This document shows positions 1-63,933 of a DNA stretch of 63,933 nt, one piece after another (the first letter of the stretch is position 1; each line of letters starts with the position of its first letter). The notes beneath the pieces were generated by a model. It ran no database searches and had not been told where the DNA came from. It worked only from the letters and a program-made list of their open reading frames with translations. Location of the stretch: contig NW_019217964.1 of NCBI RefSeq assembly GCF_002571385.2, positions 62,001-125,933 on the forward strand, in the 5' to 3' direction. The position numbers were made by a program, and so were the translations under genes. This DNA comes from Stylophora pistillata. Lineage: Eukaryota.

Positions 1-759
1 TCATAACTGTTTCCTAAAGCAAGAAGGTACTAAGATTGTGAAGTCAGGCTTAAAATTCCACTGTTTTACTAATCGAGTATCTTTTAACATATTTATTTTT
101 CATTTTGAGCTCCTGGTCGGCATGGAAGACATGGAACGGAGAAACCTTTAAATCTCAAAGCTCATGTACGGTTAAACTGATCGAGGACTTTCAAATTAAT
201 CGCAGAGGAAATATTTTAGAGCGAGGCATTTGTCTGCCGACGTCATAAGCGTGCACAATAAGACTGGAATACGAGGTACAATCGCGCATATTGAATTTTG
301 TTTTAATGTCATTTTCATTGTTTGAAGCAACGTTGCGTGACAACCACACATCCAAAAAAAAAAATGCACCTTTCTTTTTGCTTTCCACATTTCTTCTAGC
401 CTACAAGCAGGCCCTCTTAGGCAAAAGCATTTCTTCGCTTACACTGCAGGGGATCAAGCCAGTTAAAAAAAAATCGATATGCGCGATTGTACCTCATATT
501 CCAGTCCTATTGTGCACGCTTATGACGACAGTAGACAAATGCCTCGCGCTAAAATATTACCTCCGCGATTAATTCGAAAGTCCTCGTTCAGTTTAACCGT
601 ACATGAGCTTTGGGGTTTAAAGGTTTCTCCGTTCCATGCCGACCAGGAGCTCAAAATGGAAAGTAAATATGTTAATAGATACTTGATTAGGAAAACAGTG
701 GAATTTTAAGCCCGACTTCATAATCTTAGTACCTTCTTGCTTTAGGAAACAGTCATGAT
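1..759. mobile_element. Foldback/MITE-like element with ~295-bp inverted arms, in intron 1 of MIase-like gene A
   Basis: 1-~295 is the near reverse complement of ~475-759 (tcataactgtttcctaaagcaagaagg vs ccttcttgctttaggaaacagtcatga); the left end may be cut by the window edge. Confidence 0.8.
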
Positions 760-1254
760 ATATGCGCATTATCAACCAAGCGTAGTGTCATGATAAAGAC
801 AACAGCTCCAAAAAGACTAAAGGGGCCGATACTTGACCATCCTGACACTACTCCTGGTCCAATACTAGATTTATTACACGATTAAAGAGACTCCTGAAAA
901 ATTAATTACTTACAAGGGACCAAAACGGGCGATCCCGAACTTGTAAATCCCGAGCGGGCAATCCCGGGCGACCACAACAGGTGCATCATCCCGCTGCTCA
1001 GGTGACCATTCAGAACTTAGCATACGCCCGCATACGCGGTTTAATCGGATTGTCTGCGTATGAAGCCTGTCGCGTTAGAAACAACCTTAACACCTCGGGC
1101 GCCCTTCTTCAAGAGATGCCCCAGAAAATTACAATAAAAGTTTTCTATGATCATGAACAATATCAGTGTCTCAGAAGATTGCACGCTCCCAAACGGGGGG
1201 ACGCTCATTTTAGAATGTAAGCATGTCTTTCTTATTATGATCTCATATTTTTAG

Positions 1255-4200
1255 ATATGCGGAGAAAATAAACTGATTGGAGGTGAGTGCGTTGGATTGG
1301 TCTTTTGTCACATTGTATCATAGAGAAAGTTTTTTCATATGATTCCTGCATCCTGACTGATTTTTTTTTTTTTTTTCAATTTTGGTCTGTTTTTTTTTTT
1401 CTTTTTTTTTTGGCTTGTTATTAATGAAGTCAGATTCTGAAGTGAGTGTGATTTAGGAAATGCTAGTTCTGAATATTTCTTTTTTTTTCAATATGCCTCA
1501 AGTGGCTGGATGGGATTGATATATTACAACCTCTAACAAAGTTTGTCCTTGAACAGGAGTTTTGAACCAAGTTCATAACTTAATTTGGCCACCGTTAAGA
1601 GTTTCTCAAGTGTACTTTTCGAGCGTTAGCCCCTCGTTTGACGAATTCACATTATCAACTCGGTTTATAAAACCAAATTATCTTGTAATACCCCCACCGA
1701 CGCAGCACCGCAGCTTTATTTAGAAACTTACCTCCTCAATTGATTTTATCCTTAAATAACTCAGCGTAATAAAAGCGTAATAACTCAGCGTAATAAAAGA
1801 ATATCTTCGTTAAAAGGGTCCGTCTCCAGGGTTTCACAGCTTCTGAGGCACACTTCTACCCAGTACTACTCGTTTATCGCCCCGTCCCAGTCCTCCGCTT
1901 TCCGGCGGTTCTTCCTGTACGTTGCTTAAGATTAAAATTTTATGCTTTTCGAATCTAACTTGCTATTTTGTATGTTGTATAATGTCAGTGCTCAGTGTGG
2001 AGACACCAGGACAACTGGACATTTGCTTTGCGACTCTGTTAAAGCAGCAAACAGAGGATATTCGCATCACCACTGAGGTGAAACCTTTCAGACCCTATGA
2101 GGATTTCGCTGGAACTGTTGCCGAGAGGTGTAATCGGAGCCTGGACGCTACTCATGTGGATAGCGTGACAAAAGAAGGATTGTATTACTTCCTGTGGTCT
2201 CGAGTCGAATACATGGGTATGTCCCTAATATATCAAGAATTATCATCCTTCTCTCTTCATCAGTCTGTTTGTGGCCAATTCAATATTTGGCCGGTCACGT
2301 GTCACGAAACGTACTTGAGGGCGTTCCAAGAAAATTCATATAACGCCAGTAGAGTGGCTTCTCTGTTCATGGTGTTTTGTCCATCTCTTTTATATTCTCT
2401 TCTATATTATCGTCCATGTACCTAAGCAACCAGCCAAGCGATGTACATGTTATCTTCGTCAGAAGAAGAATCAAGGCAGTCCACAACATGGTCTAAACTG
2501 TTTGAAAATATACTCAAATGTACTGAGAATGTTACGCAAATTTGTTTAAAAAATCCGAAAGTTTTTCCAGTTTTCGTACGTTAATATATGCAAAGCCGTT
2601 TTTTACGATAACTATTACATTGGACGTTTGTAATTAAACTGTAAAACAAAGACTGGTGAACTTTTATTCAGTGTTCCTCGGCGTGCTCCTGGTTTTCCCA
2701 CGTCATGTTCTCCCATAGGAAAATGATGCTCTCAGAGAAATGCGCATGCGCGTACTTCAACCCATGAGTCACACCACCAATTTCCTTCACAACAGTTTAC
2801 ATGTCATAGAAAAGGCTTTGTCCGTCGAATGTACAATCTTATGACTGTCTTTTTGTCTCTGAACTAGGCATAACTCAATTGGATCTTTGCAATACTTGGA
2901 CTGACGAAGCGATAGCTGCTATAAAAGCAAAGAAACTAGGGAATATCGTGGACTTATGGAAAGTGGTGGCAGAACGACAGGTAAGAAGCAGTCGTTAAAT
3001 GTTACAAAGTTAATTTCCAGTCGGTTTCACGAAAACCTCGAATTTAATTTGATGTCCAACGGTGGGCAGAACACTTTCATATAAACCTCGCCACCCCGAA
3101 TCTTGCAGAGCCTCAGTGGCAGAGAATCTCTCGAAGGGTCAAACGTCCATATCCGTTTGACTGGACTCAGATTTCCTCCACCTTCTATTTGTTTTTTTCT
3201 ATCAGTATGCTTGTATCCATGACTAAAAATCTTAATCTTTTAGGAAGAACTCCCTGACAACAAAACGACTCAAAGGGTGCTTCTTTTCGTCTTTGAGCTG
3301 AATCACCGTATGAACAGCACTGAAAAGGTGCAATGTTGCCTAAAAAACTTAATGAATTACGTCGACAGGTAGTAAGGTTTGAGCGCCTTCCCAATTTTTG
3401 GGTTTCAAAGTTCCATTCTTAGGTACTCAGGTTAAGATCTTAATTAGGAATGAAACTCATCCAAGATCACTCCTTATCATGGCAAGTTTCTTCCTGCCTT
3501 CTGTTCTGCGGAATGATGTAAATCAATATCTTGCAAAATCATCAAAGCGACTAAATAAAGTCGTGTTTTGGTTTCTTTCTCCGGGAGAGTTTTCCGGTTA
3601 CATGAAGTGCATGTTTTTGAACAACAACTCCCAGTCCGTACAGCAGGATACAGTCATGCATGTATAAAATTGAACCGTCATCCTGTCATTCATTAGATTA
3701 CAGTTTTGACGACCAATGTGGGAGTCATCATTAGAGTGATGTCAGCGATTGTTTGTGAGTCGGTCCCTTTTGAGTCGACCCTTCATCAAATGGTCCCTCG
3801 CCTTGAGATTTTGAAGACAATCAGGGAGTCAATTATTTCAGTTTACTTTACAATCGGAGCCGAATGCTTGCTGAACGGTATATATATCACGATTTCGTCG
3901 CATACATTATCTTCTTTAAAGTCTCTTTCTCCCATCCCGTTATTTAACAAATGGTAAACTCCACAGCATACACTATTGAGTTGTGGATGCACTTGAGAGG
4001 TTGCTAAGCACAAAAGAAGCGTGAGAGTCGCTCGAGGTGATAGGCGAGAGCGACTCTAGCTTCTTGAGTGCTTAACAAACCTCCCAAGTGCATCCATAAC
4101 TCAATAGTGTACGCTGTGGTGTTTACCAGTTGTTTTATAACATGACATTGATACATTGTAGCTAAAGAGTTCCCTTTTATTTAACAAATCTTTCGTGACC

Positions 4201-4688
4201 AGAAAAAAACAAGCATTTGCTCACGTCAGCAGCGTATACCCATGGGAAAATGGGGGACGCTAAATTGACCAATCAGAGCGCGCGCTTTGCTTTGGTTATG
4301 TTATAAAATTAGCTCGTCCTGTATGTGCTCAGTGTTGGAACAGACTTACTTAGACCGTTTTCTATTAGGGCGACTTCCCCGGCTGCCTTTTCTCCTTTCC
4401 CCCAGTGGAAAAACATAGGGACTAATCTCGTTTCCCCCCATGCTCCTGTTTTCTTTCAAGCCTCTCCCATAACCATAAAGTGTTAAGTCACCTCTAAATT
4501 TACGTTATCAAACTTAATTCCTACAGGTTTGGGTGATTGTGCGCATGAACAGTCTGAAGGACGCGGACGAGCTTTTAACATTCGATCTTCCGATCTTAAA
4601 GAAAATGGGCGCTCAAGTTTACACCAAGTGCAAGTCTATAAGGCCAGTCAGCCAATGGATCGAAGATCTTAAGAAACTGGTTTCTTAG
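1255..4688 (+). CDS. Tandem muconolactone-isomerase-like protein, paralog A (5'-partial). Exons 1255-1282, 1989-2216, 2868-2980, 4527-4688
   Basis: All introns GT-AG with consistent phases. Exon sizes 28/228/113/162 match paralogs B and C. Reads ICGENKLIGVLSVETPGQLD...EYMGITQLDLCNTWTDEAIAAIKAKKLGNIVDLWKVVAERQVWVIVRMNSLKDADELLTFDLPILKKMGAQVYTKCKSIRPVSQWIEDLKKLVS*. Exon 1 was not found in the window. Confidence 0.85.
1585..1735. repeat. Degenerate Penelope-like terminal repeat fragment
   Basis: Shares ttggccaccgt, tcgagcgttagccc and cccccaccgacgcagc blocks with the 22060-22180 repeat; another decayed copy lies at 33135-33300. Confidence 0.55.
3945..4306. mobile_element. Palindromic MITE-like repeat (inverted copy at 31314-31700; decayed copy ~27410-27570)
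   Basis: ~190-bp hairpin aacaaatggtaaac...gtttaccagttgtt plus an adjacent segment; a near-identical reverse-complement copy lies in the SID-c intron. Confidence 0.8.
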
Positions 4689-6669
4689 CTAAATGGTGTA
4701 ATCCTGTAATTTTTAGTGTTAGGGTTAGATTAAAGTGAGATATTCCACTGTCAACAGTTCCTCTACAGTTCCTCTATACAGTCAACCCTGCATTAAGCCG
4801 CACCGTAATAAGCGGTCGGTTGTCAAGGTCCCGAATTTGTTTTCATCTCAGTCTACTTATAGCAGTCACCTCCATTGAAGCGGACGTTGTCACCTTTGAG
4901 TGAGTCCCAAAGGCCCGTTTGAATTTTCTTCCACCTTTATATTGAACGGTCACTTAAAGTGGAACCACTCCAACGAAACTAAGAATAATCTTTCAAGTAA
5001 AATTTAATCCATGTTTCTCTCCCGAAACCAATGGTAATAGTTCTTTTTTTTTTTTTTTAAGGGTGCTCTTGTACATGATTGGTCAATTACGACATAAAAT
5101 TGCGTTTCTTATCGTTTTTAACCTCTATTCTGTTGAACCTCTACTGAACGGTCATCTCGTCATTCCCAGTTTGACTGTATTTCCCTTTCGTTTACCCTCC
5201 ACCGAAAAATTCTACCCCTTCAACATTAATTCCTTTTCAAAACCCATTATAAAGGTAATGAACTGTGTTACGGGAAAACATCACAGGCTGTTAATACATT
5301 AACAGGGAATTATCTTCCACTTCCTTTTCTTATTTGTGTGAAGCCACAGAATTTCCCTCACAGGGGGCGCAGCTTCACAAAGGCCATTGTTATCGAAAAC
5401 ACGGAATATCCTTTCACTCTTTGAGGGGCTTGATGGAACTTGGGGAGAAAGAACTAAACTACTCTAGCTAGGTTATAAGGCGACAAGCCGTGTTTCGTTC
5501 AAAAACATTTTTCCATCCCCCACCCTCTCCCGTACTAGGTTTGCACTCAACTCAGAGCTGTGTTATCCATGACTCCGTGAATCGACAATGCATCGCATGA
5601 ATGGCGCATAGCCGCTGATACAGGTGTTAGGATTAAGCACATTTGAAACCAGGGGTGTAAATCGCATTATCAAAGTATAAACTACGGTAGTTAGTAAAGA
5701 CAGGCCAAGGGTTCAGACTATTAAAATAGAACTTCGGAAACTTTGAATTTTTAGCAACAAGTAATACGACAGATGTCTTGCTGGGGAAGAAAATTTCAGC
5801 TTTGACATTTAGAAAAAAAGAATAAAAAGTTGGTGATGGAAATAAATCCATGTTTTTCTTTCCACATATGCAACGAACACTCCCGGGTCGATTGCGTGTG
5901 TTTTGTTCAAAGTTTAAATTTCCGGCTGTAATTTAGTTCCCACTGATTAAACATTCTCTCGATAGCGGTTATTAACTCGAGCAATCTACTTGTCACTGCA
6001 CTGCCTCAAGAGGGATACAAAATTAGCGGATTTCTTATGTCTTTATTTTTGCCGATAATTGCCCCTGTGCCGGGTAAAGGAACATCGCATTAAGTTTTCT
6101 GTCAATTCCACGTTTTGTTCCAAATGGACAATTCACTTCCAGACCTTCGACTGGTAACGATTTTTACTGACACGTAAAGAACACAAACTGAACAGTCTCC
6201 GTCCGGTATGATAACTAGCGGCGTTCTCGGTTTTTATCAAGCACTTCGATAGGAAGAGGGGAATAGAGAAGAAAGTTCACCTTCTCGGACGGTCATTTCT
6301 CGTTCATTTGTGCTCGACAGACTTCCAAAACAAAACCTGCTCGTACATAATCATAATTATAATTCTCTAACTTCCAGGTGAAAGAATGTTGGCAAATTAT
6401 CTAACGTCTGTTCAGGTGTTCCCGGAACTGACTGAATCCGTTCTTGAATTTTGACACGATTCAAGAGGTTTAGCTGGCGTTGACTGGCTTGATTACCGGT
6501 GAATTATTCCGGCGTAGATTCCGGAAGATTGATATTTATAGTTAGTGAATGTCACCTTGTTGAATTATTGGTATCGCTAATTCTTTTGTCCAAGTCTCGC
6601 ATTCATCTCAGGGTTATCAGGAGCCCATCACTTATCAAAGTCTCGGATTTGTATTTATGGTCGAGGGCC

Positions 6670-6830
6670 TCTGAGGCGGATCCAGGGGTGGTTCGGTAGA
6701 ACCCCCTAAATTATCCCTTAAAATGCTAGAAATCATGTTTCCGAAGACCTAATTTTCAAAATCTTCCGGGGGAGCATGCCCTCGGACAATTCTCCGAACC
6801 CCTCTTGACTAAATCCTGGATCCGCCCCAG
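6670..6830. mobile_element. Short MITE
   Basis: Terminal inverted repeats ggcggatccagg ... cctggatccgcc. Confidence 0.6.
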
Positions 6831-7250
6831 GGCCTCAATCAAAAAGGTAGCGAGAAAGGCCCAAAGGTATTCGTCGTTGTGAGCCGGGACCAATTTCTGT
6901 CTTTGATCACTGTCGTTTGAAAGTATTGCGATGAAGAGGGTGAAATATCGCAAAATGAGAAAAGTCATCAAATTATTAAATTCAAATTAATTATTATCAA
7001 ATTATTAGATTCTCGGCTGAAAGCCATTGTTGTTTATTAAAAGATAGTCCAATAAAAAAGGATGATTTCTGTTAAAATAAAGGAATGCAATATATATGCG
7101 AATTGTGAAAATACCGTAGTACAGGGAAAGGTGACTTGAGTTACACTTATAAATAGCGCCTGGTTAACACTTTCGTGACCCACCTAAATTACGGTAACAT
7201 GAAATAATTTATTTAACACCTTCTCACTTCATTCAGGGAGAATGTTTTCT

Positions 7251-7345
7251 ATGACGTCATTTTCCGCCCGGGAAGTCCGCGAGTTCGCGCGATTTTTTTC
7301 CTTCCGTTTGCCCACAGGGTAGCGTAGAGCGAGGGAAAGGTGAAC
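7251..7345. promoter_or_regulatory. CpG-rich promoter-like patch (CRE palindrome plus ETS/E2F-like motifs)
   Basis: ATGACGTCAT followed by TTTCCGCCC, GGAAGT and TTCGCGCG in AT-rich surroundings, ~3.3 kb upstream of GPCR-1. Confidence 0.3.
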
Positions 7346-10300
7346 CTTGATAATATGAGGCTTTGGGATTTAAAATTATATACACAATATAAACGGTACA
7401 ATATACAGTAAAAAACGGTTTTTGCAGTAGTTGGAAAATTGGGTAAAACGAGGTCAGGACATTCGATTTCTTACATGGCTTTAAAAATACGACGAAAGAT
7501 TTTCTTAATCGGATTTGCTGTAGCATTTCCTCGCAGATGCCTGTTCAGTGTTTCCATTTCCCCTTGACCTGACGTTTTGAGTGGTTAACTTGTGTTTCAT
7601 CCCGTACTTTGTCCGCAATCTCAGCCCATTTTTTAAACGCCAAGAAAAGGCTAGAATGGTGTCGTGGACTTAACATGTCCGATTCTCTAACAGCCCGCTC
7701 CGTTCCTATCCCTCCACAGAATGTAACTCCTCGAGTATTAAAAAGCTTGCAGTGCCACCTTAAATGTTTGGTCGTAACGTGATTATATGAAAGCTATTCA
7801 GTCCGTGGCTACGGGTGAGACAGTGACGAAAGAAATCTTGGCCTTTACTCCGATGACGACACATCACAGTCAAAAACATGCAAGTTATGTCACAAGCTCA
7901 TGTTCCTCTCCCCATTCCCTCCTTTGACGTCATCAAAGAATCAACTAAGAGGAATCCGCTTTTCTTTTAAGAAGGGCATTCAATACATTTCAATTCTTGA
8001 AAAAAAAACGGCCTTGGCTACATTGAAGAAGACGTGACAATCCTCTTTGATAATCACCAATTTGTTATACATTGTTCAAATAACCTGCTTATATTAGAAC
8101 CAGACATTTCTTAAGTGGCTAACGTTTACTTCACCGGCCGCAGTCAGATGTTTTTACATCTTGCCATAATTCAGCCATAAATCGCCAATATCATGTGAAG
8201 AATGCTCTGTATGTGGTCTCAAAACTTCGTCTTAAAATTGCGTTTATTAGATTCGCACATGGCGAAGAAAGATTAGAAATTTTACCGAGTAAATCTCATA
8301 AACCATTCGTAAGAAGCTTTTCGTAAAAGCCATTAATGAAGATATAAGATGCATGGCGTTCTCTCCTTGAACATTTTATCAACAACAACAGTGAACAATA
8401 CACCAATCCACCTCAGATCAATACAACTCATTATTGAAGTATTTATAGCTGCTATAACTGTCAGCCGAGAAAAAAACCCACGAACACACTAGACAATATT
8501 TTGTAACCTCCGATCAATGTTTTGAACCAACAACGGGTGAAAACGAAGCACAATACCGGATCTGTGGCCTGGCACACCCTCCAGTAAAACTAAAAAACGT
8601 GTTTTCGTCTTTACGAAAGAAAAATGAGCCACCTAACAATGAACGGAACTCGATAGTGAGAGCATAATTAAGTGATTACATTCGGCACCGATATACATCA
8701 GTCGTATTAAGTGTTGAAAACTTGTTAGAGTAAATTTGCGTGGTTAGTTAAATCAATAAGATTTATCAGTTGATCAACAACTCATTGCTGAGGTATTTCG
8801 TCTGTATAGGCCGTCCGTTTCAAACTTCCTTCTTGTGGGGAGCACGCCAGCTCGATACAAGAAGAAATCACATAATAATAACAGCGAGCCAAATGAATTT
8901 GGACAATGACTGAACTTATTTTGGCGGCCAGATATAATTCATCTGCCGGTTATAACCCAACATAATTCTGAGATTTTTTTTAATTTTCCCCTTTACAAGG
9001 AGCTAAACCTTAAGAGCTCTATTCCAAGGCTTAACGACTCAGTATGATATCGATCGACAATGAAGCCCAGTACTAAGCTTGTGTCAAAGTGGCCGGATCA
9101 AAAAACCATTAAGAAAATTAATGACTGGAACATGGATAATTATCTTAGGGCAGGGGAAGTGTAACAAAGAAACTAAAAAAAACCTTCTGTAAGATTGAGA
9201 ATGCCATCGAGTTCAACTTTTAGATGCTGAAGCCGTTAGCTCAACATGCAAATCTAAAAGGAAACTTGAAAGGTGTGACTCAAAGGTCTTCCTCTCCTCC
9301 GGCGGTCAAATTCCAGGTGTATCAACTTTCTGATGTGTGCAATCTAGACAATCTAGACTGACGAAAATAGCGCTAGTGACGTCTGGCTTTCTTTTCAATT
9401 TGTTAGCCATTAAAAGATAACGTAATTTAAAACAGATTTGAGTTAAAGATCCATCAAAGTAAACTTTCGCTAATCTGGATTTTTATTTTTAGTTAGAAAT
9501 TAGCTTTCAAAACAATTCGATTCAAACAATTTCAAGCTACCATGCCGTTTTAAAAGTGTGTCTATGTCTGCGTCACGTTGTGGGTGGTAACTGAAGATGC
9601 AATCTGTGGTTTAGGGAAAGTTCTTTTTTTTCTTACGAAATTTTCACAACTGTACAACTGTCTTTTGAAGTCTGAAAGCAATGGGTGAGTAGTAAATCGA
9701 AGACAAAAACAAAAACAAAAGAAAACAACGACTTCTAAGGGATTCAAAAGGGCGTGCGAAAACGCCTGACGAAAAAAAATATATTTTAAAAAAATTTGTA
9801 CTGACTAATGACCTTCTCTCCGTGACATAATTACTTGGACTTCACTCTTTGAGTCCCTCAGAGAACTTTGAATCGTACCTAGAATTTTCTTCTCGTAAAC
9901 CTTCAAAGGTTTTGCCGGTACACAAAATATTACTGGGGTTCTGAAAGAAAACTGATCACATTTTGGCAAGTAATGATATTTGGAGCTCATCACTGGAAAC
10001 TAAGCTGGCGGTGTGTGAACCCAGCTCTAATGCAATTTTATGAATGACTACCTGCACGCAAAAGGGAACTGAAGTACTCAAAAGAAAGCCACTTCTCGAT
10101 TTCTTTTATCAAAGGCTTGTTCTTGAAACAATCTTGGCTTTGCCACATCCTGACCGCTTGCTCAAAGTGGACGAGTTTAATATTTTAAATAGACGCGCCC
10201 AGTGATCTCATCAAAGAGATTCGAATTATTAATTGCCGCAGGAAACGGCATGAATATATTACTCATCGTTGTTTGCGAGTCACGCATCTCATGAAATTGT

Positions 10301-10601
10301 AATTTGAACTAACATGTTACGCGCTTTTGTTCTTGGTTCTACATTGTATTCACACGAGGATTTAAGGTCCCGACCGCAACTGTCATTAGTAAACTCCGGT
10401 TATCCAAGTGGGCGCCATACCGGAAACTATCACTACACGTGACGAAAGAGAAATGCTCATTACTAAAGTATTAGGTAAATATCTTTTACGTTATTGGAAT
10501 ACGGTCAGTTGGGGGTCAGTCATCGTTGAACGTACACCGTTCGTACTAGAATTCAAGGGGAAGAATTTCTTCGTAATCATTGTTATCAAGAAATCATCGC
10601 A

Positions 10602-11564
10602 ATGGATCACGCTGTAAATGATTCACAGCCTTGCCAGTTGTCTGATGGCCATATCAGTGGATTACTGTCCGTAAACATCTTATCAATGATTATTGGCACA
10701 ATTGGTAATTTATTGGTGATTGGAACAGTATTCACGAATGCCAGTTTACAGATCATTTCCAATTACTGGTTAGCAAGCATGGCTGTGGCTGATTTGATGG
10801 TAACGGCGCTCAGTCAACCGTTGTTTTCCACTTTCCTTGGTCTGCAGTTACGCGACGAATGCCACGAATTTGTTTCTCAGGCATTCCGTTTGATCGCCAA
10901 CATGTCGTGCTCCGCGTCTGTTCTTCATCTCTGCCTGATAAGCATTGATCGATGCCTAGTGATTCTGCGGCCCCATGATTTTCGAAGCTACCGCACCAAA
11001 AAACGATTCAAAATCGCTCTGGTTTTCTCGTGGACTTTGCCGGTGATCTATGGGATCTTACGTGTGACCGTGAGCAAGAAAGGCACTTCTTATTTCACAG
11101 TCGCAGCTGTTGGTATCTGTTATCTGATTATCATTTTGTGCTACAGTTTGATCATTTTTAAAGTCCGAAAACAAGGTTCGGCCACTCTCAAGCGGTTGCG
11201 TGGACAGTCACGTAGGAGTACACCTTCTGAACACATGGTTGAGCGTCGCGTGACAGTCACGATAGCCATAGTTGTCGTTATTTTCACAATTTGTTGGTTT
11301 CCTCTCCTTTACCTGCGCTCTGCTTTCGCAGAAGCAAATTTTGGCGCGGCTTATAACTGGGCGAGGACTCTGGCTTTAAGCAATTCGTCGATGAATCCTT
11401 GGATCTATTGCTTTCGTATCGCTGAGTTTCGTGACGCTTACAGAAGATTGATGAAATGTCAGTGGAAACCAAGCACAGTGTGTCGCGGTGGAACAGGAGA
11501 TCGAGAACAGAACGATTTAGACACAACAAAGTCTAGTGAGTTAGACAACCAAAATAGTGTTTGA
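10602..11564 (+). CDS. Intronless class A (rhodopsin-like) orphan GPCR-1, 320 aa
   Basis: Seven hydrophobic segments with GNLLV (TM1), SMAVADL (TM2), IDRC (DRY variant), CWFP (TM6) and NPWIY (TM7); N-terminal NDS sequon. Confidence 0.95.
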   Translation: MDHAVNDSQPCQLSDGHISGLLSVNILSMIIGTIGNLLVIGTVFTNASLQIISNYWLASMAVADLMVTALSQPLFSTFLGLQLRDECHEFVSQAFRLIANMSCSASVLHLCLISIDRCLVILRPHDFRSYRTKKRFKIALVFSWTLPVIYGILRVTVSKKGTSYFTVAAVGICYLIIILCYSLIIFKVRKQGSATLKRLRGQSRRSTPSEHMVERRVTVTIAIVVVIFTICWFPLLYLRSAFAEANFGAAYNWARTLALSNSSMNPWIYCFRIAEFRDAYRRLMKCQWKPSTVCRGGTGDREQNDLDTTKSSELDNQNSV

Positions 11565-14098
11565 TCTGACTGCTTTGTCACTGACTTTCTGGCTCAAAAT
11601 AACTGTCAGAATTTGTAAAATATTTCATAATGGTTGTGGTAAAATATATGCGGCATTCTCTGAGTCAGAGTGTAATTCAAAAATAACAGTTCGGTTTTGA
11701 GTTATATTTTGATATCTGATCAGTTTGTACAAATGGAACGGAAGGAAGAAGTCGAGCTCTTGAACAATTTGGTACAAAAGAAAATGACGATAGCATCCTT
11801 TAAGTTTAATATTCTTTTAGATAAATGTATATTAAATATTAGTTGTTCTTTGCTGTCACGAAATGATTCACGGAAGAGTCTGCTTAGAGCTTCTATCAAA
11901 AACTTCACAAACGAGACACGACAATCGGTTTTTTTTTCTGCGCCGTCTCGGTTGGGATTTTTACAATTTATTGTTTTCGTTTTGTGCTGGGATTTTGTCC
12001 ACTAACGGTTGTATTAAGTTTGGGAAGTTATCTTTTTGCAGAATATTGATTGTTTGTTGTGTTTTTTTTTTGGTGAATAAAGAAAACATGATATTAATCT
12101 TACTACAGATCCTTTCAGTCTAATCACGAATTGAATGTGATAGACGATCCACTGTGAAATTTTCATATCTTTATTCACCTCAACTACATTTCCCGCTTTA
12201 AAGTAATCTTACGTGATTGCTTTGCTTTCATTGAAAGAACTCAAAACAAAGTTTGTTATTTTTCTTGCCAAAGTCCAAACATGTTTGACGTCAGGCAGTA
12301 AACCACAAGTAAAATCAATAGGATTAAAGATTTTAACAAACTGCCATAATATAAACAACCAAGCTTTTCTACGGTTTGTACCTCTTTCGCAAGTTCGTTT
12401 CGTGGCCTTGCTCTCATATAGATCTATATCACTTAATACAAAGCAGTGACCCTGAGAGCTAACACTCGCTCATGGAGGTAAGCGACATATAGATTATTGG
12501 AAACTCAAAGGAAAAAGAGTAGTTCAGTTCACTTGACCCTCAATCTTTCGTTACCTTAAGCTTCCGTTAACTACAACGCGGGCACGAGAAGCGCAATTCT
12601 CATTTTCCCAACAGCCGTTCAAGGGAACGAGGACTTGTTCGATTCTCCTGTAATTACGCTCGGCCCAAAATGTACCAGATTTTTTTTACCCCGTCGGTTT
12701 TCTAAACAAATTTAATCTCTTGCCCCCAATCATGATGAGTAAGAAATGAAAAGAAAACCAAGGTCAGGGGAACAAAGGACATGATCATCAACTTTAGAAC
12801 CGCTTGATTGTTAAACGGATTCTCCTCGTCAGTAGCATCGGAAATATATAGGGAATAATATTGAGAAGATGTATATTGATCTTAAGGTGTATATATTAAA
12901 CAAAGCCAGAGCCAGATGGCAATCTTTTGTTTTTGTCATTGTTTTGTCTAATGAGGTCTGTGGCTTTGCGGAGATCTTGTCAAATATTGTGTTCATAAGC
13001 AACAATAACGAATCAAATTATATTGTCTTTTCTCCTAGACAGCCGAAGTGATCATTAATCCCCTTTAAGTTTTTAAGTCTCAAAATTGATAAAGATTTAG
13101 CTTCTCCCCATGCATCATCCGGCAAACAGGCAATGAGAATATTCAAATGACTGGTCTGTTGCTTTGGACCTTATGACAGTGACCAGATACAATCAAATTT
13201 CACACATAAATCATTTATTGCTAGCATATTCTTTATCAGCTCTATCTTTCAATCATTTGGAAACAGTTTTTCAAAATCATGGCTATTTCATAGCTTCCTA
13301 CATATTTCAAATATAACTAGCAACACTAGATCACAAGAATTACATTGGTATACATATGAATAAATGACGGCGCTAATTTGATTAGCGGTACATCTGGATA
13401 CGAATAATAAAGTGATACAGTGAAATGATTTGAGGCATTACAGAGTATACATATGCACTACTGAATAATACAAATAAACCTTTGATTTTGAATTTCTGAA
13501 GTGAAATAGTAGTGAAATTAAAACACATCACAATTAAGAAAACTACCGAAATGTATTATGTATGATATGAAATCAAAACAGTCGGATTAACTTTTTTTGA
13601 TTTTAAGTTTTCTAAGATAACAACTGATAATAATGGATATAAAATTGACAGTTTCTAAAGTGAATCATGTGTGTATTGTAGTAGTTATCGATCTAATCAA
13701 TGTCGAACTAACGTTGAATATTTTTCTGCATTTTTTTCAAGTTCCAAAAATTTGGAATTCCTTACCCAAAGACATTAGGTATTCTGAAACTTTTGCATCT
13801 TTTAAAGACGTCTTCGACGTGTTTTGTTAAATCAATAGAAATACTGAGATTGGTGGTTTAGCAAAAGAAATGTTCCCAATGAACGCTTATCGCTTACATA
13901 TACGCATGTTTTTTTTTCATTTTGCTTTTAGGCTTCCCTCGTACAAGCCCCGTGATTTCTGGAGGTCCCCTTTCCATCTGTTAAAGTATTGTGATAATTT
14001 TGTAATATAAAACACATTTCTCTTCATGAATGGCTAAGAAAACTTGCATTGTATTGTACTGTAACTTGACTTCACTGTTATGAGATTTTCTCTATCAA

Positions 14099-27402: not shown

Positions 27403-30400
27403 ATGTAATATAACATAACCACTGAAGTAAAGCACGGAAGGGTTACAAAACACTCAAGTAGTTGGGGTCGCTCTCAGCTGCCGCCTCGTTCGACTCCTAC
27501 GCTTCCCAGCCGGGCTCCCGTGTGCATCCATTGTTTAATAGTGTACGCTGTGGTGTTTTACCATTTTTCAAATATGTTTTTGTCAAATTTTTCTGTATAA
27601 ATATACTTGTCATGGTAAAGCGCATTAAGTGGAGTATAGCGTTAAAATACATCATGAAAACCTCCGATCACACCAAAACTGAAAAAGGTAACAAAAACTG
27701 ATGTTTCCCAAATCACTGACAAAATAAACTCGCGTCAAATAAATTCATACTAGTAGGCCACTTGTAGAAGGGACACTTCTAAATTTAAAACGTACTTCAA
27801 GTTTAACTGTGAACGTCATTTCTAACTACATCATGAGGCTATTTTATCTCCAAGTTAATATATGGGGAACAAAAAACTATAAGACGCTCTTTTAGCTTTG
27901 GTTGATTCAACAAATCTTCAAGAGGATGATGTTTCCTCAATCAAGTCTAATACATATTTGAAAGTACTGACGTGTTTAGAATAACCTCGTTTGTTGTGCT
28001 TTGTAACACAATGACTGATTGTAGTTGACCTTGGCAGCTACTTACTTTTATCCCCTTTTTGTCTCCCGGGTGTGCTTTTGAGTTCGTACCACTAGGACCT
28101 GGCCTTGCTTCTGCGCCTTGATCATCGAAACCACAATTTTGATTTCCAGTTGGAGTCTTTTGGGATTGAGAAGAAACATTTGGTGATTCATAGCTTACAT
28201 GAATCAACATAAGCGCCCCCATAAACAAACCAAAGGAAGATAGAATGTGCCACTGGTCATGATCGTCAAAAAATGCATAGGAAGCACATTCCCTGTTTAG
28301 ATCACGGGATTCTTCAGGAGACTTACTCTTATCTGTTGTTGCTCTTCCTAAGAAAATGTACAATGCATAACCAATAACAACCGCTATTGTAAAGCCAAAA
28401 ACCACTCTAAGGACTTTTAAACCAACATCACACCACCCTTTTGAACAATCCGTTAACCAGCTAGATGCAAGAAAGGATCCGGCCCCGACAATAGCACACT
28501 CTGACACACAAAAATATACAAAAACGTCGGTAAATTCCACTATGTCACGCATCCAAAGGAAAATCAGCGCACCTGGTATTAAAGCGAAACCACTTACGCA
28601 AGAAGTCCAAAATACACATTTCAAAATGCAGCATCCTGCGTTGCCCTCAGGGTATGTTTCATAGGCTTTTTTTGAGTCTGTCACCTCGCTCGGGCAACAT
28701 ATACAGCAACCCATGCATTTTTTTGGGCACAACTTGTACCCAGTCCACACCGCTAGAATGATCATCCAAAGAAGTAAGCATGAAATAAATAGGAGTTTGA
28801 TTACTGGGGCCATTCCCGCCTCTGAGTGATACATTGTTCCAAGATAATTCAGAGTGAATAGAGGAACCACAAAAAAAAAGAAAGAAGTTTGCTGCTCCCA
28901 CGCGCCTCTTTGCGTCTACAACTTCAGTGCAGGGCTTTGTTTCAATGCCGTTGTACATCAGCTCCACGCTTAAACTTGCCATGACAAACATAAAGGCTGT
29001 ATCGAACTGAAATGTTAAATTACCTGGACAAAGATGATAAATGGCAGAAAACATTACCTCAAAGCACAGAGCCCAGGCAAGAGCGTAACCTAAAGAAAAA
29101 CTATACTTTTTTTTTAAGTGCCTCTGCGAAGAGGGCCTCAAGATCATCGGTTTCAACTTTGGGAACGAACATTTCTCCGAGATGAAGAGAAATATCGGGA
29201 CACGTGAGCAAATGGCTCGGTAACTCTCTGTCAGGTATATTTAGGAAAGAATAATCTGGCTCTTTCAACTGCTTTTTTGTCAACTCATTAACTTTTTTTT
29301 CAAATTGCCTTTTCCTTTCTTCGTATGCATTCCCTAATCTGTCTACCCTATTTTTTTTTTGCAGAGCTTGCAAGTTTCCTGCATTGAGCAAGTACCTGTG
29401 ACTCCATGCAGAGAACATTAATAGCTAAAATAAAGCCATGGATGATGTAAGCTACACTACTAACCATTAAATTATGAGGAATATCGATATAACTTGCTCG
29501 ATAACAAAAATCGTTATAATAACAATGATCTCTATCACCCTCTTTAATCATCAAGAACCAGTCTGCAAAGACAAACTGGAATGAACCCACCATTAAAACC
29601 CAAACGACAATTAACGTGATGTAAGAAAACTTTTTGGGACCTCGACTTATGCTGTGTCTGAATATGACGGCCACCACAGCTAAGCAAAATTCACACCAGG
29701 TTATTGCGGTTTTCGTACTTTGATTTGTTGTTTTATAAGTGCAGCAGATGGTGCATTCTCTAAAAATAAGCCATGCAACAAAAGATATCGCAATACCAAC
29801 AAGACCACAAATTCGAACTAACACTAAAAGAGGTTTATCGTATGAGTAATCAAATGATCTATTCAAAGTTAATGTCACAGTCTTTGTTGCATCACTTAGT
29901 GTGTCACCAGAGGCATTCTTGATTGCAATTCCAATGAACCAACTGGAAGTGGAGGCGGTTAGTGGCGGAATAGAGAACTTGGACAAAGTAATCCGTCCCT
30001 TTTTGGCGAACGACAGACGGAGTGACTCTCCTTTGTAGTCCACAACGTCAATGTTGTCCCTGACATCCTTACAGTCACGTGATACTTTTAAGTAAGCTGA
30101 TACGTCATCAGACTCAGAAGTGACAGTCACGTCAAGTTGTGTACTTGAAATATCTTGTGTTGGGGTAAACTGATAAACAGCTGGATAAGAATCCTTTGCT
30201 CTCAGTACAACTTCCACTGCCTCATCTAATTGAATGCCTCCTTGATGTTGCATTTCTGCCATGAAACTGACGCCATTTGTGCCTGAAAACAACAAGTGCT
30301 TCCCACTGACTCTACCACTGGTTGGACAGAAAGGGCAACTTCTCCAACCAGCTTCAGACGTTGATATGCCAAGGTGACTAATTAGCAAAGACCCCTCGCC

Positions 30401-30554
30401 TTCTTCATAGGCAGATACGTGCAGTGAACCTGAAGAAAATATTATTCGATTTCGAATTTAATGAGGCAGTAAAGAGAAAACAATCTTGGTTTACATGAAT
30501 CTTGTCAGCTTGACTGGTCAAAAACACTTTAGTTTAAACAGAATGAATATAATG

Positions 30555-31292
30555 CAGTAAGTGGTTTGAACCGGGGGGTAACATGCGAAGGTGTAGTCTG
30601 ATCGTTCGGGTGAGTGTAGTCCTGAGAAGGACTGTTGTCGGTGGTAGTGACTGACGTTTCGACAACCTGTGCGGAAGTCATCATCAGAGTCAAGTGAATG
30701 ATTGTTGTCAGTAGAATGTTCTTATTCCAGTTCGTGTGAAATGATCGGTTGGTTTTGCCGTGATGTTATTGGCTGTAAGACTCAAGTGACGTAAGTCGGT
30801 CGTGATTGGTCTGTTTCGATCTGTCGGTAAAGTTAGGTCGTTCTTTTTCGGTCGTTTGTGATGTTTATGTCGTGAATGAGTCGTTTGTATGGAGCGGGTA
30901 GTTGTTGACATCTGTTTAGGGGAGTCTGTTCTAAGTTAGTAAACCAGCTTTCCAGAGTCAGTCGTTGAAAATAGTCAGTGCTGTAGGTTAGGCATTGCGC
31001 AGAGTCCCAGTCAATGTTGTGGTTGGTAAGTCGATGGTGTTCAGCAATGTGATTGCTGACATCACCTTTCCTCGTCGCCCGTCTGTGTTCAGTCAGTCTT
31101 GTTGTGAGGTTTCTGCCAGTCTCACCGATGTAGGAGGCTTGGCAGTCGGAACAATTGATCTTATAAATCGTTCCCTGTCTGTTCCTCGGTTCGTCTTTGT
31201 CTTTAACGTTGGTTAGTAACTGACGTAGTGTGGTGATGGGTTTGTGGGCGACGCGGATATTGAAGGGTAGTAAGATGCGCGAGATGTTTTCN
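30555..31292 (-). mobile_element. Penelope-like element 3' end in SID-c intron
   Basis: Minus-strand translation GTIYKINCSDCQASYIGETGRNLTTRLTEHRR (GIY-YIG), followed by a 3' repeat containing a hammerhead; truncated at the N gap. Confidence 0.9.
30648..30692 (-). ncRNA. Minimal type I hammerhead ribozyme, canonical core
   Basis: UGACU-CUGAUGA-UGAC(uuccgcacagguu)GUC-GAAAC-GUC-AGUCA: stem I UGACU/AGUCA, stem II GAC/GUC, palindromic ACGU in place of stem III. Confidence 0.75.
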
Positions 31293-34256
31293 NNNNNNNN
31301 NNNNNNNNNNNNATTATAACATAACCAAAGTAAAGCGCGCGCTCTGATTGGTCAATTTAGCGTCCCCCATTTGCCCATGGGTGTACGCTGCTGACGTGAG
31401 CAAATGCAAAGACTATTTTTCCGCGCGCGCTTGTTTTTTCTGGTCGCGTAAGATTTGTTAAATAAAAGGGAACTCTTTAGCTACAATGTATCAATGTTAT
31501 GTTATAAAACAAATGGTAAACACCACAGCGTACACTATTGAGTTATGGATGCACTTGGGAGGTTTGCTAAGCACTCAAGAAGCTAGAGTCGCTCTCGGCT
31601 ATCGCCTCGAGCGACTCTTACGCTTCTTTCGTACTTAGCAACCTCCCGCGTGCATCCATAACTCAATAGTGGTGTTTACCCTGTGGTGTTTACCATTTGT
31701 CAAATTCAGTTTCTAATCGGGGTCTTCCATCGACGCTGTTGTCCTGACTGCTTATGATCCCTTATTTAAAGTTGAAGCTGACGAAGGTTTTTCTGCTACT
31801 TCTGGGAAAGGAAGAAGTTTGTTACCTCACCTTCAATGGACCATTCAGCTCTTTTGGCTCTCAAATACATCAGTTGATTTGCATCATTCGTCTTTACAAG
31901 ACAGTTGTGACTCAGGTTTCTTGAGGAAGGGAGTTCTCCACTGAATTTCAGTGGTTGAGCTGTTACGTTTTGACTAGTCTTCACCGCCATCATTTCCGCG
32001 AAAGTGCATTCTGCAGACAGTTTGGCATGGGTAGGAGACGCAAACAGAAGGAGGAAATTCAAGATTGAGAGCGTAAAAGCCGGGAGAAAAACCATCCTGA
32101 GGACCTCCATATGGACTATGGTGCCTTTGCTTACGCTTCCAAGGCTCTCAGCGAGTTGTTCCAAAAGCGATCGTTCGAACGCGATCGTTCGTACGTTTGT
32201 GTACGCCCCAAGTACTCCACTGCTTCCGAGAAACTGAGCTAAAGAATCAGAAACTCTAGAAGGTGGATTTGGGTACATTATATCATGATCTGCAAGCAGT
32301 TGTCTTTTGGTGAATGGTTCATGTTGGCAAACAAATGCTACAGGAAAATTTACAGCATTTCAGATGATTAATTCCATTTATGGTTTACGTCACAGAACTT
32401 TTAAGACTGTTGAGGCGAGATGTAACTGTTTTCGGTTCCTGGCGCGAAAAAAATGCAAGGCGTTCTACTCATACTTTTGATTTTCAAAACAGGATAACAG
32501 CACGATTCTGTCCATAATAAGGTCAAAAACCCTGAAGGGGGTCGTCTGAAGCCGGCCTTTGAAGTTTTATCTAGATTAGTCAGTCTGTTTGTCATGTGTT
32601 CTTTTCTCACGATACTATATATATCCATTACACTATCCCAAAGTCTAGAGATTCAACTTAATTTAAATTGAATGATATACGCTGATCTAACAGACCAAAG
32701 ACAATAACTGAATACAAGAACATAATTAATTTGAGGCCATTTCGCAGAGGCTTGTCACTTATCGAGCAAAGCTATGACAACAACTTTAATCTTGCTCGTG
32801 TAATGTTACGAATTACAAATGTTTGATTTGTTAACCTGAATTGCATTTATTAAGACGAAAATGAATAGGAAAAAAATTGCTATAAAGTACTTAGATCTAT
32901 CCTCTGGTTTGGGTTTTTCATCAGTGAGCAGAATTTTTTTAGGATTAATATTTTTGCGGGTTCTCTTTTCTCGGTCGAAGTTTACCAGCTTGATGCGTCC
33001 CTTCATTTCGTGAGCAATGCCAAGGCATTTGGCAAATGAATCATGAAAACAAGATACGTAGACTCTGCCTTTGAGTCCAGTGGAGAGAAATTTTCCAAAA
33101 GCTATTCCTATATGTAGCCTGGGTTGATGACGTAAATTGGCCACCGTACAGAGTTGCTAAAGCTGAAATTTTAAGAGTAATACCCCTTCCTCATTCGCTC
33201 TGTCGAAGAGGTAAAGTTCGAAACGTCAGCTAAAGTTAACCGATTAACGTCATCAGCTCAGTTAATAAAACAAAATTGTCTTGTAGTAACCCCCAAATGA
33301 CAGAGTAGGATAGTGTACAATTGAACAATGCATTTAAGACAAACCTGATCATTTCAACAGGAGCGAAACCGCTATCATTGAGAATAGTGCCCCTGAGGCT
33401 CTATGGGGGGGGGGGGAGGGGGCGCTTTTAGGAGATTCACGTGGCTTTGTTATTAAACTGAGTTCATGTATGAAACATTCTTCACACTACCATGACTTTC
33501 TTATACTGATTTCACGTTTGTACCTCAATGATACAAATGAAACTAGGAGCGAATGATAAAAACGTGTAGATAAGGTGCCTAATCAGTTTCATATTGCTAA
33601 AAAAAATTCCCTTCCTTTTTTTTTTTTTCTTTTCTTTGTTTTCTTTTGTGTTCGTCTCTTATCTGCTTTGTTTTGTTTTTGTTTTTCTAAGGAAGGGAGA
33701 GGTAGGCGGAGGCAAAGCGACATAAACTTTCATGTTTTAACAGGAGGTAAAGAGCTCGTGGTTTGTGAAATTTAACGATTGATTAAATTGAACCATGAAG
33801 TGACGCACATCAATGCACTTAGAGCTTTCTTCTGGCAAGTTCAGAAAACGAAAAAAAAAAAAAAAACAAATAAAGCACCAGTTGATTAGGATTAAAAAAA
33901 AAGAAAAAAAAGAAAAAAGAAACAGAAACCTTCAAGCTGACTAGTTAATAAAGCACTGGAAAGCAAAAATGTACGATATCTACTGGAAAGTAATTTTCAG
34001 CAACCCCTGTGACGTCACAGATGCAGCAGCTCTGTGCTAAAGCACGTTTCAGCATTTTCGCTTTCATTCGTTGCAGTTTAAACTCTTGATTGATTCTAAC
34101 ACAATTTCGCCCTGTATTGACGTAAATCAAAGGAACGGAAGACAAAATATTTCTTGTTACAATTCCTACGGTCCTACACGCCTTGCTTTGAGCTGTTATT
34201 ACAGTTGTTGAGGAACTTGAGCGAAGGCGTGTGGAAAGACAACTATCATTCGCGTC

Positions 34257-36888
34257 ATGAATCTTTCTTCGAATGAATTTCATTTTGATGATTGCCTTCT
34301 TCCAGTTTCTCACGTAATTGCGTTAATTCCAATTAACATTTTATCAAGTATCGTCGGAACCATCGGAAATTCTTTGGTGATCGCCACAGTTTATACCAAC
34401 AAGAGCTTACAGATTATTTCCAACTTCTGGTTGGCGAGTATGGCTGTGGCCGATTTGATGGTCACTGCCTTGGGTCAGCCACTGCTCATAGCATTCTGGG
34501 GGCTTCATGTGAACCACGAATGCAACGAGGTGGTGTCCGAAGCATTTCGTCTTGTGGGAAATATGTCGTGTTCAGCTTCAATTCTTCACTTGTGTTTTAT
34601 CAGTATCGATCGCTGTCTCCTTATCGTCCCACCAGTTCAAAGTAAAGCAATCCGAACTGTGAAGAGGTTTAAGTTAGCGTTGCTTATCGTTTGGATTTTT
34701 CCGGTTATTTATAGTCTTTTGCGATTAACAGTGAGCAAGAAAGCAACGTCCTATTTTACCGTCTTTGCCGCTGCCATATGTTACTCATCCTCGGAGACCC
34801 AGGGGCTGTGGGTCGATTTCAAGTTAGGACATGAAGAGCCCCTGGGGACATTGTCTTACAAGACTAGTTCCAAACGGTCGCAGTCGTTCTGCCATCTGAT
34901 TGGTGCCAGAAAATCTTTGTGTTTTTCTGCCCAATCAGAGAGAAGTGTGCTTTAGAGTCCTTTCGTGTGTTTTAACACGGACATATACTAGAAGCTCAGT
35001 TGCTCGCTATGGTTGTTTGGACCGTGCGACGGAGATTTGCTTGAGGTGAAAATTTTCAGTCTCAGCACACAATGTGAGAGAAATCGATCAGATTGTCCGA
35101 AATCTTACCGGAAATTATACTGAATACTTTCGCAGGTATCACTAGTACTAGAGAACGTGTTTTAAAGTTTGCGAGGTTTGTATACAACACGATGGTTGCA
35201 GTCATTGATATGTCGCTTTAGACGTTAAACGAGAGTTAAGCTTAAATCTTTCTAGATTTTTTGCATAATTTGCTGTGACTGAAACTTTGCCAATCCCGTA
35301 AAGTTATTTCGTCGCACGGGCCACGCAGGTATGTCGAACAACTGGTACTTGCGCAACTTTCTGTACGTGCCAAAATCTAATCTCATCTTCGCTTGAAAAA
35401 AAAAGAAAAGCTAAGCGTAGAAACTTTTGCTTATTAGATGTGGGTAGATGACCCTGTACAACTAAGCTGACATTTGCAATAAAGCAAACCCGCCCTTTCC
35501 GTCCAATATTTCTTGGTCTTTGGTTTTGTTTTTCCCATCGAAAACAGCATCGGATCGATTCCCAATGATCGAAGGTATTGAACTTGGTCTTCAACAATCG
35601 ACAGAAGAGGTGAGATGACAATGACCAAGGGACTAGAAGAGAATCCGTGGCCTTCCCAGCTCAAGAATTTCAACACTCTAGGCAGCAGTTAAAAGATTAA
35701 ACTCTTTCCAAACCCCTTCGGTAACTGCCCGAAAACATCTCTCCTTCCCTCGATGTTCTCGTTAATAAGTGTTTGTTCAGATTTTAATTAGCTAACCGGA
35801 AACACAGCTAAGCTTTCTCTTAGCACTTGCTGGAGGTCGTCCACGAACTTAACGTTTCCTGCAACCTTTGCGAACGACTTTACTACAAAGCGAAGATTAG
35901 ATTTTGGCGCGCACAGAAAGCAGAAAGCTTCGAAGGCGAAAGCGTGGCCCGTGCGACGAAATAACTTCACGGGATTGGCAAAGTTTCAGTCACAGCAAAT
36001 TATGCAAAAAGTCTAGAAAGATTTAAGCTTAAATCTCGTTTAACGTTTAAAGCGACACATCAATGACTGCAACCATCGTGTTGTATACAAACCTCGCAAA
36101 CTTTAAAACACGTTCTCTAGTACTAGTGATACCTGCGAAAGTATTCTGTATAATTTCCGGTCAGTTTTCGCGGACAATCTGATCGATTTCGCGTACACTG
36201 TGTGCTGAGACTGAAACTTTTCACCTCAAGCAAATCTCCGTCGCACGGTCCAAACAACCATAGCGAGCAACTGAGCTACTAGTATATGTCCGTGTTAAAA
36301 CACACGAAAGGACTCTAAAGTACACTTCACTCTGATTGGGCAGAAAAACACAAAAAGTTTCTGGCACCAATCAGATGACAGAACGACTGCGACCGTTTGG
36401 AACTAGTCTTGTAAGACAATGTCCCCAGGGGCTCTTCATGTCGTAACTTGAAATCGACCCACAGCTCCTGGGTCTCCGAGGATGTATGTTACTTGACCAT
36501 CATTTGCTGCTACATATTAATTATCATGAAGGTTTGGAATCGTGACAATGTTCGTAGTCACGCAAGACAGAGTGCCTCCCAATTGGTTGAACGTCGCGTG
36601 ACAGTCACGGTGGCTGTTGTTGTCGTGGTGTTCACAGTTTGTTGGATTCCAATAATGTACCTTCGCAGTGCCTATGCCCAGAGTAATGTTGGAGTAGTAT
36701 ACAACTGGGCGAGGACACTGGCTTTAAGCAATTCTGCAATGAATCCGTGGGTCTATTGCTTCCGTATGGAAGAATTCCTTGTTAATTACAAACGACTCCT
36801 GAAGTGTGGCTTTAGAAACAAGCGTGACGGAAGCACCATGAATGAACTTAATTTAGCGATAACAGTCAATTCAATCGTTTTAATGTAA
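34257..36888 (+). pseudogene. GPCR-2, paralog of GPCR-1, interrupted in TM5 by a transposon (307 aa if restored)
   Basis: 34257-34785 plus 36494-36888 join in frame (AICY-LTIICCY), aligning with GPCR-1 GICYLIIILCY; IDRC, CWIP and NPWVY are intact. Confidence 0.92.
34786..36484 (-). mobile_element. Non-autonomous DNA transposon, 1699 bp, ~540-bp TIRs, 9-bp TSD, RecQ-like helicase remnant (AcademH-like)
   Basis: TSD TATGTTACT at 34777-34785 and 36485-36493; CATCC...GGATG termini; arms 34786-~35326 and ~35942-36484; core reads (-) DVFGQLPKGFGKSLIF*...VIVISPLLSIVEDQV. Confidence 0.88.
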
Positions 36889-39261
36889 ATGCCATTGTTG
36901 TAGAGTCAGTTACCTGATGCGGCCAACATTCCAAATGGTCTGCGTAGAACTTATTTTGCTGATTATGAGCGGGTTTGTTGTTGTTTTTTTTTTTCGGTAA
37001 ATTCACTGCCAGAGTACTTGTAGCTGTGTCTGAAGTCGAGGTTTCCTGTCCAACTTTCAAAGTTAGACAGAAAGCCTCGAGTTTAGACACATATACACGC
37101 GCAGTTTAAATTAAAATTGCATTTTTACTGATTTTTTTCCCCCATTTTTTCCTCTTGTACATGTCTCGAGGAGACGAACAATAGAAATTGGTAAAGAATC
37201 CTAAAAATTGAAAATGGAATCAACGAAAGAATATTTCCTTTCTGTCTCGCATTCATGTGCTGAGCCTAATGTCTATAAACACAAAAATATGATCCAATAT
37301 TTCCTCAGCCTTAATTTTCCTTTTTTAAGATGTGTTTTTAATTTCCTTTTCCTTTTTTCGGTTAATTCGAAGCATACCACAAAGAAAAAAATAATTGAAT
37401 CATTACCAGGGGAGATCAAAAGTCTAAACTTTCTCTATAAAATCAATACTGGCATCAAGATCACAAATTATGGAGATATCGACAAAGGTAGTCAGCGAAC
37501 ATGCCGACTGGAAGTAAAACAAATTAAAATCAGGCAGAAACACAAGCGACTTCAAAACTATATCAGTTGTTGTTGTAATTTCTTGACCACTCAATTTGAA
37601 AGCTCAGCGGAAACAGATTTGGCTGATAATATCACTCATTTCCACAATAACAAAAATAAAAGGTTCTCAGAGATCAATACAAAGCAAAAACAATGGTATG
37701 ATATGGAGTGTTTACGTAAATTCAGTTATCTTTTATTTCAATTTACTGCTTCTAGGATCAAGATAACAAAACGAAAACGAATTTAAAGGACCGTACACAA
37801 ATGAGAAAAGACTTAAGGCATTCAAAGTTAAAAAAAAATAAATAAAAAATTATCAAAAAAAAATCATCTAAAAAAATGACATATATTTTAATTCCACTTA
37901 CTCGAGGTTGCGCCCTTTGGGTCAAGGAGATAATTCCTGAATTTTAAGCATTTGTAGTATGTCCTAAATTTAAATAAAAACTTGGCCAAACTATTGATCT
38001 ATGGCTATTAGTAACATCATGCACGCGAGCTATATTATTATTTTTTCAGATACAAAATACTTTACCTGAACAGCTTTTGGCAAACAGAAATTTATATTTT
38101 TAGCTATCAAATGTCTCGTCAGTCAAAGTGCTTTATTGGGAAGAATTAAAAGAAACCGCGAACGCTTCTGTGACTCGCCCCTTTAAATAAGTTTATACCA
38201 CTGACGATTGCGGTACGCTAAAAGAAGTATGTGCAATTACAGCGCAACATTCAAAAACACCGCATCGCTTGAAAAAGCTACAATACAAAATTTTTTACCA
38301 AACAGACGCAGTTCACGAAAGAATATAATATTTATTTGCTTTTTTTCATGTGGGAAAATGAATGAATTGCACATTCCAAACCTCTGTGCAACCGACATCA
38401 CGGGTACAGTCGGCTGCGCGCTCAAAACTTGGTCAATTAATGGCTTAAGCTTCTAATAAAAAACCCGAAAGAGGCTATAATCATGAAGCACTTCGCAACT
38501 GCCGGATGAAAGACACCCATCCTTATGTATCATTTAATGTTACCTTTCCTCGGTTTACGAAACAATAATCCATCGAAATTACTAGAACTGATATTGCTTG
38601 AGACGGCTTTTCACAAGTTTTTGTTTCCGACAAAAATAAAGAAAATCATGGTATATTATATTCAAGAGCAATTAACTTAGGCCGACCAAGACAATATAAT
38701 AAAGTGAGTGATATTTAGCATGACGCTACAGTATCTTAACAGACATAGATATATTCTTAATTATAGGTAGATAAAAACAGATATTAAAAAAAAAAAAAAA
38801 ATTTGTCTTTGTTTTGAAAACGCACAAACTAAATATTTTGATATTACTACTTTTAAGGCCATTGAGAAGTTCTCAAAAATTGAAATATAATTTCTTTGAG
38901 GGATTAAGCTCACAGTTTAAGGATAGGAAGTTTAAGATAACATCCGATGGCTGCCAAAATGAGCTGAATACCTCTTAATAAGAGAACCAACAAAAGACGC
39001 AATGATATAAGACATTTACGTTTTAACCAATCGAATCTCAGCATCGAAAATAATGCAATTTGTGTACTTCCTAACCATGACTTAACCCATTACCCCGTAG
39101 CTATATGAACTAAACCATTCCTAAAAGCATTGGCTGACAAACTAGGAACCCACCAGATAAATTACCCACATTAATCGCCTTCCTAGGACCAGTCGATTCG
39201 TGGAATTAAGAATATTTCAGGTCGTAGACGATCTTCCATTTCCGTTCAGCAAGAAGTCACA

Positions 39262-42200
39262 ATGTCGCTGTTATATTTCTTTCAAACAAGCCTCGAGTAC
39301 CATGGGATAACTACGAAAGAGCTTTATCAACTATGGTTTAAGCACGCTCAAGCTGCTTTTAAGATGTACGAACAAGGTATTATGAAATACGCCTTCAAGG
39401 TAGGAACAGACTACGATTTATAAACATAATACCAGTTGATACTCGCTTTACACGCCGATTATGCTATAGCACATTAAGCTTAAGGGATTAACTGAAAGAA
39501 ACTGCATTCTTGATATCTCAACATAAAGGATCTTATTTCATCAGGGTCTGTAGATGCTACTCTCGAAATATTCTCGTGACAAAAGAAGAAGTATTCTCAA
39601 TATAAACGGACACTGTTATGGAATACGTTTAAACTTGATCGTAGCAACATTTATGCCTATAAATCTTTGTTTGGGCCACAGTAAAATTGGATTTACATAT
39701 CTTATTTTAAAATTTCGTTACACCTGTATTGCCCAGACGATAAGCTATGAATCAGCGTGTGTCAGCAGACACAACCGGGCGATAAGAGACAATAGCAACC
39801 ATGAACCAAATATTCACCGCGAGATTACTCAGAAAAACTGAATTATAATTTTCAAGTATGTGTGGAATGTACCTTAAGCATCAAACAAGAGGGGCAGGTT
39901 CGAGCCTTTCTGCCTTTGTTTTTGGTAAGAATGGAAAAAATTGCCGCTGAATGTGTAGCTTCTTGACATATATGTCCATTGCTAAATTATGTATTATCAC
40001 TATTATTTATTATTTATATGAGACAACTTTGTGAGAATCATTTCGTGTCTGTATAAATGCCGAGGTCTCTGTTCCACTGAAAACAATTCGCGGGCTCAGA
40101 AGACTCTTATCTGCTCGCGAGGGAGCTTTTTAACCTTAGGGTGGGTATCAAAAAAATTCTAGAATGGAGAGATGAAGTAGTGACAATGAGAGGAAGCTCC
40201 TGCTACTGGCAGAAGCCATTTTGAAGAAAGCCTCGTGAATGTCTCTGTTCCGTACCACTTGCCATACTGCGGACTGCGAGACGCCAAAGTTTAGTGAATT
40301 TGTCAGATATCAATCTATCCCCGCGCTTCAAGTGACAATAGATAGATTAACATCTGAGCCACAACCCAAAAGTGTCGCGCAGGCACGAAGCAAAAAATTT
40401 TTCCGAAGGTGTTTTTTTTTTTTTTTGATTAACTGAAACTGGGTTACTTTCAACCATTCTCCGTTTCGCCACTGAGCTAAATGGACATGGCTATTTCATG
40501 TTTGTGAGGTTTCCAAGTATTTCATGTACGGAAAAGTTATTTTGAGAGCGGAAAGGTCAAGAACGTGGTTTGTAGCTTTGAGATTGCTCACGCACAACAT
40601 TATATGTGATAATTGACGACCAGTCACCAAACTTGTAGGGGCGAAGAGGGTACGTATACGCCATTTAATTTATGTAATTAGAGAAGAGCCACTTTGTCAA
40701 CTGATCAAGTTAAGGAACTGGTCATTATTTATCCCCGGAGGGGAGGGTCGAAGGATTTTAGATCTGTCATGATAAAATTTACCTGATTTCCCTCCCCCAC
40801 CAAGGCTCGGGTATATCCCCCCCGTTTGACAAGAGGTTTCACAAAGTGTCCTCCTTTTTAAAATTTACTTAAACGCACACGATTATGTAACACGTGAATT
40901 TCCAACCGAATTTCGAACCCATTTCGAACCGTCCTAGCGCAGTGCTTAATCTCGAACAAACGCGTTTTCATCGGCTACCCGCAAGTTCTTTGGCACACTG
41001 GAAGCATTTGCAAATTATTATCTTTTTTCGAGTTATAATGCGAAAAAAACAACGTACATGTCTTCAGAATCAAAGTTTCGACTCCCTATCAAAATAATCC
41101 CTTGTTTCCACCCCAATAGTGAATCGGAAAGTAGTTCTAATAGTGCTAAATGATGTCTCTAATAGCTTAGTTAGTTTTTCATTCATTTCCGTCTCTTCAC
41201 GTTATAGATAGCTGGAGAAAGAAAAGTTCTTGGAGGTAATAAGATCTTAATTAGATAAACGGTTTTCATGTCTTATATAACAAAGAAAAGGACCTGGATG
41301 CTCAATATTGTGTGACAATGCTATCCATCTGGAATTAGCGATGAATAATCGCAGCGAGGGGCTCATTAGTGTATATGGTGACGGGCCTCTCATATCTATC
41401 TCTCCATTCCTCACAGCTATTTCACCAGTAAATGTATTCTTTAATATGAATTGGAAAATTTCTTTTAGTTTTTCCCGGAGTTCGTAGCGTCACTGATTTT
41501 GTTCCCAAAAGAGTTTAAAAACGCCACCCAAACTGTGCGGAAAAGGGTTGACAAAGAAAACAACTCCCTCTCTCCCCTCTCTCCCCTCTCTCCCCTCTCT
41601 TGCCTATCTGGTCTCCCCTCTCTCCCCTCTCTCCCCTCACTCCCCTCTCTCCCCTCTCTCCCATTTCTCCCCTCTCTCTCCTCTCTCCCCTCTCTTGCCT
41701 ATCTGGTCTCCCTAGCTTGTTTACTTCCTGCCGAAGCCGAACATGATTAGCGAATGAAATGGTGAAAAAAGTCAGTTTGCTCTGAGAGCTTCTTACTTTA
41801 TTGCCGCATCTTCCATTCCTACATTCTGATGAAACAGCAATAAAAACGGAAGACAAGAACTGACTCTAACTTCATTCTTACGCCTTCTGTTTTTCATTTA
41901 GTGATGTCAGTGGAGTCACCCTCAGTACTGGACACGTGCTTTGTCGAGCTACCTCTTTACCAGGCCCTCGGAGATCAGTTGCACTCGACATTTACCCCGT
42001 TGAGACAATACGAAGGATTTGCGTCAGATGTGAGCGAGAGAGTTGGGAACGGAGAAAATTACGGGGATGAAAAGTCCATCTTAAAGAAGGGGCTCTTCTA
42101 CATTCTGACGTTTACTGTGGAATACGACCCTAGTAAGATATATGTGATATAGAGGACAGTTTTTGTTTTATCCTGAGTGTTGAAATTCTCTCTCTGTCGT

Positions 42201-43286
42201 GTGTACGAGGAGAACGAGTGAGGGATATAATCAATTCGAGATAAATCCGTACCACCAGCAGACTTGCAATGTTCTGTTTATTATATAGATATTGATGAGA
42301 TATATAAATCGAAGACGATTTGGAAACACGTTATGAGAGCGCCGAATGTAGAGATAAACTGTATTTAAACTCAGCTCGTTGGGTTGGTGAGAGGATTGCT
42401 GCAATGTCTGAAATGGGCAGGCAGATTTTGTTTCATAGTAGCGCGCATTTCAGTTATCTGGGTCACCTGTTTAGGTTCGAGCTACATTTAAGGCTTTATC
42501 TGAATCAGACAGATCCTCTTCATCAATTCTTCAATCCCTTCTTCATCTCATTTCATTTCATCCTTTAAAAGCCATGACACAACAAGACCTGTTTGCTGTC
42601 TGGGCTGAGGAAGCTAAAGAGGCTCTCAAGGCAAAAAAGTCTGGAATCATTCTAGACTTATGGAAAGTGGTAGCAGAACGTAAGGTACTAATCACTTTCA
42701 ACTAATATCACACTATGCGGGCGCCTGCATCTCGGTTCGGTCAGATAGACTTAGTATGCACTTAATCAAACGTCTTACCGAATCCATTATTTTCACTTGT
42801 GGTTGTTTGATAATGCCCCATGCTGTCTGCATAGCGCGAACAACCCATTCAGCCATGCAGTTTCATGATGGTTTTATCGGGTGTGTATATAGTGTCGGCT
42901 CCAGAAAACATCACAGTATTTGACTTCGGACACATACTGGCAGTATAATCACGCCCCCATAAACATTAAGGCCGCATTAGGTACATTTTACTTGCTGCTG
43001 TACTATTTATGTGCATAAGTATGGAACCATGTACCAATTCCCCTCTTTCCTTGTTAAATAACTCTGTTTAACGCACTTGGACAATCATCAAAATATCGTC
43101 AAATGTTGCATATGATGTGTGTTGCAGGTTATAGCCGTTGTCTGTGTGGATGATCCGACTGATGTTGACAGAATGTCACTGGACCTGCCAATCATGAAAA
43201 AGATGGGAAGCAAAGTCCGTATAGATTGCAAGTCGATACGGCCAGTAGAAGAATGGGCCGCAGATCTACAAAAGCTAGCAGAATAG
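39262..43286 (+). CDS. Tandem muconolactone-isomerase-like protein, paralog B, complete, 222 aa. Exons 39262-39399, 41208-41235, 41902-42132, 42572-42684, 43128-43286
   Basis: GT-AG introns; 669-nt open frame: MSLLYFFQTSLEYHGITTKELYQLWFKHAQAAFKMYEQGIMKYAFKIAGERKVLGVMSVESPSVLDTCFVELPLYQALGDQLHSTFTPLRQY...LFYILTFTVEYDPTMTQQDLFAVWAEEAKEALKAKKSGIILDLWKVVAERKVIAVVCVDDPTDVDRMSLDLPIMKKMGSKVRIDCKSIRPVEEWAADLQKLAE*. Two internal repeats resemble CatC. Confidence 0.88.
41564..41712. repeat. Pyrimidine 9-bp minisatellite (CTCTCCCCT)n in intron 2 of paralog B
   Basis: Direct tandem repeats with a duplicated tcttgcctatctggtctccc unit. Confidence 0.9.
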
Positions 43287-44343
43287 GCCTAAGGAGCATC
43301 TAGAAACGTTGGACTGTAAACCCCTCTCGTGCTGAATCCAAAATTGATCGTAGTTAATGATGTATTAAAACTATCAAGAAAAAGTCAGAGTTCTAAGTTA
43401 CTTTAGATAGTAGTATTAACACATTTAAGACTTCAAGTGAAGAATTCATTTGCATGTAGCAACAAAAAATTGCCAACGATTTTAGATGAATTTCAAGGTA
43501 GGAATACGAAAAAAATTAGCAGATTTCAAATAAATCGAGCACAAATTGCAAATTTCGCGCTGTAGTTGTTTCAATTGTTTGATATACGAGAAAAAAAAAG
43601 TTTTGGTATGATGATAAGATTAGCTGTTGGAATATTAGTGACCCTCAAATTCTACAATTCCTCTTAAAAAAGGGCATATCTGTGGGCACAGGAGATGGGA
43701 TGGAGCGAGGTACTGGGAACGAGAGCACTTAAAGCTGACATCTATCAAGAGATCCTTTTGATCTCTTATAGCTATCAATTGTAAGCAGATTTTCGTTTGA
43801 AGGCAAACTTCCAAAGGATGGAATTTCGCTGCTGCTTTCCAGACCGTTCCAGATTTCGAAAGCCAATTCTAATCCTAAATCTTAATCATTCCCTCTCGTC
43901 TGGGATGGTTGGAGAGAAACAAAGACCAAATATTTGGAGGATTCTGGAGGCGTTAAGAGCCAGATACCTCCAACGTAGATCAATAGGGTTATTTAAGTTT
44001 CCGGGCTCTATAACGTGATAAAGCCAAGCGGGATGTTGGGAGAACATGAGCAAAGCGACGATCTATGTGTCAATCTAATTACTAATGACGCTAAATACGG
44101 AAAAATTCATTGGTGAACAGTTCGTGCTAACAAATATTTACTACAGGGGTTGTCAACTTAATTTGCATAATTTGCATGCATTAACCTTTTTTGCATGAGA
44201 AACAATTGCAGTCGCAGTATATATCAAGGGAATTTTAGGAACAAAACTGACGTCAAGGTAACAACAAGAAGGCTTAGAGACTGACGTTCCTGACAAAAGT
44301 GGTGGTCTTACGTTCAATAGCATTTGGTGCGGCGCCTGCTAAC

Positions 44344-46899
44344 ATGAGCTTATTGTACTTCATAAAGTTTACCATTGAGTACAAACGAATACCACAAGAA
44401 CAGTTTATCAAAACTGGGCAGCAGAAGCAGAAGTTGCTCTAAAAGCAAAAGAAAAAGGAAAAATACTACAGATATGGAAAGTAAGAATATGTTTTTAGCC
44501 ACTGACCGGTTGCTATTTTTCAAAGATTCCCCAAAAGACCTTAAGTTTACAGTTGATTCGCCGTATTGATGTCAACTAATTTATTATAAGAGAGATAACT
44601 TAGACCTTCCAAAACCTTAGGTCTATACAAGTTTGGGGCAATTAAGTTTTATAGTCTCTGGAACGAGCAGCTTACAATGAATCGCTGGACATGAAAAACG
44701 CCTCTCTGTGCCAAGGAATTACAAAACTTTTGATGAAGAAAGTACTACTTGAACAATAAGTTAACAATAAGATCTGAATGTGTCCATCAAACCAAAATTA
44801 TGTAGGCGTAAGTCGTGTCATAAGCGTGAACCAAGTTTGATCAAACAATATCAGTCAGAACAAGCCATTGCACATCCTGACTTGTTCAATTGAGCACGTC
44901 AAAGAAGAGTTAGAGTGTCATTGGCAAAACCATGATCCGTAGATATCGGGCAGATATCGGTTTCCCTAGCTTCTCGGTTAAAAGAGACAGTTTAAGGTAT
45001 CAGTCTAGGGATATCAACTGATTCCCTAGCGATTAGCGTAACCATGATATTTCTATTCGCAAAAGAATGCGAAGCAAATTATAAAGATTTGTCTAAAAAA
45101 GTAATTCATGACATGGGTACATAACACTATATTTCATCTCTCCTTTTTGCCATTTGAAGTAAACAAAAGATTAAAATTTTGTAATCTCATAATGTAAGTG
45201 ACTGTTTCGTTTAATCCTTTCAGTTGGTTGGAGAGCGCAAAGTATTTTGTGGTAAGTGAAGAAGAGAAACTTCCTGAGGAAAGTTAATTTCAATTTAAAA
45301 TTTTAATGAATGAACGTAGTCGCGAAATTTTAATCTGTTCCCAGTTATGAAAGCAGAAAATCCCGATGAAATAGATAGGCTGTCATTTCATTTGCCAATG
45401 TTCAAGGAGATGGGTGATCAGGTGCATATGGAAGTTTCACCCCTCAGGCCTTACGCTGGACTAGCAACAGATATCTGTAAAAGAGTCAATAATGGAGATG
45501 AAACGGTGTTTGAAGACATACCTACTGTACCTAAAGCAGGACTTTTCTACTGGATAACGTTTATTATAGAATATCCAGGTAAGATTGCATGTCCATGACA
45601 TTAGTTAGCTCTTCGTAAACTGCAAAAATATTCTTTGTCTTTTTATGACTTCATCTCATTACACCGCTTAATTCAAGGTTGACTTCCGTCGTCAAAATAC
45701 TGTCTTCCTTCTAGGAAAACCGTAGGCACTTTTGTTTTCTAATCCAGCTGCCTTTATGCCGGCAAATGCTAAACCTTTTAATGGCCTACAAGAACTTAGC
45801 AGCTAGTTCTCTGTGGCTAACTAGCTGGTAGATTATCGGAGCGCTTTCTTAACAGAATCCTTCGGAGGTAGTTCATTAGGTGAAAGTATTTTCTGAGAGT
45901 TTTATATTTCTCTGGTTTTTATTTCATTGATGCAGGTAAGACGCAAGACGAGTTGTTGGCCTTTTGGTTACAGGAGGCCAAAGCTGCGTTAGGAGGAAAG
46001 AAAAGCGGAAAAGTGGTTGACCTGTGGAAAGTAGTTGGGGAAAGAAAGGTAGGCAAAGTTTCCATACAACCCCACACCTCATTATGCATCTAGTTCTTTC
46101 ATAAAAGAAAACGGCCAAAACAACAGATTACTTTTGAGACCAAGGCGTGTTTTGAAAATAGCAGGAGGTCCTAAGGAAATCAAAATTCCATGCGAATTTC
46201 AACTTCCTACGAAACACTCACAGGAAAAAGCGACATTACGGCTCGTTTCCAGTCTCCAGCCTTGTTTCATTGTCACTGTTCGAGGTCGATAGAGGGATAT
46301 AGTTCCCTGGTTGGTTCGTCGAAATAAAATTTGAATTAACTGGCCGCTAAATTGATTTGTTCATTCCAGCAAATATATTCGGATAAGACAGTAATGACAT
46401 TCGCACCCTTGATTCACTTATAATTGGCAAGTCTTTCTCCACAAATTGAGATTAACTTGGTTGTTTCTGCCAACGATCGATGTGATACTAGGGCTCTAAA
46501 GGGTCTTGCTAAAATGGTTAAAATTGTACGCTTAGTGTTCAGTTGAAAGATGCTTTTAGTGAATGACACTGGCTAGTATTACACATGTTAGTACTTCGAA
46601 TGCTCTACAAATGAGCTAAAGGAACCTCGTGGTCGGCTAGGCGGTTTAAGTGTTCAGTTTTTCCCAAGGGCCTTCGAGGTAAGACTATAATAGTCTGCGC
46701 ATGTCTCTTGAAACTTATGAACATTTTGGCGTTGCAGGTGTACATCCTGTTATGCGTGGAGAGTCCGTACGAGGTGGATCGTATTTCGTTTGACCTGCCT
46801 ATGATGAAGCAAATGGGAGACTGTATACACATGGAAGTCAAGTCCGTCAGGCCTTATGAAGCCTTCCATGATGACCTGAAGAAAATGGTGGCTAGATAA
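44344..46899 (+). CDS. Tandem muconolactone-isomerase-like protein, paralog C. Exons 44344-44480, 45224-45251, 45345-45578, 45936-46048, 46738-46899; 1-nt deletion in exon 1
   Basis: MSLLYFIKFTIEYKRIPQE/[frameshift]VYQNWAAEAEVALKAKEKGKILQIWK|LVGERKVFCV...; exon 1 is 137 nt versus 138 nt in B; the remaining exons are open with canonical splice sites. Confidence 0.82.
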
Positions 46900-47289
46900 C
46901 TTAGCAGTTGATTTAAATTTTGGCGTTACGAACTGCAATGAAAGGCTGCGTTTTGAAGGAAGAATGGGATGGGAAAGGGGTTAAAAACTCCATCGATTGT
47001 TCTGAATATTTCATGTGTGGTTCCTAGGTATATCACTTTTTCTACCAGCTACTTCGAGTGGGCCAGAGCGAACGCATTGTTTCTCTTGTTGTAGAACTTA
47101 AAGAAGTTTAAACCACAAGTTTCCATTTAGCAAAAGTACCCATCACACCTTACAAGCAAATACACTATTTGTATGTATGTATGTAAATCTTTACGTATGA
47201 TGGACGATCCTCGCAGTATCATACGTATCTAATACCGCAGTTCAAAATATATGAACTTCATATATTCATTGTATCTTATGTAAATCTTT

Positions 47290-49336
47290 ATTTAAACACG
47301 GAAAATCATCAGTTACATAATAAAAACTAAGATTAATTCACTGCTTTACATGATTGCCGTGTGGGAATCCTACATATCGACTACGTTAAGGTTTCGCCTA
47401 AAATAGTTAATGGATGAAGCATTTTTTAACTTTTGGGCAATTTATTCCATAATATGGTCCCTCTGTAAGAGAAGCTCCGTTTCAAATAATTGGTGTTTGG
47501 TTTGGACAAGGCCAGCCTTCCCTCAGAGTTTCTTATGTCGTACACAGAGTGACGCTGAGAGAAAAGACTTTGTAGATATTCGGGAGCAAAGTTGTTCATA
47601 ATTACATAATTACATAATATACATAATTACATAATTACATAATTACATAATTACATAATTACATNNNNNNNNNNNNNNNNNNNNNNNNNNNNNNNNNNNN
47701 NNNNNNNNNNNNNNNNNNNNNNNNNNNNNNNNNNNNNNNNNNNNNNNNNNNNNNNNNNNNNNNNNNNNNNNNNNNNNNNNNNNNNNNNNNNNNNNNNNNN
47801 NNNNNNNNNNNNNNNNNNNNNNNNNNNNNTCCATAACATGGCCCCGCTGTAAGAGAAGCTTCGTTTCAAATAATTGGTGTTTGGTTTGGACAAGGCCAGC
47901 CTTCCCTCAGAGTTTCTTATGTCGTACACAGAGTGACGCTGAGAGAAAAGGCTTTGTAGATATTCGGGAGCAAGGTTGTTCATAATTTTATACATCATTA
48001 GGGCTTTTTGTTTCTCTCGTCGAAGAGATAGCCTCTCCCAATCGAGGGTGGAGAGAAGGTGGTTTAAGCTCGTATCAAAGGGTAATTTAGTAATAATTCT
48101 GGCTGCTCGATTCTGTCATTTTTGGAGCTTATCGCTTAAGTAGCCACTTAAACAGTCCCAGACGGAGCTGCAGTAATCAAAATGAGGCATAATCAAAGCG
48201 TTATAAATTTGAATTGCAGTTTCTTTGGATATAAAGGGCCGTACACGTTTTAGGGCGTTTATAGCTGAAGAGACTTTCTTCACCCTGAAATCTCTTCAAC
48301 GTGGCTACCCCAAGAGAGTTGGGCATCTATAGTAAGACCCAAAGATTTGGTCTTGTCGACTCTCTTGATAATTTGGTCATCAATTCTGGTTTTTTAAGTC
48401 GTTACATCGGGCAGATAGTCTTCGTCTTGATCCAATAATCATTAACTCTGTTTTAGCAACATTTAGACTGAGCTTGTTAGCTTTCAGCCAACGGCTAAGG
48501 TTATTCAATTCAGGGGTTAGAGCTAGCTCAAACTCTGTTAATGTCTTAGCAGATATCGTAAGATTGGTGTCATCGGCAAACATTCTTGGTGCGGCGCCCC
48601 GCAGGGAGTTGGGAAGATCATTAATGTACATTAAAAATAACAAAGGACCCAATATGCTACCTTGCGACACGCCTCAACAGAGGGTACGGGCAGATGATAG
48701 TTTGCCACCGACACTACATCTCTGAGTTCGGCCACTCAAGTACGACGAGAACCACTTAATATAACATCTTGCGCAAGATTATTTCATGATCAATGGTGTC
48801 GAATGCCTTAGTAAGGTCAATAAAGACAACGCCGTTTAAGAGACCACTGTCGATATTTACCGACCAAGAATTTGTTGCCTCAAGCAAAGCCGTAAGCGTA
48901 CTATGTAGAGAACGGAACCCTGATTGGCAACCCAATAGCAATTTGTTATCATCTAGATAACGAAAACGTTGATAGTAAACAATTTTTTCAAAACTTTGGA
49001 AATTATAGGGATTACAGATTTGGTCTATAGTTGTTAGGATCCGATTTAATACCCTTTTTGAAAAGGAGTCACTTTGGCCGTTTTCCAATCATTTGGATAT
49101 ATCCCCGTGAGGATAGGCTTAGAGAAGATTGAGGTGAGAGAGGGTGCGTTGATATAAGCAGCCATTTTCAATAATTTACTCGGAATCATATCAAGACCAG
49201 TGGCTTTCTTTTCGTCAATTTTCGACAAAATGTTAGTCACAATATCAACGCTCGGAATTTGTAAAGAAAACGAATGAGTAGAGTGTTCTAAATAAGACTC
49301 AGGATCAATATCAACGACAGGAATATCTTGTTCCAC
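47290..49336 (-). mobile_element. CR1/L2-clade LINE, 5'-truncated and frameshifted, spanning an N gap
   Basis: QSGFRSLHST, FIDLTKAFDTIDH, QGSILGPLLFLMYINDLP, MFADDTNL, KRSFSYSGAMLW; (ATTACATA)n at 47600-47664; 47451-47602 duplicates 47832-47985. Confidence 0.92.
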
Positions 49337-49591
49337 TTTATCATGATATCAATGCAAGACTTCAACGAGTTTATCTTTTATTTAAACTATACTTTACGGT
49401 ACAAAATCAACGGTCAATTATAAAAACACGAACAGAAAACAACATGTGATTCAATCTTGATACTTAGAACAAGCTTTTTGAGCATAAAATACAACCCTAA
49501 TTACAAGTTCATAAGCTATCAAGAACTTCTTTTTGTTATTGTTCCCTTATTGTATCTTTTAACAAGCATTATATATATATACATACAAATA

Positions 49592-52500
49592 TCAGTACAT
49601 TTCAATAGCTAGCAATAAAAATATCCTTTGCACAAAAGTTCTTCCTGGCATTTTTGACCAATGCACCTCCATAAAATGTCCTCCCAAGCTCTTCCAGTTC
49701 ATGTCGCCTAGCAACTCGGGTGCCACGCCATTAGGAAGCTGAGGGCGCCTAACCAAAACGCTGACACCGCTGGCTGGTCCTGTGCGGACTGCGACAACTC
49801 TGAAAAAAAATTAATGAATAAAGTAAATCTTCAGTGGTTTCAAAAGCGTTCGTTCCTTTTTATTTCGAAACACAAGGGTAAAACATTTGAATAAGACAAT
49901 TCGAAAAAGAAACCGTATTAAACCAAGTCTGAAACAGCCGCGCCTCTACAAGTTGGAGCAAGAATTAGAAAATCTTCAGCCTACGAGTCTCGATTTCCAG
50001 AAGATTACCAGGTCTTCCCGATCGTTCCAGTTTTCGAAATATGAAATATGACCTTCATCTGTTTGTCATTCTCACAAGAGCAGTTCAAGTGCCCTACTCC
50101 CTCAAAAAGCAATACTGAAAACAACAGTAGCTTTTTAAAATGTTCCCAAGATTATATCTCACCAAGTAAATAAATGATCCTTGCAGGTGTGCTGCACTTA
50201 AGGAATTTGTGTAAGATGCCTGAAAATTCAGGCTTCGACAGAATTCGAACTCGTGCCTCCTTGTATTTCATCTTAAAATCTCACAGGTTTATTAACATGG
50301 AATATAAAGCACAACCCTCGGAACAACCTTATATTCCAATGGACAAATACTTAAGCTAGAAGGTGTTACCTTGATCAAACATTAAATTCCTTACAGGCAA
50401 AAGTAAAGCGGCTTGAGGAGAGAATAGCCAACGCCTTGGTCGTGTAATCGAGAGTAAGTATCTGGTATCTCTAATACATGACAGAGGAAAAGTAAAGGAA
50501 GGCATCGTAAGCTTGTTCCTTACTTTATCAAATATAAAACTAAAATAGGCTTACTTGTTGCCATTTGGCGATTTTATCATCAGTCCGCCCACGTGACCCT
50601 GTCTTTCTTTCGCTCCAGTGCCCACGTGACGACTACAGTGGATCACGTGCCAGCCCAGGCTCTGCGCCAGAGAGTTGGCCACGGTTAAGCGATGATTACA
50701 GACCTTAAGAAAGAGAAATTTGAATACATATGTGTATTAGTTGGGACCAAGACACACGAAGCGACAGTGACAAACAAGTTTTCAAACCGACCTGACTTAA
50801 GATGAAGTCTTCTAAATCCTGAGGGTGAGTGGGAAGGTGTACACTTGCTCCATCAGCACTCACCACACGAATCTCTCCTACTCCCACGTGCACCTGGAAT
50901 GATGACCTGGAAAAAAACATTTCACACACAGTCTGATCAAAGTTACAATTCTTGTAGCTAATTTTCCCCAGACGTAATCGCTACGTGCGTAAATGGCTAA
51001 CAATCCAATCTGGTGATCAAGTTTTTTGGGAATGAAGTTCCCTGACTAGCCAAGTGGTATTGCGTGCGCTTCGATACCATCACGGAGCGATGCATCAAAA
51101 ACTCCCAGCAAAGACGCAAGAGGTTTGGGACGAAGAATAGCACTCACAAAACACCGGTATTTAATGGCATTCCTGCACGTCTAGGTAAATGAAGTTCATT
51201 TTTCACTGACACTAACCTAGCGAGATGTCCAACCTCTGGAGATGTGATGTGAAGAGTAGCTGATGTATTAGTATCACTACCTACACTGCTCCAATGACAC
51301 GTAATACAAGGATCATTCAGTCTGGACTTCAGTCCATCAATCACCTCCACGGCCCTACCGAACAGAAATCCAGATTATTGACACTAAGACACAACGTATG
51401 AAAGAAAATCTTCCCTAAAGAGTTTGTATTATTTTGTCTGTGTTGTTTACTGTGGATTGTAACAGTTCAATGGTAATTGTGCTTTATTGAATCAGTAAAA
51501 CAACGCGTAACCTTCTCAGTCCCAAGATCTAAATACAAATTCTCCCAGCTGTCTGCTATAAAATTTCTTTTAGTATTACTACTAACAATTTGGTTTGAAA
51601 ATCAAACAATGTCCCGCTGTAAATATTCCGCTCGCCTCAAATTCACCTTAATTTCTGCTTGAGTGGTAATGATCCTACAAGGAAAGATATTTTTTCTTGT
51701 CACACTTAAGAATGAAAGAGTCTAGATGCCTCCACTACGATGCTACGTTTGAATAAAAGCAGAAGGTATCAAATCAAATTTGGTTTGTCCTAATTTACAA
51801 TCTGGTAAAGTCAAACAAAAATATTGCACTTAAAATACATATTAAACAACAACAAACATATGAAACATATGTGTGAACTGCGGTTATGAGACGTATATGA
51901 GCACGATCCTTCGCAGTAAAGGACTATTTGAGCAATGGTGAAAATCAGACCTGAAAAAAATTTCAGGCCTGTACGGGATTCGAACCACTGACCTCTGCGA
52001 TACTAGTGCAGCGCTCTACCAATTGAGCTAACAAGCCAACTGGGAGCAGGCCATCAAATTAATTCGACATAAACCCGTAGATGATAAATCAAACAACAAC
52101 AAACATATGAAACATATGTGTGAACTGCGGTTATGAGACGTATATGAGCACGATCCTTCGCAGTAAAGCACTATTTGAGCAATAGTGAAAATCAGACCTC
52201 GAATTAATTTGATGGCCTGCTCCCAGTTGGCTTGTTAGCTCAATTGGTAGAGCGCTGCACTAGTATCGCAGAGGTCAGTGGTTCGAATCCCGTACAGGCC
52301 TGAAATTTTTTTCAGGTCTGATTTTCACTATTGCTCAAATAGTGCTTTACTGCGAAGGATCGTGCTCATATACGTCTCATAACCGCAGTTCACACACATG
52401 TTTCATATGTTTGTTGTTGTTTAATTTATCATCTACGGGTTTATGTCGAATTAATTTGATGGCCTGCTCCCAGTTGGCTTGTTAGCTCAATTGGTAGAGC

Positions 52501-55500
52501 GCTGCACTAGTATCGCAGAGGTCAGTGGTTCGAATCCCGTATAGGCCTGAAATTTTTTTCAGGTCTGATTTTCACTATTGCTCAAATAGTGCTTTACTGC
52601 GAAGGATCGTGCTCATATAAATACATATTAGTAAGTAAAAACTTACCTTTTCTGAAGAACTTTATGTCTTGAGATTTTTAAGACAGTTTCTAAAAGACTT
52701 TCACTGTAAGAGTGAAAAAAGAAAGATCAGAAAGCAAGCTTAGCACAAGTGCAAGAATATCAATATTTTCAAACAAAAAATTAAAACAAAACCAAAGGTA
52801 ATTACATGTTCATAACCAGGCCTGTTCAGAAAGGCCATGTAAGAGGAAAATAGAAGAATACTTTCCCTGAAGACTGTGCGGTGTTTTAAACAGAGAATGA
52901 TATTCTCAATGTCTGCGTCAAACTGCTCTCTCCCATAATCATGTACTCCAACATAAACATGTTTTTGAAGTATGTGTTATTGTGGCAAAAAACAACTTCC
53001 GGTTGCAAAGGACTGGCATTCCTACCAACCACCATTCTACCTGCTATCCTAAGGCATAGATCTTGCAGTCTGACCTAACTGTACAGCTTTTAAACTGGTC
53101 TCAATAAACCACTTTCATAAATGGTGGTTGGATCGATATTCTTTTGTTTAAATTCAAATTAGCCTCACTAGCCTCGCTCAAGATAATGTATTCTTTTGAA
53201 TTTTGAACTGGAGAACGAGGCCAGAAAGGCTAATTTAAATTTAAAGAAAAGAATGTCAATCCGGCAGCCATTTATGAAAGTGGTCAATGCACTTTAGATA
53301 CTTCCATCAGTTTTAAAAAAATAACTACAAAATTCGACATACCTTTGTAGATTTGGTGCTACCTCAACAGTTGTCAGAGCTGATGCTCCAGCAAGACGCA
53401 GCCTCTTACTGCCCCCTTGCATTGGATGTGCAGTGACAGGATGAGGTGTCGGCAATGAATGTGTTTTTAAGTGCTGTTTTCTGAGGAGCGAGTGAAGAGA
53501 GTACTCAAGGGAGTAAGCACGAGGTGCTCTATCCTTCTGCGCCACCTGAAATAGGGATATTACAAAATTATTTATATTTTCAACATCTAAGCAGTTCAAA
53601 CAAAGGTATGTAAACAAACAGAGATACAGTAGAATTAGATTCTTCAGGCCCAGTTAAACTCAAGTCTTTGCTAAAGAGTTCAAAATCTCATGTTCCAGAA
53701 GGAAGGGTGGCTCTAGCAAAGAAGCAAAAAAAAATTTAAGAGCAGAGCCACAGTGACATCACCTCTCTTCTTGGAGGTACATGTCCCCTAAAACTATTTC
53801 ATTTGTAGAGCCTATGACCCTTTTCCACATTCTTTTACATCTATACACCTTTTTATCTTGCAGCAAGTCAGAATGTTTTGCTGACCATTTCACCTCATAG
53901 GTCTGATCAAGATAACAACTTCCTACTGTTTGCTGGATAACATGTGGATATTAGAGGGAGAAGTTACATGTTAATCACTTCTGAGAGTTACAGGTTAACA
54001 TATACTGCTGACTATTGTCAACAATCTTATCATGGCAAAACTGACCAATCATTTTAATAATAATAATAATAATAATAATGATATTTATACAGGATAACCC
54101 CTTCAGTGTACTAAGCACTGGTATCAATGGGAGTCCTGTTATTAAAATACTTAATTAACAAATACAAAAAGTCTAAAAGGTAAGAAGCACCAAGAAAAAC
54201 TGTTGCATGGCCGACATCAATAAAAAGAGATGTACATCTACACGAAAATGTCTAATAATTGAGGAAAAAGTCTTTCGTGGCCCTTGAAAATTCAATAAAG
54301 GATTCCTTTGCTTTAATATGGTGAGGGAAACCGTTAAATTCCATCGCGCCTGTAAAATAAAAAGATTTCTTGGCGACCTCAAGGTTGACTTTTGGAAGAT
54401 GAATGTCATTACACCGTCTAGTCGCAAACATGTGTATAGAAGTATTTAAATTAAAAAAAGTGATTCAGATAAGGCAGTACCGATACTTCAAGGCATTTTC
54501 TAGCTAACAAGACAATATGAAGTTTTCATCTATCAACCAAGGGTACTAGACCCAAAGTAGCATTCAGCTCTTTAGTATCGAGACCAGAATTTTGAAAAAT
54601 CAACTTTGCAGCTCTATGCTGTAAGAGCTCGAGTACATCAGAATTAGCTTTACCACAGCTGTACCTGGCCACATCACAGTAATCAAAAACAGGTAACATC
54701 ATCGTCTTGTAAAGGCGTTCAGCAGCAGCCATGGGAATAGAAATTCTTAGATGCCTAAAAACACTCAATTTCCTTGAGACCTTATTGACCATGCGCTCAA
54801 TATGGTTGTTAAAACTCAAGTGCCGATCAATTACAATGCCAAGATCTCAAGTGCTGATCAATTACAACGTGAACTGGACTAAGAACATTCTACTGAAACA
54901 ACTATTCACTTGACTCTGATGATGACTTCCACACAGGTTGTCCAAATGTCAGTTTCCACCACTGACAACAGTCATTCTAAGGACTACACTCATCCAGACG
55001 ATCACACTACACTTTCGTATGTTACCCCTGGGTTCAAACCATTTACTGCAATCCTATCAACATTAGATTATACATTAGAAAACACATATTTACAGTTACT
55101 ACCTTTGAAGAGTTTTCTTCTGAACTGTTTTTCCTACAGCTGTAAGTTATACAAAGATCTGTCCCTGGGAAAATCTAATTTAAAAATAATTCAAATTAAT
55201 AGCAATATTGTAAAAACTCTTCCTACGGATGAAAAAAAGTTGAGGGTTTTTTTTAGATTGGCCTCCCCACAGGAATATTTTACATACAATGTAACAGTTT
55301 AGAAATTCCACCTTACCTCAGCTCTTATTTCATTGGCCATCACAAAGTGAGGTCGGTTTTCTTTAGTATTGTAAGCTCCTTGGGACAGCTGTTTATTGTA
55401 GAAACATAATGAAATAAACAATACATTAAATAAAGGAAATTTACTTTGTTTTGCATACACTGTAACACGTCTGCTAGCCATCCTTTAACTCCCATGAGTG

Positions 55501-58500
55501 ACCAAGACAGAATTTCTCCTTACAATATCAATACAATAACAAGCAATCAAGTGAGGAGAATAAACAAACATATCAATCAGAGCATTATTAGTTGATTCAT
55601 TACAAAATTATCTGAACTAACATCATAAGAATTGTATGACACACAGTAAGGAGAATCACTCATCAGATCTTGGGAGTGAAAAGGTTGATTTTTTTGCAGT
55701 TTTTGATGATCAAAGTGTTACGAGGATCGAAATATTTTCACTGAATCTGTCACGCAATCCCAGACTTTTCTAGAATTATCTATAATCTGTAATATTCCAG
55801 AAGCTTCTTTCATGTACAACTTGTAATATGCTATAAATAGTAATAGAACATTCTAGATAACTAAAGTAAATGTATAAAAGCTGGCTTGTGAGAAGTACAA
55901 TAGAGATTTGCCCGAGGGCTTATCCTCGCGGCTTGCTGACTGAACTTGTGAAAGCTATGATGTGACAAGGCTATGACCTTTTGACCTTGAGATATGCAGA
56001 AAGAAGAAAGAGATGAAAAAGACGATAGTCGAGAGAGGAAGAAGATAGAGAATACAGAGTTTACTGTGGAGTCCTCCGGAAGAGTTTGTGTACAAGGAAA
56101 GAATGCGATAAATCAAGAAAGCCAAGCGCTGTGGTCTTCAGTCGGCGGATGTTGGAATTGGAAGTTGATCAAGACGACTAACACTTACACGGCATGAAGG
56201 ATTGTAAGCCTGCTTTATGAACTGCTTAACTTAATCTTTAACCTAAGTAAATTAGACAATGTAAAACTAATTAAATAATAGTTAAAATGGGTAACTGCTT
56301 GTTGTTACATTTTTGTTGCGTGCCATATATCGTACTCGGGAGTCTATTTTCATATATGCTTTGTTAGCGGACATTTCTTGGTCATTCGTGCACGTAACAA
56401 AAGTATGTCCTGTCAAAATTCATACCTGCATAAATAACTCCTTGCAAAATAAATTGGACTGAGCAGACTCCAGCTTCTGTTGCCACGATGGAATGACTGT
56501 TGGCATGTTGTCATAACAACCACTCATCAAACCTTACAGAAACAAAATAAAGCAGATATATTTTACATATTTTCAGACATGCGAGTGGTTTTCTGCTGAA
56601 TTCTCAGTTGTTGAGCATGGGAAGTTGACAGAAATAAACAAGCAGCCATTTGTTCCAAATGTGGCAAAATTGATTTCATTATGATCATTGTTCTCCCTTA
56701 TTTTAAGCATAGCAATTAAATAAGTCATCAAACTGGCAGAGCAATCATCTTACCAGGTCCTGTTAGATATTTAAGAATTCCAAATAATATTAGGAAGTAG
56801 TAAGACTTACACCTGTACTAAAGACAGTACATTTTACTGGTTTCCCCCTGAAAAGGGCCACACTACATCATGCAAGAATTTTTGAAATTACATTGTATAA
56901 GGCTATTATTCTGATTATTCATACATTCTGAGTGTTATTTTAGCATTTCATCTTTGTGTATGCAAAATAGGAAATCAAAACAATGACATAGATCACTACT
57001 ATTAAGAAGTGAAACAGCCAAGGTAAAAATACTTGAATGTATATTATCGAAATAAAGCATTACCTCTGACAGAGGCAATCTGTAGTTCTTTTCCAGACTC
57101 CACAATAGCCACTCTGATTTCTGCTGTCCCTTCCAAATCACTTCCAACAGTCACCTCCAAGGCTCTGTTGTCTGGGGTGGATTGCTCTGTTTTATCTTCA
57201 GCTCTTGTAGCTTTGCTAACCTCAAACAATCCTGGATTTCTGAATTGTGAGCCAGCTGCAAGAAGAAACACCCTAGTCCTTGGTGAAAAAATTAACCTTT
57301 AACCTTACCAAGAACTGAAAGTTAACTCTTGTTACTGATTACAATAAGTCTGTTGACTAATGCTGAAAATTTTGCAGCACAAATTGAGAGGTTAATATTT
57401 TTTAGTTCTCATTAGCTGTTTAGTTAACAGTGTATTAAAATTATGGAGAGAATACAAATACTGATCACTCCCGAGGATGATTAAGAGGGTCAGTAGTGCT
57501 TTAAAAGGATGATGTGATGTTTGTTCACAAGATCATTGATATCACTTCATTCTTTCCTAACTTCATTTTCAATCATAATTTGATGCAATTGATGGATCCA
57601 CTGCTTGAACATTTCGAATACCTTAGGTTAGTAACAATGATCTCGTGTTACCATCACTTTTGAACAAAATGAAACAACAAGAGAGATGAAACATTTTTCT
57701 CAGTCTCCTCAATAATCAATGTAGTGAAAGGTCAGGTAATTTGGTAAACAAAGCAGTGTGCTCTCTTTGATTTTCACCTGAGCGGTATGTCAAATCCCCT
57801 GTTATAGAAGTCCCTGTTCTTTTTAATCTCCACCTCTTTCTTAACATCATAAGTTCAGAATGGAAATCTTTTGCATTGCTCCCTAGTTGCCTGATTGTAT
57901 GATCAGCTCTTTCTTTAACAGCATCCTCCATTCTTTGAGCTCCTTGTAGCAGAATATCAGCAGCATTACATAGACCCTGAACAAAATAGACAATTGTGGA
58001 GCATTACTTTAACAGAGAATCTTAGACGTCACGCAAAGCATGTCTTTACTGAAATTTAAAATGAATTTTAGGCTAAAATGATTTAAACTACTGTAGTTAA
58101 ATTCTCCTCTTAGCTTTTTGAGCGCAATGATATATCTCTTATCGAACAAAGGAAAGTATAAATAAAAGTACAGGAGCTATAGTATAAAATTGCATAAACT
58201 TGAAATCATTTTAAACTACATTGTACAATAGCAACAAAAGCAAGAAAAATTGTAGCTGTGAAATTCAAGAAACTTGACGATGCTACATGGACATATTCAC
58301 ATATAAATAATGTGCAAAATTGACCTAAAATCTTAAACCACCTTGAATTTAGGATTGTGGTTGTCTATATATGATAGGTATATATATGTTGCAGGTAAAA
58401 ATTAAATTCAGGTAAAAAAATTTTAACCTAGGTTGAATTTCAATTCTCTTTGTCTCTGAGACCTAATTGTGAATAACCAGGGCTAGGAGAAAAAGGAAAT

Positions 58501-60377
58501 TGATTTTCAACCTAGGTTAAAAATTTTTTTACCTGAATTTAATTTTTACCTGCAACATTATACAGTCATGTGAGTACATGCAAAAGGTGAAGGGACTACC
58601 GCTGGCCACATACTGAGGGCTCGTTAGGACCGCTGACCTGTGCTAGTCAGCCAGATTTTTTCGGACACTCGAACTCATGAACATCAACAAATATCTTGCG
58701 AATTGAACTTATTATCGTAAGTCTATTATATTGTGTTTCGTTTAGCTTTATAGTTTGCGTTACTTAGTGTATGGATATTGTGATTTATCCTGTAGATCTG
58801 TTTCGTCATTGTGATTAAACCAAATCAATCGAGGAGTTCGCTTCATAAGGTATGATCTAACTGAAAAAAAATTACTTTTAACTCCTCTGGCTGGTTTTCC
58901 CAAAGTTAAAGGTTCAAGACTCAATAAAGATGATTAATTAAAATATAGTTGCTAAGTAAATTCCCTCTCCTAACCTTCTTTTTAGTGATCAAAGATAAAG
59001 TTGGTTTGGGATTGGCTTGGTTTTGTGATACTGGGTCCAATACTAAATATTTCTTGTCTCGTACCACATTCAGAACATCAGATAATACACAGACTTCTGT
59101 TAATGACTTCCTGTTGAGTAACCAACAAATTTACATTATTCATATATTAAATATATTTCAATTGATATTAATGATGTCTTTAGCTGAGACTACATGTTCC
59201 TATGACAAAAATAACAACTATTGCACAACTATTGTAATTAGCACCTAAACACTTGCACCTCGTTAATCACACCCACCAACCACAATACATGTAATTACCA
59301 TATCTGCACCTGCACCCGTATATATCTGTGGACAACCTCATTAAAGTGCAGTTTTGAACACGATAAGTAACAGTCAACAACTGGACTGAGATACTTACAA
59401 TTCAATAGTTCTCCAACAAATTATTGCTTATTAAAAATAATTGCTTATTAAAAATAATTGCTTATTAAAAATAATTGCTTAAAGGAGTTATCACCTTTAC
59501 ATCAGGTAAAACCAGTGACATAGCACATCAGCTTTTTCCTGATAGAGGTTGCACTTCAACCCCCTTATTTAGAGAAGTAATTAATATCCAGTTTCTCTTC
59601 ACAGTTACAAAATATAATTGAGCAGTCTTAGAACTAAAGTAGGGAAATTGATCAGCTGGGATGCACTACCTTGACTTGAAGTTTAACTCTCTTAATAATT
59701 TACAATTATATATACTTAACTTATAGTTCTGTAAAACTATTTACCTCAAGTTCTCCCTGACAGAATCCCATGGCCACAGAGATGGTTGAAATGTTATTAA
59801 GGATTTCTCATCATCTTCCTTATCTGTATCCATTTCGTGCCCCTTGACATCAGATAAAAAGTCTATCTTGTGGGCTAGCTTGGCCAACTTCTCTGACATG
59901 GACAGCTGCCTGAAAAGTTTTATACATCCATGTAGCAGTAATTAATTTATTTCCTCTTTCTTAGTCTTCACATCATTTCAAAGAGTTACTTCCTTAAATA
60001 CATTTTTTAGTCTCTCCATCCTCGGACGATGCATACGTCGAAATTAATATAATGACTCAGTGATCAGAATTCGTCTTAGCAGAGCTAGATTCCCCTAGTA
60101 ATAAGAAATGCCGTTTCAATGTATTGAAGAGGTTTGTGAATATATACAAAACTGTTGCAGGAAAAATGCATGTTAAGCTACACTTTCAAAGCTTTCTGAC
60201 GGACTGTTGTCTGTAGCAATCTTGTCGAATCGAAATCAGAAAGCCACATTTTAAGAGGTAAATTCTGACGATCAATACTTACGGTACATATTTCTCTTGT
60301 CCATCCCTGGAAATCTCTTCCACTTCACTCTCAAGTAGACTTTCAATCGCGATGTCCACTGCGAGTCCAGACGCCAT
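49592..60377 (-). CDS. MED17: Mediator complex subunit 17, 14 exons, 658 aa: 60377-60283, 59909-59745, 59110-58975, 57976-57778, 57255-57064, 56532-56426, 55388-55317, 55174-55103, 53545-53343, 52703-52647, 51354-51148, 50906-50792, 50703-50555, 49799-49592
   Basis: All GT-AG, phases consistent, 1977 nt. Recognisable MED17 segments: [73 protein letters not shown]. Confidence 0.95.
51843..52617. repeat. tRNA-derived 247-bp repeat array in inverted arrangement (tRNA-Thr(AGT)-like heads at 51965-52037 -, 52229-52301 +, 52476-52548 +)
   Basis: GGCTTGTTAGCTCAATTGGTAGAGCGCTGCACTAGTATCGCAGAGGTCAGTGGTTCGAATCCCGTACAGGCCT has A/B boxes and paired acceptor and D stems, but mismatched T and anticodon stems; the flanks repeat along with it. 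Confidence 0.85.
53105..53286. mobile_element. MITE in MED17 intron
   Basis: TIR accactttcataaatgg / ccatttatgaaagtggt. Confidence 0.7.
54055..54845 (-). mobile_element. CR1/L2 LINE 3' fragment in MED17 intron
   Basis: [15 protein letters not shown]...LQHRAAKLI is a typical post-RT region; simple-repeat tail (AAT)n at ~54056-54078. Confidence 0.75.
54850..55050 (+). mobile_element. Penelope-like 3' terminal repeat with decayed hammerhead
   Basis: Reverse-complement match to 30555-30700; GAAAC-GUC has decayed to CAAAT-GTC. Confidence 0.75.
55480..55688. mobile_element. Abundant ~200-bp MITE family member
   Basis: cctttaactccc...gggagtgaaaagg termini; related decayed copies at ~13060, 17800, 51510, 53900, 57300 and 59500. 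Confidence 0.6.
55716..56399. mobile_element. Solo LTR (684 bp) in MED17 intron 6
   Basis: TGTTACG...CGTAACA inverted termini; 4-bp TSD AAAG (55712-55715, 56400-56403); internal TATA-like boxes. Confidence 0.75.
58385..58560. mobile_element. MITE with ~55-bp TIRs
   Basis: tgttgcaggtaaaaattaaattcaggtaaaaaaa...aacctaggttgaa and its reverse complement. Confidence 0.8.
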
Positions 60378-60535
60378 TTTGAAAATACAGATTTTAACCC
60401 TTGTACATGTCGTTTATTGATAACGCTGATATCGACTCGCGGGCTCTTGTTGTGCAGGTGCAAGTAACGACATGGCGAAATAACAGCTGTGGTTCTCGAT
60501 GGGCGTCAAGCATTTTCCGCGCTAGAGGTAAGAGT
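60378..60535. promoter_or_regulatory. MED17 promoter, probably bidirectional, with a divergent first exon ending at a GAG|GTAAGA donor (~60528)
   Basis: CpG-rich patch; YY1-like ATGGCG motifs on both strands (60372-60381 minus, 60472-60477 plus); strong + strand donor. Confidence 0.45.
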
Positions 60536-62274
60536 TTTCGACATATCTCTGATTATACTTGTTTATTTATGCCTTGTAACGTTTTCTACGATCCAACCTC
60601 GAAAATAGAGCCTTTGACGATTCCATTATGATATTTTTACCTTACACTCCTCGAATCCCCCTAGAATCCTCGGTCGCGTGGCTTCCACATGCATTTCTGA
60701 CATTTCTGCAGTGTTCATTATTTTATAAAGCCTTCTCTACTCAGTTCTTCCAGTTTTTCCTATGAGGGCTGTGTATTTTCAGTAGTAAGAGGAAGGGTCT
60801 GGATCGTTGATGTTTTATTTGACTTTAGACGTAAGACCAGGGGAAATCTGCAATAAAAACAAAAGCTTGAAAGAAGCTCAGCTTAATTCATAATTGACCA
60901 AAAGTTTTGCTCTTTTGATGTATTTTAACATGAAATGACTATGGTTTAGGGAATCTTCGTGCTCTATACACCGCTTTTTACTAGGGCTCTGGATTCTCTT
61001 ATGTCAAAATTATTTAAAAACTAAATGAACATACTTAAAAATATAACTCTTTTTATAAATTGATTTCATTTTTTGTGTGTGCAGTAACCACACTCTCTAG
61101 TATAAACAAGCGTACTTTTTAAATTGTTCTGGTGAGGCATTTTTATTGTCCCTAGTAGTCCAGTGTGATGATTTCATCTGAACTCAGGTACCTGCCTGTT
61201 TCATGTAGCTTCAGTAGAGGAAAGGATTTTCTGGTTAATTCTCACTGAAAATTGTCAGATATGTCTTAGAATGAAATAGAATCAAAAAATGACATCTGTA
61301 GCTTAAAAAAGTTGCCCAAGTGATAGTAAAAGGGGTTTTTAGGATGGGTTTCTGCAAACTTATATAGTCCTAACAACAGGAATGGTCAAGTACTAGTTTT
61401 TTTTTTTTACTTGCCTGTCAACATTCATAGATGAATGAGATTCTGGAAACTTTTCAGGATCTTTGCATAATGTCTTGGTGATCAAATTCCCCCTCCCCCC
61501 CTCCTTATCTCTCTCTCGTTGTTTTCTCATCACTTTGTTCACTGAAAGGTCTGAAGGCTGTGCTATAGCAGAGCTGGGTGACCCCTGGCACCTTACTTTT
61601 TGCTCTTGGGCAACTCAGGAATTTTAGTTTTTTCATAAAAACCATATGCTGGGCACCTAGGATTGTATAGTTTCAGAGCACTGGACTTTCTTCATTTTTT
61701 TTAGGACACAGCCTTGGGTTTTGAAAACTTCAGAACTACTGAAAAGTATTTCAATTCAAACAGAAGAAAGTGAAAAAGACTTAAGACGAAATTAAAGCAA
61801 ACAGTGCTTACTGTCTGCTAAATATCATAATTAAGTCGAAGAACTTTCAGGCACTAAAGTCAGATGCTCCTCCTCTTGAGGGAGCTTTGCTGTATGTGTG
61901 TGAAACCATTTAAAGGGTTTGTACAAAGTAGGACATCTCATGATGATTGCTGTGTAGATCACTAATGTCAGATGCACCCAGTTTTAAGAAAGAGGAAAAA
62001 CAATAATTTGTAAATTTGAAACAATATACAATGCAGGATTTACCCTCTAGGGCTTCATTTTCAAAGAATCACTTAATCTTTAAACAGGAATTGAATTGGA
62101 GGGGGGCTTTGGGATTTTCGGTTTTGCAGTTTTGACTGTTTTTTGGATCGGTTTTTCAGTTTTTGGGCCAAAAAGGTTCGGTTTTTCGGTTTTGATGTTC
62201 AGAGCAGTTTGCGGATTTTGCGTGTTTTTGCATTCGGTTTTCGGTTTTCACGAAAACTCTGATGTGGTTTTTGN

Positions 62275-63933
62275 GCAATCAAAAGTCACTCTACGAGAAG
62301 TCGTTGAAATAGCCAAAAGCCACGAGGCAACCACATTTGCAAACCAGTTAATGAAAAATGCCCGAGGCAACCAGCAGGAGCAGGTAAACTTCACAAAGAA
62401 GACAAAACCCGAATACCACAGCTCCGACACCTTAACAACGGCCTGCTTCTGGTGTTGCGGTGAACATCCCAGCCCTCGTCAACAGCATTGTCCAGCGTTC
62501 GGGAAACGATGCAACAAGTGTGGAATCATTGGCCATTTTGCTCGTGCATGCAGAGGAGGAACGAGAATTGGTAGAAGACGACATCAGCAATTGAATTTTG
62601 TTGATGATGACCCTGATGAAGAGGCATTTGTTATAAATGATCAAGCAGCGCCAGTCGGTGCAAAGAAATTCTTTGCTCACCTACACCTCATCCATGGGAG
62701 GCGGTCGAAAATTGTTAAAGCTCAAATCGACTCGGCGTCGACCTGTAACACTATGCCAAGTTCAGTATCAAGCCAGCTATTCCCGAATTTGAAAACCTCA
62801 AAGACGAAAAGCAGAATCAACACCTACGGAAACCAAACAATGAAACCAGAAGGTCAAGTAACCCTCGTGTGTGAGAGGAAGGGCAAATTCCACACAATTG
62901 ATTTCCTAGTGGTGAACGTTCTGGACGACAAGCCTCCACTTCTTAGCAGACGAGACGCACAGGCTTTAAAGTATTTGACCATCTATGCAAACGAGACAAA
63001 CGCAGTCGAGGAGGAGACCACACAAAATACGCAGAAACTGCCTGCACTCGGCAAATTGACTTCAGAGGACATCCTAAAGCACTACCCCAATGTTTTTAAA
63101 CCAGGACGCGGGAAGCCTCTTGGGAGCCCCATGCAGATCGACTTGGACCCGTCAGTCACACCCGTTCATGCCCCCACTCGCCGTGTTCCAGTGGCAATAT
63201 TAAACAGGGTCAATGAAGAGCTGAAAAGGCTCTGTGAAGAAGGAATTATAAGGCCGGTAACCCAACCTACCAATTGGCTGTCCAATATGCTGGTTAAGGA
63301 AAAACCTAATGGCAAACTTCGCATCTGCATCAATCCGAGCCAAACCATAAACAAGGCAACCAAAAGGCCCAAATACACCATACCCACAATCGAAGAGAGG
63401 CTACCGCTTCTGACAAACGCCAAGGTATTCACCGTCGTTGATGTTTCTGAGGCATTTCATACTATTGAACTGGATGAAGACTCTTCCCTTCTAACAACTT
63501 TCCGGGGGCCAAATGGTCGCTATTGTTACAATCGGATGCCCTTTGGTATTGCCTCAGGACCAGAAGAATATCAGCGGCGACAACATGAATTTCTGGACGG
63601 ATTGAATGGGGTAATCAACATCGCAGATGACATCTGTGTTTATGGCTGTGGCAACACTAAGGAAGAAGCCGACATAGATCATGACCGAAATCTTATACAT
63701 CTACTTGAGAAGTGCAATGAACACGATCTTCGACTTTCCGCTAAAAAAATTCAATTTAAGTCTAGCTCTGTTTCATTTATGGGGCACCGACTTACCAAAA
63801 ATGGAGTACAGCCGGATCCGAGCAAAGTAGCTGCGATCACAGGAATGCCAACCCCAGCAGATAAGGCCGCATTGCAACGTTTCCTAGGAATGTGCCAGTA
63901 CTTGTCCAAGTTCTGCCCAAACTTGTCCCAAAC
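62275..63933 (+). mobile_element. Ty3/Gypsy LTR retrotransposon gag-pol (partial; runs off the window)
   Basis: Zinc knuckle CNKCGIIGHFARAC, protease AQIDSASTCN, RT motifs LRICINP, VVDVSEAF, RMPFGIASGPEEYQ and IADDICVYG; begins at the single N at 62274. Confidence 0.95.

What the first reader, a model, noticed from the sequence alone, without database searches (positions are those of the whole stretch)
1255..46899. Nested receptor-transporter-enzyme neighbourhood: MIase, GPCR, SID-1 x3, GPCR, MIase x2
Seen: three unrelated families, each multi-copy, are interleaved in mirror-like order over 46 kb with constant strand per family (MIase +, GPCR +, SID -). One simple tandem duplication does not produce this order. 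Inference (speculative): a co-maintained module for sensing (GPCR), membrane uptake or lipid hydrolysis (SID-1/ChUP family) and chemical conversion (isomerase-like), perhaps at the host-symbiont or host-microbe interface.
Basis: inference. Interest (0 to 1): 0.7.

Follow-up and report, generated by a model that had tools for sequence, protein, structure and literature searches.

The report
Old coral gene block, half broken
Three unrelated gene families sit nested together in this stony coral, in a block that other stony corals share; the nesting likely grew from separate local duplications rather than from a working three-part module, four of the eight copies are broken in this assembly, and the isomerase-like gene likely came from marine bacteria.

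Summary
The order and strands are real: MIase-like(+), GPCR(+), SID-1-like x3(-), GPCR(+), MIase-like x2(+). Corrections: the MIase array has five copies, two upstream of the window. Four of the eight genes are broken here: SID copy 1 is a pseudogene, SID copy 3 has two frameshifts, GPCR2 is split by a 1.7-kb TIR transposon (an intact 99%-identical allele exists elsewhere), and MIase copy 3 has a 1-bp deletion. Linkage is old: MIase and GPCR share a scaffold in 8 of 9 named corals, and a SID orthologue is the next accession after GPCR1 in Desmophyllum. The mirror, however, is not one event. The GPCR pair is pan-scleractinian, the SID triplet is young and mosaic, SID is inverted or decayed in relatives, and two RNA samples show no joint expression change. 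Best reading: ordinary coral microsynteny plus birth-and-death duplication (0.7). A functional module is not excluded because no background-synteny control or cell-type data could be run. Side finding: the 'MIase' is not muconolactone isomerase proper but a spliced two-domain protein up to 59% identical to marine bacterial proteins.

The parts
1255..4688 (+). MIase-like A1, exons 2-5 (1255-1282, 1989-2216, 2868-2980, 4527-4688); exon 1 at G000:C181:61337-61483; 225 aa, open frame
   Evidence: Model. Last intron seen as a GT..AG joint in X24 reads and an X11 contig.
10122..10523 (+). Conserved non-coding stretch upstream of GPCR B1 (5' UTR or regulatory; role inferred)
   Evidence: 74% identity over 179 nt (10347-10523) to locus L042 of another coral; weaker tblastx-level similarity at 10122-10202.
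10602..11564 (+). GPCR B1: intronless orphan class A receptor, 320 aa, intact and transcribed
   Evidence: PF00001 E 2.4e-33. Stranded RNA depth 5-39 in X23 and X24.
14100..17045 (-). SID-1-like C1: pseudogene (frameshifts and stops in both exons, internal deletion, a stop inside the first metal-site motif, 3' part with the HxxxH motif missing)
   Evidence: Long X7 contigs agree with the assembly over much of it.
18537..21979 (-). SID-1-like C2: two exons (21979-21712, 20932-18537), about 888 aa, the only intact copy; SxxxH..D and HxxxH motifs present; transcribed
   Evidence: PF13965 E 4.5e-31; motifs; exon borders; RNA on the minus strand.
27947..32095 (-). SID-1-like C3: two exons; two frameshifts, both in homopolymer runs (near 29355 and 28870); motifs otherwise kept; GIY-YIG retroelement remnant in the intron
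   Evidence: Not checked against reads.
34257..36888 (+). GPCR B2: 307 codons, interrupted after codon 176 in this haplotype
   Evidence: P0147 is 99% identical over 296 aa and runs unbroken across the site.
34786..36484 (.). Non-autonomous DNA transposon, 1699 bp, with long terminal inverted repeats and a 9-bp target-site duplication (Mutator/Foldback-like; class inferred from the TSD and TIR)
   Evidence: TIRs 96-97% alike; TSD; 9 other full-length copies at 88-92% among 40 places scored of 768 candidates.
39262..43286 (+). MIase-like A2: five exons, 222 aa, intact
   Evidence: Model is identical to P0150 = XP_022792845, Stylophora pistillata.
44344..46899 (+). MIase-like A3: five exons, 1-bp deletion in exon 1 near 44412; otherwise 214 of 224 residues identical to the Pocillopora damicornis orthologue
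   Evidence: NCBI record P0194 and Logan records P0001 and P0195 are 168-aa forms lacking the N-terminus.
57719..58003 (-). Exon of MED17, the flanking gene (start codon at 60377)
   Evidence: E 1e-10 to human MED17. A Pfam Med17 genome search found nothing and was uninformative.

Best explanation
The three families are linked in this and other stony corals, and the nesting is likely an ancestral gene block that was reshaped by separate local duplications and losses, with no joint function needed. Steps: (1) shown: MIase-like gene, GPCR pair and a SID-1-like gene share scaffolds in robust and (inferred) complex corals. (2) Shown by trees: the B1/B2 split predates the robust/complex split, the A1/A2/upstream copies form their own clade, and the three SIDs arose after the split from Desmophyllum. 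(3) Inferred: any array that grows between two members of an older array gives a same-strand X-Y-Y-X 'mirror'. (4) Shown in this assembly: surplus copies decay by frameshift, deletion and transposon insertion; inferred: partial gene conversion among the SIDs. (5) Inferred: the block persists because coral gene order changes slowly. Each intact gene would then work separately: B1 as an orphan class A receptor, C2 as a likely zinc-dependent membrane lipid hydrolase or transporter of the SID-1/CREST type, A1/A2 as likely small-molecule isomerase/lyase or ligand-binding proteins.
For: GPCR tree: B1 clade (49 rows, SH-aLRT 97, includes Montipora and a Porites cluster) is separate from the B2 clade, which includes Porites. 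Synonymous sites are saturated for B1-B2 and all A pairs, but dS is 0.34-1.15 among the SIDs and differs between gene halves: C2-C3 0.37 in the 5' part, 1.15 in the 3' part; C1-C2 0.89 and 0.34. Window SIDs form a 6-row clade (100) with P0501, P0211 and P0479, with Desmophyllum outside. Porites harrisoni's two MIase copies group with other Porites copies (99), an independent duplication. One contig of 1,608,154 bp carries four B1-type paralogues. Four of eight genes are broken. In L042 and L037 the SID piece after B1 lies on the same strand as B1, opposite to the window, and in L037 it holds a stop. Six other intron-poor SID ORFs (C23 x3, C19 x2, C311) have no MIase or B-type GPCR hit in 150 kb of fetched flanks. 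RNA depth X23 vs X24: A1 bins 0.76/0.44 vs 7.7/5.9, B1 5.4/38.5 vs 8.7/33.6, C2 10.5/2.5/1.4/1.3 vs 22.4/2.7/2.4/2.1.
Against: The linkage is old and tight: MIase and GPCR share a scaffold in 8 of 9 named species; B1, SID, A2, A3 keep their order in Desmophyllum accessions; exactly two gene models lie between B1 and B2 in both P. damicornis and Oculina. All MIase-like copies found in this genome lie at this one locus (18 of 18 and 2 of 2 matches). At least one copy of each family is intact and transcribed in the same samples. The B2 break is an allele, not a fixed loss (P0147), and the C3 and A3 breaks were not checked on reads. The background rate of microsynteny was not measured. The expression comparison is two bulk samples from one study at about 2% of reads.
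Confidence: 0.7

Rival explanations
1. A selected functional cluster: a bacteria-derived enzyme makes or converts a small molecule, the SID-1-like protein hydrolyses or moves a lipid or RNA cargo, and the GPCR pair senses the product; linkage is kept for co-regulation.
For: Linkage across robust and complex corals; one intact, transcribed copy per family; C2 keeps its metal-site motifs; the MIase-like family is found only here in this genome.
Against: No shared substrate can be named. A1 varies about tenfold while B1 is flat. SID is inverted or decayed in L042 and L037. SID paralogues elsewhere lack these neighbours. Bacterial relatives of the MIase-like domain sit mostly next to a glyoxalase/VOC gene (44 of 73 loci), which has no counterpart here. 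Desmophyllum keeps the block without photosymbionts (recalled).
Confidence: 0.13
2. Regulatory-block model: the GPCR pair's enhancers lie in or between neighbouring genes, so breaks inside the block are selected against and MIase and SID ride along as bystanders.
For: Conserved non-coding sequence upstream of B1 in L042 (74% over 179 nt) and a similar A1-to-B1 distance, about 7.4 kb vs 5.9 kb. The A-B frame appears steadier than the SID between the GPCRs.
Against: The conserved pieces lie within 0.5 kb of B1 and may be promoter or UTR; none was found inside MIase or SID genes in L042 (one comparison).
Confidence: 0.12
3. Assembly artefact: haplotypes placed in tandem or misjoined contigs made the pattern.
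For: Both C3 frameshifts lie in homopolymer runs; there are small N gaps in the window.
Against: Copies are 34-62% (A, B) and 53-80% (C) alike in protein, far from allelic. X7 contigs of up to 7.6 kb match the assembly without differences from B1 into C1. The order recurs in other species.
Confidence: 0.03

Closest known systems
Tandemly duplicated gene arrays and conserved synteny in coral genomes (PMC10236652, title and start of abstract seen; PMC6214176, listing and start of abstract seen)
   Same: Local arrays of receptors and other genes that expand independently in each lineage inside a conserved block.
   Different: Here three arrays are nested. Whether this block is kept more than the background was not measured.
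Muconolactone delta-isomerase CatC (1MLI) and 5-chloromuconolactone dehalogenase ClcF (3ZNJ); PF02426, TIGR03221
   Same: PF02426 E 2.5e-24; the fold aligns at Z 11.9, rmsd 2.9 over 93 residues; the Glu at ClcF position 27 is kept in domain 2 of all five copies and in domain 1 of A3.
   Different: Two fused domains, four introns; 43.6-49.1 bits against a TIGR03221 cut-off of 130.6; the C-terminal His-Pro motif (recalled as catalytic) appears replaced by an R-x-Y type motif; much closer (35-59%) to an unstudied single-domain family of marine Alphaproteobacteria and cyanobacteria.
SID-1/SIDT1/SIDT2 (ChUP family, CREST superfamily; PMC10272179, PMC11137008, PMC13562381: titles and starts of abstracts seen)
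   Same: PF13965; signal peptide, large luminal part and membrane domain with SxxxH, D and HxxxH motifs in C2.
   Different: Two-exon, divergent paralogues; the intron-rich gene at G000:C7 is the likelier SIDT orthologue (inferred); at least nine intron-poor copies on four scaffolds; activity untested.
Ovorubin subunits of the apple snail (PDB 9UAJ)
   Same: Best structural match to the predicted A2 model: Z 17.0, rmsd 3.0, 181 residues aligned; two ferredoxin-like domains.
   Different: 9% identity; a shared fold shows no function. Ovorubin is an egg carotenoprotein (recalled).
Biosynthetic or metabolic gene clusters in animals, such as coral terpene clusters (recalled)
   Same: Non-homologous genes linked across species.
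   Different: No pathway logic, no co-expression shown, and receptors make up a third of the families.

Membership tests
Functional gene cluster of non-homologous genes | Linkage kept in related species | tested here: met
   MIase + GPCR on one scaffold in 8 of 9 named species (Porites evermanni is the miss, on three short scaffolds); SID with a B-type GPCR in 4 of 10 SID clusters looked up, 4 of the 6 that had a contig over 50 kb. Based on accession order and equal scaffold lengths, not on coordinates.
Functional gene cluster of non-homologous genes | Linkage exceeds background microsynteny | not testable with these tools
   No other coral genome could be searched (no relatives held).
Functional gene cluster of non-homologous genes | Co-expression in the same cells or conditions | tested here: inconclusive
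   Two bulk samples, left half only: A1 differs about tenfold, B1 about onefold, C2 one- to twofold. Single-cell tables could not be read.
Functional gene cluster of non-homologous genes | Members intact and arrangement stable | tested here: not met
   4 of 8 broken in this assembly (one is allelic); SID inverted in L042 and L037, with a stop in L037.
Functional gene cluster of non-homologous genes | Shared pathway or substrate | not testable with these tools
   No ligand or substrate is known for any of the three.
Muconolactone delta-isomerase (TIGR03221 equivalog) | Score above the curated cut-off (130.6 bits) | tested here: not met
   43.6 (A2) and 49.1 (P0002) bits.
MIase fold family (PF02426) | Pfam gathering score and ferredoxin-like fold | tested here: met
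   85.7 bits vs 26.7 for P0002, 212/224 identical to A3; model pLDDT 90.7, pTM 0.87; Z 11.9 to ClcF.
Muconolactone delta-isomerase / ClcF | Active-site Glu27 (role recalled; 3ZO7 carries Ala at this position) | tested here: met
   Aligned Glu in domain 2 of all copies and in A3 domain 1; A2 domain 1 has His, and A1 domain 1 aligns Ile; 66 of 68 bacterial relatives have Glu.
Muconolactone delta-isomerase / ClcF | C-terminal His87-Pro motif (recalled) | tested here: inconclusive
   The printed alignments stop at residue 78; by extension the position holds Tyr in most coral domains and in 62 of 68 bacterial relatives.
SID-1/ChUP (CREST superfamily) | PF13965 match and SxxxH, D, HxxxH metal-site motifs (motif definition recalled) | tested here: met
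   C2 and C3 carry all of them; C1 has a stop in the first motif and lacks the last.
SID-1/ChUP (CREST superfamily) | Lipid hydrolase or dsRNA/cholesterol transport activity | not testable with these tools
   Needs an assay.
Class A GPCR (PF00001) | 7TM profile match with DRY-like and NPxxY motifs | tested here: met
   E 2.4e-33; DRC and NPWIY in B1. Database names such as histamine, 5-HT or melanocortin receptor are automatic and disagree; ligand unknown.

The most novel reading that the evidence does not exclude
Stony corals keep a selected three-family cluster built around an enzyme taken from marine bacteria: a spliced two-domain MIase-like protein, a coral-specific intron-poor SID-1-like hydrolase and a dedicated GPCR pair that together make, move and sense one small molecule at the coral-microbe interface. 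The weaker half of this case, a horizontally acquired MIase-like family in cnidarians, is more likely (about 0.6) but of lower interest (about 0.4).
Probability: 0.12. Interest if true: 0.7.

Novelty: new member of a known kind. Interest (0 to 1): 0.3.

Why it matters
As read here it is a clear example of how nested, same-strand gene order arises in coral genomes without selection for clustering, and a warning that such patterns can be half pseudogene. Two leads remain. First, corals and a jellyfish-type record carry an intron-containing MIase-like family very close to an unstudied marine bacterial protein, for which three paper searches listed nothing relevant; its substrate is open and it is easy to express. 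Second, this coral has at least nine intron-poor SID-1-like genes, which matters for dsRNA uptake and lipid handling in corals. If the cluster proved co-regulated, it would be a rare receptor-transporter-enzyme cluster in an animal.

Tried and rejected
Recent insertion of SID between the GPCRs (my first idea): rejected, because the Desmophyllum SID orthologue is the accession next to B1 and orthologues share contigs with B-type GPCRs in inferred complex corals. A single inverted duplication: rejected, strands are not flipped and ages differ. B2 as a fixed pseudogene: rejected by P0147; its long end branch (0.19 vs 0.036 for B1) may still mean relaxed selection. The element as an intron: its ends carry a TSD and TIRs and read-through stops at codon 232; splicing out was not tested. 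The metagenome scan gave 59 loci, 26 of B1/B2 type, mostly too short: of 5 B1-type loci with 2.5 kb or more downstream, 2 had SID exon-1 pieces and none had a SID 3' end; L055 had none in 7.9 kb; L056 had none in 4.5 kb upstream of B2. Pfam on single MIase exons mostly missed. The Pfam Med17 genome search was uninformative. The Atlas gave only sub-0.9 leads to bacterial two-domain MIase clusters and nothing for P0002. The careful GPCR tree did not finish, so the quick tree is used; all other trees are quick or FastTree, and no AU test was run. My A3 model had a wrong exon border, so its branch length and identities there are invalid; still had ten wrong residues; one search is correct. The domain tree has no canonical CatC outgroup and used half of the bacterial rows; it does not prove transfer. 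Paper searches listed nothing on this locus. Look-ups of earlier findings 77, 78, 86 and 87 were empty.
Full report
What is there. The window is G000:C181:62001-125933 of a 398-Mb genome. My model of gene A2 is identical to P0150, which NCBI names as Stylophora pistillata XP_022792845, so this is a pocilloporid stony coral. A is a five-exon gene with two PF02426 domains, B an intronless class A GPCR, and C a two-exon SID-1-like gene. Two more A copies lie upstream of the window, the outer one frameshifted. All 18 matches of a 224-aa A query and both PF02426 matches in the genome fall at this locus (such searches give lower bounds).

Half of the copies are broken. C1 has stops and frameshifts in both exons, a deletion, a stop in the first metal-site motif and no C-terminal part. 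C3 has two frameshifts in homopolymer runs. B2 is interrupted by a 1699-bp element with 96-97% alike terminal inverted repeats and a 9-bp target-site duplication; nine other full-length copies at 88-92% were among the 40 places scored of 768 candidates. An unnamed protein, P0147, is 99% identical to B2 and runs across the site, so an intact allele exists. A3 lacks one base in exon 1 but is otherwise 214/224 identical to its Pocillopora orthologue. One NCBI and two Logan records hold the same 168-aa shortened form, which suggests, but does not show, that the break is real.

The linkage is old. Pocillopora damicornis: MIase pdam_00014236, B2 14237, B1 14240. Oculina patagonica: B1 ACROYT_G042586, B2 042589, MIase 042590. 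Desmophyllum pertusum: B1 KAJ7365360, SID KAJ7365361, A2 KAJ7365368, A3 KAJ7365369. Porites lobata: B2 CAH3112032, MIase CAH3112041. P. meandrina, P. verrucosa, Orbicella and Porites lutea have both families on scaffolds of equal length; Porites evermanni has them on three different short scaffolds. That is 8 of 9 named species. Of 10 SID clusters looked up, 4 share a contig length with a B-type GPCR (Desmophyllum and contigs of 1,074,160, 1,608,154 and 2,432,714 bp); 2 more had long contigs without a listed GPCR and 4 had only short contigs. The GPCRs on the last two contigs group with Montipora and Porites, so they are inferred to be complex corals. This evidence rests on accession order and equal lengths, not coordinates, and the models between B1 and B2 in Pocillopora and Oculina were not identified. 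Direct DNA: metagenome contig L042 shows the A1 last exon, B1 and a SID exon 1 in that order, but with SID on the same strand as B1; L037 shows a SID exon-1 piece with a stop, also on that strand. A MIase copy on the left of B1 is shown only for the window and L042.

The mirror is not one event. B1 and B2 head separate clades that each include complex corals, and their synonymous sites are saturated, as are those of all A pairs. A1, A2 and the two upstream copies form a clade (98) apart from A3; Porites duplicated its A3-type gene independently. The three SIDs are younger: dS 0.34-1.15, mosaic along the gene, in a clade (100) that excludes Desmophyllum; with other corals' copies they form a 15-row group (97) apart from this genome's six other intron-poor SIDs on C23, C19 and C311. 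Those six have no MIase or B-type GPCR hit in the 150 kb of flanks fetched, nor has the intron-rich SID on C7 in 30 kb. An array that grows between two members of an older array gives a same-strand mirror by itself (inference). The deeper order of events cannot be resolved.

Expression. In two stranded RNA runs of one study (about 2% of reads), B1 and C2 are transcribed on their own strands, C1 faintly, and A1 clearly in X24 only. A1 differs about tenfold between the runs, B1 hardly, C2 one- to twofold. Two samples give no statistic, but they show no joint change.

What the parts likely do. C2 keeps the SxxxH, D and HxxxH motifs. Human SIDT1/2 are reported as lipid hydrolases and putative RNA transporters (PMC10272179, PMC11137008; titles and starts of abstracts), so C2 is likely a zinc-dependent membrane hydrolase or transporter. 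B1 is an orphan; its automatic names disagree. The A protein fails the muconolactone isomerase equivalog (43.6-49.1 vs 130.6 bits) but has the fold (pLDDT 90.7; Z 11.9 to ClcF; best match ovorubin, Z 17.0) and keeps the Glu27 equivalent in domain 2. A scan of prokaryote genomes returned 73 loci, mostly marine Rhodobacterales, other Alphaproteobacteria and cyanobacteria, with a single-domain protein of about 104 aa. Window domains are 35-59% identical to their best match among 68 such proteins. 44 of the 73 loci have a glyoxalase/VOC gene beside it, 8 a GMC oxidoreductase, and some carry a TAT signal. In an unrooted tree the animal domains lie among these bacterial rows. A EukProt record (P0010; its identifier style suggests a jellyfish, recalled) has the two-domain form. 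Transfer from marine bacteria into an early cnidarian is therefore likely but unproven, because other eukaryotes were not surveyed. Searches listed no paper on it; UniRef already labels the proteins 'Muconolactone isomerase domain-containing'.

Verdict. The linkage survives in relatives, but slow change of gene order and frequent tandem duplication are the expected background in corals (PMC10236652, title and start of abstract; extent of synteny recalled), and nothing here points to a joint function. The missing background control and cell-type data leave the module reading at about 0.13. Interest 0.3, carried mainly by the bacterial-like enzyme family.

Noticed in passing
window A1-A3; L092-L164: The coral MIase-like domains are up to 59% identical to an unstudied 104-aa protein of marine Rhodobacterales and Nostocales that is usually next to a glyoxalase/VOC gene and sometimes TAT-exported; likely horizontal origin.
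   Followed up: partly
model of A2 (P0150): The best structural match is apple-snail ovorubin (9UAJ, Z 17.0, 9% identity), hinting that ovorubin subunits and this family share a two-domain ferredoxin-like scaffold; ligand binding rather than catalysis is possible.
   Followed up: no
G000:C23:397000-438000, C19:20600-40900, C311:299700-302300, C7:1558000-1568000: At least six more intron-poor SID-1-like ORFs plus fragments, and one intron-rich SID gene: a coral expansion, possibly from a retrocopy.
   Followed up: partly
window 34786-36484: A multi-copy 1.7-kb TIR element family with a 9-bp TSD; this insertion appears polymorphic.
   Followed up: partly
window 1-758, 3939-4306, 31314-31671, 51841-52619: Other palindromic or MITE-like repeats; the 3939-4306 family is very abundant in DNA and RNA runs.
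   Followed up: no
window 22900-24000, 30830-31350, 47650-49350, 54500-54850, 62400-63900: Decayed retroelement remnants: GIY-YIG/Penelope-like (PF01541 at 22927-23463), RT-bearing LINE-like (PF00078 at 48383-48673), and an LTR-type-looking piece at the window's end (label from inspection only).
   Followed up: no
A2 domain 1 and A1 domain 1: The first domain has lost the conserved Glu and diverges fast while the second keeps it; the His in A2 domain 1 is kept in Pocillopora, Oculina and Desmophyllum, suggesting a division of labour between domains and paralogues.
   Followed up: partly
G000:C181:24760-29747 and 129968-133147: Flanks hold two tandem class I/II aminotransferase-like ORFs upstream (one confirmed by PF00155) and an SH3 plus DC-STAMP gene downstream.
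   Followed up: no
ENA contig of 1,608,154 bp (P0045, P0054, P0063, P0066): Four B1-type GPCR paralogues on one contig of another coral: an independent expansion at the same locus.
   Followed up: no

What the first reader, a model, noticed from the sequence alone, without database searches (positions are those of the whole stretch)
39262..46899. Animal gene family encoding tandem muconolactone-isomerase (CatC)-like domains; three spliced paralogs
Seen: three 5-exon genes (A 1255-4688, B 39262-43286, C 44344-46899) with conserved exon sizes and phases; B and C encode ~222-aa proteins of two ~100-aa repeats, and A is 5'-partial. The ORF track shows only fragments of them. Known: bacterial muconolactone delta-isomerase of the beta-ketoadipate pathway (Pfam MIase) is a ~96-aa single-domain decamer with the pattern LF..M.V..P..M...E...A..L...G....LWR..G......V.S...L...L..LP+...M.I+V..L. 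Inference: repeat 2 (LFYILTFTVEYDPTM...EEAKEA...SG...LWKVV...DLPIMKKM) fits this pattern by eye. Animals lack that pathway, so this may be an uncharacterised, possibly horizontally acquired enzyme family for aromatic, lactone or halogenated metabolites, assembling as a pentamer of pseudo-dimers.
Basis: partly seen in the sequence, partly recalled or inferred. Interest (0 to 1): 0.88.

Follow-up and report, generated by a model that had tools for sequence, protein, structure and literature searches.

The report
Coral tandem muconolactone-isomerase-like gene family
A stony coral carries a cluster of real, spliced genes for small proteins made of two muconolactone-isomerase-like domains; the family is old in animals, has no studied member, and does not look like the bacterial aromatic-degradation enzyme it is named after.

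Summary
Genes A, B and C have the same five exons and intron phases, including a 28-nt microexon. Two spliced transcript contigs from a close relative confirm every B junction. That 222-aa B-type ORF scores 73.6 bits on Pfam MIase (cut-off 26.7), with two matched stretches. Its AlphaFold model (pLDDT 93.5) superposes on chloromuconolactone dehalogenase ClcF (Z 13.2, rmsd 1.4 Å).

- Gene C has a 1-nt frame break in exon 1 in this assembly.
- The contig holds two more paralogs upstream of the window, one of them broken.
- The family also occurs in jellyfish, Trichoplax and amphioxus, so it is not a recent transfer into corals.
- Its nearest kin are not CatC. They are a very conserved ~104-aa bacterial subfamily (Cyanobacteria, Chloroflexota, Proteobacteria) with no cat-gene neighbours in the loci read.
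- Both groups fail NCBI's CatC equivalog model (38-43 bits against 130.6).

The catalytic Glu27 equivalent is kept in domain 2 but lost in domain 1 of the coral A/B/D lineage. Function is unknown. An enzyme acting on some substrate other than muconolactone is the most likely reading; a ligand-binding role like snail ovorubin (best whole-protein structural match, Z 17.1) is the main rival. Databases already flag the domain automatically, and I found no paper on the animal family.

The parts
1255..1282 (+). Gene A exon 2, a 28-nt microexon (ICGENKLIG plus 1 nt). Exon 1 lies outside the window, 664 nt upstream.
   Evidence: AG/GT-flanked candidate shared by all three paralogs; sequence context; exon 1 found at L104:4338-4484.
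1989..2216 (+). Gene A exon 3: second half of domain 1, the linker, and the first strand of domain 2.
   Evidence: tblastn with B exon 3, E 6e-12; splice sites read.
2868..2980 (+). Gene A exon 4: helix 1 and strand 2 of domain 2, including the Glu27-equivalent motif (W.DEA).
   Evidence: tblastn E 6e-11; splice sites.
4527..4688 (+). Gene A exon 5, with stop codon.
   Evidence: tblastn E 2e-12; translation and stop.
39262..39399 (+). Gene B exon 1: start codon and the first 46 aa of domain 1. The transcript's 5'UTR reaches back to at least 39137.
   Evidence: Sequence read; transcript contigs L006/L007 align to 39137-39403.
41208..41235 (+). Gene B exon 2, a 28-nt microexon (IAGERKVLG plus 1 nt).
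   Evidence: 100% match to transcript contigs L006/L007.
41902..42132 (+). Gene B exon 3: second half of domain 1, the linker, and the first strand of domain 2.
   Evidence: transcript block 41900-42131.
42572..42684 (+). Gene B exon 4, in domain 2. Carries WAEEA, whose second Glu is the Glu27 equivalent.
   Evidence: This exon alone hits Pfam MIase at E 0.0018. Transcript block 42571-42690; column analysis.
43128..43286 (+). Gene B exon 5, with stop codon. The 3'UTR extends to at least 43426.
   Evidence: transcript block 43126-43426.
44344..44480 (+). Gene C exon 1. It is 137 nt, with a 1-nt frame break near 44404-44410; the frame from the ATG stops at 44440-44442.
   Evidence: by alignment with the intact ortholog transcript L008 and with B exon 1.
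45224..45251 (+). Gene C exon 2, a 28-nt microexon (LVGERKVFC plus 1 nt).
45345..45578 (+). Gene C exon 3.
   Evidence: E 4e-18; ortholog transcript L008 aligns here.
45936..46048 (+). Gene C exon 4.
   Evidence: E 1e-11.
46738..46899 (+). Gene C exon 5, with stop codon.
   Evidence: E 5e-14.

Best explanation
They belong to a five-copy cluster on one contig, in the order E (broken), D, A, then about 35 kb of other genes, then B and C.

Each intact gene encodes a soluble protein of about 222-226 aa with no signal peptide. The protein consists of two MIase-type ferredoxin-like domains, and the model fits these packing as an intramolecular pseudo-dimer, that is, an alpha+beta barrel.

The two domains arose from one ancient internal duplication of a domain of the bacterial ~104-aa 'VVDLWKCVG' subfamily type. 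This predates the split of Cnidaria, Placozoa and Cephalochordata. In corals the family then split into a conservative C type and a fast-evolving A/B/D type.

Inferred mechanism: the protein is a small-molecule enzyme that uses the conserved Glu of domain 2 (the equivalent of ClcF/MIase Glu27) as a general base for a proton-transfer reaction of the isomerase or eliminase kind, on a carboxylate-bearing metabolite that is not muconolactone. In A/B/D-type proteins domain 1 has lost this Glu and serves mainly to complete the barrel and pocket.

The confidence given covers identity, architecture, expression and ancestry. The enzymatic reading alone I put at about 0.45.
For: Shown by tool results:
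- Exon structure and GT-AG introns.
- Spliced transcripts that match every B junction.
- Purifying selection on B: 15 synonymous against 6 non-synonymous differences from the L006 transcript, dN/dS about 0.10.
- Pfam MIase at 73.6 bits for the B-type ORF and 79.3 for the C-type ORF, two matched stretches each. Most other relatives score 35-76 bits.
- AF2 model with pLDDT 93.5 and two beta-alpha-beta-beta-alpha-alpha-beta-alpha domains. ClcF 3ZO7_B matches at Z 13.2, rmsd 1.4 Å over 84 aa.
- Internal repeat in the C-type protein: 44% identity, E 1e-33.
- Domain 2 of the B type is 51% identical to the single-domain protein of Ca. Sororendozoicomonas, E 9e-37. An HMM of the bacterial subfamily scores 60-130 bits on most well-preserved animal domains.
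- Tree: CatC lies on a long branch (100/100). All tandem domains form one clade (UFboot 80, SH-aLRT 93, 82% of bootstrap trees). The clade holding every domain 1 has support 99/92.
- Named hosts: Stylophora, Pocillopora, Porites, Montipora, Desmophyllum, Oculina, Rhopilema, Aurelia, Trichoplax, Branchiostoma.
- Glu27 column: Glu in 100% of the bacterial subfamily, 89% of domain 2, 62% of domain 1 outside the coral A/B/D lineage, and lost in A/B/D domain 1. The PDB holds an E27A ClcF structure with substrate, 3ZO7.
- Animal genes flank the cluster: GPCR and SID1-like ORFs.
Against: - No biochemical or ligand evidence exists for any member, animal or bacterial.
- The family fails the CatC equivalog model and lacks most CatC-specific conserved residues. 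The chemistry is therefore extrapolated from one shared Glu and the fold.
- The best whole-protein structural match is ovorubin, which from my own knowledge is a non-enzymatic carotenoprotein (Z 17.1).
- The bacterial relatives have no conserved neighbours that would point to a pathway.
- Tree support for a single origin is moderate, there are only 104 columns, and two long-branch domain-2 rows fall among domain 1.
- Many family members come from samples of unknown taxon, so the range across eukaryotes is not settled.
- Read-level RNA evidence on this exact genome is missing. The reads call failed, and the transcripts used come from a relative at about 95-97% identity.
Confidence: 0.8

Rival explanations
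1. The proteins are non-enzymatic ligand-binding, carrier or storage proteins. The two-domain barrel would hold a hydrophobic or pigment ligand, as the apple-snail egg carotenoprotein ovorubin does, and the MIase ancestry would be only historical.
For: - Ovorubin 9UAJ_A is the top whole-protein structural match: Z 17.1, rmsd 3.0 Å over 181 of 184 residues. The next two-domain barrels, the chlorite dismutases, reach Z about 12.
- Domain 1 has lost the Glu27 equivalent in three of the four coral lineages.
- Tandem gene expansion is common for binding proteins.
Against: - There is no sequence signal to ovorubin, even at E up to 10.
- The coral proteins have no signal peptide (strand 1 starts at residue 3 in the model), whereas ovorubin is secreted (own knowledge).
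- Domain 2 keeps the Glu and a set of conserved polar residues shared with the bacterial subfamily, and B is under strong purifying selection. Both fit an active site.
Confidence: 0.2
2. One reading: a true muconolactone or chloromuconolactone isomerase/dehalogenase, taken up horizontally by corals to process aromatic, lactone or halogenated metabolites.
For: - Significant Pfam MIase match, the fold match to ClcF, and the shared Glu27.
- Domain 2 is 51% identical to the protein of a coral-associated gammaproteobacterium.
Against: - TIGR03221, the CatC equivalog model, gives 38-43 bits against a cut-off of 130.6.
- CatC-specific residues are replaced: W40-R41-H42, Y50, H65, F74-P75-Y76 and C85-R86-H87-P88.
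- CatC is a distant outgroup in the tree.
- The family is shared with jellyfish, Trichoplax and amphioxus and forms one clade, so there was no coral-specific transfer.
- The closest bacterial genes are not in cat or pca operons in the loci read.
Confidence: 0.05
3. The genes are an artefact: bacterial contamination of the assembly, chance ORFs, or dead pseudogenes.
For: - Gene C has a frame break and paralog E has frame breaks.
- The Pfam family search over the coral's own genome found nothing.
Against: - The genes have spliceosomal introns with conserved phases in three paralogs.
- Spliced transcripts exist, and dN/dS is about 0.10.
- The genes sit on a 566,628-nt contig among animal genes.
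- Orthologs are annotated in at least eight animal genera.
- The blank is explained by exon-by-exon scoring.
Confidence: 0.02

Closest known systems
Bacterial ~104-aa single-domain 'muconolactone Delta-isomerase family protein' subfamily (motif VVDLWKCVG; Nostocales and other Cyanobacteria, Chloroflexota, Alpha-, Beta- and Gammaproteobacteria, Nitrospinota). It is uncharacterised.
   Same: - 45-51% identity to the coral domain 2.
- Shared motifs: EY in strand 1, W..EA, DLWK.VG.R, LPIMK..G, and R.Y near the end.
- An HMM of this subfamily scores 60-130 bits on most well-preserved animal domains.
- The same Glu27, and the same failure of the CatC equivalog model.
   Different: The bacterial proteins have a single domain, presumably forming intermolecular dimers, and no introns. 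They are extremely conserved across phyla, at 62-96% identity. The animal proteins are fused tandem domains with a linker of about 15-20 aa and a diverging domain 1.
Muconolactone Delta-isomerase CatC (EC 5.3.3.4; PDB 1MLI) and 5-chloromuconolactone dehalogenase ClcF (PDB 3ZNJ, 3ZO7, 4FPI).
   Same: - Same Pfam family, PF02426.
- Same ferredoxin-like fold: Z 12-13, rmsd 1.4-2.3 Å, about 20% identity.
- Conserved Glu27, G38, W44, a basic residue at 45, G48 and L71-P72.
   Different: - CatC and ClcF are 94-96-aa single-domain subunits. They form decamers (own knowledge; PDB entries hold 10-20 chains each).
- They sit in aromatic-degradation operons (own knowledge).
- Their specific residues at positions 40-42, 50, 65, 74-76 and 85-88 are not shared with the coral family.
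- They are a long-branch outgroup in the tree.
- The coral family reaches only 38-43 of the 130.6 bits needed for the CatC equivalog.
Ovorubin, the PV1 egg carotenoprotein of the apple snail Pomacea canaliculata (PDB 9UAJ).
   Same: It is the best structural match to the whole two-domain model: Z 17.1, rmsd 3.0 Å, 181 of 184 residues aligned. It is also an animal protein built as a tandem alpha+beta barrel.
   Different: Identity is 9%, with no profile signal. Ovorubin is a secreted, glycosylated, pigment-binding oligomer used for egg defence (own knowledge; PMC2997075, PMC10168382). The coral proteins lack a signal peptide. Homology is unproven.
Chlorite dismutase, HemQ and DyP: fused two-domain ferredoxin-like barrels.
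   Same: The same overall architecture, two ferredoxin-like domains fused into one barrel: Z 10-12 over about 205-210 residues.
   Different: Rmsd is above 4 Å and identity is 6-10%. These are haem enzymes. There is no sequence relation, and no haem-ligand residues were identified here.

Membership tests
Pfam MIase (PF02426), the muconolactone isomerase-like family | Profile match above the curated gathering score of 26.7 bits | tested here: met
   - B-type transcript ORF L006:127-792 scores 73.6 bits, and C-type L008:176-844 scores 79.3 bits, with two matched stretches each.
- Ten relatives score 23-76 bits.
- Window exon 4 of B alone scores 18.8 bits, E 0.0018.
- The window's own exons were searched one at a time. 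The joined model was not searched.
Pfam MIase (PF02426), the muconolactone isomerase-like family | Ferredoxin-like beta-alpha-beta fold that superposes on solved family members | tested here: met
   AF2 model with pLDDT 93.5. ClcF 3ZO7_B matches at Z 13.2, rmsd 1.4 Å over 84 aa; 3ZNJ, 3ZNU and 4FPI match at Z 12.2-12.6.
Pfam MIase (PF02426), the muconolactone isomerase-like family | Conserved Glu at position 27, the residue replaced in the ClcF E27A structure 3ZO7 | tested here: met
   Present in domain 2 of A, B and C and in 89% of all domain 2. Present in domain 1 of the C type. Lost in domain 1 of the coral A/B/D lineage, where B has His. Its catalytic role comes from my own knowledge of the ClcF literature and was not tested here.
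Pfam MIase (PF02426), the muconolactone isomerase-like family | Single ~96-aa subunit that assembles into a homodecamer (five dimers) | tested here: not met
   The subunit is a fused tandem of two domains, 222 aa. The oligomeric state could not be tested.
CatC, muconolactone Delta-isomerase proper (EC 5.3.3.4; NCBIfam TIGR03221 equivalog) | Score at or above the equivalog cut-off of 130.6 bits | tested here: not met
   The coral B and C types and the bacterial subfamily score 38-43 bits, the jellyfish protein 25.1 bits, and the amphioxus protein has no match. Canonical CatC genes score 132-139 bits on Pfam MIase, against about 70 for the subfamily.
CatC, muconolactone Delta-isomerase proper (EC 5.3.3.4; NCBIfam TIGR03221 equivalog) | CatC-specific conserved residues: W40-R41-H42, Y50, H65, F74-P75-Y76, C85-R86-H87-P88 | tested here: not met
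   The column-by-column comparison shows these replaced by V-V-D, R, D, M-K-x and V/C-T/K-P/S-L/V. Only two CatC sequences served as reference.
CatC, muconolactone Delta-isomerase proper (EC 5.3.3.4; NCBIfam TIGR03221 equivalog) | Pathway context: catechol 1,2-dioxygenase, muconate cycloisomerase and enol-lactonase in the same genome or operon | tested here: inconclusive
   - The window's neighbours are GPCR and SID1-like genes.
- The bacterial subfamily loci show no cat or pca neighbours.
- A whole-genome test in the coral was not attempted. The family search over the intron-split genome missed even the five MIase genes, so a blank would mean nothing.
Ovorubin / PV1 carotenoprotein family | Detectable sequence homology to ovorubin subunits | tested here: not met
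   The profile of alignment A4 searched against all PDB sequences at E up to 10 does not list 9UAJ. Only the structural similarity is seen (Z 17.1).
Ovorubin / PV1 carotenoprotein family | Secretion and carotenoid binding | not testable with these tools
   The model starts its first strand at residue 3, which leaves no room for a signal peptide. Ligand binding needs an experiment.

The most novel reading that the evidence does not exclude
The coral genes belong to an unstudied, animal-wide family of fused MIase-like barrels that descends from one ancient bacterial-type gene. The family would catalyse, or bind, a metabolite not yet linked to animals. The apple-snail PV1/ovorubin egg carotenoproteins, so far described as a family without relatives, would be a secreted and highly diverged offshoot of it.
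Probability: 0.15. Interest if true: 0.65.

Novelty: new variant of a known kind. Interest (0 to 1): 0.45.

Why it matters
MIase is known from the bacterial and fungal beta-ketoadipate pathway. This work shows a fused, intron-bearing, selectively constrained version that is conserved from placozoans and cnidarians to amphioxus. Its closest kin are an extremely conserved bacterial small-protein subfamily that also has no known function. Finding the substrate or ligand would assign a function to both groups at once, and would show whether early-branching animals keep a piece of small-molecule chemistry that vertebrates seem to lack.

For coral biology, the lineage-specific expansion to five copies, with one domain degenerating, suggests ongoing functional diversification. 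The practical value is limited for now. Databases already label the domain automatically, and nothing yet ties the genes to a phenotype.

Tried and rejected
There is therefore no read-level junction or frameshift evidence. No piece of those places was passed to any search tool afterwards. Local scripts used the whole window file only as a BLAST subject.
- They were searched exon by exon by reference. Natural intron-free transcript contigs of relatives (L006, L008) stood in for the full protein.
- Pfam MIase search over the coral's own genome found nothing although five genes exist, because exons are scored singly. This is not evidence of absence.
- Complex prediction with two copies of the B-type protein gave no answer. 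It counts neither for nor against oligomerisation.
- Conserved neighbours of the bacterial subfamily: nothing is shared across phyla. A response regulator, a cNMP-binding protein and an SDR appear sporadically. The two apparent 'conserved' clusters were antisense ORFs over the gene itself.
- Sequence link to ovorubin: none.
- Literature: no paper on animal MIase-domain proteins or on the function of the cyanobacterial subfamily. The ClcF structure paper and the paper for 9UAJ are not in the library.
- The taxon of many tandem-domain hits from metagenome or transcriptome sources (P0023, P0024, P0028, P0201 and others) could not be determined. P0023, P0201 and P0264 are intronless single ORFs on contigs with sparse genes, which look eukaryotic.
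- Contamination and chance ORFs were rejected (see rival explanations).

Full report
**Observation.** The region is eukaryotic DNA with about 38-40% G+C. ORF listing and direct reading of the sequence give gene B as five exons:

| Exon | Window coordinates |
|---|---|
| 1 | 39262-39399 |
| 2 | 41208-41235 |
| 3 | 41902-42132 |
| 4 | 42572-42684 |
| 5 | 43128-43286 |

Every intron has AG...GT, and the intron phases are 0, 1, 1, 0. The coding length is 669 nt, giving 222 aa.

Exon 2 is a 28-nt microexon. I found it by scanning the introns for AG/GT-flanked open segments of length 3n+1. The same short exon turned up in all three genes: IAGERKVLG in B, LVGERKVFC in C and ICGENKLIG in A.

Genes C and A have the same plan:
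- C: 44344-44480, 45224-45251, 45345-45578, 45936-46048, 46738-46899.
- A: 1255-1282, 1989-2216, 2868-2980, 4527-4688.
- A's first exon lies 664 nt upstream of the window, at L104:4338-4484.

tblastn of B's exons against the window recovers the paralogous exons at E 1e-11 to 4e-18. It also recovers the internal repeat, with exon 3 matching exon 5 of C at 5e-7 and exon 4 matching exon 1 of C at 4e-6.

**One flaw in gene C.** Exon 1 of C is 137 nt, one base shorter than in B. Alignment with an intact orthologous transcript puts the gap near 44404-44410, and the frame from the ATG stops at 44440-44442. I could not decide whether this is a real mutation or an assembly error.

**How the spliced model was handled.** They were searched one by one by reference. 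For the whole protein I used natural intron-free contigs that the tools returned.

**Expression and constraint.**
- Two Logan contigs from separate runs (L006 of 936 nt, L007 of 912 nt) carry one uninterrupted 222-aa ORF (L006:127-792).
- They align to the window in five blocks that match B's exons plus UTRs: 39137-39403, 41206-41235, 41900-42131, 42571-42690 and 43126-43426. Identity is 91-100%.
- All four junctions, microexon included, therefore exist in RNA of a very close relative.
- Over whole codons, counted exon by exon, B differs from that transcript at 15 synonymous and 6 non-synonymous positions, giving dN/dS of about 0.10.
- PolyA RNA-seq runs labelled coral hold 41-49% of the sampled words of window 41150-46950. 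That fits transcription but is not specific.

**Organism and locus.** The contig is 566,628 nt long. That is the same length as the record holding the Stylophora pistillata proteins XP_022792842.1 and AWC38_SpisGene11117, whose sequences match the translated exons of two further paralogs upstream of the window.

The contig thus carries five copies, in this order:
- E, which has frame breaks in exons 4 and 5.
- D, which is intact.
- A.
- About 35 kb holding GPCR and SID1-like genes.
- B, then C.

**What the protein is.**
- B's exon 4 alone already hits Pfam MIase at E 0.0018.
- The B-type ORF scores 73.6 bits and the C-type ORF 79.3 bits, against a cut-off of 26.7, each with two matched stretches. 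Ten further relatives score 23-76 bits.
- By sequence, the only solved relatives are muconolactone isomerase 1MLI and chloromuconolactone dehalogenase ClcF.
- An AlphaFold model built on a 33-sequence alignment has pLDDT 93.5 and pTM 0.87, and shows two beta-alpha-beta-beta-alpha-alpha-beta-alpha domains.
- Domain 1 superposes on ClcF at Z 13.2, rmsd 1.4 Å over 84 residues.
- The two halves of the C-type protein are 44% identical, E 1e-33.

The tandem-MIase reading is confirmed.

**What it is not.** NCBI's equivalog model for muconolactone Delta-isomerase (TIGR03221, cut-off 130.6 bits) gives only 38-43 bits. A column-by-column comparison shows two things:
- Shared with CatC: Glu27, Gly38, Trp44, a basic residue at position 45, Gly48 and Leu71-Pro72.
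- Replaced relative to CatC: positions 40-42, 50, 65, 74-76 and 85-88.

**Nearest relatives.** An exhaustive profile search with the exon-3 alignment found 78 proteins. Besides tandem proteins of about 215-226 aa, it found single-domain proteins of about 104 aa.

These belong to a bacterial subfamily annotated 'muconolactone Delta-isomerase family protein', and sometimes mislabelled 'transporter':
- It is widespread in Cyanobacteria and present in Chloroflexota, Alpha-, Beta- and Gammaproteobacteria, Nitrospinota and a Polyangiaceae MAG.
- Identity is 62-96% across phyla.
- It includes Ca. Sororendozoicomonas, whose protein is 51% identical to B's domain 2, E 9e-37.
- An HMM of this subfamily scores 60-130 bits on most well-preserved animal domains.
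- The bacterial genes stand alone, with no cat or pca genes and no neighbour conserved across phyla.
- They also fail TIGR03221.

**Distribution and history.** Named hosts of tandem proteins are:
- Scleractinia: Stylophora, Pocillopora, Porites, Montipora, Desmophyllum (three neighbouring genes) and Oculina.
- Scyphozoa: Rhopilema and Aurelia.
- Placozoa: Trichoplax.
- Cephalochordata: Branchiostoma belcheri and B. floridae.

All are annotated as uncharacterised or hypothetical. One carries the automatic name 'Muconolactone isomerase domain-containing protein'. Other members sit as intronless ORFs on gene-poor contigs of unknown eukaryotes.

A maximum-likelihood tree of 116 single domains gave these results:
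- CatC sits on a long branch, with support 100/100.
- All tandem-protein domains form one clade (ultrafast bootstrap 80, SH-aLRT 93, 82% of bootstrap trees).
- A clade holding every domain 1, plus two long-branch domain-2 rows, has support 99/92.
- Coral A, B and D group together in both halves of the tree. Their domain 1 sits on a long branch, and the C type is separate.

The simplest history is one duplication and fusion of a subfamily-type domain before cnidarians, placozoans and chordates diverged, followed by a coral-specific expansion. The data do not resolve whether the founding gene came from bacteria by an ancient transfer or is older still. A recent transfer into corals is excluded.

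Intron positions differ between the two halves of the gene. In domain 1 the introns fall after WK and after the microexon. In domain 2 they fall after EYDP and after ERK. This fits intron gain after the fusion.

**Function.** Nothing is known experimentally for either the animal or the bacterial group. No relevant paper was found.

The PDB holds a ClcF E27A structure with substrate (3ZO7). From my own knowledge, Glu27 is the proposed proton-abstracting base in ClcF and MIase. Conservation of its equivalent is as follows:

| Group | Glu at position 27 |
|---|---|
| Bacterial subfamily | 100% |
| Animal domain 2 | 89% |
| Domain 1 outside the coral A/B/D lineage | 62% |
| Domain 1 of the coral A/B/D lineage | lost (His in B) |

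My best reading, at about 45%, is an enzyme that performs a proton-transfer reaction on a carboxylated small molecule other than muconolactone. Domain 2 would be catalytic, and in A/B/D-type proteins domain 1 would be a structural partner.

The main rival, at about 20%, is a ligand-binding role. The best match to the whole model is the apple-snail egg carotenoprotein ovorubin (9UAJ_A, Z 17.1, rmsd 3.0 Å over 181 of 184 residues). That is well above the next fused barrels, the chlorite dismutases at Z about 12. There is no sequence signal to ovorubin, and the coral proteins lack a signal peptide.

The pentamer-of-pseudo-dimers idea could not be tested, because the two-copy complex job gave no answer. 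A feature search in the ESM Atlas points to tandem MIase clusters of about 201-206 aa in Actinomycetota (score 0.89, a lead only), so fusion may have happened more than once.

**Verdict.** This is a real, expressed and constrained gene family with a correctly recognised domain, and no function has been studied for any member. It is a fused animal variant of a known fold family, not a CatC enzyme and not a coral-specific acquisition. Automatic annotation already flags the domain, so the novelty lies in three things: the architecture, the link to the conserved bacterial subfamily, and the possible structural kinship with ovorubin.

Noticed in passing
window 44344-44480: Exon 1 of gene C is one base short (137 nt), with the gap near 44404-44410 and a stop at 44440-44442. 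The ortholog in another coral (L008:176-844) is intact. This is either a pseudogene or an assembly error.
   Followed up: partly
L005 (contig C181:51169-54390) and L003 (C181:54580-57795), upstream of the window: Two more paralogs. E has frame breaks in exons 4 and 5. D is intact. The deposited model AWC38_SpisGene11117 (P0227, 316 aa) wrongly fuses parts of E and D.
   Followed up: partly
window about 41500-41860 (intron 2 of B): A low-complexity repeat that reads as Ser-Pro-Leu or Gly-Glu-Arg runs in several frames.
   Followed up: no
window 10602-11564, 18537-20927, 27947-30388, 34257-36888: Between genes A and B lie an intronless rhodopsin-type GPCR ORF, several SID1/SIDT-like ORFs in tandem, and a GPCR split into two ORFs. 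Other first-stage notes (s1-780711, s1-780727) also record these.
   Followed up: no
L015-L094 (bacterial loci): The ~104-aa bacterial MIase-like subfamily is 62-96% identical across distant phyla, has no conserved neighbours, and is sometimes annotated 'transporter'. It is an unusually conserved small protein of unknown function in its own right.
   Followed up: partly
L105:7702-8355, L106:2765-3427: Intronless tandem MIase genes on gene-poor contigs of one ENA assembly (ERZ25072740), one of them lying a few kb from an Exo_endo_phos (LINE-like) ORF. These come from an unidentified eukaryote that has several copies.
   Followed up: no
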